From: Desulfosudaceae bacterium
Lineage (GTDB): Bacteria > Desulfobacterota > Desulfobacteria > Desulfobacterales > Desulfosudaceae
DNA length: 64,000 nt
Direction of reading: 5' to 3'
Assembly (NCBI GenBank): GCA_963674745.2
Contig: CAXXDV010000003.1
Coordinates: 1,568,001 to 1,632,000 of the forward strand
Shown: piece after piece, positions 1-64,000 of the stretch
Numbering within the stretch: the first letter of the stretch is position 1
Layout: the number at the start of each line of letters is the position of its first letter
Position numbers and translations under genes: made by a program
Notes under the pieces: model-generated
Seen by the model: only the letters and a program-made list of their open reading frames with translations
Databases searched by the model: none
What the model was told of the DNA's origin: nothing

Positions 1-84
1 TGGATGGTCTATTTTAACGGGCAGTGCCTGATGTCCATGCTTCCCGCGTTTCTTGTGCTTGCGGAGAGGAAGGAAGCGGAATAA
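1..84 (+). CDS. 3' end of upstream gene (partial), stop overlaps next start (TAATG)
   Basis: Frame 1 is open from base 1 to TAA at 82-84, overlapping the ATG at 84. Confidence 0.5.
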   Translation, partial: WMVYFNGQCLMSMLPAFLVLAERKEAE

Positions 85-2432
85 TGAGCGAGCGGACACT
101 GCGGCTGAAAAACGCGCTGCACCGGGAAAAACCCGGCATCTGCCCGGAAAGGGCGCTTCTCTGGACGGCCTATTTCAGGCAACGGGCAAACCGGAAAAAA
201 CCCGCTGATACCCGGATTGCCGAAGCCACGCGCCACGTTCTTGAAAACAAGACCGTTCATATTTATCCCGAAGAAATCATTGTCGGCAATTACACTTCCA
301 GGCGCGTGGGCGGCATCATTTACCCGGAGCTGGCCGGGATCCCGGCGCTGCTGGAAATTTCGAAATTTCACACCCGGAAAACAAACCCCCTGGAAACCAC
401 GGCCCGGGACCGCCGAAAACTGGCTGCCATCATTCCTTTCTGGCTGACCAGGAACATCCCCTGGCAGGCCTTTGCCTCGCCCATAAGAAAAGCGGCCTTC
501 GGGTGGAAACAGTTGACCGCCCGCCAGTACCAGGTTTACGAAAGCGGCGGCATCGCGCACCTGGCGCCGGACTATGGAAAGCTGCTCCGGGTCGGCGCCC
601 GGGGGATTATACAAGAAGCGAAACAACAGTTGCGGGAAACGACTGATCCGCAAAAGCGCGATTTTTTCGAGGCGGTCATCATATCCGCAAACGCCCTGGC
701 TGATTTCGGGGACCGTTATGCCGCCTGCGCGGAGCGCCTGGCTGCCGCGGAAACCGATCGGGAAAGAAAAAGCGAACTTGAAATAATTGCGACTGTCTGC
801 CGGCGCGTGCCCCGCCACGGCGCCCGGTCCTTTCACGAGGCCGTCCAGTCCATGATGCTCACCCAGGTTGCCCTGTTCCAAGAAAGCATCGGCGAAACCA
901 TCTGCCCCGGCCGGCTGGACCAGATCCTCTATCCCTATTACCAGAAAGACGCGGCCGGCAACCGCCTCACCGGGGAAAAGGCAAAGGAAATCCTGACCGC
1001 CCTGTGCATCAAGATGTGCGAGACCGTCCCGGTTTTTTCCGATATTCTGACTAAAACCTTGGGCGGGCTGCCCAGTTACCAGGTGGTCACCGTGGGCGGC
1101 GTGGACGAACACGGCCGGGACGCGACCAATGAACTCAGTTACATCTTCCTTGACATCATGGATGAACTGCGGATGCGCCAGCCCAATTTTCATGTCCGCC
1201 TTCACGACAACACCCCCGGCGATTTCTTTGATGAGGTCATCCGCATCCATGCGGGAACCGGCAGCGCGCCCGCCCTGTATAACGACAACATCATCATCAA
1301 AACCATGACCGGCGCCGGATACACCCTGGCCGATGCCAGGAATTACGTGGCCATCGGCTGTGTCGAACCCACCTGCCAGGGGAAAACCCTGGGATCGACC
1401 GATGCCGCCATCGTCAATCTTCCCCTGGCCCTGGAGCTGGCTTTGAACCAGGGCCGGCAGTTCGGGACGAATTTCCGTATCGGCGCGAAAACCCCATCTG
1501 TATCGCAGATGCAATCCATTGAAGATGTCAAGGCCGCCTATGAAGCCCAGCGCCGGCATCAGCTCACAAAGATGATCAATGAATTACGGGCCGTTGAACG
1601 GGCCCACGCGGAACATCACCCTACCCCCATGACCAGCATGCTGCTGGAAGGGTGCCTAAAAAAGGGCGTCTGCTCCACCCGGGGAGGGGCCGTCTACAAC
1701 TTTTCCGGTATTCAGGGCGTGGGTATATCCACTGTCGGGGATTCGCTTTACGCCATCCACAATGCGGTGTTTACCGACCAGCGGATCAGCCTGGAGGGGC
1801 TGGTCGCCGGGCTGAAAGACGACTTGAGCGATCCCGCCCTGCGGGCGCGGCTGCTGCGGCTGGGGAAATTCGGCAATGACCTGCCGGAGGCGGACGATTT
1901 CACCCGCTATGCGGCCGATGACTATGCCGGGGCCATCACCGGCCTGGGGGCAAATACCCGGGGCGGGCCGTATCTGCCGGGCATCTATTCCAACACCACC
2001 CATGTTCATTTCGGCAGTGTCGTGGGGGCTCTTCCCAACGGCCGCTTGCGTTGTCAACCGTTTGCCTCGGGCATGGCACCTGAAAACGGGGCCGACAAAA
2101 AAGGCCCCACCGCCCTGGTCAACTCCATGAACCGGATCGATTACACCCGGTTTCCCAACGGCATCAACTTCAATGTCAAGTTTCAGGCCGCCGCCTTTGC
2201 CGACCATTCCGGCCGTAACGCCCTGGGCAGCATTCTGAGGGTTTATTTTCAACGGGGCGGCATGCAGGCCCAGGTCAACATGATCGATCCTGAGATGCTT
2301 ATGGATGCCCGGAACAACCCCGATCTTTATCCCAACCTGCTTATCCGGGTCTCCGGTTATTCGGCCTATTTCAACGATCTCTCCCCGCAGATGAAAGATG
2401 AAATCATTTCCCGCAGCTTCAATGCCGTATGA
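84..2432 (+). CDS. Glycyl radical enzyme (PFL-like / dehydratase-lyase type)
   Basis: Cys loop GCVEP, C-terminal Gly loop RVSGY, KFGND motif; start placed at ATG 84 after a purine-rich RBS. Confidence 0.93.
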   Translation: MSERTLRLKNALHREKPGICPERALLWTAYFRQRANRKKPADTRIAEATRHVLENKTVHIYPEEIIVGNYTSRRVGGIIYPELAGIPALLEISKFHTRKTNPLETTARDRRKLAAIIPFWLTRNIPWQAFASPIRKAAFGWKQLTARQYQVYESGGIAHLAPDYGKLLRVGARGIIQEAKQQLRETTDPQKRDFFEAVIISANALADFGDRYAACAERLAAAETDRERKSELEIIATVCRRVPRHGARSFHEAVQSMMLTQVALFQESIGETICPGRLDQILYPYYQKDAAGNRLTGEKAKEILTALCIKMCETVPVFSDILTKTLGGLPSYQVVTVGGVDEHGRDATNELSYIFLDIMDELRMRQPNFHVRLHDNTPGDFFDEVIRIHAGTGSAPALYNDNIIIKTMTGAGYTLADARNYVAIGCVEPTCQGKTLGSTDAAIVNLPLALELALNQGRQFGTNFRIGAKTPSVSQMQSIEDVKAAYEAQRRHQLTKMINELRAVERAHAEHHPTPMTSMLLEGCLKKGVCSTRGGAVYNFSGIQGVGISTVGDSLYAIHNAVFTDQRISLEGLVAGLKDDLSDPALRARLLRLGKFGNDLPEADDFTRYAADDYAGAITGLGANTRGGPYLPGIYSNTTHVHFGSVVGALPNGRLRCQPFASGMAPENGADKKGPTALVNSMNRIDYTRFPNGINFNVKFQAAAFADHSGRNALGSILRVYFQRGGMQAQVNMIDPEMLMDARNNPDLYPNLLIRVSGYSAYFNDLSPQMKDEIISRSFNAV

Positions 2433-2487
2433 AGGGAACCGTGGGATAGGATCAGGCTAAGAGAAGCCCAAAATCATCACGACAAAC

Positions 2488-2524
2488 AAAGGGGCCTGGC
2501 ACTGGATGAATGTCAGCCCCTTTT
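2488..2524 (+). terminator. Probable intrinsic terminator
   Basis: aaaggggc...gcccctttt hairpin after the GRE stop. Confidence 0.55.
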
Positions 2525-2684
2525 GATAGATTTATTTCCTTGGCTTCCGTAATCCCTGCTGATTTGACCGGTTAACGACATGCTTGCGGCAACAGCTACG
2601 GTCTTCAATCCGCACGACCTCATCTGCACACCATCGCCACGGGCGGTTGCTTATACCGCGCCGCAGACGTGACTGATCAGGGTG

Positions 2685-2750
2685 GAATTCCGGTGCCAGT
2701 ATACCTATTTATCTTTTGCGGAATTCGTGGTGATACTGGCACCGGAATTC
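2685..2750 (+). repeat. Family C REP-like inverted pair
   Basis: gaattccggtgccagtatac ... atactggcaccggaattc; recurs at 5607, 9917, 10574. Confidence 0.85.
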
Positions 2751-2768
2751 GTGATGTGTGTTTCGATT

Positions 2769-3062
2769 TCATGTTTTTGTAAAAAGAATACCTTTAAGTC
2801 CCGGCAGGTCAGGCTGCATGGCGACGATATATTCTTTTCGGTCTTTTGTCAGGCGCTTGATTGCCGCCTCGATTTTGTAGGCATCACTTTTTGAATCCGC
2901 CGCAATGGTATAAACCAGTTCCAGTGATCTGGATGCTCTCGTGTATTTGGCCGCTTTGTCCCCGCCTTCAAGGTGCTCGTAGTATCTGGCAACGGGGTTT
3001 ATGGCGACGCCGGTATAAAGAGCGTTTCTATCATTCCGCAGGATGTAAACATGCCACACCAT
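2769..3062 (-). CDS. GIY-YIG nuclease family protein (YhbQ-like)
   Basis: WHVYIL...LYTG, AAKYTR and AYKIEAAIKRL motifs. Confidence 0.88.
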   Translation of the reverse strand: MVWHVYILRNDRNALYTGVAINPVARYYEHLEGGDKAAKYTRASRSLELVYTIAADSKSDAYKIEAAIKRLTKDRKEYIVAMQPDLPGLKGILFTKT

Positions 3063-3087
3063 GAGTTTTGATGACCTTGAACATTTT

Positions 3088-3270
3088 CAAAACTTCGTTA
3101 TAGGGAAGTTTCTTCCGATAAAATAAAAAAACCAACCCCACAAGGGGAATGAAAGATGGTAGGTTATAAGAGCCTGTTTAGTCAACTGCTTGCCTTTTTT
3201 AACTGGAACAAATTTGAATAACTGGTTGTAAAGCACATTGCCGGGCGATACGCCAAGGGTTTCATATGAC
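3088..3270 (+). pseudogene. Remnant left end and N-terminus of an IS4-family transposase
   Basis: Decayed frame SLFSQLL...LVVKH..RYAKGF; upstream sequence resembles 41325-41420. Confidence 0.5.
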
Positions 3271-3496
3271 GGGGTGTAAACTGGCGTCTGGACTTCAAGA
3301 AACAGCGATTATTCCAGGTCACAAATATTCAAATTGGAAAATTTAGAAAATGATTCCGCTTTTGTAACAGAAGCATTTAGAGAGAATGTCCTTGATAATG
3401 GTCTGCATTGTGTTTATGTGAGGGAAGAGAAAGCATTAAATGGTCAAATAAATTATTCAGGGAATATTATTTAATATTGGATGTAAAGGAGGGTGC

Positions 3497-5575
3497 GTGA
3501 TGAGAATGAAATGCCTGTTTCTGTTAATCTGTGTTGCCGCTGTTTCTCCAAGATATGCTCAAGGGGTTGTTTGGTCGGGCCTCGACTATTCCTTTTCCAA
3601 GGTGAATTACGCAGACTGGACAGCGCCTGAGAACCAAGACTGGATATCATCCAACGTTCACATCACACGCCAGAATAATGAAGGTCTTTTCAACATTGTT
3701 CTGGAATCAGGCTACCAGGGATGGGATACCAGCCCCATGGATACGGAATGGGCCTTTTCCGGATTGAACGGTTGTGCCACATTTTCAGCGGGTTCAGGCG
3801 CCGTTCAGCATGCTTCTTTAACGTTCGATAATTTTGCCCGGGCACTTTATGTCAATGTCGGGGACTATATTGTGGGAACACCCGGTGTGGTTCATTTGAT
3901 ATCCGAGGATATCTACATCGACATCCTCTTCACAAGCTGGCAAAAAGGCGGTGCCGGCGGCGGATTTGCCTACAATCGTGCATCCAGTTCCCCCACTGTC
4001 ACAACCGGTGCCGCCAGTGACATAACAATGGCGGCGGCTAAACTAAACGGTGTTATAAACGCTTGGAATTACAGCACTACCGCCACCTTTGAGTATGGCC
4101 TTGATACGGGATACGGCACAACGGTTACGGCGGACCAAAGCCCTGTTACAGGCGCAACGAACACGGCGGTCAGCTGCACTATAGGTGGGCTTACGCTCAA
4201 CACGACTTACCATTACCGTGCCGTGGGGCAATACTCATTAGGGACAATCAATGGCGCTGATATGACGTTTACAACCCTTGCGGATACAGATGGTGATGGA
4301 GAACCGGACATTACTGATGGTTGCCCAAACGATCCTAATAAGATTACCCCTGGTATATGTGGTTGCGGCGTAGCAGATATAGACAGTGACGGGGATGGCT
4401 CGCCTGACTGCAATGATCGGTGCCCGAACGATGCCAATAAGATGGTTCCCGGAGTTTGTGGTTGTGGCGTAAGCGATATTGACTCAGATAACGATGGTAC
4501 TCTGGACTGTAATGATCTCTGTCCGAATGACCCCAACAAGACAGACCCCGGAATATTCGGTTGCGGCGTTTCTGATGACGATACAGACAATGACGGAACG
4601 CCTGATGATAACGACGCTTGTCCCAACGACCCTGATAAAACAAATCCAGGTGTTTGTGGTTGCGGCGTCTCTGATATGGATACCGACAATGATGGAATCC
4701 CGGACTGCAATGATGATACGCCGAACGGTGTATGGGACGATTATGATGACGATGATGCGGACTTCTGCGATTTTATCCCGGTAGCCGTTTTGCCTTTAGA
4801 TGGCGCCGTTGATACATCGCCTACCCCCACGTTTGTTATTGATTGGGATATTGATCCGGATACTTGCGGAGACCACCATAAAACCCGCTGGCAGATAAGC
4901 GAGCGGCCTGATTTTTACGGGTTGACCTACAACAAAAATACCATTGGTAAAGACCCCTTCAGCCATAATGTTGCGCCGGGTGTTTTAACGCCGGATACCA
5001 CCTATTACTGGCGTGCCAGGGTATGGTGCAGCCAGGAATGCAAGTCCCGCTATTCAGAAGCGGTTTCCTTTACGACAGCGCCGGACCCGAACGATAACAA
5101 CCAGCCGGGGAATCAGGGGAATCATTCCAGGGGTGTTAATGCTGTTGTTGGAAACCAGTATGTCACCATTGAAACATCGGAAAACATAACCTTTTTACAG
5201 GCACTGGATAACAATGACCAGGATATCCTCGATGGTATGCCGGATAACATGCCATGGGGTCTGATCAATTTCAGGATTGAGATCGCTACCCCGGGTGATA
5301 CCGTCCAGATCACAATATTTTTTGAAGAAAAAGCGCGGAATAATGCGGTTTTTTATAAATATGACCCGGTAGAAGGCTGGATTGATTATTCCGACCATGC
5401 CACTTTTGCGCCTGACATGAAGTCCGTTACCATTGAAATCCAGGATGGCGGGTTCGGTGATATGGATGGAACGGTTAATGGTGTTATTGTCGATCCCTGT
5501 GGAATCGGGACCTTTGCATCAGGCGGAGGCGGAGGCGGGGGATGTTTTATCGATAGTACGTCTTTAACTCGATAG
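3497..5575 (+). CDS. Secreted/surface protein with FN3-like domains, TSP3-like Asp/Cys repeats and a C-terminal GGGGGCFI motif
   Basis: Signal peptide; four full 33-aa DxDxDG..D.CPND..K..PG.CGCG repeats plus one partial; GGGGGGGCFI tail. Confidence 0.8.
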   Translation: MMRMKCLFLLICVAAVSPRYAQGVVWSGLDYSFSKVNYADWTAPENQDWISSNVHITRQNNEGLFNIVLESGYQGWDTSPMDTEWAFSGLNGCATFSAGSGAVQHASLTFDNFARALYVNVGDYIVGTPGVVHLISEDIYIDILFTSWQKGGAGGGFAYNRASSSPTVTTGAASDITMAAAKLNGVINAWNYSTTATFEYGLDTGYGTTVTADQSPVTGATNTAVSCTIGGLTLNTTYHYRAVGQYSLGTINGADMTFTTLADTDGDGEPDITDGCPNDPNKITPGICGCGVADIDSDGDGSPDCNDRCPNDANKMVPGVCGCGVSDIDSDNDGTLDCNDLCPNDPNKTDPGIFGCGVSDDDTDNDGTPDDNDACPNDPDKTNPGVCGCGVSDMDTDNDGIPDCNDDTPNGVWDDYDDDDADFCDFIPVAVLPLDGAVDTSPTPTFVIDWDIDPDTCGDHHKTRWQISERPDFYGLTYNKNTIGKDPFSHNVAPGVLTPDTTYYWRARVWCSQECKSRYSEAVSFTTAPDPNDNNQPGNQGNHSRGVNAVVGNQYVTIETSENITFLQALDNNDQDILDGMPDNMPWGLINFRIEIATPGDTVQITIFFEEKARNNAVFYKYDPVEGWIDYSDHATFAPDMKSVTIEIQDGGFGDMDGTVNGVIVDPCGIGTFASGGGGGGGCFIDSTSLTR

Positions 5576-5595
5576 AAATTGTTAAGCTGAAAGCA

Positions 5596-5711
5596 GAATT
5601 CCGGTGGAATTCCGGTGCCAGTATACCTATTTCTCTTTGTTGACACCGGCAGCAAGTGAATCTCCTCCCGCCGCAGAGCGGGAGGAGATTCAGTATACTG
5701 GCACCGGAATT
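5596..5711 (+). repeat. Family C REP-like inverted pair with internal palindrome
   Basis: gaattccggtg-gaattccggtgccagtatacc ... gaatctcctcccgc/gcgggaggagattc ... gtatactggcaccggaatt. Confidence 0.85.
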
Positions 5712-5728
5712 GGGCCCAGCAGTACTCA

Positions 5729-5762
5729 AGAAACGCATATAATCATAGACGTCCCCACTTTT
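5729..5762 (-). repeat. Family A REP left end (reverse orientation)
   Basis: Reverse complement of aaagtggggacgtctatgattatatgcgtttct. Confidence 0.85.
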
Positions 5763-5777
5763 TTCCACTGACCTAGC

Positions 5778-6677
5778 CTATTGATTTGCCCAATCGATTA
5801 CCAATTGAGCCCAGCGCTCCCCTTGTTGTTCTTGTATAAAATGAAGGCCGTTCAAAGTAACATGAGGCTCCCCTTTTGCGCCGGGCACTTTATTCTTAAA
5901 TGGTTCTATACATGGACCTGTTAACGGGTCGTTATCCGAGAAGCATAACAGCATCGGTTTCTCCCATTTTTCCAAGACCTTCCAGGCATTTCGGTTATCT
6001 TCAGATGCAGGGTCATCTGGTGAAACCGGAACGAGCAAGGGAAACTGGCGCGCACCAGCCTTATATTCTTCAGAAGGAAATGGGGCTCGATAAGCATCTT
6101 TTTCCGCTTCGGTTAAGGGGCCCTCATCAAACATATTCACTATTAATCCAATATCAAAATCTTCGACTGTTTGGCTAAGCTCACGCCACCCCATAAAGAA
6201 ATCTGACATCGGTTCATCACCAGTTTGCAATCCTGTGTTTGAAATAGAAACACGCGAGAACTTCTCAGGCATAGCGGTAAGAAGCCTTAATCCAATATGA
6301 CCACCCCAGTCTTGAGCGACCAAAGTTATTTCATTTAACTCGAGTGAATTAAGCCAATCACTCATCCATTTAACATAATTCGCTACAGAATAAGCGTCGC
6401 GATCGGTAGGCTTGTCAGAACGACCAAATCCAATAAGGTCTGGGGCTATCACGCGGTACCCTGCAGATAAAAATACCGGTATCATCTTACGATAAAGAAA
6501 ACTCCACGTTGGTTCACCATGCATGCATAGCACAACCGGTTGGTTCGCATCCCCTTCATCAATATAGGCGACTCGCAACGCACCAATTTTTTCGTCAACG
6601 ACTTCCAGGTATTTAGGTTGATAGGGAAAGTTGGGTATATCTTTGAATCGCTCTTCTGGTGTACGTAATACGTTCAT
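5778..6677 (-). CDS. Haloalkane dehalogenase
   Basis: LRTPEERF N-terminus, HGEPTWS, QDWGG nucleophile motif, HFIQE. Confidence 0.9.
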   Translation of the reverse strand: MNVLRTPEERFKDIPNFPYQPKYLEVVDEKIGALRVAYIDEGDANQPVVLCMHGEPTWSFLYRKMIPVFLSAGYRVIAPDLIGFGRSDKPTDRDAYSVANYVKWMSDWLNSLELNEITLVAQDWGGHIGLRLLTAMPEKFSRVSISNTGLQTGDEPMSDFFMGWRELSQTVEDFDIGLIVNMFDEGPLTEAEKDAYRAPFPSEEYKAGARQFPLLVPVSPDDPASEDNRNAWKVLEKWEKPMLLCFSDNDPLTGPCIEPFKNKVPGAKGEPHVTLNGLHFIQEQQGERWAQLVIDWANQ

Positions 6678-6729
6678 TTTTTCCTCCCATGTTGGGTATG
6701 TGGTTAAATCCTTTCAAGTGACTACGTGC

Positions 6730-7716
6730 TTAAAATCGGGAAATTTTACCCGGAAGAATGTAGTTGTAGGTTTTTTTCATCACGCCTGTCCTGATGAAAC
6801 GATCCAATCGCCGGCACTGCAGGAAAGCCTCAAGGAGGACAACATCTTTTTGGTAAAAGGATTTGATCTCTTTTATGGTAATTTTACGTTGCAGTTTCAG
6901 GTGATGGCCGTTTTCCTCTATCCAACTGTGAATGAAATCCAGTGTGATTTTAATACGGTCCGGCCGGCCCTCCTTGATGTAGTTGGCCAGGTGATCCAGG
7001 ATAATTTCACGTGGGCAAAAATAGGAGTCAAAGTAGCGCTGCATCATACCGAGCCTGTTGAAAATAAACCGCACCGGTAATGGCATGGCTTTTCCGATGA
7101 TGGTGCTGTCAAAAAGATCCGTCGTTCCTTTCCGAATGCAGGGCGTTGCCACATCGAGGAGGCGAATCGTGTCCTTTGTCACATGCCAGTTGGAGATTTG
7201 GGAATCCGCTGCAATGAGAATGTTATCCGGATTGGTGTGGTTGAAAGAAAAGATTTTTTCCGCATTTTCCAGAAAACCGGCGACGACGAAGAACAACGCT
7301 TCGTCTGTCCCGTTTTTTAAAATATCATTTCCCAATTCCGTCCCGGGAAGAGCCGGTTGTGTGAGATAAACAGTAAATCCGCCTACAGGGGCCTTGACGG
7401 AAGCAAAACGGGTGGGAACCACATCCACACCGATGGATTCAAGGGTTTGGCAATACCGTTTGACCAATGCGATATACGAATGAACTTGTGACTCGGTCTC
7501 AAAACCGGACATTCGCTTACACACCCGATCGGGCAGGGCCTTAAGTGTAAGAACCGCAGACACCTCACCACAGGCCACAACCGTTGCGGGCATGACGCCT
7601 GATTCAGGTCTGCAGGGATCAAGCTGATTTTCAAATTGCTGCAGCACCTCTTGTTCCGAAATGTTAAAAGTCGGCGACTGAGGGGTGATTTCATCAGAGG
7701 CGGTCACGGCGTGCAT
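6730..7716 (-). CDS. Hypothetical protein, kinase-like (DUF6206-like), co-oriented with the aminotransferase
   Basis: 328-aa ORF overlapping the upstream gene stop; GEVSAV and DSQISNW motifs. Confidence 0.65.
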   Translation of the reverse strand: MHAVTASDEITPQSPTFNISEQEVLQQFENQLDPCRPESGVMPATVVACGEVSAVLTLKALPDRVCKRMSGFETESQVHSYIALVKRYCQTLESIGVDVVPTRFASVKAPVGGFTVYLTQPALPGTELGNDILKNGTDEALFFVVAGFLENAEKIFSFNHTNPDNILIAADSQISNWHVTKDTIRLLDVATPCIRKGTTDLFDSTIIGKAMPLPVRFIFNRLGMMQRYFDSYFCPREIILDHLANYIKEGRPDRIKITLDFIHSWIEENGHHLKLQRKITIKEIKSFYQKDVVLLEAFLQCRRLDRFIRTGVMKKTYNYILPGKISRF

Positions 7717-8933
7717 ATTTTCAAGGCCTCCTCAAATCGGGAAAGGATATCGTCGATTAACGGTTGATCCAGGTAAAGCCAGGGTTTGCATTGCATTACC
7801 GAATAGTCGAAACCGGCGATCATGGCCCAGATACCGTTTTCATATAGCGCCTTACACATGCTTACCGCCCCGAAAGGATTATCATATTGAAGGCCGATCA
7901 CCAGTCCGCACTGTCTGATTTCTTTTAAAAACGGATAACGGCTTTTAAGGTCGGCAAATCCCTTGCCTAAAATTGCGGCATTTTTTCTAACCGAGGCCAG
8001 GATTTCCGGATCAGAGCAGATGTCCAGAACACGGGAGGCCACATGACACCCCGGTTCTGCGCCCCCAAAAGTGGAAATATGACCGAAACCGTTTTCCGTA
8101 AGCCATCCCCCGTATTTTTTTGAAATGACGGTGGCTGAAATGGGGTAGATGCCGCCCGAGAGCCCCTTGCCCGTGACCAGAATATCCGGGATTATCCCGA
8201 ATGTTTCCACTCCCCAGAGATGCCCCGTTCGCCCCAGGCCTGTTTGTACTTCATCGGCAATATAAAGCGCGCCGTATTTATCACACAGTTTCCTGACCCC
8301 CTCGAGGTAGCCATCTTCGGGAAGCGGAAAGCCGTATGTTGCCGGTATGGTTTCCATGATGACGGCTGCTGTTTTTTCCTTCTCGAGAATCTTCTCCATT
8401 GCGGAAAGATCATTGAAGGGGACATGAATGTATTCATCTTGCGACCCCCTGCTCAGGAAAAAGTCAGCGTTTTTCGGATCCCCTACATTGCCGGAAAGGC
8501 CTGTGCTGCCGTGGTACCCCTTGTCCAGGGAAACGATTTGCCGCCTTTGTGTGGCCCACCTGGCAGTTTTTATGGCAATGTCTACGGCTTCGCTGCCGCC
8601 GGTAGCAAAGACAGTGTAGTGAAGATCTCCCGGTGTTTTCTCTGCCAGTTTCCCGGCCAAAACGGCCCTTGCTTCAGAGGCAAAATGGTGGTTCCCAATA
8701 TCTGTTTCTTCAAGTGCGGACGTTAGTATGCGGATCAGTTCCGGATGACGATGTCCCAGGTTGAAGGTGCCGCCGTTAATATGCAGGTCTATGAGCCGCT
8801 GTCCGTCAATGTCAAAAATATAGGGCCCTTCCCTTTTGCCGATTACAAGATCGATGCCGATCTGATGAAATGTATTTATTTTCCCGGGGCAAACATACTC
8901 CCTGGCCATTTTGAAAATGTCCTTTTTTTCCAT
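7704..8933 (-). CDS. Class III aminotransferase (PLP-dependent)
   Basis: DEVQTGLGRTG, GKGLSGG, STFGG; start at MEKKD. Confidence 0.92.
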   Translation of the reverse strand: MEKKDIFKMAREYVCPGKINTFHQIGIDLVIGKREGPYIFDIDGQRLIDLHINGGTFNLGHRHPELIRILTSALEETDIGNHHFASEARAVLAGKLAEKTPGDLHYTVFATGGSEAVDIAIKTARWATQRRQIVSLDKGYHGSTGLSGNVGDPKNADFFLSRGSQDEYIHVPFNDLSAMEKILEKEKTAAVIMETIPATYGFPLPEDGYLEGVRKLCDKYGALYIADEVQTGLGRTGHLWGVETFGIIPDILVTGKGLSGGIYPISATVISKKYGGWLTENGFGHISTFGGAEPGCHVASRVLDICSDPEILASVRKNAAILGKGFADLKSRYPFLKEIRQCGLVIGLQYDNPFGAVSMCKALYENGIWAMIAGFDYSVMQCKPWLYLDQPLIDDILSRFEEALKICTP

Positions 8934-8980
8934 TGTCTTTCCTTTCCGGATGGTTACTGTCTTCAGTGCCCTAAAGTATT

Positions 8981-9122
8981 GGGCACCTCTAAAAATTGCC
9001 TTTTGGCCCGATGTCGGCGTTGTGCTCAAATTTTAATCCTCGAAATACTTCTATGTATTCCTGTGGTTAAAATTTTCACACGCCTTGACCTCGAACCAAA
9101 ATTCTAATTTTTAGAGATACCC
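8981..9122. mobile_element. MITE-like element with terminal inverted repeats (copy 1)
   Basis: gggcacctctaaaaatt ... aatttttagagataccc; homologous to 12851-13000. Confidence 0.8.
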
Positions 9123-9157
9123 ATCATGTTTAACTTATTAAAAATTCTATTGCTTTA

Positions 9158-9229
9158 TTTTATGTAACGCGTTAAATAAAACACAGGTTTTAATGGATTG
9201 CAAGATATTTTTAATACGCGTTCTAAAAA
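9158..9229. promoter_or_regulatory. Two ACGCGT-centred palindromes, candidate TetR operators
   Basis: ttttatgtaacgcgttaaataaaa and ttttaatacgcgttctaaaa between divergent genes. Confidence 0.5.
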
Positions 9230-9240
9230 AGGTTAAAGTT

Positions 9241-9900
9241 ATGTCCACGAAAGAAAAAAGAAGGGGCCGCCCGCCCAAAAGTGACCGGCAGAAGGAAGTC
9301 ATACGACAACGGATCATCGCGAGTGCCAGAGAACTGTTTCTGGATGAGGGATTTGAAAAGGTTTCAATGAGAAAGATAGCGGTAAAGGCCCGTTGCACAC
9401 CAACCACACTCTATCACTATTTCCGCAATAAACGCCATATTCTCCATTTTCTGTGGGAGGAACTTTTTCAACAGCTTTCAGACTCATGCGTGGAAGCTGT
9501 GCAGGGATATAAGGATCCCCTTTCCCGAATCCGGCGTTTAATGACCCAATATATCCATTACTGGTTGGAAAATAAGGATCATTACAGGGTGATCTTTATG
9601 ATTGAAGACCTTTCATCACCCCCTGACGAAGACGTGAATGCGACAAGTATAATGGGTAGAATGCAGGGGTTCCAGATCCTTGTGGAGGCCATTGAACAAG
9701 GGTGCAAAGACGGACTGTTTTTTTATGATGATATGGAACTGATCTGGCAAATTCTCTCTACACATGTCCACGGGATCGTAACAAGCCTTATTACGGTGCG
9801 GGAAATTCAGTGGAGACCGGATCACGAACTCATCGAAAGCAGCATTGAGACGACTCTTCGGGGACTGGTAAATGAAGGTCATCTGCTAAAGAGATATTAA
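9241..9900 (+). CDS. TetR/AcrR family regulator
   Basis: N-terminal HTH (SMRKIA...TLYHYFRNK). Confidence 0.92.
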   Translation: MSTKEKRRGRPPKSDRQKEVIRQRIIASARELFLDEGFEKVSMRKIAVKARCTPTTLYHYFRNKRHILHFLWEELFQQLSDSCVEAVQGYKDPLSRIRRLMTQYIHYWLENKDHYRVIFMIEDLSSPPDEDVNATSIMGRMQGFQILVEAIEQGCKDGLFFYDDMELIWQILSTHVHGIVTSLITVREIQWRPDHELIESSIETTLRGLVNEGHLLKRY

Positions 9901-9916
9901 AAGAGCACTGCTATCA

Positions 9917-9933
9917 GAATTCCGGTGCCAGTA
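9917..9933 (+). repeat. Family C REP (single arm)
   Basis: gaattccggtgccagta. Confidence 0.75.
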
Positions 9934-10038
9934 ATTCCTTAAAACCCAAGAAACCCGGCCCAAAAGGGAACATGTGAAATCCCGGGACTCCGGAATTAAC
10001 GCGTAATAATCGTTGATGGTGACAGATAGAACCCGGTT

Positions 10039-10491
10039 TTATCTGCAAAAGCCAAAATCATAGTCGCGCACCTGCGTATATCCCTCACCGGCCTTGCGGC
10101 AGATACGCCAAGTGGAATCCCAGCACGCGGCGGTGCAGTCACAATTTTTTGAGTCGTTGCCCAGGCCGACATTTTTGGTTAAAAGCTTTCGCCATACGTT
10201 ATTGGCGGCATCGTAATATTGACCCTTCAGACAGCAAGGACACAGACTACCGGTTTCAAAGGTATAGCTATCACCTGCAGAAATCGTAACAACCCCCACC
10301 CAATCTTCATTAACTAATTTATCCTTGCTTAAATTCACCTTACACTTGCTACCGGAGTCATTAATAACCGTAACCTTGTGATTGATGCCCCCGCCGGCGT
10401 TGGTTTCTCTTGGCGCGACCCACACGATCGTGACAACAGCAACTAATATTATTAATACCAAGCCGATTGTTTTTGCGTTTTTCTTGAGCAT
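10039..10491 (-). CDS. Small secreted Cys-rich protein (paralog of 31781-32230)
   Basis: GGAGG RBS, signal peptide, GGGIN..VTV.ND, FETGSLCPC, CWDS.W..CRKAG. Confidence 0.8.
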   Translation of the reverse strand: MLKKNAKTIGLVLIILVAVVTIVWVAPRETNAGGGINHKVTVINDSGSKCKVNLSKDKLVNEDWVGVVTISAGDSYTFETGSLCPCCLKGQYYDAANNVWRKLLTKNVGLGNDSKNCDCTAACWDSTWRICRKAGEGYTQVRDYDFGFCR

Positions 10492-10573
10492 AATACCTCC
10501 TTTTAGTTATCTCCCTACCCCCAATATTTCATGAATTTTTCCGACAAAAGGGAATAAACATATACATAACAGT

Positions 10574-10598
10574 AATTCCGGTGCCAGTATACCTAATT
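10574..10598 (+). repeat. Family C REP (single arm)
   Basis: aattccggtgccagtatacctaatt; contains the stop of the 10593-10970 ORF. Confidence 0.8.
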
Positions 10599-10970
10599 CA
10601 AAAACAATTCGGCATTTACGGATACTTCTCCATCACAGGCGATGATGCCTCTTTTTATCAAGTAAATGACACACGCCAGCATGGAGCGCTGGGCAGCCGG
10701 GTGCAGAAAATCAGGAACATCACTATATAGATCAGCTACCATCCCGGAGATGGTGTTTGGGCCTTTTGCCAGTTCATCCAATATTTGCTGCTCACGTTTT
10801 TTGCGATGTACGAGAAATGATTCGACATAGTTTTTGGTGTCCCGGATGCCGGGACCATGGGCGGGCCAGTAGTAAATGTCGTCTCTGTGCAGCAGCAGGT
10901 CCAGGCTGTTTATATAGTTTTCCATGTTTCCCGAAGGGGGGGATATGACAAAAGGTATATCACCTGTCAT
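10593..10970 (-). pseudogene. C-terminal fragment of an MBL-fold hydrolase (LACTB2-like)
   Basis: VISPPSGNMENY, PAHGP, HRKKREQQI; the HxHxDH half is missing. Confidence 0.7.
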
Positions 10971-11024
10971 GAACGTCTCCTGTATGGATCCCGGTTACCC
11001 ATGGACCTTTCATTCTAACCGCTG

Positions 11025-11693
11025 CTACCGCCAGGCAAAATGGGGCTGGTCATAATGATCCACCCGTTTATTTTTTCCTAAAATCGCCACTTCCCGGAAT
11101 TGATAAATCATCGCCGCTGTGGGTGCTGCAATGAAATTGTTACCAACAGGCATAATCAAAGCCGGATGATCGCTTTCGGGAATCGGCTGCAGAATGGGTG
11201 AATCCGGGCGCATGAATTCAGCCAGGGGAATACGATGAATCGACGCAACCTCTTCGGGATTGGCCGTCAGTGTAAGGCCGGTACCGCCCCATACCACGAC
11301 CGGGGAAATGGTGAATCCCGATCTCGTGCTGTAGTCATCCAGGCGCCCGATAATCCGATCTTCACCAAGCTTCAGCCCGACCTCTTCCTCAAGTTCCCTT
11401 AAGGCCGTATCTTCCGGACGTTCTCCCGCATCCATGCGGCCTCCGGGCAGTGCCCACTGGTGCGCATGTTTTCTGAGCGTTGTTGCCCTTTGCGTCAGGA
11501 TAAGGGCGGCATGACTTGCCCACGCTTCATGAAACGGGATATCATAGACTCCCGGATCATTTTGGACATCAACGACCGTAAGGGAAACCGCAGCGTTTCT
11601 GTAACCCGCTTTGTCATGCGTTCGTATGTCAAACCGTTTCAGGTTCGAAATAATCCGGTGCAGCAGGTTTTCATTGCAAATGAGCTGATTCAT
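11025..11693 (-). CDS. Nudix hydrolase (CoA pyrophosphatase-like)
   Basis: Nudix box GGRMDAGERPEDTALRELEEEVG; H..QWALPGG. Confidence 0.9.
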   Translation of the reverse strand: MNQLICNENLLHRIISNLKRFDIRTHDKAGYRNAAVSLTVVDVQNDPGVYDIPFHEAWASHAALILTQRATTLRKHAHQWALPGGRMDAGERPEDTALRELEEEVGLKLGEDRIIGRLDDYSTRSGFTISPVVVWGGTGLTLTANPEEVASIHRIPLAEFMRPDSPILQPIPESDHPALIMPVGNNFIAAPTAAMIYQFREVAILGKNKRVDHYDQPHFAWR

Positions 11694-11740
11694 ATGTCTT
11701 TTTGACTGGTTCGTCTTCATTAAGAAAGTGGTAAGAAAGT

Positions 11741-11810
11741 GGGGACGCCTATGATTTTATGCGTTTCTTCAGCACTACGGGGAGAAACGCATAAAATCAT
11801 AGGCGTCCCC
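11741..11810 (+). repeat. Family A REPIN (perfect 28-bp inverted arms, 14-nt loop)
   Basis: ggggacgcctatgattttatgcgtttct-tcagcactacgggg-agaaacgcataaaatcataggcgtcccc, flanked by aaagt and ttatccc. Confidence 0.92.
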
Positions 11811-12783
11811 TTATCCCTTTTATACTTTCTATCCATCTGGGCGTCTCTGCAAAAAACGTATCCACAATCCGTTTGAACTGATCCGGATTTTTGGCTTTTT
11901 TAATTTTTTTATAAATTTTCCCGCCGTCTTCAAATGAGCAGGAGAAATAATTCCAGTAGCCTTTCATTTTATCTAAAAGATGCGATGGGCCACTTAAAAT
12001 CATGCTGTACCGGTAAACCAGCTCATCGTGAAACTTTTTAAAAACCATCGTCTTATCCTGAATCGTATCCTTGTCCTTTTTGATTATGTCGGGAAGAAAC
12101 GGATTGGATAGTGCAAAGCGGCCGATCATCCAGCGATCGACTGTGGGAAATCTTGCAGATAGAAATCGGAATGTTTCGAGGTTTTCTATGTTGCCGTTGT
12201 ATACAACCCGGTGATCAGAAAGCTCAAGGCATTTCTCAAAAATATCGAGATCCGGTTCTCCCTCATACCGTTGTATGCCGATTCTCGGGTGAATGATAAT
12301 CTCTGAAATGGGATGGTGATTGAAAAGAGGGATCAGGTTCAGAATATCCGAACTGTTTTTCCATCCGGTACGTGTTTTTATTGACAGCCGGTTTGGAATC
12401 GCCGGGATAACTTTATCCAGAAACGAATTGATCTCTTTCGTATATGGAAGAAACCCGGAACCTCGCTTCTTTTTGGCGACGATGGGAAAGGGACAGCCGA
12501 GATTCCAGTTCACTGTGTCATATCCCAGATCGAATAAAACAGAGGCAAGCTGAATGAAGCCATCAGGATCATTGCTCAGGATCTGGGGGATAACAGGCAT
12601 GCCAGAATTGTTTTCAGGAAGTATATCCTTAATGTGGGATCTACCGATCTGCTTTGCCTTCACAGAGGCGATAAAAGGTGCAATAGCCAGATCAAATCCA
12701 GTGAAATATTCAGAGAAAAGGTTTCTGTAAAGCGAATTTGTAAATCCCTGGATTGGAGCAAGATAAAGTTTGATTTTTTTCAT
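11797..12783 (-). CDS. tRNA-dihydrouridine synthase family protein
   Basis: LAPIQG, NWNLGCP, IIHPR, YNG, MIGR motifs; stop lies inside the REPIN. Confidence 0.9.
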   Translation of the reverse strand: MKKIKLYLAPIQGFTNSLYRNLFSEYFTGFDLAIAPFIASVKAKQIGRSHIKDILPENNSGMPVIPQILSNDPDGFIQLASVLFDLGYDTVNWNLGCPFPIVAKKKRGSGFLPYTKEINSFLDKVIPAIPNRLSIKTRTGWKNSSDILNLIPLFNHHPISEIIIHPRIGIQRYEGEPDLDIFEKCLELSDHRVVYNGNIENLETFRFLSARFPTVDRWMIGRFALSNPFLPDIIKKDKDTIQDKTMVFKKFHDELVYRYSMILSGPSHLLDKMKGYWNYFSCSFEDGGKIYKKIKKAKNPDQFKRIVDTFFAETPRWIESIKGIRGRL

Positions 12784-12850
12784 TGGCGACTGCGAAATTC
12801 TAAACAGAATTATTCCGAAGCGTTTCGGATTTTTTCAAATAAACACTTTA

Positions 12851-13000
12851 GGGCACCTATAAAAATTGCCTTTGGGCCCGATGCCGGCGTTGTGCTCCAA
12901 TTTTAATCCTCGATAGGGCACGGCACGCCCTGCCCCTACTGCGGTTAAAATTCTCGCACGCCTTGACCTCGAACCAAAATTCTATTTTTTAGAGATACCC
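12851..13000. mobile_element. MITE-like element (copy 2) with a nested GTAG-type palindrome
   Basis: Homologous to 8981-9122; centre replaced by tagggcacggcacgccctgcccctac (12914-12939). Confidence 0.8.
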
Positions 13001-13379
13001 TTTAATCTCTGGAAAGATAAAGTAATTGATTTAAAAAGGAAAGGCAAAAGGTGGGACTCCTAATTCCATTTCCGGTTCATCAAGAGGCAAAATCTCCTGC
13101 CAGATTACGCATCGACTTAATTGTCAAATTCGGGTATAAAATAAAATTTGGGAATTTTTGGGATTACATCAGGGGAATCCCATGCCATGACGTTTCGTGG
13201 AAACCGGCCGGATGTTTTTACCTTCTGTTAATCATGATGTTCGTTGGTCCGACCCAAACCAGTGTCATGTCAATCGAAAGTGTCGCTTAAAATTTGGATG
13301 GAAGGCTAAATCCTTCCGCTACAAGTGCATTCTTATGCCGTATAAGATTACTTTAACAGACCCTGTAAAGGAGGCAAAA

Positions 13380-16300
13380 ATGTCCGTACGGTCGTATCCC
13401 AGGTCAAAGGCGGTTCTGGTTGTTGCGTTTTCAATGTTCATGTCATTATGTATTCTGATCTCCCCGGGTGTGGTTCAGGCCGAAAACACAATCCAGTGGA
13501 CCAACGGCAATACAATAACCGATTACGCCACCAGTGACGGCAACCTGGTCACCGGTCACGACAACACCATAAGCAACGACAGCGATGACAATGCGGTCAG
13601 CGGCAATAACAACACCCTCAATGACAGCGATTACAATGCAGTCAGCGGCCAAAACAACACTGTTGATGGTGACAACAATCTGGTTTCCGGAAACACCAAC
13701 AGCGTCACCGGCGACAACAACGTGGCCCTCATGGGTGCAACGGTAACGGGCGACAACCTGATCGGCATGGGGTCCGGGGCCGTTGTCTCAGGAACCGACA
13801 GCGTTGCCATAGGCAACAACGCCCGGGCCACTCACGCAAATGCCGTGGCCCTGGGCGCCGGTTCGGTGACCGGCGCGGACAACACCGTGTCTGTGGGCGC
13901 CGCCGGCAGCGAACGCCGCATCACCAATGTCGCGGCCGGCGTCGATGACACCGATGCGGTCAATGTCGGCCAGATGAACACCACCCTGGGCGGTCTCATT
14001 GATGTCAACAATACAAGCGGATACGCCGATCCTTCGGCTACCGGTGATGATTCCGTAGCCGTTGGCCCTGGCGCTGTCGCCACTGGCACTAACAGTACCG
14101 CTACCGGCGTAAGCAGCACTGCCAGCGGTGAAGACAGCACTGCCAACGGTTATGGCAGTGAAGCCAGCAGCCGACAAACTACCGCTACCGGTGCTAACAG
14201 TACCGCCAGCGGCGATCACAGCACCGCCTATGGCTCAGGCAGTACCGCCAACGGCGATCAAAGTACTGCTACCGGATATTACAGTACCGCCAGCGGCATA
14301 AACAGTTCCGCATATGGCACAGGCAGTACCGCCAGCGGCTATGCCAGCACCGCCTATGGCACAGGCAGTACCGCCAGCGGTGAGGGCAGCACCGCTATCG
14401 GCATGAATAGCAGCGCCACCGCCGAATACAGTTCCGCCTTTGGCGTAGCGAGTCAAGCCACCGGCATTAACAGTACCGCTACCGGCACCCTCAGTACGGC
14501 CAGCGGCCAATCCTCCGTGGCCCTGGGGTATAACTCCGACGACGGAGGGCAAAGCAATGTGGTTTCCGTGGGGTCAGTTGGTAACGAGCGCCGGGTTATA
14601 AATGTCGCGGCCGGGATTGATGACACCGATGCGGTCAATGTCGGGCAGATGAATACCGCCGTCGCCAACACCCTGGCTTCGGCCAACACTTATGCGGAAA
14701 CGATTGGCGCTAACACTCTTGCTTCGGCCAATGCTTATACCGATACCAGTTCGGCTAACACCCTGGCATCGGCCAATGCCTATACGGATGGCCGTATTGC
14801 CATCAACAACACGGGCGGATACGCCGATCCTTCGGCCACCGGCAGTAATTCAGTTGCCGTCGGCCCGGGCGCTTTCGCCAGCAGCGAACAAAGCACCGCC
14901 ACCGGCGCTAACAGCACGGCCGACGGTTCATATAGTTCCGCCTTTGGCACAGGCAGTACCGCCAGCGGCATAAGCAGTACCGCTATTGGTTCCTATGACG
15001 TGTTTGGCGGTTATGCCACCGCCAGCTCGAGTTATACCACCGCCATTGGAGCGGGAAGCCACGCCACCAGCTCAGGTGCCACCGCGATTGGCGTTTACAG
15101 CCAGGCCACCGATACTTTCGCCACTGCAACCGGCGTTGACAGTTGGGCCACTGGTTATTACAGCACTGCCTCGGGCGGATACAGTTTGGCAAACGGTGAT
15201 CAAAGCACTACTACCGGCGCATTCAGTCAAGCAACCGCCCAAAGCACCACCGCCAACGGCGCATACAGCGAGGCCAGCGGCGCGTACAGTTCCGCATTTG
15301 GCAACGGCAGCACCGCCAGTGGCCAATCATCCGTAGCCCTGGGGTATAACTCCTCCGACGGGGGGCAAAGTAACGTGGTTTCCGTGGGGTCGGTCGGCAA
15401 CGAGCGCCGTATTATCAATGTCACAGCCGGTGTCGATGACACCGACGCGGTCAATGTCGGCCAGATGAACACCACCGCGGCCAATACGCTTACAACAGCC
15501 AACACTTATGCGGATACGGTGGGCACCAATACCCTGACGTCAGCCAACACTTATGCAGACACGGTCGGGGCCAATACCCTTGCCTCGGCTAATGCCTATA
15601 CCGATACCAGTTCGGCCAATACCCTTTCATCAGCCAACGCCTATACGGACAGCATCGCTTTTGCTTCTGTGTCAGCATCCTATGCCTACACGGACGCGGT
15701 TGCAGCCGGCACCCTGGACTCGGCCAATACTTACACGGATACGGTCGGGGCCAGGGCCCTTGATTCGGCCAATGGTTACACCGAGAATCGTATTGCCGAT
15801 TTTGTTGATGCCGACAACACCGGCGGTTATGCCGATCCGTCGGCCACCGGCCAGGACTCCCTGGCCGTGGGGCCGGGTGCGGTGGCCTCTGCTCCCAAAA
15901 CCCTGGCCGTGGGCATTAACGCGCAAGCAACCGGAACCAACGCCATTGCCATCGGCACCGGCGCCCTGGCCACCGGTTCCGTGGCGGTGGGAACCGACGC
16001 CACTGCCTCTAACGGCGGTTCGGCGGTGGGTGATTATGCCACGGCTACGGGCACCGCCGGCGCAGTATTGGGTAGAAACGCCACCTCCACGGGTAATAAT
16101 TCCGTGGCCATCGGATCCAATTCCACGGATAACGGCGAGGCCAATGTGGTTTCGGTCGGTTCGGCTGACAGCGAAAGAAGAGTCACTCATGTAGCTGCCG
16201 GCGTGGATGCCACAGACGCCGCCAATGTATACCAGGCACAGACTTTTGCATCTAACTCGCTTGCCACAGCCAGGGCCTATACGGACGACAGGATCAACGA

Positions 16301-16535
16301 TCTTGACCAAGAGGCCCACCGGGACATTGCCGGCGCTATTGCCATGTCCAGGTCGAGCATCCCCTTAAACCCGGGAGAATCCGGCATTGCCATGGGATTC
16401 GGCAACTCGCATGGTGAAAACGCGGTGGCCGTCTCCTTCCAGCATTACACCAGGCATAATATTCACGTGAACATCGGTACCAGCCTTGCCGGCGGACGCA
16501 TCCAGACCGGCGGTGGTATTGGCTTGAAGTTTTAG
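13380..16535 (+). CDS. Trimeric autotransporter adhesin (YadA-like)
   Basis: GGAGG RBS, signal peptide, 14-aa head repeats, four ERR..NV.AG.D.TDA.NV necks, TLASANAYTD stalk repeats, beta-barrel anchor ending in F. Confidence 0.9.
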   Translation: MSVRSYPRSKAVLVVAFSMFMSLCILISPGVVQAENTIQWTNGNTITDYATSDGNLVTGHDNTISNDSDDNAVSGNNNTLNDSDYNAVSGQNNTVDGDNNLVSGNTNSVTGDNNVALMGATVTGDNLIGMGSGAVVSGTDSVAIGNNARATHANAVALGAGSVTGADNTVSVGAAGSERRITNVAAGVDDTDAVNVGQMNTTLGGLIDVNNTSGYADPSATGDDSVAVGPGAVATGTNSTATGVSSTASGEDSTANGYGSEASSRQTTATGANSTASGDHSTAYGSGSTANGDQSTATGYYSTASGINSSAYGTGSTASGYASTAYGTGSTASGEGSTAIGMNSSATAEYSSAFGVASQATGINSTATGTLSTASGQSSVALGYNSDDGGQSNVVSVGSVGNERRVINVAAGIDDTDAVNVGQMNTAVANTLASANTYAETIGANTLASANAYTDTSSANTLASANAYTDGRIAINNTGGYADPSATGSNSVAVGPGAFASSEQSTATGANSTADGSYSSAFGTGSTASGISSTAIGSYDVFGGYATASSSYTTAIGAGSHATSSGATAIGVYSQATDTFATATGVDSWATGYYSTASGGYSLANGDQSTTTGAFSQATAQSTTANGAYSEASGAYSSAFGNGSTASGQSSVALGYNSSDGGQSNVVSVGSVGNERRIINVTAGVDDTDAVNVGQMNTTAANTLTTANTYADTVGTNTLTSANTYADTVGANTLASANAYTDTSSANTLSSANAYTDSIAFASVSASYAYTDAVAAGTLDSANTYTDTVGARALDSANGYTENRIADFVDADNTGGYADPSATGQDSLAVGPGAVASAPKTLAVGINAQATGTNAIAIGTGALATGSVAVGTDATASNGGSAVGDYATATGTAGAVLGRNATSTGNNSVAIGSNSTDNGEANVVSVGSADSERRVTHVAAGVDATDAANVYQAQTFASNSLATARAYTDDRINDLDQEAHRDIAGAIAMSRSSIPLNPGESGIAMGFGNSHGENAVAVSFQHYTRHNIHVNIGTSLAGGRIQTGGGIGLKF

Positions 16536-16550
16536 AATCCAACAACCGCC

Positions 16551-16628
16551 AACAACCGGGATCAGACCTGACGAACATGTTGATCTGATGCAATATACCC
16601 TTAAAAAACATCGAAAAATAAGGCTTAG
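16551..16628 (+). repeat. Family B element, left part
   Basis: aaccgggatcagacc...tgatct...cgaaaaataaggcttag, similar to 29684, 33622, 53450. Confidence 0.65.
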
Positions 16629-16632
16629 TAAA

Positions 16633-16672
16633 AAAGTGGGGACGTCTATGATTTTATGCGTTTCTTCAGCAC
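16633..16672 (+). repeat. Family A REP left end
   Basis: aaagtggggacgtctatgattttatgcgtttcttcagcac. Confidence 0.9.
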
Positions 16673-16821
16673 CCCCTGATGCCCCATACTACGAAAATAT
16701 ACCTAAGAAACATAACTTTATGTCAATATGTGTGGCTTTATCAAGCTTGACATGGTTATGGTTTAACCGGTAAATAAAAAAAGACAGTTAATATCATTTA
16801 GCGAAAGTATTAATACGTTTT

Positions 16822-17178
16822 ATGACACAACAGCGCAAATCCCTGTTCAAAGACAAGCTGGACCTGCCTAAAAAACCGGAAGAACGCATTGTTGCAGCGG
16901 TGGTTATCCCCATCATCCTGTATGTACTGTTTCGTGCGGAAAGGCTTTGTGCAGCATGGGAATTAAGTCAATGGTATGATATGCTGATCAAAATAGCCCT
17001 TCAGGAAGTTATTTACATCTTTTTCTCTGCATTCAGCCTGATCTTCATCTGGGCGCTGTTTTCACCCAAATGGGTTGAAGCGCTTTTAGATAAGATTTTC
17101 AGCCGCCTGGTTGCCTATTCCCTGATATTTTTTTTCGGGTGCGGCCTGTTTCTTTTGTTTCTGGAAATACAGGGCTGA
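16822..17178 (+). CDS. Small membrane protein (about 3 TM segments)
   Basis: 118-aa hydrophobic ORF between two family A sites. Confidence 0.65.
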   Translation: MTQQRKSLFKDKLDLPKKPEERIVAAVVIPIILYVLFRAERLCAAWELSQWYDMLIKIALQEVIYIFFSAFSLIFIWALFSPKWVEALLDKIFSRLVAYSLIFFFGCGLFLLFLEIQG

Positions 17179-17185
17179 CAAGGAA

Positions 17186-17217
17186 AAAGTGGGGACGTCC
17201 CCTTATCCCCTTATCCC
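17186..17217 (+). repeat. Family A minimal (collapsed) site
   Basis: aaagt-ggggacgtcccc-ttatcccc-ttatccc. Confidence 0.85.
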
Positions 17218-17610
17218 TCCCGTCCGGTTTATCATACAAGTCCATTTTTTCGGAAAACGGCATCTCTTTTTTTGATGAATCGAAAAATCTAAAAAAACTT
17301 TATTCTCACAACAGGTTAAACGGATGTTGTGACCTCTCGGGTCTTATGAAAGAGGACTTTGGATCTGCTCCCGGCCTTATATTATAATCCTTACTCAAGG
17401 AGATCGTTTATAATTATTAATCATATCAGGATAATATTAAATTCGGCATGTTTTTTGTATTATGACCAGCTAATTATCGGCATAACCTTGCGAAGAATGT
17501 CCGATGCCGTGAAAAAAAGATAGATTCATTAAATAATACCCATGCATTAAAGGTTAGCCATAACCTGACAAAAATTATATTAATATCAAGGAAGAAGGGG
17601 TAGTATTAAT

Positions 17611-19575
17611 ATGAATATGACCATTCGCAACAAGCTGTCTACGGGTATTCTAATTCAGGTCGTTTTTATCGCCCTGATCTGTTTCTTTCTGTTTTATCTG
17701 AACCGTTCGTTCAATCAGATATCCGATGCCAAACTCAGGAATACGGAACAAATCAACAAGATCAAATCGTTTACTTTGGGCATCAAGGATTATTTCAATA
17801 AAAGCCTTAGCTATGACCAGATGCAGAAAGATTTCAAACAAATGAAGTTTGATCTGGATAATGCGGTTCTGACGGATAACGTTAATGAGATCTGGAAGTT
17901 GCTGGGAGATATTGAAGAAAATCGTGCCCGGAACAAGACCATTGAATCCACACTTCTTGGTTTATGTGATCAGTCCATAGAGCAATCCTCGAATTTTATC
18001 AACAAACTGAGCCAGGCCCTGGCCGATGAAACCGCCCGCAAGGATGTCACCACGCTGGAGCGGCTGGTGATCAGCGGCGCCAATAACAACAATCTCTTTT
18101 ACGGCCGTATTAAAGTCCTGTTCTTAAAACTGACCAGTGAGATCACCGTAGAGAAAAAGCTGCTCGACCTGCTTGAGGCCGGCATGGAAAATGTCAAGAA
18201 AGATTATGAAAACCTGGCCAATACGCCCTATGCCGGTATGGCGCTGGCGGCCATGAAAGCCAATCAACAGGTTCAAGACCTGACCATTGATTATGTCGCC
18301 AACGTTAAGCAAGCCATTGAAATGCAATCGAACATAGAGCAGAAAACGGCTGAGCTGTCAACGCTGCTGAATGAAAAAGATATTGAAAGTACCAAAAACA
18401 GCTTTGCCTCCATTTCCACCATTTTTAGAAATGTGTTTATCGTGCTGCTGGCTGTTTCCATTATTTTAATTCTGATCAACTTAAATATTTCTTCATTGCT
18501 GAAGAATTTCATGGATGATTTCAGTGACCGCATCTCCGAACTCTCCGAAGGCCATTTATCGCTTACAACATCAAACCGTTATAAATTACGTAATGACGAG
18601 TTGGGACTCTTATATGGAAAACTGGAGCAGATGACGGAAAAGCTAAGGGAAGTGGTCTCCCAGGTCAAGAGCGCCGCGAACAATGTCGCCTCCGGCAGCC
18701 AGGAAATGAGCGCCTCGTCAGAGCAGCTTTCGCAGGGATCTACCGAACAGGCTTCCAATCTGGAAGAGATCACTTCCAGTATGGAAGAAATGGGCTCGAA
18801 TATCAATCAGAACGCGGATAATGCCACGGAAACCGATAAAATCGCCCGTCAGGCCTCTCTGGACGCGGAAGAAGGTGGACGCCAGGTCCAGGACACGGTT
18901 CAGGCTATGAGAGATATTGCAAATAAAATCAATATTATCGAAGAAATCGCCCGGCAGACCAATCTGCTGGCTTTGAATGCCGCCATTGAAGCGGCCCGGG
19001 CCGGTGAAGCCGGTAAGGGCTTTGCGGTGGTCGCGGCCGAAGTGCGCAAGCTGGCCGAACGTAGCGGGCAGGCAGCCAAGGAAATCGGCGAGCGTTCCGT
19101 GAGCAGTGTGGACGTGGCTGAAAAAGCCGGACGCATGCTGGAAAAGATGCTGCCGGATATTCACAAAACCGCGGAGCTGGTCCAGGAAATCAGTGCCGCT
19201 TCCAAGGAACAGACATCCGGTGCCGACCAGATCAACCGGGCTATTTCCCAACTGGATCAGGTGGTGCAGCAAAATGCCTCGTCAGCCGAGGAAGTCTCTT
19301 CCACGGCTGAAGAATTATCGGCCCAGGCCCAACATCTTCAGCATATCATCGGTTTTTTCACCATCGACGAATCCGGATCCGGTAAACGTTCGGGCATACA
19401 GAACGTGAGCAACTACGGCAATCGTCATCAAAACGTTAAATCAGCACCCATGAACCGTTTACTCGCTGAAAATGGCGGCCCGGCCCGAAGATCCTACGAT
19501 CGACCGACGGATGATGTTAATGATGAGCCGTTTCTGCTCGACAACGACCGGGATGAAGACGTGCAGCGTTATTAA
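17611..19575 (+). CDS. Methyl-accepting chemotaxis protein
   Basis: Two TM segments, [34 protein letters not shown] signature. Confidence 0.95.
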
Positions 19576-19702
19576 GTTTAAGGGTATTTCTGAAAATTTG
19601 ATTTTCCAGGGTCTCGTGGGTTTATCCGGAAATGTGCCGGATGATGCACACGCCGGCCCTGATATTTCACCAAATATCGGGCTACAGCCAGCGCTTTAAA
19701 GG

Positions 19703-19739
19703 AAAGTGGGGACGTCCCTATTATCCTACCTATTATCCC
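19703..19739 (+). repeat. Family A minimal site
   Basis: aaagtggggacgtccc-tattatcc-tacc-tattatccc. Confidence 0.8.
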
Positions 19740-19877
19740 ACTTTTGCCGGTTGCCCCCGGTTTTTATTGCATCCGTAACAGATTTAAGAGAGGAATTGAC
19801 TCCCAGGCAGATTTTCGGTTTAATATCGATGGAAATAAAATCCATGTAGAAATCCACCCATCCTAACAGGAGGTAAC

Positions 19878-21146
19878 ATGTCGACTCAGGCCAACAAGAT
19901 CCAGACGTACAGATTTGAATACGATATTCCTGAAAATCCCGCAGATTTCAACCCTGCGGACTTTGTTGAGAAAGCGATATCCTGGGTGAAAAGCCTGGTG
20001 AAGCCGGGTGAGAAGATCGCTCTCTCCGCATCCGGGGGAGTTGACAGTACGGTCGCCGCGTTTCTCCTTGATCGTATCGTCGGCAAAGATCTTCATGCAT
20101 TCTTCATCGAAGACGGTTGCCGTCGCCTGATAAACGATAAACCCGAGGGAGAAGTCACGCGTAAAATCTTCAGCAAACTGAATTTCGAGGTCCTGGAGGT
20201 CAGGGACGAGATTCTCCCGCCGCTGGTGGGGCTTTCCGACGGTGAAGAGAAACGCAAGACGTTCATCGGCAACTACAGGAAAGTATCAGACAGGCATATC
20301 GCTCAGTTGGGTGCCTCCTGGATTGCAGACGGCACGATCGCACCGGACATTATTGAAACCGAAGGTGGCTTCAAAAGCCAGCATAATGTAGGCTGGAATT
20401 ATTCTGTCGGGAAGATCGAGCCGTTGGCGTCACTCGCGAAACCTCAGGTCAGGAAGGTCGGAGAGTACCTTGACCTTCCTCCGTCATTCACGCACCGGAT
20501 TCCTTGCCCGGGTCCCGCGCAAATTATCAGAACTGTAGGTGAATTCAACGAAGAGAAACTCCGTATTGGCCAACTCGCGTCCGACATCATCGAACAGGAG
20601 ACTGAGAAATATTACACTGAGAAACACGGTACCCCCTACCTTTACGACGAAACTACCGGCATCCGGACGCCCTTTCAGTACTTCGGAATGGCTCTTGACC
20701 CGCACATGGAACCCGACCAGGCCCTGGCAGATCTGGCGAACAGCATCCTCGGCGCGAACGCTGAATGCTTCAAGATGAATAGCCGAACGACGGTCGTCCC
20801 CGAAGAGGGAACGCGCCCCGAGGTCCCTATTTACAAACCTGTCTCCTGGATAAAGATCGACGGCGATATCGATTATGATAAGCTGAATACACTCTGTGTC
20901 GATGCATGGAAAAAACTTGAGCTTCCGCGCATTCTTCTCGAGATTTGCGCGAACAATGCGCCGAAAACCAGTTATGTTGTCGGCATGCGGGCGGTCGAGA
21001 GCGTGGCCGCAAAGCTGGCGCACCCGGTCAGGATAGATGAGGTCGCGCTCCTTGAGATGGGCAAAAAGATTGCCTCGCACACCGGCGCGTCGAGGGTAGC
21101 GTACGATATCAGCATCAAGCCACCGGCAACGATCGAATTCGAGTAG
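19878..21146 (+). CDS. GMP synthase ATP-pyrophosphatase/dimerisation subunit-like protein, no glutaminase domain
   Basis: SGGVDS PP-loop, KSQHNV, PCPGP, C-terminal KPPATIEFE. Confidence 0.85.
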   Translation: MSTQANKIQTYRFEYDIPENPADFNPADFVEKAISWVKSLVKPGEKIALSASGGVDSTVAAFLLDRIVGKDLHAFFIEDGCRRLINDKPEGEVTRKIFSKLNFEVLEVRDEILPPLVGLSDGEEKRKTFIGNYRKVSDRHIAQLGASWIADGTIAPDIIETEGGFKSQHNVGWNYSVGKIEPLASLAKPQVRKVGEYLDLPPSFTHRIPCPGPAQIIRTVGEFNEEKLRIGQLASDIIEQETEKYYTEKHGTPYLYDETTGIRTPFQYFGMALDPHMEPDQALADLANSILGANAECFKMNSRTTVVPEEGTRPEVPIYKPVSWIKIDGDIDYDKLNTLCVDAWKKLELPRILLEICANNAPKTSYVVGMRAVESVAAKLAHPVRIDEVALLEMGKKIASHTGASRVAYDISIKPPATIEFE

Positions 21147-22254
21147 CTATTGTCTGTGGCTCAAATCCTCTCGCCCCGGCCAAAACATAGATATGAAAAA
21201 GGCACTTATGTTTAAGTGCCTTTTTCATTGGGTTATAAATCATACCCCCCCAATCAATCAAAGCGACTCCCCTTTCTTTTGCGATAATTTCTCCCCTCTT
21301 TGATGCACGGCTTACTGCTGATTGGCTGATCTCTAATTTCTGAGCAATCGCAACCGTGCTAATGCCCAACCTGCGTTGCGCCCAGAAACAAAGCAGCGAC
21401 CGTGCTTCTACGATTCGCGGTGATTTTCCTGAGGCTGTCACCAGATCGGTATTTATCCCCATTACTTCCGCCACACGTTCGATTACACGGTCAAAATCAT
21501 AACCCCTGATCCTTAAATCATATTTTTGTTCAAAAGATTCTTCAGCTGATTTTAGAACATTTATCACGAAATCACTGTCACCTAATATACGTTCATCTCC
21601 TCTTGATCGAATTCCTTCTTTACGGTGTTTCTGCAAAACAGTCCAACCGCCGGTACTCCGTATTAACCCTCCTCCGGTCAGGTCGGGGCGTTTGCCCTGT
21701 TCAACCCCACGATCAACAAATTTGCGATACTTCTTTTGCGCGATTTCTTTTCGTTCATCAAACCATCCGTAAACATAATCGGTATTCTGCCAAGCTCTTT
21801 TTACCACACCCATTAACGTGCCATGTCCGCACCAGGGATGTTTTTCAAGCTCATCCAGCCCTTTGACAATCCCGGCCCTTAATGGATTTAAATGGATATA
21901 ACGAACCAGTTCTTTCAGATATCGATCTTCCTGACATAAAATTGATTTATAACGGTTTTGAAAAAGATGACCATGACGCTGGTACTTCTTGTTGAACCAT
22001 CCCGCATACCCCGTAAGCAAGCGGTTCATGAATATGGAAATCGGTATAACCCCGGTTCTCATCACTAAATGGACATGATTGGGAATCAGCGCCCAGGCAA
22101 AACAATCGGTTTTGGTTTCTGGAATTAAAACTGAAAGCCGGTTAAGAAAATTCTCTCGATCAAAATCGGATCGAAATATCTGCCGTCTTTCGATCCCTCT
22201 GATAATCAGATGATGCAACGCTCCCGGAGCGTCGATTCTCGCCTTCCGTGGCAT
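21115..22254 (-). CDS. REP-associated tyrosine transposase (RAYT / Y1 HUH) with C-terminal HTH; last ~45 aa are probably read-through
   Basis: MPRKARIDAPGALHH..IRG, HUH motif PNHVHL, GHLFQNRYKS, catalytic YIHLNP. Confidence 0.9.
   Translation of the reverse strand: MPRKARIDAPGALHHLIIRGIERRQIFRSDFDRENFLNRLSVLIPETKTDCFAWALIPNHVHLVMRTGVIPISIFMNRLLTGYAGWFNKKYQRHGHLFQNRYKSILCQEDRYLKELVRYIHLNPLRAGIVKGLDELEKHPWCGHGTLMGVVKRAWQNTDYVYGWFDERKEIAQKKYRKFVDRGVEQGKRPDLTGGGLIRSTGGWTVLQKHRKEGIRSRGDERILGDSDFVINVLKSAEESFEQKYDLRIRGYDFDRVIERVAEVMGINTDLVTASGKSPRIVEARSLLCFWAQRRLGISTVAIAQKLEISQSAVSRASKRGEIIAKERGVALIDWGGMIYNPMKKALKHKCLFHIYVLAGARGFEPQTIATRIRSLPVA
21158..21182 (+). pseudogene. 3' fragment of a tRNA (Pro-like), possible att remnant
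   Basis: ggctcaaatcctctcgccccggcca resembles T-loop, acceptor strand and CCA; no 5' half present. Confidence 0.55.
21194..21227. terminator. Bidirectional intrinsic terminator
   Basis: tgaaaaaggcactta-tgtt-taagtgcctttttca inverted repeat. Confidence 0.75.
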
Positions 22255-22287
22255 ATTCTCTCCTTTTTATTCTCAATATCTCAGGTG

Positions 22288-22318
22288 GAAACGCATAAAA
22301 TCATAGACGTCCCCACTT
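22288..22318 (-). repeat. Family A REP left end, 33 bp upstream of the RAYT start
   Basis: Reverse complement of aagtggggacgtctatgattttatgcgtttc. Confidence 0.9.
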
Positions 22319-22368
22319 CCACTCCATGCTTGCATCCCCCCTGGCTTTATAAAATATAATGCTTGTTG

Positions 22369-23727
22369 TTATCGGCTTAAAACACTTATGCACGTCCACC
22401 CTCCAGGTTGAGGATAAGTGCTTACAAAATTGTTCTTGCCGGTAGCAAAATACTGTTCTGTTTCTCCACCATCATGTATAAGGGTTAGGGTGTTCCCAGC
22501 GAGGCTCCACTGCCCCTTCCCGCTTACAGGGATCTCCTCTGTGGAATAAAGACCAGCATCCGTAACAGTAATGCCAGTGTTAACACCACTATAGGAAAAC
22601 TGACCATTAACATTAAAAGTGTATGTACCTGTACCAGTTACGGTGACCGTAATAGTACCGCCAGGGTATACTTCTGTATATGGATCACATGAAAGGCTGA
22701 AGTTCCAATTACCAGCTATTGTCGAACTGTCTCCGTCACCTCCACCACCACCGGACAGTGCAGCTGCAGTTCCTGCTACGGCGGCGGCTCCGGCAACACC
22801 AGCCCCGATCAGAACGCCGGCACTGAATCCTGTTTCACCGGCCCCGGCAGTTACGGTACAGCCCGAGGTCGCTGAAGCAGCCAGGTCGCTTGCCCCGGCG
22901 GCTTTTTCTGATGTATATAAACCGCCCGCCACCATGCCGAATCGAAGCCCTGATTCGACTTTGTTCATGACGATGTTGTCAGAGAAACCGGGAAGTCCGG
23001 ACGGGACCTGGTCCAGCTCCATACTGACCGTGACGTTTTTTTCTTTATCGATATTCTGCCAGGCAGGCAGGCCGACCGTTAAATCCCTGTTCATCAAAAA
23101 CGGCCGGCTCTTTACTATTTCGTTAGCTTTGTTAACTGCAAGAAACAGGTATTGAATCTGTCCGGTAGATGAAGACGGGGCGGGAAGAATAGCGGAATAG
23201 CTGTATCCCCGATCACTTCCCCCGGTATGCATCATTGCCACAAATACAAAGTCCGCTTCGCCAGCGGCTTTAAAGTAGCATCTGGCCCGGTCTATGCCGG
23301 CAGGATCCTTGATGTTGACGTCTACCTGGATGCGATTTGCCGGAATAAAATATTCAGGCGGCGTGTGAGACATCTCGGCTTTACTGCTGCTCGCATACGG
23401 ACCACTGCTCACTCTGTCGTTTGCAAATGTACTGCCGGGTTCAGGCGTGGCTTTAAAAAGTATGTTTTCAGTTCCAATGTCAAGGGTGCCCGAAATATTT
23501 AGTCCGTTATCTTCTTGGAATTTTTTTAGGGCCTGCCTGGTCTTAGGCCCCATTGTCCCATCAACAGCCCCGACGCTATAGCCCTTTAAAGACAGTTCTT
23601 TTTGAATGTCGTAAACTGAATGGCTTTTGTCCTCAACGGAAAACGCTGAAAATGCATTCAGTATGAGTATTAAAAAAACAAAAAAGAAAACAAAATACTG
23701 GCATTCAACACGTCGAATCCTATACAT
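22369..23727 (-). CDS. Secreted protein with a peptidoglycan-binding domain
   Basis: Signal peptide, IQKEL..KGY..GAVDG.MGPKTRQALKKFQ..NGL..SG. Confidence 0.8.
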   Translation of the reverse strand: MYRIRRVECQYFVFFFVFLILILNAFSAFSVEDKSHSVYDIQKELSLKGYSVGAVDGTMGPKTRQALKKFQEDNGLNISGTLDIGTENILFKATPEPGSTFANDRVSSGPYASSSKAEMSHTPPEYFIPANRIQVDVNIKDPAGIDRARCYFKAAGEADFVFVAMMHTGGSDRGYSYSAILPAPSSSTGQIQYLFLAVNKANEIVKSRPFLMNRDLTVGLPAWQNIDKEKNVTVSMELDQVPSGLPGFSDNIVMNKVESGLRFGMVAGGLYTSEKAAGASDLAASATSGCTVTAGAGETGFSAGVLIGAGVAGAAAVAGTAAALSGGGGGDGDSSTIAGNWNFSLSCDPYTEVYPGGTITVTVTGTGTYTFNVNGQFSYSGVNTGITVTDAGLYSTEEIPVSGKGQWSLAGNTLTLIHDGGETEQYFATGKNNFVSTYPQPGGWTCISVLSR

Positions 23728-23867
23728 GATATTTTGCTCCTTTTATGGGATTGGTTTTATTTAGGCAACGCTGCATTTCGACATCCAGATTACTTCCCAG
23801 GACGCAAACAGGCACTATGACGAGAAAAACAAAGTGATCAGAATATCTTTTCGAGGATGAATGCATT

Positions 23868-23905
23868 CATGACGATTGCCTTTCACCATGACGATTGCCT
23901 TTCAC
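23868..23905. repeat. 19-bp tandem duplication
   Basis: catgacgattgcctttcac twice. Confidence 0.85.
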
Positions 23906-23990
23906 ATAGATTGTGTATTTAATCAATTAAATAGCGAGGGAAACATATTATGAACAATGATTAATGTCAATTAAAAAAAGGGAAAAAAGT

Positions 23991-24104
23991 GGGGACGTCT
24001 ATGATTTTATGCGTTTCTTCAGCACTACGGGGAGAAACGCATAAAATCATAGACGTCCCCTTATCCCACGTCCCCTTATCCCACCGTCCCCTTCCCCTTA
24101 TCCC
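23991..24104 (+). repeat. Family A REPIN plus reiterated right junction
   Basis: Core 23991-24060 matches 11741-11810 except one compensatory pair; followed by ttatccc-acgtccccttatccc-accgtcccc-ttcccc-ttatccc. Confidence 0.92.
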
Positions 24105-25249
24105 ATATTCCGAGCAAACTGCATGTTCAGCCAGTCAAAGGTCAGGTCCAGCCAGTCTTCGTAATTCCCCATGGCACAGTGGTCGTCGTCTTTGTAAAGC
24201 TTTAAGAACGACGTCGGTACTTTCATGTTCAGCTCGATCGAGTCCCTGGTACCGGTCAAGGTGTCGTTTTCGCCGTTGATGATCAAGACGGGGATTGTTA
24301 TCTTGCGGTAGAGATCGTTTTTCTCGAATGACAGCGCGCCAGTCGCCCGGCGCAACGCGTGCAGGCTTTTGGCTCCCAATACTTTTTTTAACGCGGATAC
24401 GAATATCTCCGGCATGCCGATGGCGTTGCCGAATTTGAAGGCATAATGCAGGGGCGCGCCGCAGACCACGGCACAGTTTAAATTCGGACTCACGGCCGCC
24501 ATACGCGCGGACCAGTACCCGCCGAAACTGACGCCGACCATGGCGATCTTGCCGGCGTCCACCTGGGGATGGCCGGCAAAGTAGTCGATGACGCCTTTAT
24601 AGATCTTTTCCGATGCTGCCGACATGGATTTGGTATAGGCATACGTGCCCGGCATTTCCATTACGAAAACACCCATCTCGGAATCTTTGTATTTTTGAAG
24701 GGGAATGAGTATCTCCTGAAGGGTACCTTCCAGCCCGTTGGTGATGATGATCATGGGGCCCTTCTTGTCACCTTTTGGAAAACGCACATAACCGTCAACT
24801 TTTTCGCTTTCAATCTCGAGGCGAAGATACTCCAGCCCCTCTTCGTACATGGGCACGATCTGCGCAAGCATCTCTTTGGCCTTGTGGTATGCCTGCATCC
24901 TGAGCGGAGAATCTCCAGGAAAAGCGGAAACCGTGTAATATGTTATCGCCTTGGCCAACAGATCTCTTATTTGATCACGGTTGGTTTCTCCTCCCGCAGA
25001 AAACGACGTCTCAGCCTTTTTTTCATATTCTGCGGCAAAGGCATTCCAGTATGCGCACCATTCGGATTCTTCGAATGTCTTGATGCTGTCAAGCTGGCGC
25101 GTAAAAACATCCGTGTCCAATCTGCCCATGTTGGCGTAACGGAGTCTGAATAATTTGGGCAGGAAAAAGCGTACCCCCAGAATCCCGGCGGCTTTTTCCG
25201 TCCGCCGCGTCAGCATGCATAAGGTGACGAAGACGTCTTTTAATAACAT
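24098..25249 (-). CDS. Alpha/beta hydrolase (FrsA/DUF1100-like esterase)
   Basis: GVSFGGY nucleophile elbow, NGEND, C-terminal His. Confidence 0.85.
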   Translation of the reverse strand: MLLKDVFVTLCMLTRRTEKAAGILGVRFFLPKLFRLRYANMGRLDTDVFTRQLDSIKTFEESEWCAYWNAFAAEYEKKAETSFSAGGETNRDQIRDLLAKAITYYTVSAFPGDSPLRMQAYHKAKEMLAQIVPMYEEGLEYLRLEIESEKVDGYVRFPKGDKKGPMIIITNGLEGTLQEILIPLQKYKDSEMGVFVMEMPGTYAYTKSMSAASEKIYKGVIDYFAGHPQVDAGKIAMVGVSFGGYWSARMAAVSPNLNCAVVCGAPLHYAFKFGNAIGMPEIFVSALKKVLGAKSLHALRRATGALSFEKNDLYRKITIPVLIINGENDTLTGTRDSIELNMKVPTSFLKLYKDDDHCAMGNYEDWLDLTFDWLNMQFARNMG

Positions 25250-25265
25250 GGGTTCCCCCTTTTCA

Positions 25266-26276
25266 TTACTGCATGATTTCCCTGAGCCAGGCCGTTACCG
25301 GCGGAACAACCTCGCCCACATTGTTGGTCATCACCAGGTGTTCCGTGTCCTTGAGCAGAAGATATTGTTTCCGGCAGGTCAACCGGTTGTATATGCCCTC
25401 GACATACGCCTGCGGAAATATATTGTCGTTGCCCGCGTGTATCAGCATGACCGGAACGTTGATTTGCTCCACCGGTTTGGCCAGGTCTGTGCGCAACAGT
25501 GAATTCAGCGCCCTGAAGGTGACCCAGGAAACGGCCAGGGGATCGGTTTTAAGCAGCGTTGCGGCATCCGTGCCGTCGGGGAATTTCTCCTTTTTAAGAT
25601 CAAGGTACAGGGAAACCGGGATCGAGTAGCCTGCATACAGGTTCATAAGAAACCTGGCCGCCGGAACCAGAAATCGTGGCGGCCGGATGGTCGACAGCAC
25701 CAGGTTGTCTTTCCCGTTCAGGTCGGCGATGTTGTGGCAGACAACGGCGTTTAATGAATCGTCGCGGGCAGCGGCGTAGAAGGCGACCATACCGCCCTGG
25801 CTGCTTCCGGCCAGGGCGACCTTGCCGCCGAACCGTTTACGAGCGTATTTCACAACCGCCAGGGTGTCGTCGACCAGACCGTTGATGGTGTAATCTCCGC
25901 GTGGCCCGCTGCTCTGTCCGTGACCCCTCGGGTCGAACCCGATCAGGTTGAACCCCTGCTTGTACATGTCATATCCGAATTGCGCGTATACCTGGGCGTA
26001 AGCCGTGGTACCGGGAATGCACACCAGGCTGGGCGCACCTTTGCCGGCAACGGCCACAATCAAATGAAGCCTGTACCCGTTGGCGTCGATATAGGTTTGC
26101 TCCATGACCGATCGATCAACCTTCATCTTCATCCGTTTGATCATGATGTCTTCATATTCCCGGAGGGCTGTCTCGTCGGGAAGCTTCCGGTTCTGGTAAG
26201 CGCGGCTGATTGCGTACCAGACGATATGGAAAAGGCCGATAAGGAAAATGACAATAAGAACAATTGTTTTTATCAT
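25266..26276 (-). CDS. Alpha/beta hydrolase (lysophospholipase-like)
   Basis: DPRGHGQS.G.RG, GSSQGG, N-terminal TM. Confidence 0.87.
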   Translation of the reverse strand: MIKTIVLIVIFLIGLFHIVWYAISRAYQNRKLPDETALREYEDIMIKRMKMKVDRSVMEQTYIDANGYRLHLIVAVAGKGAPSLVCIPGTTAYAQVYAQFGYDMYKQGFNLIGFDPRGHGQSSGPRGDYTINGLVDDTLAVVKYARKRFGGKVALAGSSQGGMVAFYAAARDDSLNAVVCHNIADLNGKDNLVLSTIRPPRFLVPAARFLMNLYAGYSIPVSLYLDLKKEKFPDGTDAATLLKTDPLAVSWVTFRALNSLLRTDLAKPVEQINVPVMLIHAGNDNIFPQAYVEGIYNRLTCRKQYLLLKDTEHLVMTNNVGEVVPPVTAWLREIMQ

Positions 26277-26300
26277 GTAACGTCTCCTTTGAGGTATGAA

Positions 26301-27116
26301 TCAGTCCAGCGGTTTGCCGAAAATGTTGCGGTATTCAAACTGGTCATGGCTGGCGATAAGCCTGACCTTATCGCCATGCTCCTGTACAATCTTTTTCAGC
26401 CGGTCGACTTGAACCATGGCCCGGCTGAAATTGACGTGGGCCACGCGCCGGAAGGCCCTGACCCCGAAGGACGCTTTGCCATTCTGACGAAGCTCCTCCT
26501 TGACATAATAAGCATCGCCGCAATGAAGAACCCAACCGGCTCCGGTGTCCACAGCCACACCGCACTGACCGCGCGTATGACCCTGCAGCGGGACAAGACG
26601 GATCTCGGGCGGCAGTTCCGGTATGTTTGCGATGCATTCGAAGCCAAACCATTTTTCATCGGATAACGCCTCATGAACGATCCACCTGGGGCCATGCGAA
26701 AAGTGGCATTGACGATAGCGTTCTTTTTCTGAAAACACTTTGGGGTGTAATACCGCTTCGCGTTCAGCCGCCAGCACATGCACGCTGGCTTCCGGAAAGT
26801 CGGAAAGGCCGCCGGCATGATCGCGATCCAGATGGGTACAGATAATGTGACGGACATCTTCCGGCGCAAAACCCAGCTTCTCGATTTGACGTATAGCCGG
26901 TTGATCAGGATCCGGCCGGGTATTTAACAGCAATTCCCCAGGCCCTAACCGGCCGGTATCCGCCATGTCCCTGGTGCCGAAACCCGTATCTACCAGCACA
27001 AGCTGATCCCCTGTTTCAATGAGCATGCAGATCGCCGGCGATCGATCCAGACAGGACACGAATAAGCCGGCGCCTCTGGGATACATGGTGGCGCAGTTCA
27101 TATAATGAATTTTCAT
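26301..27116 (-). CDS. MBL-fold metallo-hydrolase
   Basis: THLDRDHAGG, GHTRG, GDAY, SHD. Confidence 0.9.
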   Translation of the reverse strand: MKIHYMNCATMYPRGAGLFVSCLDRSPAICMLIETGDQLVLVDTGFGTRDMADTGRLGPGELLLNTRPDPDQPAIRQIEKLGFAPEDVRHIICTHLDRDHAGGLSDFPEASVHVLAAEREAVLHPKVFSEKERYRQCHFSHGPRWIVHEALSDEKWFGFECIANIPELPPEIRLVPLQGHTRGQCGVAVDTGAGWVLHCGDAYYVKEELRQNGKASFGVRAFRRVAHVNFSRAMVQVDRLKKIVQEHGDKVRLIASHDQFEYRNIFGKPLD

Positions 27117-27182
27117 GCCAGCCTCCCCTTTTCACAAACACAATTTTTGGTAATTAAGCAGTGGATCAAAATCGGTTTTTTC

Positions 27183-27236
27183 TTGAGCGTGCTCCAACTT
27201 CCAGCGGTTGTCAATAAAAATTTGAGCGTGCTCAAA
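27183..27236. promoter_or_regulatory. Two palindromic operators (TTGAGCGTGCTCAA-type), candidate TetR sites
   Basis: ttgagcgtgctccaa and tttgagcgtgctcaaa between divergent genes. Confidence 0.65.
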
Positions 27237-27277
27237 AAATGTTGATTTATGCATCCGGATTCATTATTTATAGGGGT

Positions 27278-27907
27278 ATGGAAAATGTCAGAGAAAAGAT
27301 ACTGGATGTATCGCGGGAATTGTTTCTTGCCCAGGGATATCAAAAAACCACCACCCGGCAGATCCTTGCCAAAGCAGGCATAAAAAACGGCACCCTGTAT
27401 CATTTTTTCAAAAACAAGGAACAGATTTTCATGTACCTGGCAGCCGGCTTGTTCGACGAGGCATCACGGGTGGTTGACGAATTGGCAGGAAAAGATAACA
27501 GCCCTGTTTTAAAATATGCGATTGCAATGATCCTGGAGTTTTACGCGGTCGAAAAACATGAACGACTGGCGGAACTGTTTTATGAGGCTTACAAGTCATG
27601 GACTGTTTTGGCGTTTCTGACACAAAAAGGAACCCGGAAAAATAAAATGCTTTTCGAATCCTTTAATCCCGGTTTTACGGATCAGGACTATTACGTCCGG
27701 ACCATGGCCATAAAGAGCTGTATTTCCGGTTTTATCGCGGAACGATATCAGAAAGGGGAAATCTCATATCAAGATAAAGCAACGACCATTCTGGAATTGT
27801 CCCTGTCTTTGTTCAACGTTCCCAAAACGGATATCAAGACCACCATAAAAAAATCGAACGACATCATAAAAAAGAAAAAGATCATTATTTCCGGTTTTAA
27901 AATATAG
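27278..27907 (+). CDS. TetR/AcrR family regulator
   Basis: GYQKTTTRQI...GTLYHFFKNKE HTH. Confidence 0.9.
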   Translation: MENVREKILDVSRELFLAQGYQKTTTRQILAKAGIKNGTLYHFFKNKEQIFMYLAAGLFDEASRVVDELAGKDNSPVLKYAIAMILEFYAVEKHERLAELFYEAYKSWTVLAFLTQKGTRKNKMLFESFNPGFTDQDYYVRTMAIKSCISGFIAERYQKGEISYQDKATTILELSLSLFNVPKTDIKTTIKKSNDIIKKKKIIISGFKI

Positions 27908-27940
27908 GGCACCTATAGTTTTCAAGGGTTTGCGGGATTG

Positions 27941-28143
27941 GATGGCTTAAAAGGCCCTTTCTGCCTCTGAAAAGGACAGTCTAAGCTTTTTTATTTCTGG
28001 ATTCCGGGTCAAGCCCGGAATGACGAAGGAAGGTATGGATCTCGGATCGGGGTCCGGCATGACGAAGGAAAGGACGACCCCAGCCGGAGATATTGACAGG
28101 CAGGGCCGACATTGCTATCAGTACACATACAAAATCTCTTATC
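27941..28143 (+). repeat. Degenerate family B element with nested palindromic repeats
   Basis: Internal B segment (ctgaaaaggacagtctaagcttttt); two ggat(t/c)..gg...ccgg.atgacgaagg units at 27997-28068; atattgaca-17-tatcag then cttatc. Confidence 0.6.
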
Positions 28144-28229
28144 AGCTCAGTAAGTTTGTCGTCCGGCCCCGTTTGTGATTACAGAAGGCGGGGGGATTTT
28201 CAAATTTTCATAGTATAAGGTGAAACAAT

Positions 28230-29642
28230 ATGACAAGTCATAAGCAGGTCAGCGCTTTTTGCGATGATATTATCTCCAATATGGATGCCGTGGAAATTGC
28301 CCGCCACATTGCCGCTGGAGAAATAAAAGCATCAGAAGCAGTTGAAGCTTCAATTTTGCGGGCAAAAAAAGTCGACCCCGAACTTAACGCCATTGTGACT
28401 GAAACATTCGAAGACGCCCTTGAAAAAGCAAAAGCCCCTGTTAACGATTTCTTTTACGGGGTTCCGTCCTTTATTAAAGATAATGATGAAGTGAAAGGTT
28501 TTCCCACGCTACAGGGCTCGCGGGCTGTGGCCAAGGTGCCTTCGCCTGAATCCAGTCAATTCGTCAGGCAGTTCCTTTCGACCGGGTTAATCAGCCTTGG
28601 CAAAACATCACTGCCGGAATTTGGCTTAACGGCTACGACCGAGCCTTTGGCGTCCGGCCCGACACGAAATCCCTGGAATTCTGATTTTTCCACGGGCGGT
28701 TCCTCCGGCGGAAGCGCCGCATTGGTGGCGGCAGGCGTTGTTCCGATTGCTCATGGCAATGACGGCGGCGGCTCCATCAGGATCCCCGCGTCCTGCTGCG
28801 GGCTTGTCGGTTTAAAGCCGAGCAGAAACAGGCTGGTAAACATGGAGGCCGGAAAATATCTGCCCATCAATATTCTGCACGAAGGCGTTCTTACCCGCAC
28901 GGTCCGGGACACGGCTCATTTTTTTCATGCAGCCGAGCAATTTTACAAAAACCCAAAGTTTCCTGAAATCGGACTTGTTGAGCACCCCGGCAAAAAACGT
29001 CTGAAAATCGGTATTTTTACAGATTCGCCGTATAGCGAAGCCTGTGACAAGGATATCGCGGAAGCGGTTTACAGTGTGGGCAAAGACTGTGAGCGCCTGG
29101 GGCATAAAGTAGAGGAAATCTCTTCTCCGGCGACAAAACAGATGGGTGATGATTTTATCGTTTACTGGGGGATGCTGGCGTTTTCAATTAAACATTTCGG
29201 CGGCCTGTTTTTCGGGAAAGGGTTTGACAAAACAAAAGTCGAACCCCTTACATCCGGTTTGAGCCGGTATTTTTTTAAAAAATCATACAAGCTTCCGCTT
29301 TTGCCCTTTCGCATGATGCAGTTTACCCGGCTTTATAAAAAAATCTTGGAAGAATATGATGTGCTTCTGTCTCCCGCCCTGGGGCATGAGCCGCCTGAAA
29401 TCGGTTATATGGGCCCGGACGTGCCTTTTGAAACTGCGCTTGAAAGGCTTGAAAAATTTGTGCCGTTTACACCGCCGCAGAACGTTACCGGAACCCCGGC
29501 CATATCATTGCCGTCAGGCCATCAGACGTCAAACGGGCTGCCGGTTGCGATACAATTCGCAGCCGGGCTTGGCCAGGACAAAACCCTGCTGGAACTGGCT
29601 TTTGAAATCGAAGAAGCCAGGCCCTGGCCACTTATCGGATAG
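28230..29642 (+). CDS. Amidase (amidase-signature family)
   Basis: GGSSGGSAALVA, DGGGSIRIPAS.CG..GLKPS. Confidence 0.93.
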   Translation: MTSHKQVSAFCDDIISNMDAVEIARHIAAGEIKASEAVEASILRAKKVDPELNAIVTETFEDALEKAKAPVNDFFYGVPSFIKDNDEVKGFPTLQGSRAVAKVPSPESSQFVRQFLSTGLISLGKTSLPEFGLTATTEPLASGPTRNPWNSDFSTGGSSGGSAALVAAGVVPIAHGNDGGGSIRIPASCCGLVGLKPSRNRLVNMEAGKYLPINILHEGVLTRTVRDTAHFFHAAEQFYKNPKFPEIGLVEHPGKKRLKIGIFTDSPYSEACDKDIAEAVYSVGKDCERLGHKVEEISSPATKQMGDDFIVYWGMLAFSIKHFGGLFFGKGFDKTKVEPLTSGLSRYFFKKSYKLPLLPFRMMQFTRLYKKILEEYDVLLSPALGHEPPEIGYMGPDVPFETALERLEKFVPFTPPQNVTGTPAISLPSGHQTSNGLPVAIQFAAGLGQDKTLLELAFEIEEARPWPLIG

Positions 29643-29683
29643 TTCCGTGGCTCATGTGGCTATAAGTTTAAACTGAGAAATAC

Positions 29684-29947
29684 AACCGGGGTCGGACCAA
29701 ACCAACAGCCTGATCTAAAACAAGACACACGAAATACGGGGAACAGTATATCTGTTTCAAATCTATTGCCTGCAGAAAATAAGTATCATGGATGTCCCCG
29801 GAATACCTTTTCTGTTTTTTTTATCTCTTTGATAATGTCCTGTCAAACCCCGCCTGAAAGGACCATCAACATGTGGTGGCCTCAACAATATTGACATACA
29901 AGGCCGTCCTTGCTATAAATGGTGGCCATAAAAGCAAGTTCTTATCC
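29684..29947 (+). mobile_element. Family B non-coding element with a nested family D pair (29732-29807)
   Basis: Left end aaccggggtcggacc; right end ttgaca-17-tataaa...gttcttatcc. Confidence 0.8.
29891..29919 (+). promoter_or_regulatory. Sigma70-type promoter inside the family B right end
   Basis: TTGACA-17 bp-TATAAA. Confidence 0.7.
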
Positions 29948-30114
29948 TTGATGGTTTGGGGGAGGGGATTCCGTCCCACATCGAGATCCCCGCCAACGTC
30001 TTCTGAGACATGGCGGGACCGCCTTGGTTATTCGAGGGCTCGGGACATCCGGATCACAAGCACCCGGGTACGGCTGCAGCCAGACCCGCATAAAACAGGA
30101 GGGAGGACGGTATA

Positions 30115-31290
30115 GTGCGACGCCAGGTATTCATGTTTCTGATTCTTCAAGCATTTCTCACGGTTCTGGTCTTCGCCGTTGGCTTGTTGGCGGGCCAATG
30201 GCGCGTGCTGCACCCGTTTGGAGAATCCATAGCAGCAAGGAACCGGACCCAGTACTTGGCTGCGCATCTCGACAAGGCCCAGCGCGAAAAGATACTGTCC
30301 AGCTACTACGCTGACGGGGCGACTGCCGACACGATTGGGAAAAGCCTATGGAATGTGCCGTACGCGATTGCGCCTTTTGTGGGTACCGCTGCGTGTCCAG
30401 GCGAGTACGGCAGCGGGGCGATCAACTCGATGCTGTGCCGGAACTCGGAGCAACTCGCGATTCCGCGACCCCGCAACGAGTACCGGGTGTTCATCGTCGG
30501 CGGGTCCGCGGCTTTCGGTGTGGGTGCACCTTCTCAGGAACGCACGATTGGCGCGTATCTTGAGCGGGAATTGGCACGGGGGCTCCGCGAGGTGTTTGAT
30601 GACGAAATGGTCGCCAAGGTATGGACCCTTGCCACCCCGGGTTGGTGCTCCACGCACGAACGGATCATGATCGAGAACCGAATCTGCGAGTTTTCCCCAC
30701 ACTGGGTGTTCGCTTTTTCCGGGATCAACGAAGTCCATTGGGGTAGCCGCGGGGAGAACGTCATGTGGTTCCGGACTTTAGATGACAACAACGTGTTTCA
30801 GCTCCTGTCTCAGCTGCAGTGGAAAGCGGCGGGGACGCCTTTGGTCGACATTCTCCCAGTCCCAGAAGCAGCAGTTGCCCCGCAACTCGTCGCGGATCGA
30901 CTGGGCCGAAACGTGGCATCGTCGGCATTTGCACTGTCTGCTGTCGGGGCCCGGTACACGTTCGTGCTGCAGCCCACGCTCTATTTGACCGGGAAAGAAC
31001 GGACCAAGTGGGAGAAGCGTCGTCACGGGCTCGAGTCCCCGAACTACTTCTCGCTATGCTATGAGGCTATGCGTCAGTCGCTGGGAAAAATACAGGCCTG
31101 CAATTTCTCGTGGCTTGACTTGACCCCCGTGTTTGACAACTGCACCAGCGACGTCGGCATATTCCTTGACAACTACCATCTGGGCGACCGCGGAAACGAG
31201 TTGGTGGCGAAAGCCATGGCCAACACAGTGCTGGTGGCACTATCGAAAACACCCGACGCGCTGCGGGGATCCGGGGTTGCGGCCGAATGA
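30115..31290 (+). CDS. SGNH/GDSL-like hydrolase-fold protein
   Basis: VGGSAAFG, SGINE, D.YHL.DRGN; N-terminal TM; visibly GC-richer than its flanks. Confidence 0.72.
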   Translation: MRRQVFMFLILQAFLTVLVFAVGLLAGQWRVLHPFGESIAARNRTQYLAAHLDKAQREKILSSYYADGATADTIGKSLWNVPYAIAPFVGTAACPGEYGSGAINSMLCRNSEQLAIPRPRNEYRVFIVGGSAAFGVGAPSQERTIGAYLERELARGLREVFDDEMVAKVWTLATPGWCSTHERIMIENRICEFSPHWVFAFSGINEVHWGSRGENVMWFRTLDDNNVFQLLSQLQWKAAGTPLVDILPVPEAAVAPQLVADRLGRNVASSAFALSAVGARYTFVLQPTLYLTGKERTKWEKRRHGLESPNYFSLCYEAMRQSLGKIQACNFSWLDLTPVFDNCTSDVGIFLDNYHLGDRGNELVAKAMANTVLVALSKTPDALRGSGVAAE

Positions 31291-31443
31291 CAGATTGCCG
31301 AGCCATTCACGCGTGGACCTTCTCTCCGTGACGGCCTGTCCACGGTCGTGAACATCGGCTGTTCGAAGAAGTTGTGGTAGCAGACCAGCACGACCCGGCC
31401 GCTGGCGAGGAATGCCTGCAGGTAGTTTGCGACCGCCAGGCCA

Positions 31444-31660
31444 GGAACAAGTAGTGAACAGGAACAAGTAGGGGACGTCTTTAAATAATTAAGCAACTTG
31501 CTTCCGCCTTCCCTTTTGTTATTTTTTTCATATGCCAGGAATTGGTATCTCCGGGGTCGGGCCAAACCAACATACTGATTCATAAACGATAACACCTCAA
31601 AAATAAGGCATAGAGTACCTTTCTTGCCCCTGAAAAGTACAGTCTACGCTTTTTCTTATG
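31444..31660 (+). repeat. Family A-like end (31471) followed by family B left part (31551)
   Basis: ggaacaagtag duplicated, then ggggacgtct; ccggggtcgggccaaaccaac...cccctgaaaag. Confidence 0.7.
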
Positions 31661-31780
31661 GAAGGCGAAAAGCCTTCCGCTACATTTATTTGCAAATTTT
31701 GTAATTTCAAATTACTGTTTTTCGTTATATTATAAAATTAATAAAATTTTCCCGATTACACGAACATATCAAGGAGAACA

Positions 31781-32230
31781 ATGATGCAAAAAAACCGTTT
31801 ACACATCAAGGTCGTCCTTTTTCTGGCTGCTTCGTTTGTTCTGATCAGCACCCTTGCCCTGGCCGGCGGCGGGATAAACTGGAAGGTGACTGTTACAAAC
31901 GATACGAATTACAAATGCAAAGTAACCGTGTCGAAGGATAAATTTACTACCCTTGAATGGATGGGGTGGCGAACATTAGAACCCGGGCAGCAGACCACCT
32001 TTGAAACCGGATCTTTATGCCCCTGTGGCATAAAGGGAGGGGTTTACGATGCGAACAGCAAGACATGGAAGAAAACCCGCACGGTAAACATCGGCCTGGC
32101 AAACGAGATAGACGAGAACGCGGAATACTGCTCGGCTGGCTGCTGGGACAGTTCCTGGAAACTTTGCCGGAAAGCGGGCACCGACGCCGACTCAATGAGA
32201 GAGAAGGATTTCAGCTGGTGCAAAAACTAA
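31781..32230 (+). CDS. Small secreted Cys-rich protein (paralog of 10039-10491)
   Basis: AGGAG RBS, signal peptide, same Cys motifs. Confidence 0.8.
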   Translation: MMQKNRLHIKVVLFLAASFVLISTLALAGGGINWKVTVTNDTNYKCKVTVSKDKFTTLEWMGWRTLEPGQQTTFETGSLCPCGIKGGVYDANSKTWKKTRTVNIGLANEIDENAEYCSAGCWDSSWKLCRKAGTDADSMREKDFSWCKN

Positions 32231-32344
32231 AAGCGCCGCTTGCTTAGATATCTAACAACCATTTCTCCAAACCAGATAACCGTCAGTAATATCAGAAAGA
32301 CATCCCCGTAGCGGGCGTAAACAGACCGCTCTTGGGACCCGACT

Positions 32345-32372
32345 GGGGTCGGACAAAACCAATATAAAACAA
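32345..32372 (+). repeat. Family B left end (short)
   Basis: ggggtcggacaaaaccaa. Confidence 0.65.
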
Positions 32373-32374
32373 CA

Positions 32375-33550
32375 TCAGGATAGAATTATTTCTGTTATTT
32401 CGTTGAAAGTACCCAGCCTCATGGGCGGCCCCCATCCGCCGGTTCCCTGATTTACATATATTTTCGTGTTGTTAAGTTTATAAACGCCTTTTAAAAAAGG
32501 CTGATGTAAATCAACAAGATATGTAAAGGGCCATATCTGTCCCCCATGTGTGTGCCCGGCCAAAACAAGGTCTGCTCCATATTCGGAAGCTTTTATGGCC
32601 GTGACTGGCTGATGGGCAAGAAGAATTTTCTTTGAGCCGTTATTTATTCCGGCAAGTGCTTTTTTGCAGTCAGAAGCAAATTTGCTCCCGAATGTTTTTG
32701 CTCGATAGTCAGTAACGCCGGCCAGGTAAAAAGAATCGCCGCCGGCCCTGATTTCAATATTTTCATTATTAAGTACTTTAATACCGGATTCTGCAATCGC
32801 CCGGGTCCATTTTTTAACGCCGTTGTAATACTCATGGTTTCCGGTTACAAAATAAACGCCTTTTTTTGCTTTCAGGTTTTTTAAAGGGCTGATCTCGTCT
32901 ATAAGATTTTCAAGCGGGCCGTCTGCAATATCCCCTGTTATCGCGATCATGTCAGGCTTTAATTCGTTCACCCGGTTAACGATCCGGCTCAGCGCCTTTC
33001 CTGTCATCATCTGGCCAATGTGGAGATCGGATATCTGAACAATTTTAAAACCTTTGAATATTTCAGGCAGACCGTCGAGTGAAATATTTATTTTAGTTAC
33101 AACCGCGTCGGTGTAATAATTTTTAACGCCAATGAAAGATAAACCCAAAACCAGTGCTGAAACCCCGCAGACGACAATCCTGAAAATAAATTCTCTTCTG
33201 TCCGGATTGGCGATGCTCTCTTCTGTACCCGGGAGTTTCGAATAAATAAAAACAAGTAAATGAACGACATCCGTAAAGAGAAAGGCAAAGAAAAACAGCA
33301 TCATTATACCGAGCCAGAAATAAGCACCCCACAAAACCGGATAAGAAAACTTAAGCGGCAGCATCCGGTAAGCGATCTCGGCAGCCGGAATTGACAGGCA
33401 CAGCACGACTAAACATAATGTCCCGAAATATTTAAACGTGCTGCTCAGGCCGGTATCACTTACCATTTTAATCCATAAGTAGTAATGAATTGAGGAAATG
33501 ACCAGAATTGAGACACATAAGAAAATAATTAAAGCCAGCGTTTTAGACAT
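32375..33550 (-). CDS. Membrane-anchored metallophosphoesterase (YkuE-like)
   Basis: SDLH, TGD, GNHE, GHTHGGQ. Confidence 0.92.
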   Translation of the reverse strand: MSKTLALIIFLCVSILVISSIHYYLWIKMVSDTGLSSTFKYFGTLCLVVLCLSIPAAEIAYRMLPLKFSYPVLWGAYFWLGIMMLFFFAFLFTDVVHLLVFIYSKLPGTEESIANPDRREFIFRIVVCGVSALVLGLSFIGVKNYYTDAVVTKINISLDGLPEIFKGFKIVQISDLHIGQMMTGKALSRIVNRVNELKPDMIAITGDIADGPLENLIDEISPLKNLKAKKGVYFVTGNHEYYNGVKKWTRAIAESGIKVLNNENIEIRAGGDSFYLAGVTDYRAKTFGSKFASDCKKALAGINNGSKKILLAHQPVTAIKASEYGADLVLAGHTHGGQIWPFTYLVDLHQPFLKGVYKLNNTKIYVNQGTGGWGPPMRLGTFNEITEIILS

Positions 33551-33621
33551 ATTTGTATCCGGGGAGATCGTTCTCTTCTGATATATAATTTATAAAAAAA
33601 CGGCTCTGACGAAAAAACCAG

Positions 33622-33738
33622 CCGGGGCAGGACCAAACCAACAGTCTGCTCTAAAACAAGATACACCTCAAAACCACCGAAAAACAAGGATTAGAGTGCC
33701 CATCAACATGTGGTGGCCATAAAAGCAAGTTCTTATCC
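33622..33738 (+). mobile_element. Family B element, internally deleted (promoter lost)
   Basis: Both ends present: ccggggcaggacc ... ccataaaagcaagttcttatcc. Confidence 0.8.
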
Positions 33739-33946
33739 TTTCCTTTATGATAAGTTTGCGTATTTCGCAGTATTTTTCTCCAATATTTTGTAGTTTGTAA
33801 TCCGTCAAAAACAATAACCTGCTGAATATTATTGATTATTCTTTTCGGCATGATTAATGCTCTAAAGATTACGATAAGATAAGAAGGTTGCGGTATCCTT
33901 TTGCAAGCAACCATAACAGCAACATTATTAACTGGAGGATGAGAGG

Positions 33947-34816
33947 ATGAAGAAAAAATGTTTGTTTGGTAAACTGGCAGTATTGTCAATGCTTACCCTG
34001 TTTCTGTTTGTTCAGGCAACCACCGCATTCGCATTTGCGCCCGAGCCGCCGCCTCCACCATATTCCAAAACGACCCCGGATAATCAATTCTGCGTTGTCT
34101 CGTATAATGTTGCCGGCCTGCCTGAACCACTTTCAGGTAGCGAGCCGATTACGAACACGAAGCCAATCGGCGAAAAGCTGAATGCCTTTGACATCGCCCT
34201 TGTTCAGGAAGACTTTGCCTATCATATTGACCTGGCAAAAGGAGACGGCCACCCCTATGACTCCGGATATATTTTTATGGGAGATGGCCTCAGCACATTT
34301 TCATACTGCCCATTTACCAACTTCACTCGTGAGGCATGGTTGGTATGTTATGGTGTTTTTGGTCACTTGAATGATTGCCTGACGCCTAAAGGGTTCACAC
34401 GTGCGACCCATGAACTGGCTCCCGGTGTATTTATAGACATCTATGATCTCCACATGGACGCTGGCGACAGTCAGGGAGACTTCGACGCCAGAAGGATCCA
34501 GGTCAATCAGCTTATAAGGCGAATTCTGTCAGCCTCCCAAAGTAAAGCCCTTATCGTGGCCGGTGATTTCAATATGAGTTACAGCGGGGAAGGTGATGTG
34601 CTGCTCGGTAAGCTCATGGATGATACCGGATTACTTGACGCAAGGCGGGAACTGGGGATTGGTGGTGACAGGATTGATAAAATACTCTATAGAAGCGGCA
34701 CAGATGTAACCCTTATTCCGGTTAACTATACTGTAGAGTATGATCATTTTAAAGATAGCAGCGGCGATCAATTATCTGACCATACAGCCATATCAGCGCT
34801 GTTTCAGTGGGAGTAG
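33947..34816 (+). CDS. Secreted endonuclease/exonuclease/phosphatase family protein
   Basis: SYNVAGLP, QEDF, GDFN, DKILY, SDH. Confidence 0.85.
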   Translation: MKKKCLFGKLAVLSMLTLFLFVQATTAFAFAPEPPPPPYSKTTPDNQFCVVSYNVAGLPEPLSGSEPITNTKPIGEKLNAFDIALVQEDFAYHIDLAKGDGHPYDSGYIFMGDGLSTFSYCPFTNFTREAWLVCYGVFGHLNDCLTPKGFTRATHELAPGVFIDIYDLHMDAGDSQGDFDARRIQVNQLIRRILSASQSKALIVAGDFNMSYSGEGDVLLGKLMDDTGLLDARRELGIGGDRIDKILYRSGTDVTLIPVNYTVEYDHFKDSSGDQLSDHTAISALFQWE

Positions 34817-34828
34817 CAAAAAAACAGG

Positions 34829-34863
34829 AGCGCAGTCTCGCAATTATGTGAGACTGCGCTTTA
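34829..34863. terminator. Hairpin terminator between convergent genes
   Basis: agcgcagtctc ... gagactgcgct. Confidence 0.65.
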
Positions 34864-34884
34864 CAATTCGGAATTCCAGGAATT

Positions 34885-35463
34885 CTAAAACCGGGTTTTG
34901 ATCCAGCGGATGACACCGCCCAGAATCGGAATCTGTTCATATATCAGGGCGGTATCCCAGTAATCCTGATGAAACACGATTTGCCCATGATTATTGAACC
35001 GCACATGGGACATTCCCACGGTCTCAATAACGTTTTCAAGATCCTTCTCGAGAACCAGGTGCATGACCCAGCGGAAATAATAATCGCCTTCCGAATCAAC
35101 CACATCCACTATTTCAAAACGGCAGGAATGAACACTTTCAATGCTTCCCAGAAAATAGGTTTCCATGGCGTCCAGGCCCCGGACGTGTTTAAAACCGTCG
35201 GCAAAAAAAGCATCCGGCGCATACAGCTCCCGTAGCCCGGCGCGGATGTTGTCCCGGGAAAAATCAGCGTAGAATCTCCGGAATTTTTCGATCGCCTCCC
35301 GGGCCGCGGGCGCGCCCGGATTAAAATCCGGGGTACGGACCGGATCCGTATCCGCCAATGCTTTCTGATAATCCGGTGAAATCCGGAAAGACCGGTGTTC
35401 CGGGGAACACCCGGTCAAGCTGAAGACTGATATGATGAACAGAAGCGATAAACAATTTTTCAT
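34885..35463 (-). CDS. NTF2/SnoaL-like lipoprotein
   Basis: Lipobox LTGC; YAPDAFF.D, HQDYWD. Confidence 0.8.
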   Translation of the reverse strand: MKNCLSLLFIISVFSLTGCSPEHRSFRISPDYQKALADTDPVRTPDFNPGAPAAREAIEKFRRFYADFSRDNIRAGLRELYAPDAFFADGFKHVRGLDAMETYFLGSIESVHSCRFEIVDVVDSEGDYYFRWVMHLVLEKDLENVIETVGMSHVRFNNHGQIVFHQDYWDTALIYEQIPILGGVIRWIKTRF

Positions 35464-35519
35464 GGTGGAATGCTCCCTGTTTGTTAAATGCCCATCCGCC
35501 GGGCGGCGGGATGCGAACA

Positions 35520-36551
35520 TCAAAAAAGGTTAGTATGTGCAATGATCCATCGATCCACTTCCAGCCAGCGGTCAAGAAGCCATTTTTTGCGTTTCTGATG
35601 ATCTTCGGGAATTTCCCCTGACGCGATCCGGCGAAAATGCACATGAATCTTTTTCCCGATCAGATCGCCGCGCCAGAACTGCTTGAAATCCGCTGCGCCT
35701 TCAAAGCCGGTATGGGTACAGATAAGGATATCGGCGTCGGGTGCACCCTGAATGGCCGCAGAAAAGCCGCCCATGCGCGGTGGAAGCACGTTCTGCATGG
35801 CATTGATGCGTGACAGGATTTCCGGAGATTCGGTTGTGGATAACTTCGCCCTGATTTTTTCCAGCTTGCGAGGATAAAAACGGGTGCCCTCGGGATAAAT
35901 CAGCACGCCGTCCCGTTTTCCCATACCGGTTGACAGTTCGCGGATGGCGCTCAACTGCCGTTCCGTGTGCTGTCCGCTCCGGTCCACAAAAACATTGGGC
36001 AGGCGGTTGCCGACCACATCCAGGCATGGATCCCACAGCAACTCCTGCTTGAGTACGAACCGAAGGAGCAGGTTGTGCGTATTGGCAATGAGGACCGAAG
36101 CCAGAACCGTATCCGCCGAGCTGGCATGGCGGATCAGGAGAATGATGGGACCGGGAAAGGCGCACGCGATGTCTTCCGCCTTGATCGACATGGAGAAGAT
36201 TTTCAGGGAACCGTACAGCAGGGCATGGGCCCAGCGGCCCTGGAGCCATGCATTCTGCCGGCTAAAGCGTTCCCTGCCGATGCCCATGAAGGCGCCGCTG
36301 ATCACCCATGAAAGAAAAGCACCCATGAGTCCAAGCATTTCGCAGTTCAGATACAGCAGAAAAAAAAGGACGCATCTGGTGCGCGGCCAGGATGCGCGAT
36401 GGGGTAGAAGCAGATCCGGTATGAGCGTGGATAGCGCAATTACGGGAAACCCCGCGGTGACAATGCCCCATAAAAGAAAACACAGGGGAAAGGAAATCAG
36501 TCGCCGCCTCCAGACTCGAAAGAACCGCGCTTCAACAGGATCGGTAATCAT
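35520..36551 (-). CDS. PlsC-like acyltransferase
   Basis: HASSAD (HX4D), YPEGTRF. Confidence 0.85.
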   Translation of the reverse strand: MITDPVEARFFRVWRRRLISFPLCFLLWGIVTAGFPVIALSTLIPDLLLPHRASWPRTRCVLFFLLYLNCEMLGLMGAFLSWVISGAFMGIGRERFSRQNAWLQGRWAHALLYGSLKIFSMSIKAEDIACAFPGPIILLIRHASSADTVLASVLIANTHNLLLRFVLKQELLWDPCLDVVGNRLPNVFVDRSGQHTERQLSAIRELSTGMGKRDGVLIYPEGTRFYPRKLEKIRAKLSTTESPEILSRINAMQNVLPPRMGGFSAAIQGAPDADILICTHTGFEGAADFKQFWRGDLIGKKIHVHFRRIASGEIPEDHQKRKKWLLDRWLEVDRWIIAHTNLF

Positions 36552-36840
36552 GACGTGTCCATTCCTCCAATGGATGCTACCGTAATAACAAAAAAGAAGA
36601 TAGCCGTCAAAAAGCAAGTCGTTTTAATAAACGGTTTCATCGTGCTCCCCCTGCCCTGTCTTTTTTGTTCAAAGCGATATTAAGCGGTCCATGTCAGTTG
36701 CGTTTCGGCAAATATTAACGATAAGTTATTTGATGTGAATAAAACATATTAACATATGCATCTAAGATTTTTCTTCACAAAAGGGCCTGCCTGATAAAAA
36801 AAGATATTTTTCTCTAAAACGATCTGCGTACAAAATTAAC

Positions 36841-36900
36841 CAAAAGAAGGTTTAGAACGCCCTTTTTAAATCTGAAAAGAACGTGTTAAGATTTTTTAAG
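36841..36900 (+). repeat. Degenerate internal segment of family B
   Basis: caaaagaaggtttagaacgccc...ctgaaaagaac..ttaagattttt. Confidence 0.5.
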
Positions 36901-37046
36901 GTGTTAGGTTATATGGAATGGGGTCAATTTTTCTGGACGCCGGATCGGAGGCGGGGTGAAGAAAAAGAAAGCCTGATGATGATTGAACATTGACACCCTC
37001 CGTGTTATGTTTTTAAAAACTGAACCCTTTAAGGCTCTTCAATGAC

Positions 37047-37937
37047 ATGATGAGAGACAACAACAAACTTTTTGAACTGACTGATACCGATTCTCCTGCT
37101 GAGACCCTGGCCGAGATAAAATATATCCTGCATTTGATCGACCCTGATTTGGATCCATCGCCCATCGAAAAGATATTCAGGGATATCATCCTCATCTTTA
37201 CCGGGAAATTCCCCGGATACCGGGCAGCCAACACAAAATATCATAACCTTGAGCATACCTGTTCTACGGCTCTTGCTGCTGCCAGGCTCATTCATGGATT
37301 GCATGTCCAGGATGCGGTTTTTTCACCCCGGCTTGTTCAGCTTTGCCTGATCGGCGCGCTTTTTCACGATACGGGCCTGATCCAGACCGAAAAAGAAGTG
37401 GCGGGTACCGGGGCCCAATACACCATCGGTCACGAGAATCGCTCAATCGCCCTCATGGAGAAATATCTCTCTGGAAACGGATATTCCCGTGAGGACATCC
37501 GCGACTGTGGCCATATGATCAAGTGTACGGAACTCGCCTTTAACATGGACGATATCCCGTTTGCGTCTGAAGAAGTCGGGACCATGGCCAGAATCGTTGG
37601 CACCGCCGACCTGGTCGCCCAGATGGCGGACAAAAATTACCAGGAAAAACTCCCCCTGCTTTTTCTGGAGTTCCAGGAAGCCGGAATAAAAGGATTTGAG
37701 ACCCCTCTGGAGCTTTTTAAAGAAACCGAAGGCTTTTATCGATCGATCGCACGTAAACGAATGAAAAATGAACTCAACGGCATTTCTTCGGCAGCGCTTT
37801 ATCATTTCAGGGACAGGTGGAATATCGACCGGAACCTTTACGAGGATTCAATCAAGTACAATATAAGGCTGATGAAGGAAACGGTGATGGAGTCGCTGAT
37901 GCAGCTTTCCATTGTTTCAGGGCCGGATAAAGAATGA
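37047..37937 (+). CDS. HD-domain metal-dependent phosphohydrolase
   Basis: YHNLEH, LFHDTG, HENRS, TADL. Confidence 0.85.
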   Translation: MMRDNNKLFELTDTDSPAETLAEIKYILHLIDPDLDPSPIEKIFRDIILIFTGKFPGYRAANTKYHNLEHTCSTALAAARLIHGLHVQDAVFSPRLVQLCLIGALFHDTGLIQTEKEVAGTGAQYTIGHENRSIALMEKYLSGNGYSREDIRDCGHMIKCTELAFNMDDIPFASEEVGTMARIVGTADLVAQMADKNYQEKLPLLFLEFQEAGIKGFETPLELFKETEGFYRSIARKRMKNELNGISSAALYHFRDRWNIDRNLYEDSIKYNIRLMKETVMESLMQLSIVSGPDKE

Positions 37938-38063
37938 TGGCTTCGTAAAAAATTCAAGATCAAGGCGCGCAAATCCTGAGGAATGCAACAACATACATAG
38001 AAGTACGTGAAATTCCGAATGATGCAGCGCAACGAAGATATTGAACTTTTTACGAAGCCATCA
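37935..38063. mobile_element. MITE-like element with 23-bp TIRs
   Basis: tgatggcttcgtaaaaaattcaa ... ttgaactttttacgaagccatca; both flanking stop codons are the terminal TGA. Confidence 0.8.
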
Positions 38064-39536
38064 GGAAAAGATATGCTGCACGGGCTGAATCCCGAGGGCT
38101 GACGGGTGAAAGGTTTCGACGATACCCTTTTTATATTTGCCGGTTTCCGGATCGCGTTCGTCCAGGTTGATGATGTCTATTTTCTTATAACTGCCGTCTT
38201 TCTCTTTTTCCAGGATGCAGACCAATGGCCTTTTTCTAAAATCTCTGCTGGGAGAACTGACGACCAGGGCGAGTTCGCCGGTTTTAAGCTTCAGCAGGGT
38301 GCCGACCGGGTATACCCCAAGAATACTGATGAGCACCTTGATGAGGGTGGGATCATAGTGTTTTCCGGCACGATCGAACATGTAGCCAAGGGCTCGGTCA
38401 GGACTCAGCAGGTATTTCCTGTAAGCCCGCGCTGATGTTAAAGTGTCATATTTGTCTGCGATGGAAATAATTTTGCCGAAAAGGGTCATCGGTTTTTTCC
38501 AGCCGGCATGGGGATAGCCGGACAGGTCGTATCTCAGGTGATGCTCAAACATCGGCACCATGATTCTGGCCTTGCCTTCAGGGGATGCATTGAGCCTTAA
38601 TAACAGTCTTGCGCTGTTCAGTGAATGCGCTTCAACAAGTTTCAGCTCGCTGTCGGTCAGTTTATCCCTTTTATGCAGAATTTCGGCGGGGATTTCAATT
38701 TTCCCAAGGTCATGAAAAAGGGCACATATGCCAAGGCTGACGATATTGCGACGCGAGAGATTGATGCGCCTGCCGATGCACATGGACAGCATGGCAACAT
38801 TCACTGAATGCGTATAGGTGTAGTCGTCAAATACCCGGAGTGTGCTGATGGCAGCATAAACTTCGTCATCCTCGATAAGATGCGTCGTCATGCCCTGGAC
38901 AACCCGGACGGTTTTCCGTATACCCACCTCACGCTTCCCGTCTTTTAACTTCTGGGCGACTTCTTCGAGAGAGGCCCTGGCATAAGTGTAGTCCTTTCTG
39001 GCCCGTTCCATCCGTTCTGCCTTGTCCTTGTAAGAGGATTCACTGTCATCCTGAGGCCTTTCCGTTTTTTCGATCAGTTCAACCCATTGGATGTTTTCAG
39101 CCTCAAGGCAGTCTGTAATCCAGGCCAGCGGTTTCGGCTTTTGTTCCGCACTGTCCAGAAGACGCATGAACGCCAGGATCTCTTTTGCAGAGGCATCCGT
39201 GATAGCTTCGCGCAGACGCACGCCCTCCAGGCCGCGGGTACTGAAATAACGTATGATGTTATCAAAAAGACTCTTTGTAGTTCTGGTGTAGCTGAGTTTT
39301 TCATCATCAACATACAACTGGTCATTGGAGATTTTGAACGTCAATGCGTCATCATCAATGCAGTTTTTTATGGACCTGGAAAATTTTTCAATTCCCTCTT
39401 TAACCAGCGTATGGTTTTCGTTGTGAATTCGTGCCATCTGGCCCAGGCTGTAGAAGTTACGCAGGAATTCTTCAAATCCCGAATAGGCCTTGCTTTTTTC
39501 ACCATCAGACATTGGTGTCTTCTCCTGAGACATCAC
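38061..39536 (-). CDS. HD-GYP domain protein
   Basis: YTYTHSVNV, HDLGK, HH..YD.SGYP. Confidence 0.9.
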   Translation of the reverse strand: MMSQEKTPMSDGEKSKAYSGFEEFLRNFYSLGQMARIHNENHTLVKEGIEKFSRSIKNCIDDDALTFKISNDQLYVDDEKLSYTRTTKSLFDNIIRYFSTRGLEGVRLREAITDASAKEILAFMRLLDSAEQKPKPLAWITDCLEAENIQWVELIEKTERPQDDSESSYKDKAERMERARKDYTYARASLEEVAQKLKDGKREVGIRKTVRVVQGMTTHLIEDDEVYAAISTLRVFDDYTYTHSVNVAMLSMCIGRRINLSRRNIVSLGICALFHDLGKIEIPAEILHKRDKLTDSELKLVEAHSLNSARLLLRLNASPEGKARIMVPMFEHHLRYDLSGYPHAGWKKPMTLFGKIISIADKYDTLTSARAYRKYLLSPDRALGYMFDRAGKHYDPTLIKVLISILGVYPVGTLLKLKTGELALVVSSPSRDFRKRPLVCILEKEKDGSYKKIDIINLDERDPETGKYKKGIVETFHPSALGIQPVQHIFS

Positions 39537-39537
39537 T

Positions 39538-41289
39538 TCAGGTCTTTATTTTATTCAACGCTTTCCTGACCACCCCGAACCGGCTTTCTGACGCTTCTTG
39601 AACAGCACCCGCTGCTTCCGGCGTATTAATATAAGACAGGGCTTTGGCGGCGCCCTCACGGAAAACCGGTTTCCCTGTCCCCATAAAACTGTTCCATCCT
39701 TTGTTAAGGAGTATGTTACTCAAAAACGGCACGGACGTGTCAGAACCGCAACGGCCAAGGGCCTCAAAACAGGCTAGGATATGAGCCGGATCTTTTTTTC
39801 CGATATTTTCCTTTATATAATCCAGCAGCATATGCTCCAGTGCGCCGGACCTCTGCCTGGCAAAAGCCGCCAGGATACTGGCGCGTATTTCCTTACTGGG
39901 GTCATCAATGAATGAAAACAGCTTTTGAGCGTATTCGGGGTCCCTTTTAACCAGTTCTTTGATCGCATTTCTGCGCACGATGTCGGATGAATGATCGCAC
40001 ATCCTGAGAATGATTTGATTGATCTCTTCTCCTTGCAGACGATTGAGTATGGCCAGAAGCTTGACGCCCATCTTCTCACCATGCTTCTGTGCTATTTCTT
40101 CAAGAGGCCCGATGTCACGCCGGCTCTTTTTCACGACCACATCCGTGATCAACTGCTGTATCTCGGGTGAATTCCTCTGTACAATGACCGGCACCAGAAA
40201 AGGAACAACCTGAGGCGAAAAATAACGCAGCGCCTGTCCGAGCGCCTTTAACATATCAACTTCACTCGTTGGCACGTTCAGGAGTTTATCGCTGATAAGC
40301 TGAAGGATTTCAGGGCTGTTCAGGTTCTGAAAAAACCGCTTGATGGAAGGGCGCCGCCAATCCTTTTTAGCTAATTCTTTGGTGAAGAGATTATGCAGGG
40401 ACTGAAACAATTTGATCACCAGTTCGATCTTATCCAGCTCAAGGGTTTTAACCGCCATTTCCGAGATGAAACCCAAAACCGCTTCGTATTTTTCAGGGTC
40501 GGACTGGCTGTTAAGTATAATCAGCAACAGGTCAAACAGGTCCCCGGTAATAATCCAGCTTTCTTCCTCTTCGACCATTTGCCGAAGTGTTTCATTATCG
40601 TCACCGGACAAACCCAGTTCGGCATCACCTTTTAAAATATCGGCTATACTTCGGGCATCAATTTCTTCTTTGTCAGACCCTTTCGGCTCCATGGGCCGGT
40701 CCGCTTCTCCTCCCGGTTCTTCTTCTTTTTGCTCAGTATCATCATCCTGAGATTCAGGTTGGGGAAGATTGGAAAAATCAATGAGCAGCATGTCCTGCCA
40801 GAAAATATCAACCGCCTTGAAATCAATGTATTCAAGTTCTTCATCTATCAGGTCGGTTACGATGTCTCCCTCGGCCTCTTCCAAAAACGATCTGTGATTA
40901 TTAACGGTTCTGAAAAAAGAAGCGATCTCCTCCAGCGTAAGACCCTCTTTAAACTCAATCCATTTGATACCGTCACGATAGAGGAGTGTCGTAATATCTT
41001 CCGACGAGGCCTCCTGTGAAACCTCATAGATGATTTCAGAACTGCAAAGGAGACGGTCTTTTTCCACCGTCAGCCGCAAATCACCATGGTTCGTGAAAAA
41101 ATTGCTGAATGCGTCAATTAGGTTTTCAAAAGATTTTATCGTATTTACATGATCCTCCGGATACAGGCCGTAATTCTTCCAGGCCAGGAGAAGAATCCTG
41201 GTTGCCTGCCTGGCATCCTGCAATTCATTATCCGAAAGGGATCTATGACCTTGATTTTCCTGTTGTTCCATTGTGTCTGCTTTTGTCAT
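39538..41289 (-). CDS. HEAT-repeat protein
   Basis: Helical repeats in the C-terminal half; LYPEDH N-terminal motif; adjacent to the HD-GYP gene. Confidence 0.75.
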   Translation of the reverse strand: MTKADTMEQQENQGHRSLSDNELQDARQATRILLLAWKNYGLYPEDHVNTIKSFENLIDAFSNFFTNHGDLRLTVEKDRLLCSSEIIYEVSQEASSEDITTLLYRDGIKWIEFKEGLTLEEIASFFRTVNNHRSFLEEAEGDIVTDLIDEELEYIDFKAVDIFWQDMLLIDFSNLPQPESQDDDTEQKEEEPGGEADRPMEPKGSDKEEIDARSIADILKGDAELGLSGDDNETLRQMVEEEESWIITGDLFDLLLIILNSQSDPEKYEAVLGFISEMAVKTLELDKIELVIKLFQSLHNLFTKELAKKDWRRPSIKRFFQNLNSPEILQLISDKLLNVPTSEVDMLKALGQALRYFSPQVVPFLVPVIVQRNSPEIQQLITDVVVKKSRRDIGPLEEIAQKHGEKMGVKLLAILNRLQGEEINQIILRMCDHSSDIVRRNAIKELVKRDPEYAQKLFSFIDDPSKEIRASILAAFARQRSGALEHMLLDYIKENIGKKDPAHILACFEALGRCGSDTSVPFLSNILLNKGWNSFMGTGKPVFREGAAKALSYINTPEAAGAVQEASESRFGVVRKALNKIKT

Positions 41290-41297
41290 ATAGTCAA

Positions 41298-41420
41298 CAG
41301 AACTATGGTAAACGTTTATTCGACAAAATAAAAAACCACCAGCCCCACAAGGTGAATATTTAATGGTACGACATGAAAGCCTTTTTAGTCAAATGATTGC
41401 CGTTTTTGATCAAAATAAAT
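41298..41420 (+). pseudogene. Second IS4-family left-end/N-terminal remnant
   Basis: MVRHESLFSQMIAVFD, similar to 3088-3270; cut just before a family B left end. Confidence 0.5.
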
Positions 41421-41431
41421 TGGGGCGCACT

Positions 41432-41460
41432 AACCGGGGCCGGACCAGGTTAACATGCTG
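41432..41460 (+). repeat. Family B left end
   Basis: aaccggggccggacc. Confidence 0.65.
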
Positions 41461-41462
41461 GC

Positions 41463-44000
41463 CTATGTTCCAACCTCACCGGCACATTCATCCAGCACCC
41501 AACGAACAGCAGCGGCCAGTTGATCCCGCCGAACCGGCTTCATCAAAAAGGCATTGATCCCCAGGGCCGTGGCCTTTTTTTCATCTATCTGCTGGTTGAA
41601 GCCCGTGCACAGAATAACGGGCAATCGGGGCCGGATTTTATGAATTTCGGCGATCAGCTGAACACCGGTCATTTCCGGCATGGTCATGTCGGTCACCATC
41701 AGGTCAAACGTATCCGGGGCGTTCCGAAAAGCTTCCAGGGCGAGCGGACTGCCAACGTGCGGCGTCACTTTATAACCGAAGCCGGTCAAGAGCGAATTCA
41801 ACATGTCAAGGATACTGAGCTCGTCGTCAACCAGGAGAATATGTTCCGTTCCCCTGTTGGCCGAACCAGGCTTGTCCGCCGGCATTGGAGCGCACTCTGG
41901 GCCTGCCGCCGCCACCGGAAGAAAAACATGAAATGTCGCCCCCTGCCCGGGTGTGCTGGACACATCGATCAGGCCTTCATGCTCTCTGACGATCCCATAA
42001 GAAACTGACAGCCCCAGGCCGGTGCCTTTACCGATTTCCTTGGTCGTATAAAAGGGATCAAAGATTTTCATCATAACCGCCGGGTCCATCCCTGTGCCCG
42101 TGTCCGAAACAGACAGGTCGATGTAGTTCCCGGGCGCTATCTCCACACTCGGCAGTCGATCCCCAACAAGCTCAATTTCATTAAGCCCGATCGCAATTAT
42201 GCCGACATCCGCCTCCATGGCGTGGTGAGCGTTCACGATCAGGTTCATCAGCACCTGATGGATTTGGCCGGGATTGGCCATCACCGGCCGGCAGGACGAA
42301 TCAATATCAGCCCTTATCTCTATTGAGGTGGGTATAGAATGCCGGGTCAGGTCCAGTACCTCACGGATGATGTCCTGTATTTTGACGGGTGTTTTGTCGC
42401 TCTGCCGCTGCCGGCTGAAGGCGAGAATCTGTTTGACCAGATCGCTTGCTCGAGAGGCACTGCCCAGAATGGCTCGGGCATATTTTTGTTGTAGACTGTC
42501 GCCGCGCGTTATTTCCATGAGCATCTCAGCGTAACCGACGATCGGTGACAGGACGTTGTTGAAGTCATGCGCAATGCCGCCGGCAAGTGTTCCGATGGAC
42601 TCCATTTTCTGGGCCTGCAGGAGCTGGGATTGGAGGCTGATATTTTCCATCTCGGCCCGGCGGCGGGCGGTGATGTCACGGAACGTCCAGATACGGCCGT
42701 AGTTTTGGCCGTCTTTGCCTACAACAGGCGCCGAATATCGCTCCAAAACAGTCCCGTCCTTCAGTGCGACTTCGTCCTGCAATGTCTCCTCCGGATGGTT
42801 GTAAAGAAAGGTAACCTGCGCCAGAAACGCTTCCGGGTCCTTTGTTGAATTCATAACATACTGGACCTGGGTCTGATCATCGTCATTGTCGGCGATATGT
42901 TGCGGGATTTTCCAGAGTTCAATGCTCCGTCGGTTTTGAAAGACCTTTTTCCCTCTGCCGTCAACCACCAAAAGGCCTTCAGTGGTGGTATTGGCCTGGG
43001 CCTCTAAAAGCGCGGCCTGCCGGCGCAACTCGTCTTCCGCCCGTTTCTGATCCGATATATCGCGGGCCACTGAATACGTCACCCCCTTTTCCGGCTTCGG
43101 GTGTGACACCCAACTGAGCCAGCGGTAGCTACCGTCCCGGCACATATACCGGTTAATGAAATTGATTACCCTTTCCCCTTTTTGAAGTTTCGACTCCACC
43201 ATGTCTATTGTCTTCATGACATCATCCGGATGGATAAATTCAAGAAACGGTTTTGACTGGAGCTCATCTTCAGTAAAACCGAGCGTTTCCGTAAAGGCCG
43301 GATTGATCCTTATAAATGTCGAGGTCCGGATATCGGCAATGCATAGCATATCGAGGGACATGGAGAACACCTGCTCGAATTCTTTTCGGGCAAGCTGAAA
43401 GTAGATCAGAATCATCCCGATTGCGACAATAATCTCAATAAAGGCCCCCAGCAGGTATCCCCATGGGGCAAACCACTCCACGGGCCTCAGGAAGGGGTAA
43501 TCGATCTTGTGAACCCCCCATATGATAAAAGCAATCCCGACAACGCTCGGAAGGATTCCGTCCACCGTTCTGTACCGGAGTATCATGATGCCGGTCCAGA
43601 TGAAAACCATCCCGATAAACAGATAATTGGGAAGGCTTAAGAAAAGCAGGGTGGTGTCCGTCATGCCGCAGGCAAAAATCCACATGCCAATGGCAACTGC
43701 AAGATACACCCATAGCCGGTGCATGGACCGGTTGATAAAAACAAAGGTCCCGTACATCAGAAACATTCCGCTCAAGAGGGTGGTGATCTGGTTGCTGATC
43801 AACAGATACCGGGAATAGTCGTCGGGCCCGGCTGTAATCAGCACCAGCATCAATACGAAACGCAGGGTATATATGCACCACCCTATGGACCAGATGAACA
43901 GGTATTTCTGCCTGTCAACCGTATACAGGTAGAAGAAGGTCAGGGTCAGGACGACCGTTCCTGACAGCGTTGCGACAACCGAAGGTATCAGCCAGTTCAT
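41463..44000 (-). CDS. Hybrid sensor histidine kinase (multi-TM, 2 PAS, HisKA, HATPase, receiver)
   Basis: GGIAHDFNN H-box, DPFYTTK, GTGLGL, LLVDDE...TDMTMP. Confidence 0.94.
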   Translation of the reverse strand: MNWLIPSVVATLSGTVVLTLTFFYLYTVDRQKYLFIWSIGWCIYTLRFVLMLVLITAGPDDYSRYLLISNQITTLLSGMFLMYGTFVFINRSMHRLWVYLAVAIGMWIFACGMTDTTLLFLSLPNYLFIGMVFIWTGIMILRYRTVDGILPSVVGIAFIIWGVHKIDYPFLRPVEWFAPWGYLLGAFIEIIVAIGMILIYFQLARKEFEQVFSMSLDMLCIADIRTSTFIRINPAFTETLGFTEDELQSKPFLEFIHPDDVMKTIDMVESKLQKGERVINFINRYMCRDGSYRWLSWVSHPKPEKGVTYSVARDISDQKRAEDELRRQAALLEAQANTTTEGLLVVDGRGKKVFQNRRSIELWKIPQHIADNDDDQTQVQYVMNSTKDPEAFLAQVTFLYNHPEETLQDEVALKDGTVLERYSAPVVGKDGQNYGRIWTFRDITARRRAEMENISLQSQLLQAQKMESIGTLAGGIAHDFNNVLSPIVGYAEMLMEITRGDSLQQKYARAILGSASRASDLVKQILAFSRQRQSDKTPVKIQDIIREVLDLTRHSIPTSIEIRADIDSSCRPVMANPGQIHQVLMNLIVNAHHAMEADVGIIAIGLNEIELVGDRLPSVEIAPGNYIDLSVSDTGTGMDPAVMMKIFDPFYTTKEIGKGTGLGLSVSYGIVREHEGLIDVSSTPGQGATFHVFLPVAAAGPECAPMPADKPGSANRGTEHILLVDDELSILDMLNSLLTGFGYKVTPHVGSPLALEAFRNAPDTFDLMVTDMTMPEMTGVQLIAEIHKIRPRLPVILCTGFNQQIDEKKATALGINAFLMKPVRRDQLAAAVRWVLDECAGEVGT

Positions 44001-44111
44001 GTGTAAACGGTTTCTCCTTGAAGAGTTTTGCCCGTGGTGAGCGGGAAAGGCTGAATTTTATAGTCTATTAATATAAATAATCTCACAATAATCTGTATGA
44101 AGCAAGCAATA

Positions 44112-44156
44112 GGGGTCGGACCAGGCTAACTTAGGGTATTCCGGTATTCCGGGGAC
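44112..44156 (+). repeat. Family B left end plus left half of an interrupted family D REP
   Basis: ggggtcggacc; ggtattcc-ggtattccggggac. Confidence 0.75.
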
Positions 44157-44179
44157 ATCCATGATAAGTAAAGTCAAGG

Positions 44180-44490
44180 GAAAAAAAGAGTTTTCCCATC
44201 CGCCAAAGAATACCCCCTGGTGGTTATGTTCCCGGTTCTCCGCGTAAGCTCTTTTTAATCTGTGTCTATTCGATCGACGGTCTGCCGCGACCAGACATCC
44301 ATTTGCTGTATCAGCCGCTTTATCCTTAATAAATAAAGCGGCGTCACAGAAGATTGAGTTTGGGTTAAAACCCGCCGGCCTCGAAACAGTATAAAAGATT
44401 GTATCTCGATCGGCTGTTCGATCACACAGTCCCCAAAACGCGAGGCCCGGCGGGAAAGCAACAGACGGATAAACCGTTATTTTATAAAAT
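44180..44490 (-). ncRNA. Predicted bridge/seek RNA of the IS110 element
   Basis: Stem-enclosed segments matching the target (acagtata, gtcccc) and the donor junction (acatccat, gtttg). Confidence 0.75.
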
Positions 44491-45528
44491 CTATGCCGCT
44501 TCCTGTTCTTCTCCTTTCGGCAGTTCAAACGTCTTTTGTCCTTTATCAACCGCAAGCATGTAGGCGACAAGCTTTCGTGCTACCGCCAGCGTGGCCCGGT
44601 TTTTATTGCCTTTCTCGATCTCTCGGGCATGCACCTCGGCCAGTTGCGGGTTCCAGTAAGGTGCCAGTTTGGCCGCTTCGACCAATATCGTTTGTAAATG
44701 TTTGTTTCGCTTCTTCGATATTGGGCCTCTCATATTTTTGCCGGCCGACTCTCTTTGAGCGCTGCATAACCCGCAATAACTGACAGCTTTCCGGGCCGAT
44801 GAAAAACGGCCAGGATCTCCGATCTCCAGTGCCCAGGTCAGGGCCGTAACCTCTCCGACACCCCTGATGGACATCAGTCGATCCACCCGTTCTTTTATCT
44901 GCTCATTATTGCGGAGCACCTTTAACAGTTTTTTTTGGATATCGGTAAACATCTCATATCCGGATCGGGACATGCGCAGCAGGTTTATTACCGACTCGGG
45001 CACATCTTCCATGTTCTCCAGCAACTCACGAAAATATTTTTTCCGGTGCAGTCTGCTTTTGGTGTATTCCGCGCCGCATTCCATCAGGAGGCCGGATATT
45101 TTGTTTTGCATACGAACCGCCTCTCTGACGATATGATTGCGATAACGGAGAATGCGGCGCAACTCCCGCATATCCTCAGGCATCATGTAACACTCCGGCA
45201 ATAAATCGCACCGCAACAGATCGGCAATCATTCGCGCGTCTACTTTGTCGTTTTTCTTTTTGGATGCAGAAATAGCCTTGAGCATCTGGGGATGGGCGAC
45301 CTTCAACTCCTCAGCATACGGTTTTAAAAAATCATAAATCCATCCTGAAAACATCGTTGCTTCCATGGCGCCTGTCCACGGCCCTGGCAGACCATCTGCC
45401 CAGTGGGTTAAAGCGGAACGCGTAGCGGATATCACCCCTTGTCCGATAACGGTTCCGTCTTGTTGTTTAATGCAATAAGCGATAGTTTTCTTGTGAATGT
45501 CCAGTCCGATATAGTATGATTTTTTCAT
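44491..45528 (-). CDS. IS110 family transposase/recombinase
   Basis: YIGLDIHK, MEAT, KNDKVDA (DEDD) and SAQRESAG (catalytic Ser); start MKKSYY after GGAGG. Confidence 0.95.
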   Translation of the reverse strand: MKKSYYIGLDIHKKTIAYCIKQQDGTVIGQGVISATRSALTHWADGLPGPWTGAMEATMFSGWIYDFLKPYAEELKVAHPQMLKAISASKKKNDKVDARMIADLLRCDLLPECYMMPEDMRELRRILRYRNHIVREAVRMQNKISGLLMECGAEYTKSRLHRKKYFRELLENMEDVPESVINLLRMSRSGYEMFTDIQKKLLKVLRNNEQIKERVDRLMSIRGVGEVTALTWALEIGDPGRFSSARKAVSYCGLCSAQRESAGKNMRGPISKKRNKHLQTILVEAAKLAPYWNPQLAEVHAREIEKGNKNRATLAVARKLVAYMLAVDKGQKTFELPKGEEQEAA

Positions 45529-45704
45529 GGGAGACCTCCTTGTTTGTGGATTCAGATTCTGAGCAAGCCCAGTGCCTGTCTCAGCCGGTATTTTAAATAC
45601 CACATCTGCCACCGGGAGGTCTCCTCTCTCAATTAACTTACTTATGCATTCAAACAGTATACTGGTTTAAATCTATATACAGAGATCGCCAGACCGGAAT
45701 TCCA

Positions 45705-47345
45705 TTATTCTGCCTGCAGTTTGACTGCCGTTAACGAACAAGGCGGAAACGAAAAGGCATCAGGTGTTTTGCCTTGAGGGGAGATACTTAGCGGGATAAT
45801 GTTTTCACGGTTCTCCGGTGTGTTTTGCGCGAACGGATCATCATGGGTAAGTGACATTATTTCCTTGAAGACGAATTGACGGTCAGTGAAGCCGGCAAAA
45901 GAGATCCCGGTTTTGACATGTTGTTCCAGGTGCCGGTTGACAACAACCAGAGATATGTTTTTCCCGTCATCCGACATGGTCGCCCCGGCATCGAGTACCG
46001 GGATTGCACCTTCCTTTACCATGCCGATTTTTTTATTCATAACCGTGGGGCATGCCATGTCAAGCGCCAGGTGATTTTGGTAAGCGTTGCTGAAAATCAT
46101 CCAAAAGGCATGGTAACTGGTGGTTTTAACGATCCCCCGGTCGTCGGTCCTGATCAGCCCGAGGCAATTAATCAGCTGGGAGCAGTTCCCCATGCCCATT
46201 ATTTTCCCCAGCCGCATCATTGACAACAGGACGGATGCCACAAACAAAGAATCGCTCAAGGTCCAGTTTGTTTTTATCATCTGTGACATCTGATACCAGG
46301 CATTCCATTCATCCAGTGCTATCCTGACAGTTGTGTCAGGGCCAAGCGCGTCTTCAACGGACTGCCGGCATCGACGCAACATCATTTCAAATTCAGCGGG
46401 AGCGGCCTGCATGGCATAATGTACTTTTTCATTATGCCAGGGGGGCAGGGAGCGACCCAGAAGCGCCCGGGGATTTATAATATTAATGTTTGTCCACGGT
46501 GCGTAAATATGAACACTCAAATAATCGACATAGCCGTCAATCGCGCTTAAAAGCGTGGTGTTCCATTCCGCCGTATGACGGGTAACAAGGATATCCCGCC
46601 ACCCGGGGTCAATGCCGCTGGCGACCAGCCTGATACCCGGATCTTTCTGTTTCATGGCCCTGGCAAACTGCAGGTATCGCCGGGCGTAGCTGTCCGGGCG
46701 TTTTTCCCAGCCTGGAATATACCTGCCCCAGATTTCATTGGCGATCCCCCAGTATTTTACATTATACGGTTCGGGATTGACCTTTGCCCGCAGAGCGCCG
46801 AATGCCGTGTCTGAAGAACCGTTACAGTATTCTACCCAATTGGCGGCCTCTTCGGGTGTGCCGGTTCCATAATTGATGTTGATATACGGATCGGCGTTGA
46901 TTTTCCGGCAGAGGGCATTAAACTCATCCGTGCCGAATTGATTATGAACATAAGGGCCGGGCACGCCATATTTATTTCTGAAAAATCCATAGGGGATGAA
47001 TTTGCCCCAGAATTTATTGGGGTGCCCTCTTCTGTCTTCTGATTTTCCGACACCGTCCTGCCAATGGTATGTCTCGGCATAGTTCCCCCCCGGCCACCTG
47101 AGCACAGGTCCCGGCCCTTTGTCGGCATGTTGAAACAGCGGGATCACGGCCTGAAGAACATCTGCCCGGACGCCGCTCAAAAAAGAGTCATCGCAGTGCG
47201 GCAGGCTTTTGTATCGCTCCGAGGTTGTCCACAGGCCGTCATGAATGGCCTCACCGAGTTCCTCGATAAAATGGCCGAATATATTTCTGTCAATTTGATG
47301 CTGAATATTATTCTTGATTTTGATGTCAGCCACTGAATACCCCAC
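45705..47345 (-). CDS. GH51 alpha-L-arabinofuranosidase-like glycoside hydrolase (start uncertain)
   Basis: FGHFIE, LRWPGGN, FGTDEF, WGIANE, LDEWN. Confidence 0.9.
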   Translation of the reverse strand: MGYSVADIKIKNNIQHQIDRNIFGHFIEELGEAIHDGLWTTSERYKSLPHCDDSFLSGVRADVLQAVIPLFQHADKGPGPVLRWPGGNYAETYHWQDGVGKSEDRRGHPNKFWGKFIPYGFFRNKYGVPGPYVHNQFGTDEFNALCRKINADPYININYGTGTPEEAANWVEYCNGSSDTAFGALRAKVNPEPYNVKYWGIANEIWGRYIPGWEKRPDSYARRYLQFARAMKQKDPGIRLVASGIDPGWRDILVTRHTAEWNTTLLSAIDGYVDYLSVHIYAPWTNINIINPRALLGRSLPPWHNEKVHYAMQAAPAEFEMMLRRCRQSVEDALGPDTTVRIALDEWNAWYQMSQMIKTNWTLSDSLFVASVLLSMMRLGKIMGMGNCSQLINCLGLIRTDDRGIVKTTSYHAFWMIFSNAYQNHLALDMACPTVMNKKIGMVKEGAIPVLDAGATMSDDGKNISLVVVNRHLEQHVKTGISFAGFTDRQFVFKEIMSLTHDDPFAQNTPENRENIIPLSISPQGKTPDAFSFPPCSLTAVKLQAE

Positions 47346-47365
47346 GAATCTCGGGGACAGTATAT
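47346..47365 (+). repeat. Family D REP
   Basis: gaatctcggggacagtatat. Confidence 0.7.
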
Positions 47366-47380
47366 CGATTTATTTGCAGC

Positions 47381-48112
47381 TTAAACCGCCCCGGTGTTAT
47401 TTTCGATTTCCTGCTTGAAGTAGGCATTCGCCAGTTGAAGGAAATCGTCACGTGACAGCAGCTCTTGTGAAACGCGGTTTAACACCTCGTCCGGAATGAC
47501 TTCATTCCGCCCGGCGAACCGCCCGGCCTCACGACAGCCTTCGTAGACAGGCTTCATCCTGTCCGGTTCGAGTGCATCGAAAATTTCCATCATCGGTCCG
47601 TGGGGCCTGAGAAGGGAGCCCAGGTACTGCCGGCAACCCAGCCGGACAAAAGCCTGAACATGCGCTACCAGCTCATCGAAGTGATGCATCTCGTGAAAAC
47701 CGCAGTTGGACAACAGCACCATCGAAGAGTTTTTGGTTCCCTCGCGGAACGGATGGGTACACTGACCGTCCTTGACTTCAATGAACGGCAGCGCCAGCGG
47801 AATGATCCGGTCCATCATGATTTTCATCTGGGCCGTCATGCCGCATACATAGAGCGGCGTAGCGAGAACCACCACATCCGCCTGTCGCAAAAGTTCGAGC
47901 ATACGCTGCATGTCATCCTTCTGCACGCATTCTCCGGGTGTCTTGAGCCAGCAGTTGAAACACCCGATGCAGGGATTGATTTTCATTCCCTGAAGATAGA
48001 CCAGGTCAACAGTTGCACCTGTTTCTTTTGCCCCCTCAATAAACGGTAGCAGCATACGGTCCGTATTGCTCAATTTCTTCCTGGGGCTGCCGTTGATCGC
48101 CAGAAGTTTCAT
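47381..48112 (-). CDS. Flavodoxin-fold / iron-sulfur flavoprotein family
   Basis: NGSPR...NT, CIGCFNCW.....C..KDD, ATPLY. Confidence 0.88.
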   Translation of the reverse strand: MKLLAINGSPRKKLSNTDRMLLPFIEGAKETGATVDLVYLQGMKINPCIGCFNCWLKTPGECVQKDDMQRMLELLRQADVVVLATPLYVCGMTAQMKIMMDRIIPLALPFIEVKDGQCTHPFREGTKNSSMVLLSNCGFHEMHHFDELVAHVQAFVRLGCRQYLGSLLRPHGPMMEIFDALEPDRMKPVYEGCREAGRFAGRNEVIPDEVLNRVSQELLSRDDFLQLANAYFKQEIENNTGAV

Positions 48113-48197
48113 GCCCTCACCTCTTTTGTGTTTGTGTTATTGGAAAAAATGAACCGAACATCCCCCATCCAGGCATTTAAAAAAAATCATACTCTTA

Positions 48198-48357
48198 TTT
48201 CCAGGGACAGTATCCCTATTTTAAATTTATTGCAGGAAGCCCCCTCGAAGGGGGCTTTTGGGTTGGGAGAAGAGCCCAATTTTTATTACCTATTACCCTG
48301 CTTGATCAACAAGCCGGCCTTGTTATCGATAATGGCCATAAAAGCGACTTCTTATCC
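48198..48357 (+). repeat. Family D REP, hairpin (48237-48259) and degenerate family B right end
   Basis: ttccagggacagtatcccta; aagccccctcgaagggggctt; ggccataaaagcgacttcttatcc. Confidence 0.7.
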
Positions 48358-48388
48358 TTTCCTTATGAAATTGGTGGAATAAGTTTGT

Positions 48389-49960
48389 TTAGCCGGATTT
48401 TTCACGGATTTGTTTATAAAATAATATGCCGATGGAAAAGAGCATAATTGAGACAACCGGAGCGACCTGCCATTTACCATGCAACCCCAGCCAACGCCCC
48501 ATAATGAATGACCGCGTGTCAGATGGCGGCCGATCGGGTTGAGGTTTTCTTAAAGGAAAATTTCTATCCGTGAGGAACTGCAGGTTGTCATTTGCAAACT
48601 GTTTATAAAATTGCGGTAATGGATTGGACCAGAATTGTTGTATGACCGGATGATCATCCGGTCGGACATTGGGGGAGGATGTAGACACTGTAGCGGCTAT
48701 CAGCATGTTGCTGACGGAAAACGCCAGCATCAACGCGCCGGGTATTGTTACAATCCAAGGGCGGGGTAATTGAAGATGTGTGATGCCCACGGCGGCAAGG
48801 ATTATGTACCATTGAAGCCCGACTATCTGATAACGAGGTCCGGTAGACCAGCCGCCGTGCCAGCCGTTGAAAGACACGTTTAGTACAAAAAAAAGTATGA
48901 TATTAGCTAGAGCCAACCAAGGCACCCAGCGATATTTTCCCAGCTTACCGGTCACCAGAAGCCCTAAGGGAAAGAGACAAAGAACGGGCATATACCAAAA
49001 CAGACCACGGTAGGACGAAAACGTCAATCCGAAAACAGCCTGCTTGAATCCGAAAAAATCAAACAGGCCACCGGCGGCGTTGGTCGAGAGAAATAGTGGA
49101 TTGCTATAGATCGAAGCGGGCATGAAGAATGATCCGAAACAAATTTTGTGATACCCGGCGAAGATCAGAGCCGGGAACAGTCCGCCCAGGCAGAAACGAG
49201 CAAGAGATCGCGGGTTCCGGCGCATCACCATATAAATAAAAACAACGGCGACGGTCAGGGCGGTGGTATAATCACAGAGCACTGCCAGTCCGAAAAAAAG
49301 ACCGGAAAGGCTTTCATAATTTGTCGGTTGTCTTACCAGAAAGAAAAATCCGGAAATGCAAAAAGCGGCGGCAAGTGTGTGCCCCCATAATTGAGTGGAA
49401 AACGGAAACATCAGTGTGCCGAAATAAAGGGCGAAGGTGCCCAAGCCCGCCACAAGATCGTTTTGTTTACATAAGGTCAGAAGGGACAGGTAAAAAAGGA
49501 TACTCGATAGGGCCACCGGCACAACCGTTACGAAAAAATTAATGATGAAGCTGTTGACATTAGTGGCTTCCGTACGCAACGGGTCAATCCCCAGTCCCCT
49601 TTCCAACCAGTAGAGGACGGCATAAACCGGTATTCCCATAATTGACGGCAGCGGCGGTTTGTTGGAATAGAAATTGCGGTCGTACTGCGGGTTGTTTGCC
49701 CAGTCACAGGTGTTTGTGTACCGGTCGGGGCCGCAGCCCTTGAACCGGTTGATATGAAACGTATACGTGTCGGCCGTTCCCGGCTCCACAAAACTAAAAA
49801 TCACATTGAGTCGGGCCGCTTGGTTTGCGTTGGCGCCGTTATGAAACCATCCATAGGCGACTGTAATAGCAAAGCATAACATCAGCGCCATTTTCGGAAC
49901 GGTTGAAGCGGGCAATAAAGACCGAGCACTGTGAACGCGTCGTTGGTGAACAGATATCAT
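48389..49960 (-). CDS. Multi-pass membrane protein, GT-C-like glycosyltransferase
   Basis: Many TM segments, YSNKPP, RGLFWYMP, WHGGWSTGPRY. Confidence 0.65.
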   Translation of the reverse strand: MISVHQRRVHSARSLLPASTVPKMALMLCFAITVAYGWFHNGANANQAARLNVIFSFVEPGTADTYTFHINRFKGCGPDRYTNTCDWANNPQYDRNFYSNKPPLPSIMGIPVYAVLYWLERGLGIDPLRTEATNVNSFIINFFVTVVPVALSSILFYLSLLTLCKQNDLVAGLGTFALYFGTLMFPFSTQLWGHTLAAAFCISGFFFLVRQPTNYESLSGLFFGLAVLCDYTTALTVAVVFIYMVMRRNPRSLARFCLGGLFPALIFAGYHKICFGSFFMPASIYSNPLFLSTNAAGGLFDFFGFKQAVFGLTFSSYRGLFWYMPVLCLFPLGLLVTGKLGKYRWVPWLALANIILFFVLNVSFNGWHGGWSTGPRYQIVGLQWYIILAAVGITHLQLPRPWIVTIPGALMLAFSVSNMLIAATVSTSSPNVRPDDHPVIQQFWSNPLPQFYKQFANDNLQFLTDRNFPLRKPQPDRPPSDTRSFIMGRWLGLHGKWQVAPVVSIMLFSIGILFYKQIREKSG

Positions 49961-50169
49961 GAGTCATCTTTACCCAGTGAATACCAAATTGATGTATCCA
50001 GCAAGTGGTCAATGATCAAAATCTCTGTGTCAAACTTCGTAAACAGTGACTGAGGGATACGCTCAAGGACGGACGATAATGTGCTTTGTGCGTTGTAGGC
50101 AACAATGAATATCAACGTCTTGTGACGGCTTGGAGCCTCGTGGACAATCGTTTTATTTTTTTTGCGCAT
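49957..50169 (-). pseudogene. N-terminal fragment of a GT2 glycosyltransferase
   Basis: IFIVAYNA..TL..VLERIP...EILIID, then breaks off. Confidence 0.65.
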
Positions 50170-50404
50170 TCACGTTACTGTTCCTGCCGGTAGAATATGA
50201 CTGCTTGATGGATAAGAGCTTGCTTTTATATAGCAAGTGCGGCCTTGTGTGTCAATATCTTTTAGGGTACCACCTAATAGGGCTCTTTTCTCATGTTCCC
50301 GATTATGGCTACTGGGCTGAATAATCCCAAAATTTGCCGACCGGGAGACACAGTAGCGCCGTCTCAAAAATCTCGTATTTTTCTTTGTATTCCACTGCTC
50401 TGAC

Positions 50405-50700
50405 ATTTTTTCTGTTCTTTTTATCTCTTTGATAATGTTCTTTAGAGTCCTGCGTTAAAGGGCCATCAACATGTGGTGGTCTCCTAAAACCATCGATTGG
50501 CAATGATTTATGATGAGACTGCCGGTTAAACGCTGGGCATTGATGCTACAGAAATTGAAGCCGCAGAGCGATTTTTTTGACCCTTGTGGCCGCTGAACAG
50601 CCCTGTAAAAAACCAATCGCAAGTTTGTGGGAGCTCAAAAATATTGACACACAAGGCTGTCCTTGCCATTAATGATGACCATAAAAGCAACTTCTTATCC
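50405..50700 (+). mobile_element. Family B element, right half
   Basis: tttatctctttgataatg, ccatcaacatgtggtgg, atattgacacacaagg...cttcttatcc. Confidence 0.75.
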
Positions 50701-50741
50701 CTATCAGGAATAAGCATTTAATTGTTTTAAAGGTAAAAAAA

Positions 50742-52397
50742 ATGGCTTTAAAAATTATTTCAGACAAGCCCCCTTCTGTGATTTTCATTGCAGGACTTAT
50801 TTCTTCATTAGTATTAATTATCTATTCAAAAACAGTTCATTTTGATTTTGTTTATCTTGATGATCCGCAATTTGTGATAAACAATTTCCATCTATCTGAA
50901 GGATTCTCACTAGAAAACATTTGGTGGGCCTTTACTTCTTCAACGGATATTTCTAATTATTGGATTCCGATTACCTGGCTATCTTTCATATTGGATTACA
51001 ATTTATACGGATTGAATCCCGGCGGATTTCATTTTACAAATTTTCTGCTGCACCTGCTGAACGCTATTCTGCTTTTTGTTTGTTTATTGAAATTTACCCA
51101 AAAATCTTACCCCAGTGCGTTTGTTGCGTTACTGTTTGCCGTACATCCACTTCATGTGGAGTCTGTTGCCTGGATTTCCGAACGAAAGGATGTGTTAAGT
51201 ACCTTCTTTTTTTTATTAACACTGTTATCATATCATTACTATTTGAAATCCTCTAGAATTTTAACCTATCTCGCAGTCATGGGTTCATTTTTATTGGGAA
51301 TTTTATCAAAACCAATGCTTGTGACCTTGCCGTTTATTTTGTTGTTGATTGATTTCTGGCCGTCAAAGCGGGTCTGTTTTGATTCTTCATTGAAATCTCA
51401 AAAACGAATAATCTTAAAAATTATTATCGAAAAAGTTCCTTTTATCCTGGTCATCATATTTTTAAGCTTCATGGCCTATATTACCCAAAAAAAAGGGCAC
51501 GCCATTACTCCCTTTTATGTTCACCCGCCTTTGATGAGAATTGAAAATCTATTTGTCGCCTATATGATTTACCTAAAAAAAATGGTATGGCCACTGGATT
51601 TAGCAGCCCATTATCCATATCCGGGCCAATTTCCTTATAGGGTTATTGCTTTTTCTGTTTTTGCATTTACATTTATTTCTTATTATTCATTGAAAAAAAT
51701 TAAAATCCTCCCTTTTATCGCATTTGGATGGTCATGGTTTATTATTACTCTTTTTCCGGTAATCGGTATTATTTTGATCGGCCCGTATCTTATTGCAGAC
51801 CGTTATGCCTATATTTCTCTGATCGGCATATATATCGCTGTCACATGGAGCTGCGCAGTTACCATTACAAACAAATACCCGCAGACAAAGAATGGAATGA
51901 TAGCCATCAGCGTTGGTATCATCTTAGTTTTAACAGTCCTCTCATGGCGCCAAGTTCAATACTGGGAGAATAGTGAGGAACTATTTAAGAGAACATTTGC
52001 TATCAATCCGCACAACTCTGTAGCGCATAATAATTTGGCGACTTATTACAACGATCGCCATCAATATTTAAAAGCCATCTCGCATTATCAAGAAGCTATC
52101 CGAATAAGTCCGAATTATGCTAATGCATATTATAATCTTGGAAATACCTTTAAAAATATTCAAAAATACAACAAATCGATTCAAAATTATTTAAAAGCAG
52201 TGGAACTGAATCCTAAAAATGTTGAGGCGTACAACAATCTTGGCATCGCTTATTTCTTCGTAAATGATCTTGATCAAAGTATAATATCTTTCCGCAAGGC
52301 GCTGCAAATCGCCCCTAATTACATCATTGCAAAAGAAAATTTACAGCGTGTTTTAATTGAAAAGGAAAATAGTTGTTGCCCATTCAAAAAAGAATAA
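50742..52397 (+). CDS. TMTC-like membrane glycosyltransferase with C-terminal TPRs
   Basis: FVYLDD, HPLHVESVAWISERKD, ADRYAY, TPR repeats; visibly AT-rich. Confidence 0.88.
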   Translation: MALKIISDKPPSVIFIAGLISSLVLIIYSKTVHFDFVYLDDPQFVINNFHLSEGFSLENIWWAFTSSTDISNYWIPITWLSFILDYNLYGLNPGGFHFTNFLLHLLNAILLFVCLLKFTQKSYPSAFVALLFAVHPLHVESVAWISERKDVLSTFFFLLTLLSYHYYLKSSRILTYLAVMGSFLLGILSKPMLVTLPFILLLIDFWPSKRVCFDSSLKSQKRIILKIIIEKVPFILVIIFLSFMAYITQKKGHAITPFYVHPPLMRIENLFVAYMIYLKKMVWPLDLAAHYPYPGQFPYRVIAFSVFAFTFISYYSLKKIKILPFIAFGWSWFIITLFPVIGIILIGPYLIADRYAYISLIGIYIAVTWSCAVTITNKYPQTKNGMIAISVGIILVLTVLSWRQVQYWENSEELFKRTFAINPHNSVAHNNLATYYNDRHQYLKAISHYQEAIRISPNYANAYYNLGNTFKNIQKYNKSIQNYLKAVELNPKNVEAYNNLGIAYFFVNDLDQSIISFRKALQIAPNYIIAKENLQRVLIEKENSCCPFKKE

Positions 52398-52409
52398 AAA
52401 ACCAATAAA

Positions 52410-53144
52410 TTATCTCTTGTAATGTTTCCAAAGTTGATACATCTCGGAAAGAATCAAAGGGAAATCGAAGGCGTGAATTTTTGAACCCTCAATGTGTGTC
52501 CATTCCAGCAGGGGTTCTTCCTGAATATTTCTAGGTAACTTGTTTGATAAAGATAAAAACCTGGCAAGAATCTCAACATCAAATAACCATTTGGTTAAAA
52601 ACGGTTCGGAAATAATCTTTCTGAGTTTTGGCGTTGTTCGGAATAATTTGGCCCCGCATTGAGTGTCATAGATTGGGATATCAAGGATAATAGAAAAAAT
52701 TGTAGCAAAAAAACGGCCAATATAATGCCGAGATTTCCGACGCTGGATATGTCTACCAAGCAGAAGCACTCTCGCCCCCAACACAGCTTCAATATCTGGA
52801 TTCCTTTGAAGGACCGAAATTAATCGATCAATCTCACTAAGAGGCGCAGATAGGTCTGCATCCCAATATCCAACTGTATCCGTTTCTTTTTTTAACGCAT
52901 GAAGGAATCCGATTCGAACAGCCTCTCCTTTACCACCATTATCCTCTAAATGAATAACTTCTAAGGTGTCTGATTTCTTCTTGCAAAGGGCATCTAATAT
53001 ATGACCGGTGCAATCTTTACTACCATCATTAATAAATATAAAAGAGATATTCTCATGCCGGCAGGCATATTCAATAAAATTTTCAACGGGAAGCCGTTTA
53101 GCTTCATTATAACAAGGGACCACAATGGCAGTTGAATGAAACAT
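52410..53144 (-). CDS. GT2 glycosyltransferase (Dol-P-Glc synthase-like)
   Basis: VVPCYNE, INDGS, GKGEAVR, DADL, DTQCGAKLF. Confidence 0.9.
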   Translation of the reverse strand: MFHSTAIVVPCYNEAKRLPVENFIEYACRHENISFIFINDGSKDCTGHILDALCKKKSDTLEVIHLEDNGGKGEAVRIGFLHALKKETDTVGYWDADLSAPLSEIDRLISVLQRNPDIEAVLGARVLLLGRHIQRRKSRHYIGRFFATIFSIILDIPIYDTQCGAKLFRTTPKLRKIISEPFLTKWLFDVEILARFLSLSNKLPRNIQEEPLLEWTHIEGSKIHAFDFPLILSEMYQLWKHYKR

Positions 53145-53303
53145 AGTAATCAGATTTTCCACCTCAACGTCATCGACATAAATTTCCGCTTTTAATCGCA
53201 GGGCCAGGGCAATGGCATCACCGGGGCGGCCTTTTAAGAAAAATTCTCTGTCTTTTGAAATACAGTATATTTTGGCATAAAATGTATTCCCTGAATTGTG
53301 CAC
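53145..53303 (-). pseudogene. C-terminal fragment of a bifunctional nuclease (DUF151-like), in frame with the GT2
   Basis: NTFYAKIY...RPGDAIALALR..A.IYV. Confidence 0.6.
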
Positions 53304-53449
53304 GGGTATTGCAAAAAAACATCCGAGTCTCCTCTTATATTAGTGTTTAATAGAGAACCAATAATAAAAACAGAAGGGACCCAAATGGTAAAACAGCGAA
53401 TACACGATATCAGGAAAAAGGCCACCAGTAAACAATTTAAGGGGCCTCA

Positions 53450-53753
53450 GGGGTCGGACCTAAAGGGCCTCAGGGAGCGGACCTAACTAACGGTCTGATC
53501 TAAAACAAGATACATCTCAAAATCACCGAAGAATAAGGCTTAGAAAGCACTTTTTGCCCCTAAAAAGATCATTCTAAGTTTTTTTACATAATTGGCATCT
53601 TAAATCAATGTTATTAACCCCCAAAAGTTATTTTAAAAGCTAAGAAACAGCTTTATTTATTTTCACCGGGCGGATTAAAGTGCGGTCTCAAAAATATTGA
53701 CACACAAGACCGTCATTGCTATAAATGGTTAACTTAAAAACAAGTTCTTATCC
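53450..53753 (+). mobile_element. Family B element with both ends (about 300 bp)
   Basis: Duplicated left end ggggtcggacc/gggagcggacc; TTGACA(53697)-17-TATAAA; caagttcttatcc. Confidence 0.82.
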
Positions 53754-53832
53754 TTCCTTTATACTTATCCTTTGAAGACACTGGGGGTGCTGAAACGGAA
53801 ATAAAAACATTGACCGAACGCAGAACGTCATA

Positions 53833-54858
53833 ATGAAACCCGCATATTCAGTTATCACAGTCCTTGTTCTGACCCTAATCGTAATAATAGTCGGTGGAGA
53901 GTTATATCTTCGGCATCAGTTTTCGGCTTACACCACCGCCCTCTGCCCTTCACCATGCCAAAAAGACAACTCGATCGGCTGGATTAACAAAAAAGCCATC
54001 ATCAATAGCCCTTCCTTTTCGAACGATCGGGATAATATTACAATCACGCAGTCAGCAGACGGGAGAAGGATTACTTCTGATGATGGATTAAACAGTTCGA
54101 ATGTTCTCGATCAACTGGTTGTCGTCGGTGGATCTTTTACTCAAGGTTATGGCCTGTCTGACGAAGAAACCTGGCCCTGGCTTCTCCAACAAAAAACACC
54201 CTGCATAGAGATTTTAAATTATGGCACCACCGGATATGGAACATATCAATGCCTGCTAACGCTGGAACGGGTCCTTCCGACGTTGTCTTCACCCAAAATT
54301 GTCATATACGGATTTCTAGAGCATCATCTAATAAGAAATGTGTCACCACCCGATTGGCAGGCGATGCTGGCCATGAACCGGAAAGGAGAGGTTTGGCTTC
54401 CTTATGTTGATATTGATGAGCAAGGCAAACTGGTTCGTTATCCCCCCACTCCTGTCAAGCGATGGCCTTTGGACCATTCTTCAGCGATGGTAAGACTGAT
54501 TGAAATTATGTATCTGAAAACCTTTCAAAGCAGAAACTATTTTGAAAAAATGGACGCCGCCTGGCAACTTATTATGATAGAGATGAGAAACCTATGCGCC
54601 AGGCATGGCTGCCGCCTGGTAGTAATGATTCTTGGATTAAACGACCAAAGCCAAAAGCAGTTTTATACAACGTTCTTAAAAATGAACCATATTGACTATA
54701 TAGACGGCAGCCTCGAATTCTGTCCGGAGTTGCTGCTGGAAAAAGACCCTTTTCATCATCCCAACCCCAAGGCTAATGCCGTCTGGGCGGACATCCTCAG
54801 CAGTCATATTTATTGCCGGGAAAACGAACAGATTGATTTCGTCAAACGCGGACCCTGA
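53833..54858 (+). CDS. SGNH/GDSL-like protein with N-terminal TM
   Basis: VGGSFTQG, NYGTTGYG, D..HHPN. Confidence 0.75.
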   Translation: MKPAYSVITVLVLTLIVIIVGGELYLRHQFSAYTTALCPSPCQKDNSIGWINKKAIINSPSFSNDRDNITITQSADGRRITSDDGLNSSNVLDQLVVVGGSFTQGYGLSDEETWPWLLQQKTPCIEILNYGTTGYGTYQCLLTLERVLPTLSSPKIVIYGFLEHHLIRNVSPPDWQAMLAMNRKGEVWLPYVDIDEQGKLVRYPPTPVKRWPLDHSSAMVRLIEIMYLKTFQSRNYFEKMDAAWQLIMIEMRNLCARHGCRLVVMILGLNDQSQKQFYTTFLKMNHIDYIDGSLEFCPELLLEKDPFHHPNPKANAVWADILSSHIYCRENEQIDFVKRGP

Positions 54859-55450
54859 TGATTGGTTATGAGGCAATCGCCTCTTCCGGCGCAGAGATTT
54901 CAAGTACCTCAAGCTGGTTTTGGGAACTTATGGCTGGGGAACTCGGCATTTCCTTTAAAGAAATCTACATCTGTATACGGATAATGACCGACGTAACCCG
55001 ACAAACCAAGGAACGGTTTCGGTTTGAAAACTAGCCTTTTTTCCGGAATTCCGGAGACTGTATGTCTGTTTTCGTGGAAATTCCGGCCGAACAATGACCC
55101 CGGCGGTGTGACGCCCCTGCCCTGTGCTTCTTAATATGGTTCGATCCCAAAGCATACACCATCCAGTTTTCTGGGAATTTGTCCTGAATATCAGGACAAA
55201 AATATATTCAATAATGGGTCCTGAGATGATCCTATCCCCATCCCATCACAATCAAATGAGCCGCGCAAAATCTGATATTCATTCAAAAAAGCCAATGTGT
55301 TTAATACGTTATTTATGATTCCATCCGTTTTAACCGTATGCATAATAAACCGCCGGATAAAAGCATTTGTCTTTGGCATATTTTTTGGAACCCATCAAAA
55401 CCAGATATAAACCGGATCGGTTTTTGAGCAGTTAATTGATTAAGGGAGGA

Positions 55451-55612
55451 ATGCATATACCAGGAAAAAATTGTGCCGTTAAAACTTGTACAAGGAAGAG
55501 TGGGGGCGGAAATCCCTGCTATGTTATCCTGGTGATTCTGGTTTTGGTCTTTCCCCTTGCTATCCCGGCTCAAGCTGAAAAAGGATTATTATGGCATGGT
55601 AACTGTAAATAA
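55451..55612 (+). pseudogene. Signal-peptide-only gene fragment
   Basis: GGAGG then M...VILVILVLVFPLAIPAQAEKGLLW, stopping just before aattccgg repeats at 55621. Confidence 0.4.
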
Positions 55613-55805
55613 TCGTTTTAAATTCCGGTTAAATTCCGGCGGCCGTCTCTCTATTTCTTTGTAACTCGATTATATGAACAAAGAAGGATGCTGTCCCCGT
55701 TAATTCAGTTTCTCCCAACACGATTGACACAAAAAAACACCCCTGATATAAACATTCTATATCAAAAAACGCCTTTCTGATGCTGTCAAGTATACAGGTA
55801 AACTG

Positions 55806-56447
55806 ATGCGTCATGAACTGACAGACAAGCCGAGGGAAGTCCGTTGTATTCCCGCCGACATCGACCCGGAACTTTTGAAGCAGGACCTTCCGGTTTTCCA
55901 ACAGAAAGCCGTTGACGCCGGTGCTGCCGACTGTGCCGTTATCACCAGCAGAGACATCATTTTCAACCCGGAAATTACCGCCCGGGTGGCGGCGGACAGT
56001 CGTTTTCCTTCCGTACACTGGCCCCTGGATTACCCCGTAGACGACCTGGCCGAGGCGCTTTGCGCCTATGATAAAGGTATTTTCTTTCGTATGGGCAGGG
56101 TCCCCGGCATGCCGGCCTACGGCGGCGGCCCGATAAGGGATGAAAGCCATCGCCGTCTTTATCAGCAGACCTATGAAATCATTACCCTGATCGAGTCGGC
56201 CGCCTTTTATCTCGGGTATCATCTGGCAATGGGGCTGGCGGCAGGCAACTGCCGGGGCATTTTCTGCGCGGAGGAAAAGCGGTGCCGGCCGATGATCAAA
56301 GGCCAGTCTTGTATCCACGCGAATATCGGCCGTCCTTCTATGGAGGCGGCCGGAATTGACGCCCGGGCCATGTCTGCGGCGCTGAAATGGGAAACAGGTC
56401 CCCCCCCCGATGGTTTTGAAATCGCGGGGCTGGTGATGATTGCCTGA
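55806..56447 (+). CDS. DUF2284-like metal-binding protein
   Basis: AAGNC..IFC, RPSMEAAGID. Confidence 0.75.
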   Translation: MRHELTDKPREVRCIPADIDPELLKQDLPVFQQKAVDAGAADCAVITSRDIIFNPEITARVAADSRFPSVHWPLDYPVDDLAEALCAYDKGIFFRMGRVPGMPAYGGGPIRDESHRRLYQQTYEIITLIESAAFYLGYHLAMGLAAGNCRGIFCAEEKRCRPMIKGQSCIHANIGRPSMEAAGIDARAMSAALKWETGPPPDGFEIAGLVMIA

Positions 56448-56464
56448 AAAGAGAGGAAGCGTCA

Positions 56465-57154
56465 GTGACCAATGCTGCGGTAACAGAACCGGAAAACCGG
56501 CTGGAAAACAACGTTCAGCATCTTAAACGTCTGGCCGTAAAACGCGGTGCTGATGATGCCGTGGTCATCTCTGCCGCGGATGTCATCGTTGACCCCCGGG
56601 TCCGGTTTAAATGCATGATACCCAGATGTTACATGTCCGGTAGCTGCGGCCACTGCCCCCCGCACGGGTATTCCACTCAACAAACGCGGGACATCGTGTC
56701 CGGGTATGGCCGGGCCGTTTTTTTCCGGGTCGGCGTCAAAAGTACCATCATTGCGGCCGACAATGTCCACGAAGCCATTGAATCCGGGGTAATGGATGCC
56801 GGCGGTCATGCCTTGAACCTGGGCGGGTACTATATCCTGGTGTTCAGTATTGTTAAAATTCTGCAAAAAACGGCCGAAGCCGAAGGCTACCGCACCCATG
56901 GTTTTGCCGCAGGTAACTGCCGGGATCCGTTCTGCCATCTTAGGCCGGTTTGCCAGAGCCTGATGACCGACCGGGGCTGCCGGCATCCCAACCTGAGTTC
57001 TTTCTCCATGGAATCCACCGGCATGGATGTTTACCGGATGGCGGCCAGGGTCGGCTGGCAGCAGTATCCCATTGGCGGGAGTTGTCAGCCGGACAGTGTC
57101 CCCCGGGGAAGCCTGATGGGGCTGGTACTGGTAGGCCAAAAAAAAGAGGGGTAA
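56465..57154 (+). CDS. DUF2284-like metal-binding protein
   Basis: DPRVRFKC..PRC......CPP, AAGNC, SMESTGMDV. Confidence 0.8.
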   Translation: MTNAAVTEPENRLENNVQHLKRLAVKRGADDAVVISAADVIVDPRVRFKCMIPRCYMSGSCGHCPPHGYSTQQTRDIVSGYGRAVFFRVGVKSTIIAADNVHEAIESGVMDAGGHALNLGGYYILVFSIVKILQKTAEAEGYRTHGFAAGNCRDPFCHLRPVCQSLMTDRGCRHPNLSSFSMESTGMDVYRMAARVGWQQYPIGGSCQPDSVPRGSLMGLVLVGQKKEG

Positions 57155-57158
57155 AACC

Positions 57159-57416
57159 ATGAAAAAACGGCCGGCAGGCATTTCCCTTAAAATCCGTGAA
57201 ATCCGCAAAAACATTCAGGCCCTCAAGCAAATGAACCTGACACCGGCCCAGGCAATGAATATGCTCAAAGAACCGGTACTGTGGTTCCGGGTGACTCGGA
57301 ATTTTCGTGAAATTGAAGGGTCCTGGTTCAAAGCCATCAAGCTTTACGTCTATATGTTTGAAGGCGTACCCGACAAAAGGCGGGACAAATCAGCCGGAAG
57401 CAACAGGAAACGATAA
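57159..57416 (+). CDS. Small basic hypothetical protein
   Basis: GAGG RBS, follows the DUF2284 pair. Confidence 0.5.
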   Translation: MKKRPAGISLKIREIRKNIQALKQMNLTPAQAMNMLKEPVLWFRVTRNFREIEGSWFKAIKLYVYMFEGVPDKRRDKSAGSNRKR

Positions 57417-57514
57417 GCAACCGGTTAACCATTATTGCGTTCATACCCATGAGTATTTTTTTATCCTATATTAAAGAACCCTTTTATTCCAGAAGTTCCG
57501 TCACCACCAGGGGT

Positions 57515-57570
57515 AACCGGGGTCGGACCAAAAGAAGGTTTAGACTAACAGGTTGATTTAAAATCGCGAA
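57515..57570 (+). repeat. Family B left end
   Basis: aaccggggtcggaccaaa. Confidence 0.75.
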
Positions 57571-57712
57571 AACCCCCTGAATCCCCCCCTAATTCTTGAG
57601 TTCTCCCCCGAATTCACCAAACAACTTTGAAAGATTGCCCGGAATTGCTATTATTGTAATGATACAAAACAATAGAGAGAACAAAATTAACATCCTGACC
57701 TGGGGAGAAAAA

Positions 57713-58810
57713 ATGGCGTTAAATTCGGATTCATCGAACCCGGCCGATAAAAGGCATATCCCTTCAAAAGCAAAGATGAAAAAATTCAAGGCGACCTTCA
57801 ACGGCGAGACGATAAGGGGCAATTATGTTCTTATCGACGCCAGATCGTCCGAAGAAAAAACGGCCGACAAGGCCGATGGAAGCCTGAAAGGCCCGGTAAT
57901 GGTATTCTTTCAGGGCCACGGTCAGCGGCCGAAAGACTGCTATGAATTCACGAAGGTGCTGGCGCTTAACGGTTTATCGGGTATATGCCTTGTGCCGACA
58001 TGCGACACCCCTTTTGGTGACGATCCGGCATGGCGGGGCGACCGGGGAAAAATGGTCATCCTGATGGAGGCGATCAGGCATATGCTCGATGAGTGCGGCG
58101 TCTCGGTCGAAGGCTTCAGCCCGATAACCGACATGCCATCGCTGATAAACGGCAGTCCCCTCGTCCCGAAGCCGGACAACAGTTCCGGGAACATCTGTTC
58201 GATCGGCTGGTCTCACGGCGGGATACTCGCCAGGGAATTTGCCTCGAACTATCCCGGCGCCGTCATTGGACTGGCCACTGTCTGCCCGGCCGGTTATAAA
58301 AAATGGAAAAATCCCGGCCATCTGCTCGTAAGATTCGCACTGGAAGCGATCAATTCGGGCGTGCAGACGCTGACAAAAAAATCCCCCGGCGCTATCGGTT
58401 CCGCGTGGGGGCTTACCTGCGGACTTACCGGTGATATTTCCAGATCGGTGACCGACAGCCTTTTGTCAGGCAAACCGTCCAAACTGACGAGGGCATATAA
58501 AGATATCAGCGACTGCGCCCGATTAACTGACGACAGCGTCGCACCGGTCGGCGGCCTTAAAAACATAGCGGTCATCTTCGCGCGCAACGATACATGCATA
58601 GCGGCAGGCGAATACGGCATCGGAAATCTTGATAATCCTTCCGACAGCGACATCGAAGCGTTCTGGAAGCGATACTATCCGTCTAATCCGGCGGACAAAA
58701 CGACTCTGGCATTCAGGATTCTGCCGGGATCGCATACGGCGCCGGCTGCGCACAGCAGGCGCTATGCCGAAACGGTTCTGTCCGCGCTCGGTCAGACCGG
58801 ATTGGAATAA
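57713..58810 (+). CDS. Alpha/beta hydrolase
   Basis: GWSHGG nucleophile elbow, PGSH. Confidence 0.75.
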   Translation: MALNSDSSNPADKRHIPSKAKMKKFKATFNGETIRGNYVLIDARSSEEKTADKADGSLKGPVMVFFQGHGQRPKDCYEFTKVLALNGLSGICLVPTCDTPFGDDPAWRGDRGKMVILMEAIRHMLDECGVSVEGFSPITDMPSLINGSPLVPKPDNSSGNICSIGWSHGGILAREFASNYPGAVIGLATVCPAGYKKWKNPGHLLVRFALEAINSGVQTLTKKSPGAIGSAWGLTCGLTGDISRSVTDSLLSGKPSKLTRAYKDISDCARLTDDSVAPVGGLKNIAVIFARNDTCIAAGEYGIGNLDNPSDSDIEAFWKRYYPSNPADKTTLAFRILPGSHTAPAAHSRRYAETVLSALGQTGLE

Positions 58811-58837
58811 ACGCACGAAGGGAGTCCCCTGGCTGGT

Positions 58838-58902
58838 AAATATTGACACACAAGGCCGGACCTTGCTATATGATGATGACCATAAAGGCAGCTTTTTTAT
58901 CC
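58838..58902 (+). repeat. Family B right end with promoter-like sequence
   Basis: aaatattgacacacaaggccggaccttgctata...ttatcc. Confidence 0.78.
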
Positions 58903-58954
58903 TTCATTGAGTCATTTTGATGATACCAGTATGCAAATAAAGGAACCCGTTTAA

Positions 58955-59554
58955 ATGAAAAAATTCATCTTCCGCTCCGTCCTGTCAATTTCCATACTAT
59001 TGTTGGCTGTCAGCGTCTCTTATGCGGACAGTTTCAGCTTTAGATTATTGGCCAACCGGTCTGCCATTGACGGTGGCTTTGATGCCGTTACCAATGTGAA
59101 TGACAACAATTTCGTTACCGGTGTCAGCGGGGTATATAATGAGGATGAATATGAAATCGTATTTGCCAGGGCAATGATCAAAAACAAGCTGCCTATTAAT
59201 GGATTAGAGGGAATGCTCGGATTCAAGGGAGCCTGGGGAGAAGCCGAAAAGCACCGGCTTGATGGCGACCTGTCAAACGTCGCGTTTGCCCTTTCAGTCG
59301 CTTATGATCTAGCCATCGCCTATTCAGCGCAAATTCCCGTTACCCTTTCAGCAACCGCCAGTTTTGCACCCCAACCCCTTTGTTTTCGGGATTCGAATGA
59401 ATTTTTTGAAGCACTTGCGGAGATTGACTGGAAAGTTTTAAAAAATGCGGCTCTGGTGGCCCGCTATCGGTATATTGAAATCGATTTTGATAAAGGCACC
59501 CGGTGGGAAAAGAAGGACAGCACCGGATATGTGGGTTTAAAATTTTCTTTTTAA
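58955..59554 (+). CDS. Outer-membrane beta-barrel protein (YfaZ-like)
   Basis: Signal peptide, alternating beta-strand pattern, terminal GLKFSF. Confidence 0.75.
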   Translation: MKKFIFRSVLSISILLLAVSVSYADSFSFRLLANRSAIDGGFDAVTNVNDNNFVTGVSGVYNEDEYEIVFARAMIKNKLPINGLEGMLGFKGAWGEAEKHRLDGDLSNVAFALSVAYDLAIAYSAQIPVTLSATASFAPQPLCFRDSNEFFEALAEIDWKVLKNAALVARYRYIEIDFDKGTRWEKKDSTGYVGLKFSF

Positions 59555-59557
59555 TTC

Positions 59558-59963
59558 CTACAGGCCTTTAGGCCGGCCGTTTTTATCCCATCCGCGGAGT
59601 TTATAATACCGGGAAAGCATCTTTTCCAGTTCGATTCCGGGCCAGCCATCTTCCCGGACCTCATTTAAGATGCGGTCAGGCAGGGTGTCATCGGCCCGGG
59701 TAATCCCTTCCCGGCAGTTCATGTACCGTTCCAGGTTGAAAGTGCGCTCGCCGGCAGTGTAAAAATCTTTTGAGGTGACGTTGTATCCCATGATGCCGGA
59801 CAGCAGCGCGGCATAGTCGGAAAGATCGGTTGTGGCAACCGCTATGGCAGGAAGGTAGCGCATCAACAGGCGCATGATGGGGATGGGGGTGTGCCTGTAT
59901 ATGAAATTCTCTTCTAAAAACGGAAATTCGGTCCATATGCAGAAGATGGCCGAGTTTACCGCT
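59558..59963 (-). pseudogene. Duplicated 3' fragment of aldehyde:ferredoxin oxidoreductase
   Basis: 59561-59963 is nearly identical to 63176-63578. Confidence 0.9.
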
Positions 59964-60086
59964 GCAGAAAACCGGCGATTTTGAAAAAAAGGCTTGAGTT
60001 GCCCGGATTATCGGGCGAGACGATTGCCTGGTCCGTTACTGTAAAATGAAATATAAAAGTTTTAACACACTTACCTGAGGAGGAAG

Positions 60087-60992
60087 ATGATGACAGGCGA
60101 AAAAACGGTTGAAGGGGAAAGCACTTGCGATATGGATTTTGACATGTACCTTGATGATGTGGCCCTTGCACAAAAAATTCTGGCCAGTGCCGATAAAAAT
60201 GACGAAAAAATCAGTGACGCGGGCATCGTGTTTGCTTTGCGGAACCTGCTGAAGATGAAATATTATCCCGTTGCGGTAAAATATTTTTTTGACGAAAAAG
60301 AACTCAAAGAATTTAAAAGCCATGCGACATACAAGGTGTCCCTGCATCCCGTCACCTTCTGCGCCTATGTGGCGGCAAGTAGGCAGCGGGGCGACATTTT
60401 GCTTGGAACCGCCGACAGAGTCGGCTGTTCCAATGCGAAGTACGTTCTGAACTGGAAAGAGCTGGATGAGGGCGAGATTAAAAGCCACCTTAAATACACA
60501 AAGGACCGGGCCCAGGCGGAAAAATTCGTAAAGACCAAAAAGCGGATGCCCAAGGCCCCCCTGGCGTTTGCCACCGCCCCGCTTCACAAGGCGCCCTTCA
60601 AGCCGGACCTGATCCATGGTATGTGCGACACGCTTCAGTCATATCATCTTGCAAACGACTGGAATGCCGCGTTTGACAGCCATCCTTTTGAAATGGTGAT
60701 GACAATGAATTCTTCCATCTGTCACGGCTGCGTCCAGTGTTTTGTAGTGGATAAATTCAATATTACCCAGATGTGCAGCAGCAGCTATACCGCCGGAAAG
60801 ACGGAACAGGGTGAAATTAACTGGATTATGCCTTACGCGCAGATGGAGCCCACAGTTCACTGGATGCTTGAGCGGACCGTCCGTGATGGTGGCGTCTCTT
60901 TAACGAGAACAGGAGAGACCTATCCGGGATTTGATATTTGTAAGCTTTGTCCTTTTCTGGTTTTCAAAAAACCCAGACAGGAGGCGGTGTAA
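60087..60992 (+). CDS. DUF169-like protein
   Basis: YYPVAVK, TFCAYV..SR, C.NA..VL, PF.PDL. Confidence 0.75.
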   Translation: MMTGEKTVEGESTCDMDFDMYLDDVALAQKILASADKNDEKISDAGIVFALRNLLKMKYYPVAVKYFFDEKELKEFKSHATYKVSLHPVTFCAYVAASRQRGDILLGTADRVGCSNAKYVLNWKELDEGEIKSHLKYTKDRAQAEKFVKTKKRMPKAPLAFATAPLHKAPFKPDLIHGMCDTLQSYHLANDWNAAFDSHPFEMVMTMNSSICHGCVQCFVVDKFNITQMCSSSYTAGKTEQGEINWIMPYAQMEPTVHWMLERTVRDGGVSLTRTGETYPGFDICKLCPFLVFKKPRQEAV

Positions 60993-61173
60993 AACCACCT
61001 TGTTTCAGAAGCCGGGCCGGCTATTCAGGGAACAACGGATCAATCACAGCCAGAACCGGGAGAAGCATGAGCTGGTACTTGAAGCATTCCGTTTTTCTGT
61101 TCTTTTTTATCTCTTTGATAATGTTCTAAAGAAGACAATACCGGCCCGACAATAAATAAAAAGGAACGTCCCC

Positions 61174-63168
61174 ATGAAAAAAAATATGTTAAAGATCGCT
61201 GTCGTTCTTATACTTGGGCTGATGCTCATTTCGATTGGATGCGACAAAAAAAATCCTTACTCTCCTGATGCTGATTCCCAGGGGCATACCGCACCAACAG
61301 CCTTTACAACAGCGCTTAATGACAAGGTCCTGACGGAACTCCCTTTTGACGATCGCCAGGATTTTGTCGACTGCAAAAGAGGGTTAATCGCCGCTGACCC
61401 GGATTTAACAGTCAAGAGCGCAAAAGGCAACGTCATCTGGGACCAGCCCGCTTACAAATTTGTTAAGGGTGACGCCCCGGAAAGCGTCAATCCCAGTCTT
61501 TGGCGACAGGCCCGGTTAAACAGCATCCACGGCCTGTTTAAGGTGACGGATGGAATCTATCAACTCCGTGGTTTTTGTCTTTCCAATATGACCATTATTG
61601 AAGGCAAAACCGGTTGGATTATTATCGATCCTCTTACCACCAGGGAAACAGCTGCCAGGGCCATTGCATTTGCCCGCAAGCATCTGGAGAGCAAGCCCAT
61701 TATGGCGATTATTTATACACACAGTCACCTCGATCATTTTGGGGGGGTACTGGGGGTGATATCGCCTGAGGAAGCAGCCAGGCGTAATGTTCGTATTATT
61801 GCACCCCAAGGATTTATGGAGGCGGCCACCAGCGAAAACATCATTGCCGGCACAGCCATGGGGCGCCGGGCCGCATATATGTATGGCAAAAACCTGGCGC
61901 CCTCCGAACGGGGGCATGTGGACAACGGGCTGGGAAAACAAACGCCTTTTGGAAGCTTTAGCATCATGGCTCCCACCGAGCTGGTGGATAGAACCGGCCA
62001 GGAGATGACCATCGATGGGATTCACTTTGTGTTTCAATACGCGCCGGAATCAGAAGCACCCGCGGAGCTGACCTTTTATCTGCCCGAGATTAAAACTTTT
62101 TGCGGCGCGGAAGTACTTTCGCACAACATGCACAATCTCTATACGCTACGCGGAGCCAAGATTCGTGACGCGCTCAAATGGAGCCACTATATTGATGAGG
62201 CCATTAACCTGTTCGGCGATGCTAAAATTTATTTCGGCTGCCATCATTGGCCTATATGGGGCAATGAGCGGATAATTGATTTTTTAAAAAAACAGCGGGA
62301 CCTTTATAAATACATCCACGACCAAACAATCAGACTGGCTAATGAAGGCTATACCCCGAAAGAAATTGCCGAACAGATTGAACTGCCCGAATCCCTGAGC
62401 ACGGTTTTTTACAATCGGGGATATTACGGAACCCTGCGGCATAATTCAAAAGCGGTTTATCAGGCTTATTTTGGCTGGTATGACGCCAATCCCGCGAACC
62501 TTAATCCTTTGCCGCCCCGGGAGGCGGGCAAGCGATATGTCGCGTATATGGGTGGTGCTGAAGAAATTCTTGCCAAGGCTCAGGCCTCTTATGAAAAAGG
62601 CGAATACCGCTGGGTTGCCCAGGTGCTTAATCATCTGGTATTTGCCGAACCTGACAATGTCAAGGCAAAAGAATTGCTGGCCCGCGCCTATGACCAGCTT
62701 GGCTATCAGTCGGAAGCCGGTCCTTGGCGCAATGTTTATCTGACCGGAGCAGACGAGCTGCGTCACGGGGCGCCTGCAGAAGGAGTCGATCTTATTGGTT
62801 TTTATGAGGTTTTAAGAAGGACCGAAGTGTCTGCTTTTTTTGACAGCATGGCCGTAAGGCTGAACGGTCCCAAAGCCGGAGAAAAACAAATGGCGATAAA
62901 CGTGATTTTCACGGACCTGGATGAGAGCCATGTTTTGACAATTGAAAACGGGGTACTGCATCATAAAAAAGCCGCCCCGGACCCGGAAGCAAATGCCACT
63001 ATAAAAGTGACGCATGAACTTTTTGTGCGTATGCTCTCCGGTCTGGCAGGCATTAAAGAGACGATATTCTCTGACTCGCTTGAAACCAGCGGCAGCCGGA
63101 TTGATCTGGTGCGCTTTTTGATGTTGTTTGATAAGCCCGACGGCCTTTTCCCTATTGTAACGCCTTAG
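61174..63168 (+). CDS. Alkyl sulfatase (SdsA1/BDS1-like MBL) lipoprotein
   Basis: Lipobox SIGC, NPSLWRQ, YTHSHLDHFGG, HHWP, C-terminal SCP2-like domain. Confidence 0.92.
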   Translation: MKKNMLKIAVVLILGLMLISIGCDKKNPYSPDADSQGHTAPTAFTTALNDKVLTELPFDDRQDFVDCKRGLIAADPDLTVKSAKGNVIWDQPAYKFVKGDAPESVNPSLWRQARLNSIHGLFKVTDGIYQLRGFCLSNMTIIEGKTGWIIIDPLTTRETAARAIAFARKHLESKPIMAIIYTHSHLDHFGGVLGVISPEEAARRNVRIIAPQGFMEAATSENIIAGTAMGRRAAYMYGKNLAPSERGHVDNGLGKQTPFGSFSIMAPTELVDRTGQEMTIDGIHFVFQYAPESEAPAELTFYLPEIKTFCGAEVLSHNMHNLYTLRGAKIRDALKWSHYIDEAINLFGDAKIYFGCHHWPIWGNERIIDFLKKQRDLYKYIHDQTIRLANEGYTPKEIAEQIELPESLSTVFYNRGYYGTLRHNSKAVYQAYFGWYDANPANLNPLPPREAGKRYVAYMGGAEEILAKAQASYEKGEYRWVAQVLNHLVFAEPDNVKAKELLARAYDQLGYQSEAGPWRNVYLTGADELRHGAPAEGVDLIGFYEVLRRTEVSAFFDSMAVRLNGPKAGEKQMAINVIFTDLDESHVLTIENGVLHHKKAAPDPEANATIKVTHELFVRMLSGLAGIKETIFSDSLETSGSRIDLVRFLMLFDKPDGLFPIVTP

Positions 63169-64000
63169 CCTCGTGCAGACCTTTAGGACGGCCGTTTTTA
63201 TCCCATCCGCGGAGTTTATAATACCGGGAAAGCATCTTTTCCAGTTCGATTCCGGGCCAGCCATCTTCCCGGACCTCATTTAAGATGCGGTCCGGCAGGG
63301 TGTCATCGGCCCGGGTAATCCCTTCCCGGCAGTTCATGTAACGTTCCAGGTTGAAAGTGCGCTCGCCGGCAGTGTAAAAATCATTCGGGGTGACGTTGTA
63401 TCCCATGATGCCGGACAACAGCGCGGCATAGTCGGAAAGGTCGGTTGTGGCGACCGCTATGGCAGGAAGGTAGCGCATCAACAGGCGCATGATGGGGATG
63501 GGGGTGTGCCTGTATATGAAATTCTCTTCTAAAAACGGAAATTCGGTCCATATGCAGAAGATGGCCGAGTTTACCGCTTCGGTCAGGTCCTGCATGAACT
63601 TGACGAAATGGGCCTTGCCCCTGGTGCCGAGCGGGCTGAGGTAGGAGTCCGCCTCAATGGCATGCGTGCTGCCCGACAGATGGGTGGCGCCGCTGTTGGC
63701 TGTGGCATACCCCAGTCCCTGTCCGGTACATCCCCGGGGATCATAGGCCGCCATTTCAAGCCCCTTGACGTGAATGGCAAATTCCGCGCCGCCCCTTTTT
63801 TCGGACAACGTTCTGACGCCTTCGGCCAGTTCGTTTCCCAGTCCGCGCCGATAGGCAATATCCACGATTATTTCTTCAATACCGTTCGGGTTGCCGAAGG
63901 CGAGGTCGCTTTTCAGCAGGCCTTTTTCCGTTAATTCCATGGCAAAGCCGATGACATTGCCGGTGCTGATGGTATCCATGCCGAGCCGGTTCAACAGCTC
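63152..64000 (-). CDS. aor: Aldehyde:ferredoxin oxidoreductase (5' part outside window)
   Basis: LGMDTIS, LAEG, VKGLE..AYDPRG, GERTFNLER, YYKLRGWD..G.P. Confidence 0.9.
   Translation of the reverse strand, partial: ELLNRLGMDTISTGNVIGFAMELTEKGLLKSDLAFGNPNGIEEIIVDIAYRRGLGNELAEGVRTLSEKRGGAEFAIHVKGLEMAAYDPRGCTGQGLGYATANSGATHLSGSTHAIEADSYLSPLGTRGKAHFVKFMQDLTEAVNSAIFCIWTEFPFLEENFIYRHTPIPIMRLLMRYLPAIAVATTDLSDYAALLSGIMGYNVTPNDFYTAGERTFNLERYMNCREGITRADDTLPDRILNEVREDGWPGIELEKMLSRYYKLRGWDKNGRPKGLHEAKALQ

Follow-up and report, generated by a model that had tools for sequence, protein, structure and literature searches.

Introduction

Chromosomal rearrangement mediated by REP sequences is a classical theme in Salmonella and E. 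coli, and repeats of the Correia/NEMIS, ERIC and RUP type can supply promoters, terminators or RNA hairpins. Correia/NEMIS, ERIC and RUP are named as small repeats in one account of TIRYT genes (Di Nocera et al. 2013, PMC3733652). According to that account and the description by Quentin et al. (2018, PMC6006769), Y1 proteins whose C-terminus is Bac_DnaA_C-like form subclass 2.1, which is equated with TIRYT; their genes have on either side long TIRs (terminal inverted repeats) that contain a GGGGWSAS motif, and some families of TIRs show moderate abundance and dimer formation.

Here we analyse a 64-kb stretch of DNA (the window) on contig C3 of genome G000, corresponding to 1.15% of that genome, in comparison with genomes G001, G002, G007 and G011, the metagenome X1 and the source isolate's own contigs (X15). 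A first-pass annotation had proposed an integron-like platform in which an HUH enzyme captures foreign genes as cassettes. The window is mostly ordinary and HUH-driven cassette capture is not supported; neither a common recombination site nor a co-oriented array nor an integrase was found in it. The probable account is a mosaic zone of horizontally exchanged blocks together with independent repeat families, and no single platform.

Results

On C3 the cumulative GC skew reaches its peak and levels off at about 1.35–1.85 Mb, a switch that we read as the replication terminus. The window sits there and belongs to a plastic zone that spans at least 130 kb (C3 about 1.50–1.63 Mb). Its genes range from 35 to 59% in GC and from 34 to 71% in GC3, which bears out the earlier impression that the units differ in base composition. 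Background identity is 68–80% to G002 and 67–78% to G007, whereas blocks of the zone reach 83–97% to other genera. Thus hrpB, yhbY and dus are 95–96% identical to G002:C19, the Mo-oxidoreductase and aminotransferases are 89–93% identical to G002:C4, and the PFL-like gene is 94% identical to G011. Compared with G007, the identities are 91–92% from TetR to the aminotransferases, 97% for FMN_red, 95% for the amidase, 92% for yhbY and 90% for the HK-RR pair. The arrangement of the blocks differs in each relative; in G007 the shared blocks follow another order than in G000 and form an island between the orthologues of G000 C3:2144975 and 2144559. These comparisons bear out a mosaic make-up of horizontally acquired accessory blocks, exchanged among related Desulfobacterales genera. 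An IS110-family transposase gene (44491–45612, minus strand) has A-like sequence (see below) on its flanks.

A listing of the gaps between genes gave more than 30 repeat copies in the window, degenerate fragments included, in agreement with the first count. They belong to at least eight unrelated families rather than the three first proposed: A, B, C (with an upstream part of ∼200 nt), D, X, Z, the 3138/41362 family and GC-rich hairpins (27994–28073). Repeats had been placed in nearly every gap, and most of the larger gaps do contain them, the counts being 20 of the 36 gaps of at least 30 nt (a segment with at least three other genomic copies) and, at a stricter setting, 16 of 36 gaps of at least 50 nt (a repeat with at least four). 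None lies inside the three operons at 24098–27907, 38061–41289 and 55806–57416, as had been noticed. The shared orientation first described holds for D (6/6 on the plus strand) and C (4–5 of 5–6 plus), but not for A (3+/2−) and B (3+/4−), which form inverted pairs.

Overall repeat density is not exceptional for the genome. The stricter fraction compares with a median of 29% of gaps in 24 random windows, six of which are denser, and the 18 repeat islands compare with a median of nine per 64 kb (rank 65 of 337). Equal density elsewhere had been named as an argument against a special platform, and many other windows are indeed about as dense. The low-copy families A to D are nevertheless clustered locally far beyond chance. 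The window holds 5/9 genomic copies of A, 7/22 of B, 5/31 of C, 6/16 of the C end and 6/21 of D, with binomial p values of 3e-5 to 4e-9 that are post hoc because the window was chosen for those very repeats. Reversed-pattern controls gave no matches for A, B, C and the C end, and five for D. Random colonisation does not account for such clustering of four low-copy families that are unrelated to one another; local spread, co-transfer with blocks, or selection would be needed.

Families X, Z and W are dispersed MITEs. Element X (8976–9132, plus strand) has about 40 copies in G000 and many in other genera, and a second copy (12838–13005, plus) carries an inserted GTAG-type classical REP. G000 has a separate high-copy REP of the GTAG type. 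Element Z (37934–38064), with 27-nt terminal inverted repeats and about 48 copies, is missing from this site in G001, where the flanks are the same, and lies inside the SnoaL-acyltransferase operon in G002. G002 also lacks W between yhbY and hrpB. Sequences of C, Z, X, D and the A-like type are multi-copy in other genera. This and the presence or absence of Z and W fit ordinary repeat colonisation. Relatives with the same gene order but without the repeats, the other argument named against a platform, were found in part, for Z in G001 and for B, reduced to a 19-nt stub, in G007.

Family C has the consensus TTGACA-N17-TATAxT with a sharp 3′ end and a CAAG-N6-CTTG inverted repeat between −35 and −10. 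A co-oriented gene follows 22 of the 24 intergenic genomic copies at 33–446 nt, the strand of C following that of the downstream gene. Conservation is ∼85% over about 70 nt, and in some copies over about 270 nt; one inverted copy and truncated copies occur. We predict that C is a conserved portable or regulon-type sigma-70 promoter module, although a simple promoter scan with its own criteria did not list the C copies. In the window, C with a partial upstream extension (29808–29949, plus; TTGACA-17-TATAAA, 3′ end TTATCC) lies 165 nt before the SGNH gene, and a C-like promoter of the amidase gene (28075–28140, plus) forms the left edge of a segment of 1.58 kb with 95% identity to G007. Further copies precede the gene at 53833 (53687–53755, plus) and the YfaZ-like gene (58838–58904, plus), and one (48309–48361, plus) has no co-oriented gene downstream. 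A composite at 50207–50705 consists of an inverted C, a ∼190-nt C-upstream part, a 150-nt insert and a direct C located 40 nt before the TPR gene.

Family D, of about 130–150 nt, ends in a long hairpin and a T-run, and is a module with a predicted intrinsic terminator. The full-length copy (53449–53600, plus) comprises a 5′ stem-loop (GGGAGCGGACC...GGTCTGATC), a CA-rich middle, a hairpin (AAGGCTTAGA...TCTAAG) and a T-run, and its fold with the terminal hairpin has −25.4 kcal/mol. Other copies follow the SGNH gene (31552–31690, plus) and, by 23 nt, the YadA-like adhesin gene (16558–16631, plus). One copy, cut off before the terminator (33623–33695, plus), is directly followed by a C 3′ part (33697–33748, plus) 200 nt before the EEP gene. 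A D 5′ half (29685–29730, plus) lies 43 nt after the amidase stop, and G007 has a D 3′ half at that site.

If selection kept C as a regulon whose factor binds CAAG-N6-CTTG, and D as small RNAs or 3′-UTR elements, the clustering of C and D would reflect co-regulated accessory genes. The promoter-proximal, co-oriented position of C, its inverted repeat, its conservation in several genera and the small-RNA-like build of D (stem-loop, CA-rich middle, terminator) agree with this, but we consider it improbable, since the length of C, its sharp 3′ edge and its inverted and truncated copies fit duplication or mobility better than an operator, and no Rfam family matched.

The gene at 21115–22254 (minus strand) encodes a Y1 (HUH) tyrosine transposase of the TIRYT type, with an N-terminal Y1_Tnp domain (PF01797, 45.1 bits) and a C-terminal DnaA_C-like helix-turn-helix (Bac_DnaA_C, E=5.5e-5, below cut-off). 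The translation shows HVH and the RYIHLNP tyrosine. It scores 54.3 bits against NF047646 (REP_Tyr_transpos), below the cut-off of 80; the first description as RAYT-like was sound in that the protein is a Y1/HUH relative of RAYTs. A short Y1 gene is also present in G000 at C3:924846.

Half of the genomic B copies (11/22) lie in C3:1554–1592k around the Y1 gene, and this 38-kb segment contains a run of seven B sites. One single copy (22288–22318, minus) is located upstream of the Y1 gene, 31 nt from its ATG start codon, and is 100% complementary over 31 nt to another (16634–16664, plus); the two arms of this perfect inverted pair are 5623 nt apart and enclose the Y1 gene and three unrelated passenger genes. 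B also forms hairpin doublets at 23991–24060 and at 11741–11810 (28-nt arms, 14-nt loop), the latter overlapping the 3′ end of the Dus ORF, and a half-doublet of loop and right arm (5715–5766, minus) abuts an A doublet. Y1 homologues in G007 and a G000 paralogue have tight 30–32-nt flanking inverted repeats starting GGGGACG, with arms about 1.04 kb apart and the gene alone between them. On these sequence features, B is the terminal inverted repeat and cognate end of the Y1/HUH gene, of the published TIRYT or "TIRtron" type. No other repeat family of the window is linked to the HUH gene. Family A is a second hairpin-doublet family, next to a multi-copy GIY-YIG gene: the doublet at 2684–2751 (21-nt arms) adjoins the GIY-YIG gene (2769–3062), a segment with two further copies in G000, one likewise beside an A doublet. 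A second doublet is located at 5606–5713 and a single copy at 10572–10592 (plus).

A check whether gene gain or loss breaks on repeat ends had been suggested, and one case was found, a 2.8-kb three-gene indel relative to the congener G002 that ends exactly on B doublets. G000 has a doublet, three genes and a doublet, whereas G002 has one chimeric doublet. Since G007 keeps the aminotransferase–FMN_red adjacency with a 19-nt B stub between, the three-gene state is taken as ancestral, and because the undeleted gene order is common to G007 and G000, the indel is most simply read as a deletion between two pre-existing B doublets (insertion, then B×B recombination). Other block edges hug genes. The amidase block runs from about 20 nt ahead of the −35 to 6 nt past the stop; the dus block extends from the ATG as far as the end of the gene, and its G002 counterpart is set between direct duplicates (∼190 nt) of the 3′ end of hrpB, with a 29-nt C fragment next. 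Such very sharp edges are not obviously accounted for by plain homologous recombination between repeats, and the position of the dus 3′ end, which abuts B in G000, the C fragment in G002 and, in X1 contigs, an A doublet, hints at a targeted process.

A rival explanation is TIRYT-driven exchange, in which the Y1/HUH protein cuts and joins single-stranded DNA at B, and a B-to-B segment is excised as a one-B circle and reinserted at a different B; the run of B sites would then be an HUH-operated set of exchangeable gene modules. This narrows the first-pass proposal to family B. The crowding of B around the Y1 gene, the perfect inverted pair with its passengers and the B-bounded indel all point this way, as does a Mo-oxidoreductase gene between two B doublets in G002. 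Metagenome contigs join B/A edges in other orders (5709 to 11825, 16628 to 5607, 11718 to 5608), and in other Desulfobacterales MAGs several different repeated elements have the exact B 27-mer at their head (33 distinct sites in 31 loci). We nonetheless regard this explanation as unlikely. A B×B event has the same outcome as homologous recombination, and the state with three genes is the ancestral one; G002 has B doublets without a close Y1 orthologue (best 31% identity), whereas G007 has two close homologues (50–53%) and no B when up to 3 mismatches are allowed. The sides of the metagenome joints are short (20–44 nt, at 88% likeness) and the joints involve multi-copy repeats, and X15 showed no alternative joint at B. 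The joint 13307 to 22276 retains B(−), unlike excision of a B-to-B unit, and B does not bound most of the window's units.

G000 has three integron integrases above the TIGR02249 cut-off, which could act in trans on A, B, C and D if these were attC-like sites of an integron-like platform or CALIN, and the units are often single genes of heterogeneous composition. This is scarcely credible. The genome has about 250 canonical attC sites, in arrays outside the zone with a cassette spacing of 400–600 bp, but none of four attC types from this genome has a match in the window or in C3:1.49–1.67 Mb, and the window repeats have no sequence in common with them. Both strands are used, units hold 1–7 genes and many have their own promoter modules. 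The earlier remark that no integron integrase is visible in the window was correct.

Discussion

We return to the mosaic of exchanged blocks and independent repeats. Blocks would carry flanking repeats along when they move, and the repeats would presumably act as substrates for homologous recombination, giving deletions, reshuffling and ends that fall on repeats.

With integrons and CALINs the window shares repeat-separated, unrelated units, often of one gene and of heterogeneous composition, but it lacks a nearby IntI, attC structure or sequence and a common site; both of its strands carry genes and many units come with a promoter of their own, whereas the true integrons of G000 have an attC of about 130 nt every 400–600 bp.

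The TIRtrons or TIRYT genes, as far as the cited accounts describe them (PMC3733652, PMC6006769), resemble the locus in the combination of Y1/HUH with a DnaA_C-like helix-turn-helix, in long inverted flanking repeats starting GGGG, and in a moderate family size with many dimers and clusters. The window differs in that its perfect arms are 5.6 kb apart with three passenger genes, the B head (GGGGACGT) fits the published GGGGWSAS at 6/8 positions, and half of the B copies lie within 38 kb. REPINs and RAYTs, in the description of Bertels and Rainey (2011, PMC3116915), likewise have inverted doublets giving long hairpins, each family belonging to a single-copy Y1 gene that has a repeat type of its own. 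By that description, the single B unit differs in being non-palindromic and without a GTAG head, B has 22 copies rather than hundreds, and the protein falls below the NCBIfam RAYT cut-off.

Like Correia/NEMIS, ERIC and RUP, the window families are small non-coding repeats beside genes whose presence varies among relatives, but C and D lack both terminal inverted repeats of their own and an assignable transposase, and C could just as well be a regulon promoter. The 2.8-kb indel resembles REP-mediated rearrangement, in that the deletion is joined within a dispersed palindromic repeat pair and leaves one chimeric copy; here, however, it separates species that also exchange blocks horizontally.

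Repeat content of the window

The source genome (G000) comprises 5.55 Mb in three contigs with 50% GC, and the window corresponds to C3:1568001-1632000. In the window, 49 ORFs were counted as genes, most of them named via Pfam and NCBIfam. Mutually unrelated accessory genes encode a glycyl-radical enzyme, hydrolases, a YadA-like adhesin, an MCP, an amidase, SGNH esterases and a phosphoesterase, and there are also an HD-GYP operon, a hybrid kinase, a GH51 enzyme, glycosyltransferases and others. These genes span 35–59% in GC and 34–71% in GC3, so the differing composition of units reported by the first-pass annotation is borne out. A 300-nt direct repeat (59556-59855 and 63171-63470, 96% identical) is formed by two copies of an aldehyde:ferredoxin oxidoreductase gene, one only a fragment and the other longer, which bracket the DUF169 and alkyl-sulfatase genes.

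Searched by BLAST against the genome, 20 of the 36 gaps of at least 30 nt hold a segment with at least three other genomic copies. When the whole genome was compared with itself, the window contained 18 repeat islands and ranked 65 of 337, the median per 64 kb being 9. When the window and 24 random control windows were treated by one procedure, gaps containing a repeat with at least four other copies made up 44% (16 of 36) in the window, compared with a control median of 29% and maximum of 80%. The densest windows of the genome are real integron arrays. The overall repeat density of the window is not unusual: repeats are common in gaps genome-wide and six of the 24 random windows exceed the window in repeat-bearing gaps.

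What is unusual is which families occur, not how many repeats there are. The window is 1.15% of the genome, and strict copies within it number 5 of 9 for family A, 7 of 22 for B, 5 of 31 for C, 6 of 16 for the C end and 6 of 21 for D, where reversed-pattern controls gave 0, 0, 0, 0 and 5 matches, respectively. The clustering p-values, calculated post hoc, range from 3e-5 to 4e-9. All nine A copies and 11 B copies are contained in C3:1.50-1.632 Mb.

Repeat families other than B

BLAST of the gaps and sequence comparison revealed at least eight unrelated families where three had been claimed. Family A (GGAATTCCGGTGCCAGTATAC) occurs as hairpin doublets (2684/2731 and 5606/5693) and as singles. 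A stand-alone GIY-YIG nuclease gene of 97 aa (2769-3062, minus strand) abuts the A doublet at 2684-2751, and related DNA is also found at C1:1733826-1734163 and C3:1566004-1566210. The three copies are 94–98% identical and an A doublet directly abuts two of them, which suggests that nuclease and doublet form a small selfish unit. An IS110-family transposase gene (44491-45612; region 44001-45704) has a non-coding leader of 490 nt and A-like sequence on both sides (GGTATTCCGGGGACA... / ...CAGTATACTGG...GGAATTCCA), looking as if the element had inserted into an A-type repeat. A was also considered as a sigma-54 promoter and rejected: its reverse strand reads TGGCAC-N5-TTCC and lacks the -12 GC of the consensus.

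The C consensus (ATTGACAcACAAGGCCGTCCTTGCTATAgATgATGaCCATAAAAGCAAGTTCTTATCC) contains TTGACA, a 17-nt spacing and TATAxT, and it has a sharp 3' edge, with some copies extending ∼200 nt further upstream. At 22 of 24 intergenic C copies genome-wide the next ORF is co-oriented, 33–446 nt away. The D module (∼130–150 nt) begins with a stem-loop at its 5' end, continues through a CA-rich middle and closes with a long hairpin and a T-run. All six strict window D copies lie on the plus strand, four of them after a plus-strand gene. The shared orientation proposed for the repeats thus applies to D; C points at the next gene, and A and B run both ways since each forms inverted pairs. A simple promoter/terminator scan of 27800-34900 gave no enrichment relative to shuffled sequences, and the C and D copies were not among its hits; Rfam at gathering thresholds gave no match in the whole window. 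Near its 5' end (13197-13330), the long ‘YadA’ ORF contains the head of D in reverse orientation as well as a hairpin of the D type, so that the true adhesin start is probably later than 13197.

Family X, dispersed and MITE-like, has about 40 copies, including those at 8976-9132 and 12838-13005. The ∼150-nt repeat is 80–95% identical to many copies in other genera and even in other families of the order, an identity far above background. X has no match in Rfam and may represent either a MITE that has spread widely or an undescribed RNA. Family Z has 27-nt terminal inverted repeats with 93% complementary arms and gives 48 BLAST hits. It is missing at 37938-38060 in one comparison genome (G001), and is found inside the SnoaL-acyltransferase operon of another (G002). 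Family W (∼265 nt) lies immediately left of the window and is missing between yhbY and hrpB in G002, where the two alignments overlap by 6 nt, suggestive of a target duplication. Z and W thus have the terminal inverted repeats, dispersed copies and presence/absence among relatives that define MITEs. The relatives keep the same gene orders without these repeats (Z in G001, W in G002). B alone belongs to the HUH gene. Judged from their sequences, the other families comprise a predicted promoter module, a predicted terminator module, a further family of hairpin doublets (A) and MITEs of an ordinary kind.

The Y1/HUH gene and family B

The Y1/HUH transposase gene (21115-22254, minus strand) encodes a protein of 379 aa that matches PF01797 (Y1_Tnp) with 45.1 bits against a cut-off of 23, and its translation shows HVH (the HUH motif) and RYIHLNP (the catalytic tyrosine). 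A weak match to the Bac_DnaA_C HTH covers the C-terminal residues 255-319 (E=5.5e-5; 23.6 bits, under the cut-off of 31.5), and HTH_23 matches with E=0.056. The Y1/HUH fold implied by the initial description of a RAYT-like gene is therefore present. The protein is a RAYT relative that scores 54.3 bits against NF047646 (REP-associated tyrosine transposase), under the cut-off of 80, and B lacks the GTAG head. A single B unit also lacks a hairpin of its own and, unlike high-copy REPs, has 22 copies in the genome at up to five mismatches (none in the reversed control).

Family B (GGGGACGTCTATGATTTTATGCGTTTC) forms doublets (arms of 28 nt, loop of 14 nt) at 11741-11810 and 23991-24060, a half doublet at 5715-5766, and singles at 16634-16664 (plus strand) and 22288-22318 (minus strand). 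Four doublets occur in the genome (contig coordinates 1554616, 1557513, 1579741 and 1591991). The minus-strand single lies 31 nt upstream of the Y1 ATG, and the same layout is seen at a truncated fourth Y1 start (C1:1411705). The two singles constitute 31-nt arms that are 100% complementary, 5623 nt apart, and that enclose genes for a small membrane protein, an MCP and a PP-loop ATPase together with the Y1 gene. A genome of another genus (G007) has two Y1 homologues with 50–53% identity, tightly bracketed by inverted repeats of 30 and 32 nt that begin GGGGACG(T/C)C and are 1037 and 1042 nt apart. The same arm type is present directly at both ends of a Y1 paralogue in the source genome (C3:2400241-2401263). 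B is tied to the Y1 gene by its position upstream of the ATG, by the perfect arms, and by the TIR-flanked homologues and paralogue.

The heads of these TIRs, GGGGACGT for B and GGGGACGC for the paralogue and G007, each match 6 of 8 positions of GGGGWSAS, which is given in PMC3733652 as the motif of long TIRs around TIRYT genes. As described in PMC6006769 and PMC3733652, TIRYT proteins have DnaA_C-like or HTH C-termini (subclass 2.1) and long flanking TIRs, and some TIR families are moderately abundant, in dimers or clusters. The Y1 gene and B match the published TIRYT/TIRtron arrangement, a pairing of a known kind.

The two partners do not always occur together. G002, of the same genus, carries B doublets and no close Y1 orthologue was found there, while in G007, which carries Y1 homologues, no B was found within three mismatches. 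In other Desulfobacterales MAGs an exact B 27-mer heads several different repeats (33 distinct sites at 31 loci); none of the 33 is a doublet and one is followed by a Y1 start.

A classical GTAG-headed REP (GTAGGGGCAGGCCCCCGTGCCTGCCC) is spread throughout the source genome with a self-match depth above 200 (for example, C3:2291420-2291549 and window 12910-12945), and the corresponding RAYT may be encoded by the short Y1 gene at C3:924846-925439. At C3:2398-2416 kb and C1:1409-1421 kb, orphan Rhs toxin tips are preceded by a B variant that carries a conserved extension of ∼60 nt. The tip ORFs start ...RYLRVDPIG and lie downstream of an RHS gene; the TIRYT paralogue ends one array, the truncated Y1 start lies inside the other, and IS66 copies are located ∼240 nt after two of the B copies. 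A general role of B as a boundary of Rhs orphan toxin cassettes was rejected, since it applies at the two G000 loci and at 0 of the 33 sites elsewhere, and the association was treated as incidental. Nor does B qualify as a dif/Xer site, as likeness to the XerC arm consensus extends over only 7 nt and the XerD arm is absent. GGGGTCGGACC was rejected as a genome-wide polar motif, having just eight exact copies.

Integrons elsewhere in the genome

The absence of an integron integrase noted initially was confirmed, with no integrase-family domain in the 51 scanned window proteins, nor was any found in the 55 proteins of the left flank. Three integron integrases exceed the TIGR02249 cut-off (C3:2348261, C1:2117407 and C3:27977), and the arrays beside them contain canonical ∼130-nt attC sites (TAACGTC...GACGTTA) spaced by 400–600 bp. 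Four attC types of the genome yield about 250 sites in at least seven arrays, in areas at C1:1.45-1.55 Mb, C3:1.80-1.85 Mb, C1:2.10 and 2.25 Mb, C3:0-50 kb, C3:2.30-2.35 Mb and C1:0.90-0.95 Mb. Just three of these arrays adjoin an integron integrase. No IntI above the cut-off lies close to the largest cluster (∼92 sites, C1:1.45-1.55 Mb), which may represent a CALIN of very large size.

Sequence likeness to these attC types revealed no attC in the window or in C3:1.49-1.67 Mb. The attC cores are R'' (RYYYAAC) and R' (GTTRRRY); compared by eye, C and D misfit them and are unconserved there among copies, and so were rejected as attC-like sites. The window genes are on both strands in units of 1–7 genes, many with their own C promoter module. 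By domain search and attC sequence likeness, the window has neither a nearby IntI nor attC sites, and its genes do not form the short, mostly co-oriented, promoterless cassettes of an integron or CALIN.

Mosaic structure of the terminus-proximal zone

On C3, the cumulative GC skew reaches its maximum and levels off at about 1.35-1.85 Mb, which places the window in the terminus region. The 72 kb to its left contain defence genes (DruA, BglII, Fic/RhuM, HipA), signalling genes and housekeeping-like genes, and no conjugation or integrase genes were found there. Background DNA identity to the source genome is 68–80% for G002 and 67–78% for G007, the nearest of the genomes compared. Blocks of the zone are far above this background and occur in other orders in relatives: hrpB, yhbY and dus (95–96%) on G002:C19; the Mo-oxidoreductase and aminotransferases (89–93%) on G002:C4; in G007, TetR to the aminotransferases (91–92%), FMN_red (97%), the amidase (95%), yhbY (92%) and HK-RR (90%); a PFL-like gene in G011 (94%); and the HD-GYP block in G001 and G003 (85–90%). 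In G007 the blocks lie together as an island flanked by orthologues of G000 C3:2144975 and 2144559. The mosaic exchange of gene-sized blocks across genera in this terminus-proximal zone is real.

The block junctions differ in kind. The amidase segment shared with G007 runs from ∼20 nt upstream of the -35 box in a C-like promoter to 6 nt past the stop and is followed by the 5' half of D in G000 and the 3' half in G007, which fits an ancestral promoter-gene-terminator unit that would have undergone differing deletions. In G002 (region C19:79740-81095), dus is directly after hrpB; on its 3' side come 29 nt of the C end in reverse orientation and then a second, direct copy of the last ∼190 nt of hrpB. 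The source genome has dus 60 kb away from hrpB, with a B doublet overlapping the end of dus. The G002 junction resembles a Campbell-type or template-switch-like event, and simple repeat recombination does not account for it.

One indel is bounded by B. In the source genome FMN_red, a 153-aa ORF and an RlmKL-like gene lie between two B doublets; the G002 counterpart is a single chimeric doublet that retains the outer flank of each. G007 keeps the adjacency of aminotransferase and FMN_red, with a 19-nt B stub, indicating that the three-gene state is older and that G002 has a deletion between doublets.

Evidence from public runs was limited to assembled contigs. Those of the isolate's own run (X15) contain no alternative joints at repeats, apart from one contig that skips 170 nt within the Y1 gene; run X17 covers the window in fragments only. 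Contigs of a marine-sediment metagenome (X1) join 5709 to 11825, 16628 to 5607, 11718 to 5608 and 13307 to 22276; in these contigs the same genes have different neighbours, and the edges fall at A, B or D. The joints are suggestive but weak, since the sides are short (20–44 nt), the likeness is 88% and multi-copy repeats are involved.

Discussion

The proposal of an integron-like, HUH-driven cassette array at 2685..58902 was largely right about anatomy, but its unifying mechanism is unsupported: only B is tied to the HUH gene, repeats fill gaps genome-wide, relatives keep gene orders without them, and the real integrons lie elsewhere. We think it improbable that the B ends are working Y1/HUH sites between which DNA, whole genes included, would be excised and reinserted as ssDNA circles, and that the terminus-proximal run of B would be an exchange point for modules that also move between Desulfobacterales genera. 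HUH-mediated cargo movement between B ends retains this small probability on account of the B-bounded indel and the Y1 unit with its passengers. If true, the Y1 unit, whose perfect B arms enclose three passenger genes, would be the first ‘TIRtron with cargo’, and the movement of cargo between B ends by the Y1 enzyme would represent a new HUH route of gene mobilisation.

Apart from this, the terminus-proximal zone trades gene-sized blocks between genera at 90–97% identity, and the standardised predicted promoter (C) and terminator (D) modules are common to several genera. The main value of the analysis lies in correcting an over-reading, in that repeats in nearly every gap do not amount to an integron, and the same genome gives a direct contrast with ∼250 genuine attC cassettes elsewhere. 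What the locus does provide is a clear case of the TIRYT/TIRtron arrangement in Desulfobacterales, with perfect arms around passengers and a repeat-bounded indel that sets it apart from a relative.

Follow-up and report, generated by a model that had tools for sequence, protein, structure and literature searches.

Our results indicate that a 1,499-bp insertion sequence of the IS1111 type (44157..45655, minus strand, one copy of its AC/GT core counted) lies in the 64,000-nucleotide stretch of DNA analysed here (the window, to which coordinates refer unless a contig is named), and that RNA from the 334-nt region downstream of its transposase gene very probably guides a DEDD/serine recombinase to a REP-like repeat, family D. 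How the element is built, the fact that its two copies have an identical target, a conserved RNA structure, and covariation between guides and insertion flanks were all observed and are described below.

The transposase/recombinase gene (44491..45528, minus strand) encodes a protein of 345 aa, and AGGAGG precedes its ATG. The original prediction had placed the element in the IS110/IS1111 family, and profile searches agreed: the protein has the two-domain IS110 architecture of an N-terminal DEDD RuvC-like domain (DEDD_Tnp_IS110, PF01548, E 1.6e-20) and a C-terminal Transposase_20 domain (PF02371, E 2.9e-20), and it scored 210.8 bits against NCBIfam NF033542 (IS110 family RNA-guided transposase), for which the cut-off is 140. 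The match to the IS621 transposase (PDB 8wt6) had an E value of 7.1e-8 and lay mainly in the C-terminal domain. The catalytic residues of IS621 are D11, E60, D102, D105 and S241 (PMC11208158); residues D10, E56, D94 and D97 of the present protein align with catalytic residues of IS621, and the catalytic serine is found within GLCSAQRESAG, in which S-A-G is invariant at all 79 related loci, so that the D, E, D, D and serine of the IS110 family are all present. The HMMER alignment set S241 opposite an alanine, and the spacing of the GL-x----S motif puts the serine at S261. The C-terminal motif reads GLCS----SA, compared with GL-P----S(t)G in the IS1111 group, with the serine kept and P->S and G->A changes that are invariant in the clade; occasional TA variants of the IS1111 motif are described in PMC11187229.

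Non-coding DNA amounts to 334 nt downstream of the gene (44157..44490, minus strand, the region predicted to encode a bridge/seekRNA) and to 127 nt upstream of it (45529..45655, minus strand), in keeping with the longer downstream non-coding region described for the IS1111 group (PMC11187229; PMC11208160). Subterminal inverted repeats, whose length in IS1111 elements is 7-17 bp, begin 4 nt inside the core: ATGCATAAGTAAGT near the left end (45636-45649) and ATG-ATAAGTAAAGT near the right end (44161-44174), with 8 contiguous nt, ATAAGTAA, in common. The short left end is conserved in relatives, which keep a left end (GT)TTGAATGCATAAGTA and a right end TACTTATCATGGAT(GT).

At the junctions, 44151-44156 read GGGG-AC and are followed by ATCCATG, and 45650-45655 read TTCAA-AC and are followed by AGTATAC. 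Removal of 44157-45655 restores GGGGACAGTATAC, a family D site, just as had been proposed, and every string named in that proposal was found in its place; the predicted circle junction reads TTCAAACATCCAT. The left half of the interrupted repeat (GGTATTCC GGTATTCC GGGGAC) occupies 44135..44156, and the right half, which has a degenerate inverted partner ending CCGGAATTCC, occupies 45656..45703 (both plus strand). The genome carries two copies of the element (n=2), which are 100% identical, and the stretch that they have in common is exactly 44157..45655 plus target bases. The second copy (G000:C1:2188863-2190377) is flanked like the first, with TTCCGGGGAC at one end and ACAGTATA at the opposite end. 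Both copies split the site TTCCGGGG-AC-AGTATA, and AC (GT on the element's strand) is present at both junctions of both copies, which is the site-specific insertion, with a 2-nt core at both junctions and without terminal inverted repeats, of the IS110 family. In a family D inverted pair at 29739..29812 (plus strand), one half has 10 nt of the element's right end attached to it and is identical there to 44143-44166 at 24 of 24 positions; the site 29784-29807 is a probable deletion scar of a third insertion of the same element. Insertion of other copies at unrelated sites had been named as evidence that would count against the original prediction, and all of the element's known insertions (the two copies, in the same site, and the one probable scar) are in family D. 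A sequence search also located GGGGACAGTATA, a perfect 12-nt target core, in a family D site at 47353..47364 (plus strand) that is unoccupied; this exact 12-mer is unoccupied at only two places in the 5.55-Mb genome, both of them in the D region. The element is intact and was probably active recently.

Assembled reads from four sequencing runs were also inspected; among the runs listed for this DNA, none is of RNA. One contig of run X1 covers 44151-45661 at a depth of 21, with flank depths of 10 and 14, and no contig of the four runs bridges an empty site. In the source run, contigs stop where the element begins and ends, which a repeat present in two copies would lead one to expect. A joint of 44197 to 44287 was seen in a single contig, with 22 nt on its short side, among the four runs. 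Extra contigs from these runs match 44139-44197 only and, since they have no counterpart in the genome, were attributed to other organisms in the samples.

Bridge RNAs of IS1111 elements are located in the right end, and their donor-binding bases are often in a multi-loop (PMC11208160). The right-end non-coding region of the present element folded as a single sequence at -108.3 kcal/mol (z = -3.63). A consensus fold of 59 of 61 unique sequences (L053 and L076 were omitted for long insertions) contains 34 pairs, 20 of them with compensatory changes, and leaves the guide columns unpaired; this scaffold is present in 71 of 80 elements, i.e. those of 79 related loci and the one described here. Its target-binding module (44371..44454, minus strand) consists of an outer stem, an internal loop and an inner hairpin (44394-44428). 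The arms of the outer stem, 44371-44383 (CCCGCCGGCCTCG) and 44441-44454 (CGAGGCCCGGCGGG), pair with one bulge and enclose ACAGTATA (44386-44393) and GTCCCC (44429-44434), and the pairing of both outer and inner stems survives both-sided changes in relatives. The loop holding the two target half-guides is thus closed by a conserved stem, as the original prediction had it, and the target guides themselves, whose burial in stems would have spoken against that prediction, are unpaired in the consensus and covary with the insertion flanks. A second hairpin (44306..44349, minus strand), with a CUGU...ACAG closing stem whose closing pairs have 27 and 14 both-sided changes, separates the donor strands. 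An Rfam 15 scan of 43500-46200 with E up to 10 gave zero matches, and a sigma-70 scan of the minus strand ahead of the RNA found no promoter-like site.

The 5' target guide (44429..44439, minus strand; RNA GUUUUGGGGAC) can form only 6 Watson-Crick pairs with the target GTCCCCGGAAT, followed by 2 U.G, 2 U-A and a G.T wobble. The 3' target guide (44384..44393, minus strand; RNA UAUACUGU, then UU) runs in the same sense as the left flank TATACTGT and, with its UU, matches the post-insertion left junction at 10 of 10 positions. Guides were then compared with insertion flanks in a set of ~70 relatives with transposases 62-73% identical. The 3' guide agreed with the left flank at 5.73 of 9 positions, compared to a permuted mean of 3.59 (sd 0.17, max 4.19; 2,000 permutations, n=59), and the 5' guide agreed with the right flank at 7.69 of 10 positions, compared to a permuted mean of 6.30 (max 6.83; 2,000 permutations, n=52); with non-redundant guides the z-scores were 11.5 (n=50) and 8.2 (n=43), respectively, values that overstate independence because the relatives share descent. 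The loop strands are complementary to both target strands and covary with them, as in bridge and seekRNAs, and the earlier proposal that the target half-guides are programmed against family D is borne out by this covariation. The order of the guides is also that of IS1111 seekRNAs, which carry the top-strand match on the 5' side of the bottom-strand match, with an overlap between them in the target (PMC11187229).

It is extremely unlikely that these matches reflect coincidence or shared ancestry, with the protein alone picking the site. Many targets in the clade are indeed alike (GTCCCC..., ...CTGT), so that the background of matches is higher, and permuted pairs still agree at 6.3 of 10 positions. 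However, the observed scores exceeded all 2,000 permutations for both guides, and relatives whose flanks are quite different have loops that match them (L083, 9/9 and 7/7; L018, 10/10 and 8/8; L086, 8/8). In addition, ACAGTATA and GTCCCC occurred jointly in only 4 of 20,000 dinucleotide-preserving shuffles of the element's own region (44175-44490), and in 0 when ACATCCAT was required as well.

For the donor, the original prediction had named two halves, ACATCCAT at 44295-44302 and GTTTG at 44358-44362. The first of these held up: the 3' donor guide (44295..44302, minus strand; RNA AUGGAUGU), which reads in the same sense as the right end together with the core, covaries with the element's right end, in that AUAGAUGU is found in 6 of 6 elements with the right end CATAGAT and in 0 of 47 others. 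The second had to be moved to another register. GTTTG/CAAAC was rejected as a donor guide because CCCAAAC varies (CCCTAAC, CCCACAC, CACTAAC) with the left end unchanged, and the bases that covary with the left end are those of 44352..44359 (minus strand; RNA ACUCAAUC), the probable 5' donor guide, where all 4 elements whose left end is GTTTAAATG carry CUUAAUC in place of CUCAAUC, a change that none of the 60 others has. The covariation concerns one variable position per end, and part of it is shared by descent among L036, L040, L045 and L070, which have a stem variant in common.

These donor results bear on a different reading, in which the RNA reads the target only. A seekRNA of ~80-100 nt would then correspond to the target module, the protein would recognise the element's ends via the subterminal inverted repeats, and the donor-like strings would be structure or scaffold. 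We consider this rather unlikely. It is favoured by the near-invariance of the donor ends in the clade, which makes donor covariation thin, and by the 82-96-nt seekRNAs with target matches described by Siddiquee et al. (PMC11187229). It is also favoured by the proposed pairing of the 5' donor guide with the left end GTTTGAAT, which is discontinuous (6/8) and ignores the left-end variant GTTAGAATG, since 6 loci with that variant retain CUCAAUC. Furthermore, RNAalifold pairs the donor strands together (AUCU of the 5' strand with GGAU of the 3' guide), and those bases might accordingly form RNA structure rather than read DNA. On the other hand, both single-position covariations are perfect in the elements compared, the right-end variant recurs in L017 and L032 on a scaffold unlike that of L036, L040, L045 and L070, and Durrant et al. 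(PMC11208160) describe many IS1111 elements with donor-binding bases in a multi-loop.

Family D was examined in the window, the genome and related genomes. With <=2 mismatches, GGGGACAGTATAC occurs 10 times in the window; shuffles (n=100) averaged 0.74 occurrences and reached 4 at most. In the genome, the family is confined to ~115 kb around a decayed remnant of a RAYT-like gene; this remnant encodes 44 residues and lies between two D copies. Clusters of REP limited to <=200 kb around a rayt gene have been described, and a rayt gene between two inverted repeat copies is a hallmark of REP/RAYT systems (PMC2817692). This hallmark was found in relatives: in 8 related genomes, a D core lies <=100 nt from the gene for a RAYT homologue at 14 of 15 loci, and inverted D copies are present on both sides of it at 7 of the 15. 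The RAYT-like protein of the relatives scored 76.1 bits against NF047646, below the NCBIfam cut-off of 80, and the Y1/HUH N-terminus PHHITQRGN is visible in it. When compared by eye with the GT(A/G)G head and imperfect palindrome of REP sequences, D half-sites are without a clear REP hairpin, their palindromes being limited to the short CAGTATACTG or GGAATTCC; it takes a pair of D copies to make a full palindrome. On the basis of this sequence context, family D looks like the REP-like end repeat of a RAYT-like Y1 transposase unit that is now decayed in this genome. The window's own Y1 transposase-like gene (21115-22254) was rejected as the partner of D: its product scored 54.3 bits against NF047646 (cut-off 80) and shares just 33% identity with the protein linked to D in relatives, and the gene is not flanked by D, having only a terminator-like hairpin (21193-21228).

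The original prediction had instead taken D for a cassette-boundary site, i.e. a site-specific recombination site bounding mobile cassettes, as in integrons or dif modules, which the element would parasitise and could reshuffle. D copies do sit in intergenic gaps beside many genes along a 115-kb stretch of mixed accessory genes, one copy is a tight 11-6-11 palindrome (TTCCGGGAACA GTATAC TGTCCCCCGAA), and attC-targeting IS1111 relatives have been published (cited in PMC11208160). Nevertheless, none of the genome's 21 PF00589 matches lies within C3:1.49-1.63 Mb, and the integron reading was rejected for this lack of a nearby tyrosine recombinase. Together with the D-flanked RAYT-like loci of relatives, the gene remnant between two D copies here and the REP clusters on record, this makes the cassette-site interpretation very improbable, and we came across nothing that bears on reshuffling.

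Taken together, the preferred model is that of an RNA-guided recombinase acting on a REP-like repeat, with the 334-nt non-coding stretch downstream of the gene as the source of the guide. In the internal loop of the target module, the 5' strand, GUUUUGGGGAC, would pair with one strand of the target DNA, GTCCCCGGAA, and the 3' strand, UAUACUGU, would pair with the other strand of TATACTGT, and the guides overlap on the GT core, which would be the place of exchange. In the second module, ACUCAAUC and AUGGAUGU flank a hairpin and would match the element's left end and right end, respectively, in the joined state of the excised circle. By analogy with published relatives, the RNA would be made and bound by the protein, transposition would involve a circular intermediate, and strand exchange would follow the order described for those elements.

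Previously, targeting of REP-type repeats by IS110/IS1111 elements via bridge or seekRNAs was published, and the element described here is an ordinary addition to this recently described class and does not open a new kind of system. As described in PMC11187229, the IS1111 elements ISEc11, ISPa11, ISKpn4 and ISPst6, which use seekRNAs, resemble it in having a transposase within the family's 330-350 aa range, a long downstream non-coding region, subterminal inverted repeats, and overlapping matches to the top and then the bottom strand; they differ in the GL-P----S(t)G motif, in target sequence and in host phylum. IS621 of E. coli (PMC11208160, PMC11208158, PDB 8wt6) has DEDD and serine residues that align with those here, a two-part RNA with target and donor portions that read both strands around a 2-nt core (PMC11208160, PMC11208158), and REP sequences as insertion sites (from a title cited in PMC2817692). 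However, IS621 belongs to the IS110 group, its RNA is in the left end upstream of the gene with the guide order reversed, and its core is CT rather than GT (PMC11208160); its protein similarity to the present transposase is weak. ISPpu9 and ISPpu10 of Pseudomonas putida (PMC12288879, PMC8450116) are likewise IS110-family elements inserted in REP, with the gene for a small RNA located downstream of that for the transposase, but in another host and another REP family. IS4321/IS5075 and the IS1111-attC group (cited in PMC11208160) also have a single insertion position within a repeat that belongs to another mobile element. For them this repeat is a Tn21-family terminal repeat or an integron attC site, and for the present element it is the end repeat of a RAYT-like Y1 unit.

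Bridge/seekRNA logic was described for enterobacterial and pseudomonad elements in 2024, and these findings, by sequence comparison alone, extend it to a clade found in sulfate- and metal-reducing bacteria. With ~60 distinct guide pairs that occur naturally on a single scaffold, this clade could help to define pairing rules of the IS1111 type, including U.G wobbles and discontinuous donor pairing, and the re-reading of family D as the REP-like terminus of a Y1 unit rather than a cassette site bears on any separate interpretation of that repeat. More tentatively, a large IS1111 clade of the Thermodesulfobacteriota might have specialised on the end repeats of RAYT-like Y1 units, with two loop strands of one scaffold retuned as the repeats diversified, a possibility that we hold with low confidence. 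If this is true, an RNA-guided mobile element tracks the DNA of another, partly domesticated one, and in this genome has outlived its 'host' transposon, of whose gene a remnant is left; the >60 guides of the clade would then form a natural reprogramming series on a compact 3' bridge RNA ~200 nt long.

The element occupies 44157-45655 (1,499 bp) and carries one long gene only, on the minus strand at 44491-45528, which encodes a transposase of 345 aa and has AGGAGG ahead of its ATG. This protein matched two IS110-family transposase domains in Pfam, DEDD_Tnp_IS110 (E 1.6e-20) and Transposase_20 (E 2.9e-20), and passed the NCBIfam model 'IS110 family RNA-guided transposase' with 210.8 bits (cut-off 140). 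The closest solved structure was that of the IS621 recombinase (8wt6, E 7.1e-8), and residues D10, E56, D94 and D97 of the transposase aligned with D11, E60, D102 and D105, described as the catalytic residues of IS621 (PMC11208158). The transposase serine lies in GLCSAQRESAG, of which S-A-G was unchanged in 79/79 related loci. The non-coding stretch is 127 nt upstream of the gene versus 334 nt downstream, and a subterminal inverted repeat begins 4 bases inside the core at each end (ATGCATAAGTAAGT and ATG-ATAAGTAAAGT). Because a longer downstream non-coding part and subterminal inverted repeats are among the marks described for the IS1111 group (Siddiquee et al., PMC11187229; Durrant et al., PMC11208160), the element bears the marks of that group.

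The element occurs twice in the source genome (5.55 Mb, 3 contigs), in the window and at C1:2188863-2190377, and the two copies are 100% identical. Their flanks are unlike, save for the bases adjoining the element, which read GGTATTCCGGTATTCCGGGGAC (window copy) and GATTTCCGGATTTCCGGGGAC (C1 copy) on the left, and ACAGTATAC and ACAGTATAA, respectively, on the right. These shared bases indicate that both copies split TTCCGGGG-AC-AGTATA, with AC at each junction, and the original prediction, which had proposed comparing the insertion sites of other copies, was on this point borne out by the C1 copy. The exact 12-mer GGGGACAGTATA occurs unoccupied at two sites only in the genome, both of them copies of family D, the repeat split by the element, and one of them at window position 47353. 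In the source run, the contig of the element (44151-45661) had a depth of 21 and its flanks 10 and 14, which fits two element copies.

An inverted pair of family D at 29739-29812 contains, at 29784-29807 on the minus strand, a segment 24/24 identical to the element's left junction. One half of the pair reads GGGGAC-ATCCATG-ATAC, the intact form being GGGGAC-AGT-ATAC, and with ATCCATG in place of AGT this half retains 10 nt from the right end of the element. We infer that it is a scar, left when a third insertion was lost through a deletion between 3-nt ATA repeats. At the predicted circle junction (44157-44185 joined to 45640-45655), inspection by eye placed a right-end TTGACT 17 nt upstream of a left-end TTGAAT, a possible junction promoter directed at the transposase gene; IS621 circles reportedly have such a promoter. 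Several contigs in sequencing runs X1, X3, X4 and X6 matched the element only over the final 35-45 nt of its right end (44139-44197), with 2-6 differences, before continuing into unrelated sequence. No matching copies were found in the assembled genome, and these contigs probably represent related elements of other organisms in the same samples.

The strings that the original prediction had assigned to the guides were all found where it had placed them. Read on the element's strand, the predicted RNA contains the first arm of an outer stem (CCCGCCGGGCCUCG), a 5' loop strand (CGUUUUGGGGAC), an inner hairpin between the two loop strands, a 3' loop strand (UAUACUGUU) and the closing arm of the outer stem (UCGAGGCCGGCGGG), 3' of which follow, in order, ACUCAAUC, a second hairpin, AUGGAUGU and a third hairpin. 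GGGGAC in this RNA is complementary to GTCCCC of the target, and the four U's preceding it could pair with GGAA (2 U.G and 2 U-A). UAUACUGU has the same sequence as the left flank with the core and would thus pair with the other DNA strand. This guide order is that described for IS1111 seekRNAs, which carry the top-strand match on the 5' side and the bottom-strand match on the 3' side, with an overlap of the two at the core (Siddiquee et al., PMC11187229). Both target strings co-occurred in 4/20,000 dinucleotide-preserving shuffles of 44175-44490, and in 0/20,000 when ACATCCAT was added. A consensus fold of 59/61 unique sequences (L053 and L076, with long insertions, were omitted) contained 34 pairs, 20 of which keep pairing through changes on both sides. 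Its guide columns were unpaired, bar one isolated predicted pair; a weak GGGGA-UCUUU pairing in the single-sequence fold was absent from the consensus.

Covariation of the target guides, the loop strands matching the insertion site, was assessed in relatives. A scan in which each prokaryote species was represented by one genome yielded 79 loci with transposases 62-73% identical, nearly all in Thermodesulfobacteriota records. The element ends, (GT)TTGAATGCATAAGTA and TACTTATCATGGAT(GT), were kept across these loci, and the DNA beyond them was variable. The target-module scaffold was present in 71/80 elements (the 79 loci and the window element); in seven loci, the 140 nt that follow the gene held no 5' stem motif, and L049 and L084 fell under the stem-score threshold. 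The variable parts of the scaffold were the two loop strands. The 3' loop strand, right-aligned on the core, matched its own left flank at a mean of 5.73/9 positions (n=59), as against a mean of 3.59 (sd 0.17, maximum 4.19) when flanks were shuffled among loci 2,000 times, and the 5' loop strand matched the reverse complement of the right flank at 7.69/10 (n=52; permuted mean 6.30, maximum 6.83). When each distinct guide pair was represented by a single locus, z was 11.5 for the 3' strand (n=50) and 8.2 for the 5' strand (n=43), values that overstate independence because the relatives share ancestry. Individual guide-flank matches reached 8/8 and 10/10 in L018, 7/7 and 9/9 in L083, whose sequence is quite unlike, 9/9 in L028 and 8/8 in L086; the lowest scores were 3/9 (L034, L048, L051 and L080) and 4/10 (L023).

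For the putative donor guides, which match the element's own ends, the covariation test was thin because these ends vary little. The right end reads CATAGAT, not CATGGAT, in six loci (L017, L032, L036, L040, L045 and L070), and AUAGAUGU was present in the RNA of 6/6 of them versus 0/47 others. Where the left end reads GTTTAAATG (L055, L067, L071 and L081), CUUAAUC replaced CUCAAUC in 4/4 loci versus 0/60 others, a result that moves the second donor half from 44358-44362 to 44352-44359. The predicted anatomy was largely right, with its second donor half off by a few bases; GTTTG (44358-44362) was rejected for this role, since the CCCAAAC segment is freely variable in relatives whose left end is unchanged. 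The donor reading is weakened by the implied pairing with GTTTGAAT, which is discontinuous (6/8), by its disregard of the GTTAGAATG variant, six loci of which retain CUCAAUC, and by RNAalifold, which pairs AUCU of the 44352-44359 strand with GGAU of the other donor strand. Discontinuous donor pairing has been described for IS621, and donor bases in a multi-loop for many IS1111 elements (Durrant et al., PMC11208160), so that the layout seen here is not out of line. On sequence grounds, the donor-guide reading is held with lower confidence than the target-guide reading.

A family D profile built from 18 copies gave 33 matches (E up to 1), 27 of them in C3:1,501,506-1,616,235, a count biased towards this region because the seeds were taken from it. 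A seed-independent search for the 12-mer with at most one mismatch agreed with this clustering, as 11 of its 24 genome-wide matches fell in the same interval, which is 2% of the genome. The copies lie between genes, in an accessory region of mixed content, and are frequently paired in inverted orientation over 60-75 bp. Defence-type genes occur in the D-rich region at L090:16206-17402 and its neighbours (C3:1.512-1.522 Mb), namely a Druantia DruA homologue, an ORC/Cdc6-like kinase fusion, a Fic/RhuM protein and a BglII-type endonuclease.

The D motif was enriched in same-family genomes, for example with 28 matches versus 1 in the reversed control in G006 and 11 versus 0 in G011. In G011, a 221-aa gene (product beginning ...PHHITQRGN) has two D copies just upstream and one, inverted, just downstream; its product scored 76.1 bits on the REP-associated tyrosine transposase (RAYT) model, the cut-off being 80. 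Eight related genomes contained 15 homologues (E up to 1e-30), of which 14 had a D core, allowing at most 2 mismatches, within 100 nt, and 7 had it on both sides, inverted. The source genome has no intact copy of this gene; a remnant at C3:1566245-1566376 (L109:1501-1632), 44 residues 59% identical to the RAYT-like C-terminus (E 9.6e-10), sits exactly between inverted D copies at 1566210 and 1566374, ~1.7 kb before the window start. It has been stated that rayt genes are always flanked by two inverted REPs, and that in some genomes REPs occur only at distances of up to 200 kb from the rayt gene (Nunvar et al., PMC2817692). On these data, the best reading of family D is as a REP-like repeat from the ends of a Y1 transposase unit, RAYT-like in kind, the gene of which is decayed in the source genome. 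It departs from the textbook REP, since its half-sites have no obvious hairpin and the protein falls just below the family cut-off. The original view of family D as cassette boundaries that the element might reshuffle was left without support, as 0/21 genome matches to tyrosine recombinases lay in or near the family D region and D flanks RAYT-like genes in relatives.

The RAYT-like gene with D ends is present in G006 in seven whole or partial copies, a number more in keeping with an active insertion sequence than with a domesticated RAYT in single copy. The window also encodes a Y1 transposase-like protein (21115-22254, minus strand, 379 aa; Pfam Y1_Tnp) that missed the cut-off of the RAYT model, with 54.3 bits, and no family D copy flanks its gene. 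Upstream of it (~22300-22345), GGGGACGTCTATGATTTTATGCGTTTCC resembles sequence adjoining the D copies at C3:1554693 and C3:1573694, and these sequences may constitute a second repeat family.

IS621 (by a reference title in PMC2817692) and ISPpu9 are IS110-family elements that insert into REP sequences, and among IS1111 members, IS4321/IS5075 and the attC group use repeats of other mobile elements as insertion sites (by titles in PMC11208160); that both groups are guided by RNA was reported in 2024 (PMC11187229, PMC11208160). Judged from its sequence, the element, which differs from these relatives in its phylum and in a slightly unusual serine motif, is a further member of the already known RNA-guided IS110/IS1111 elements that insert into REPs and other repeats.
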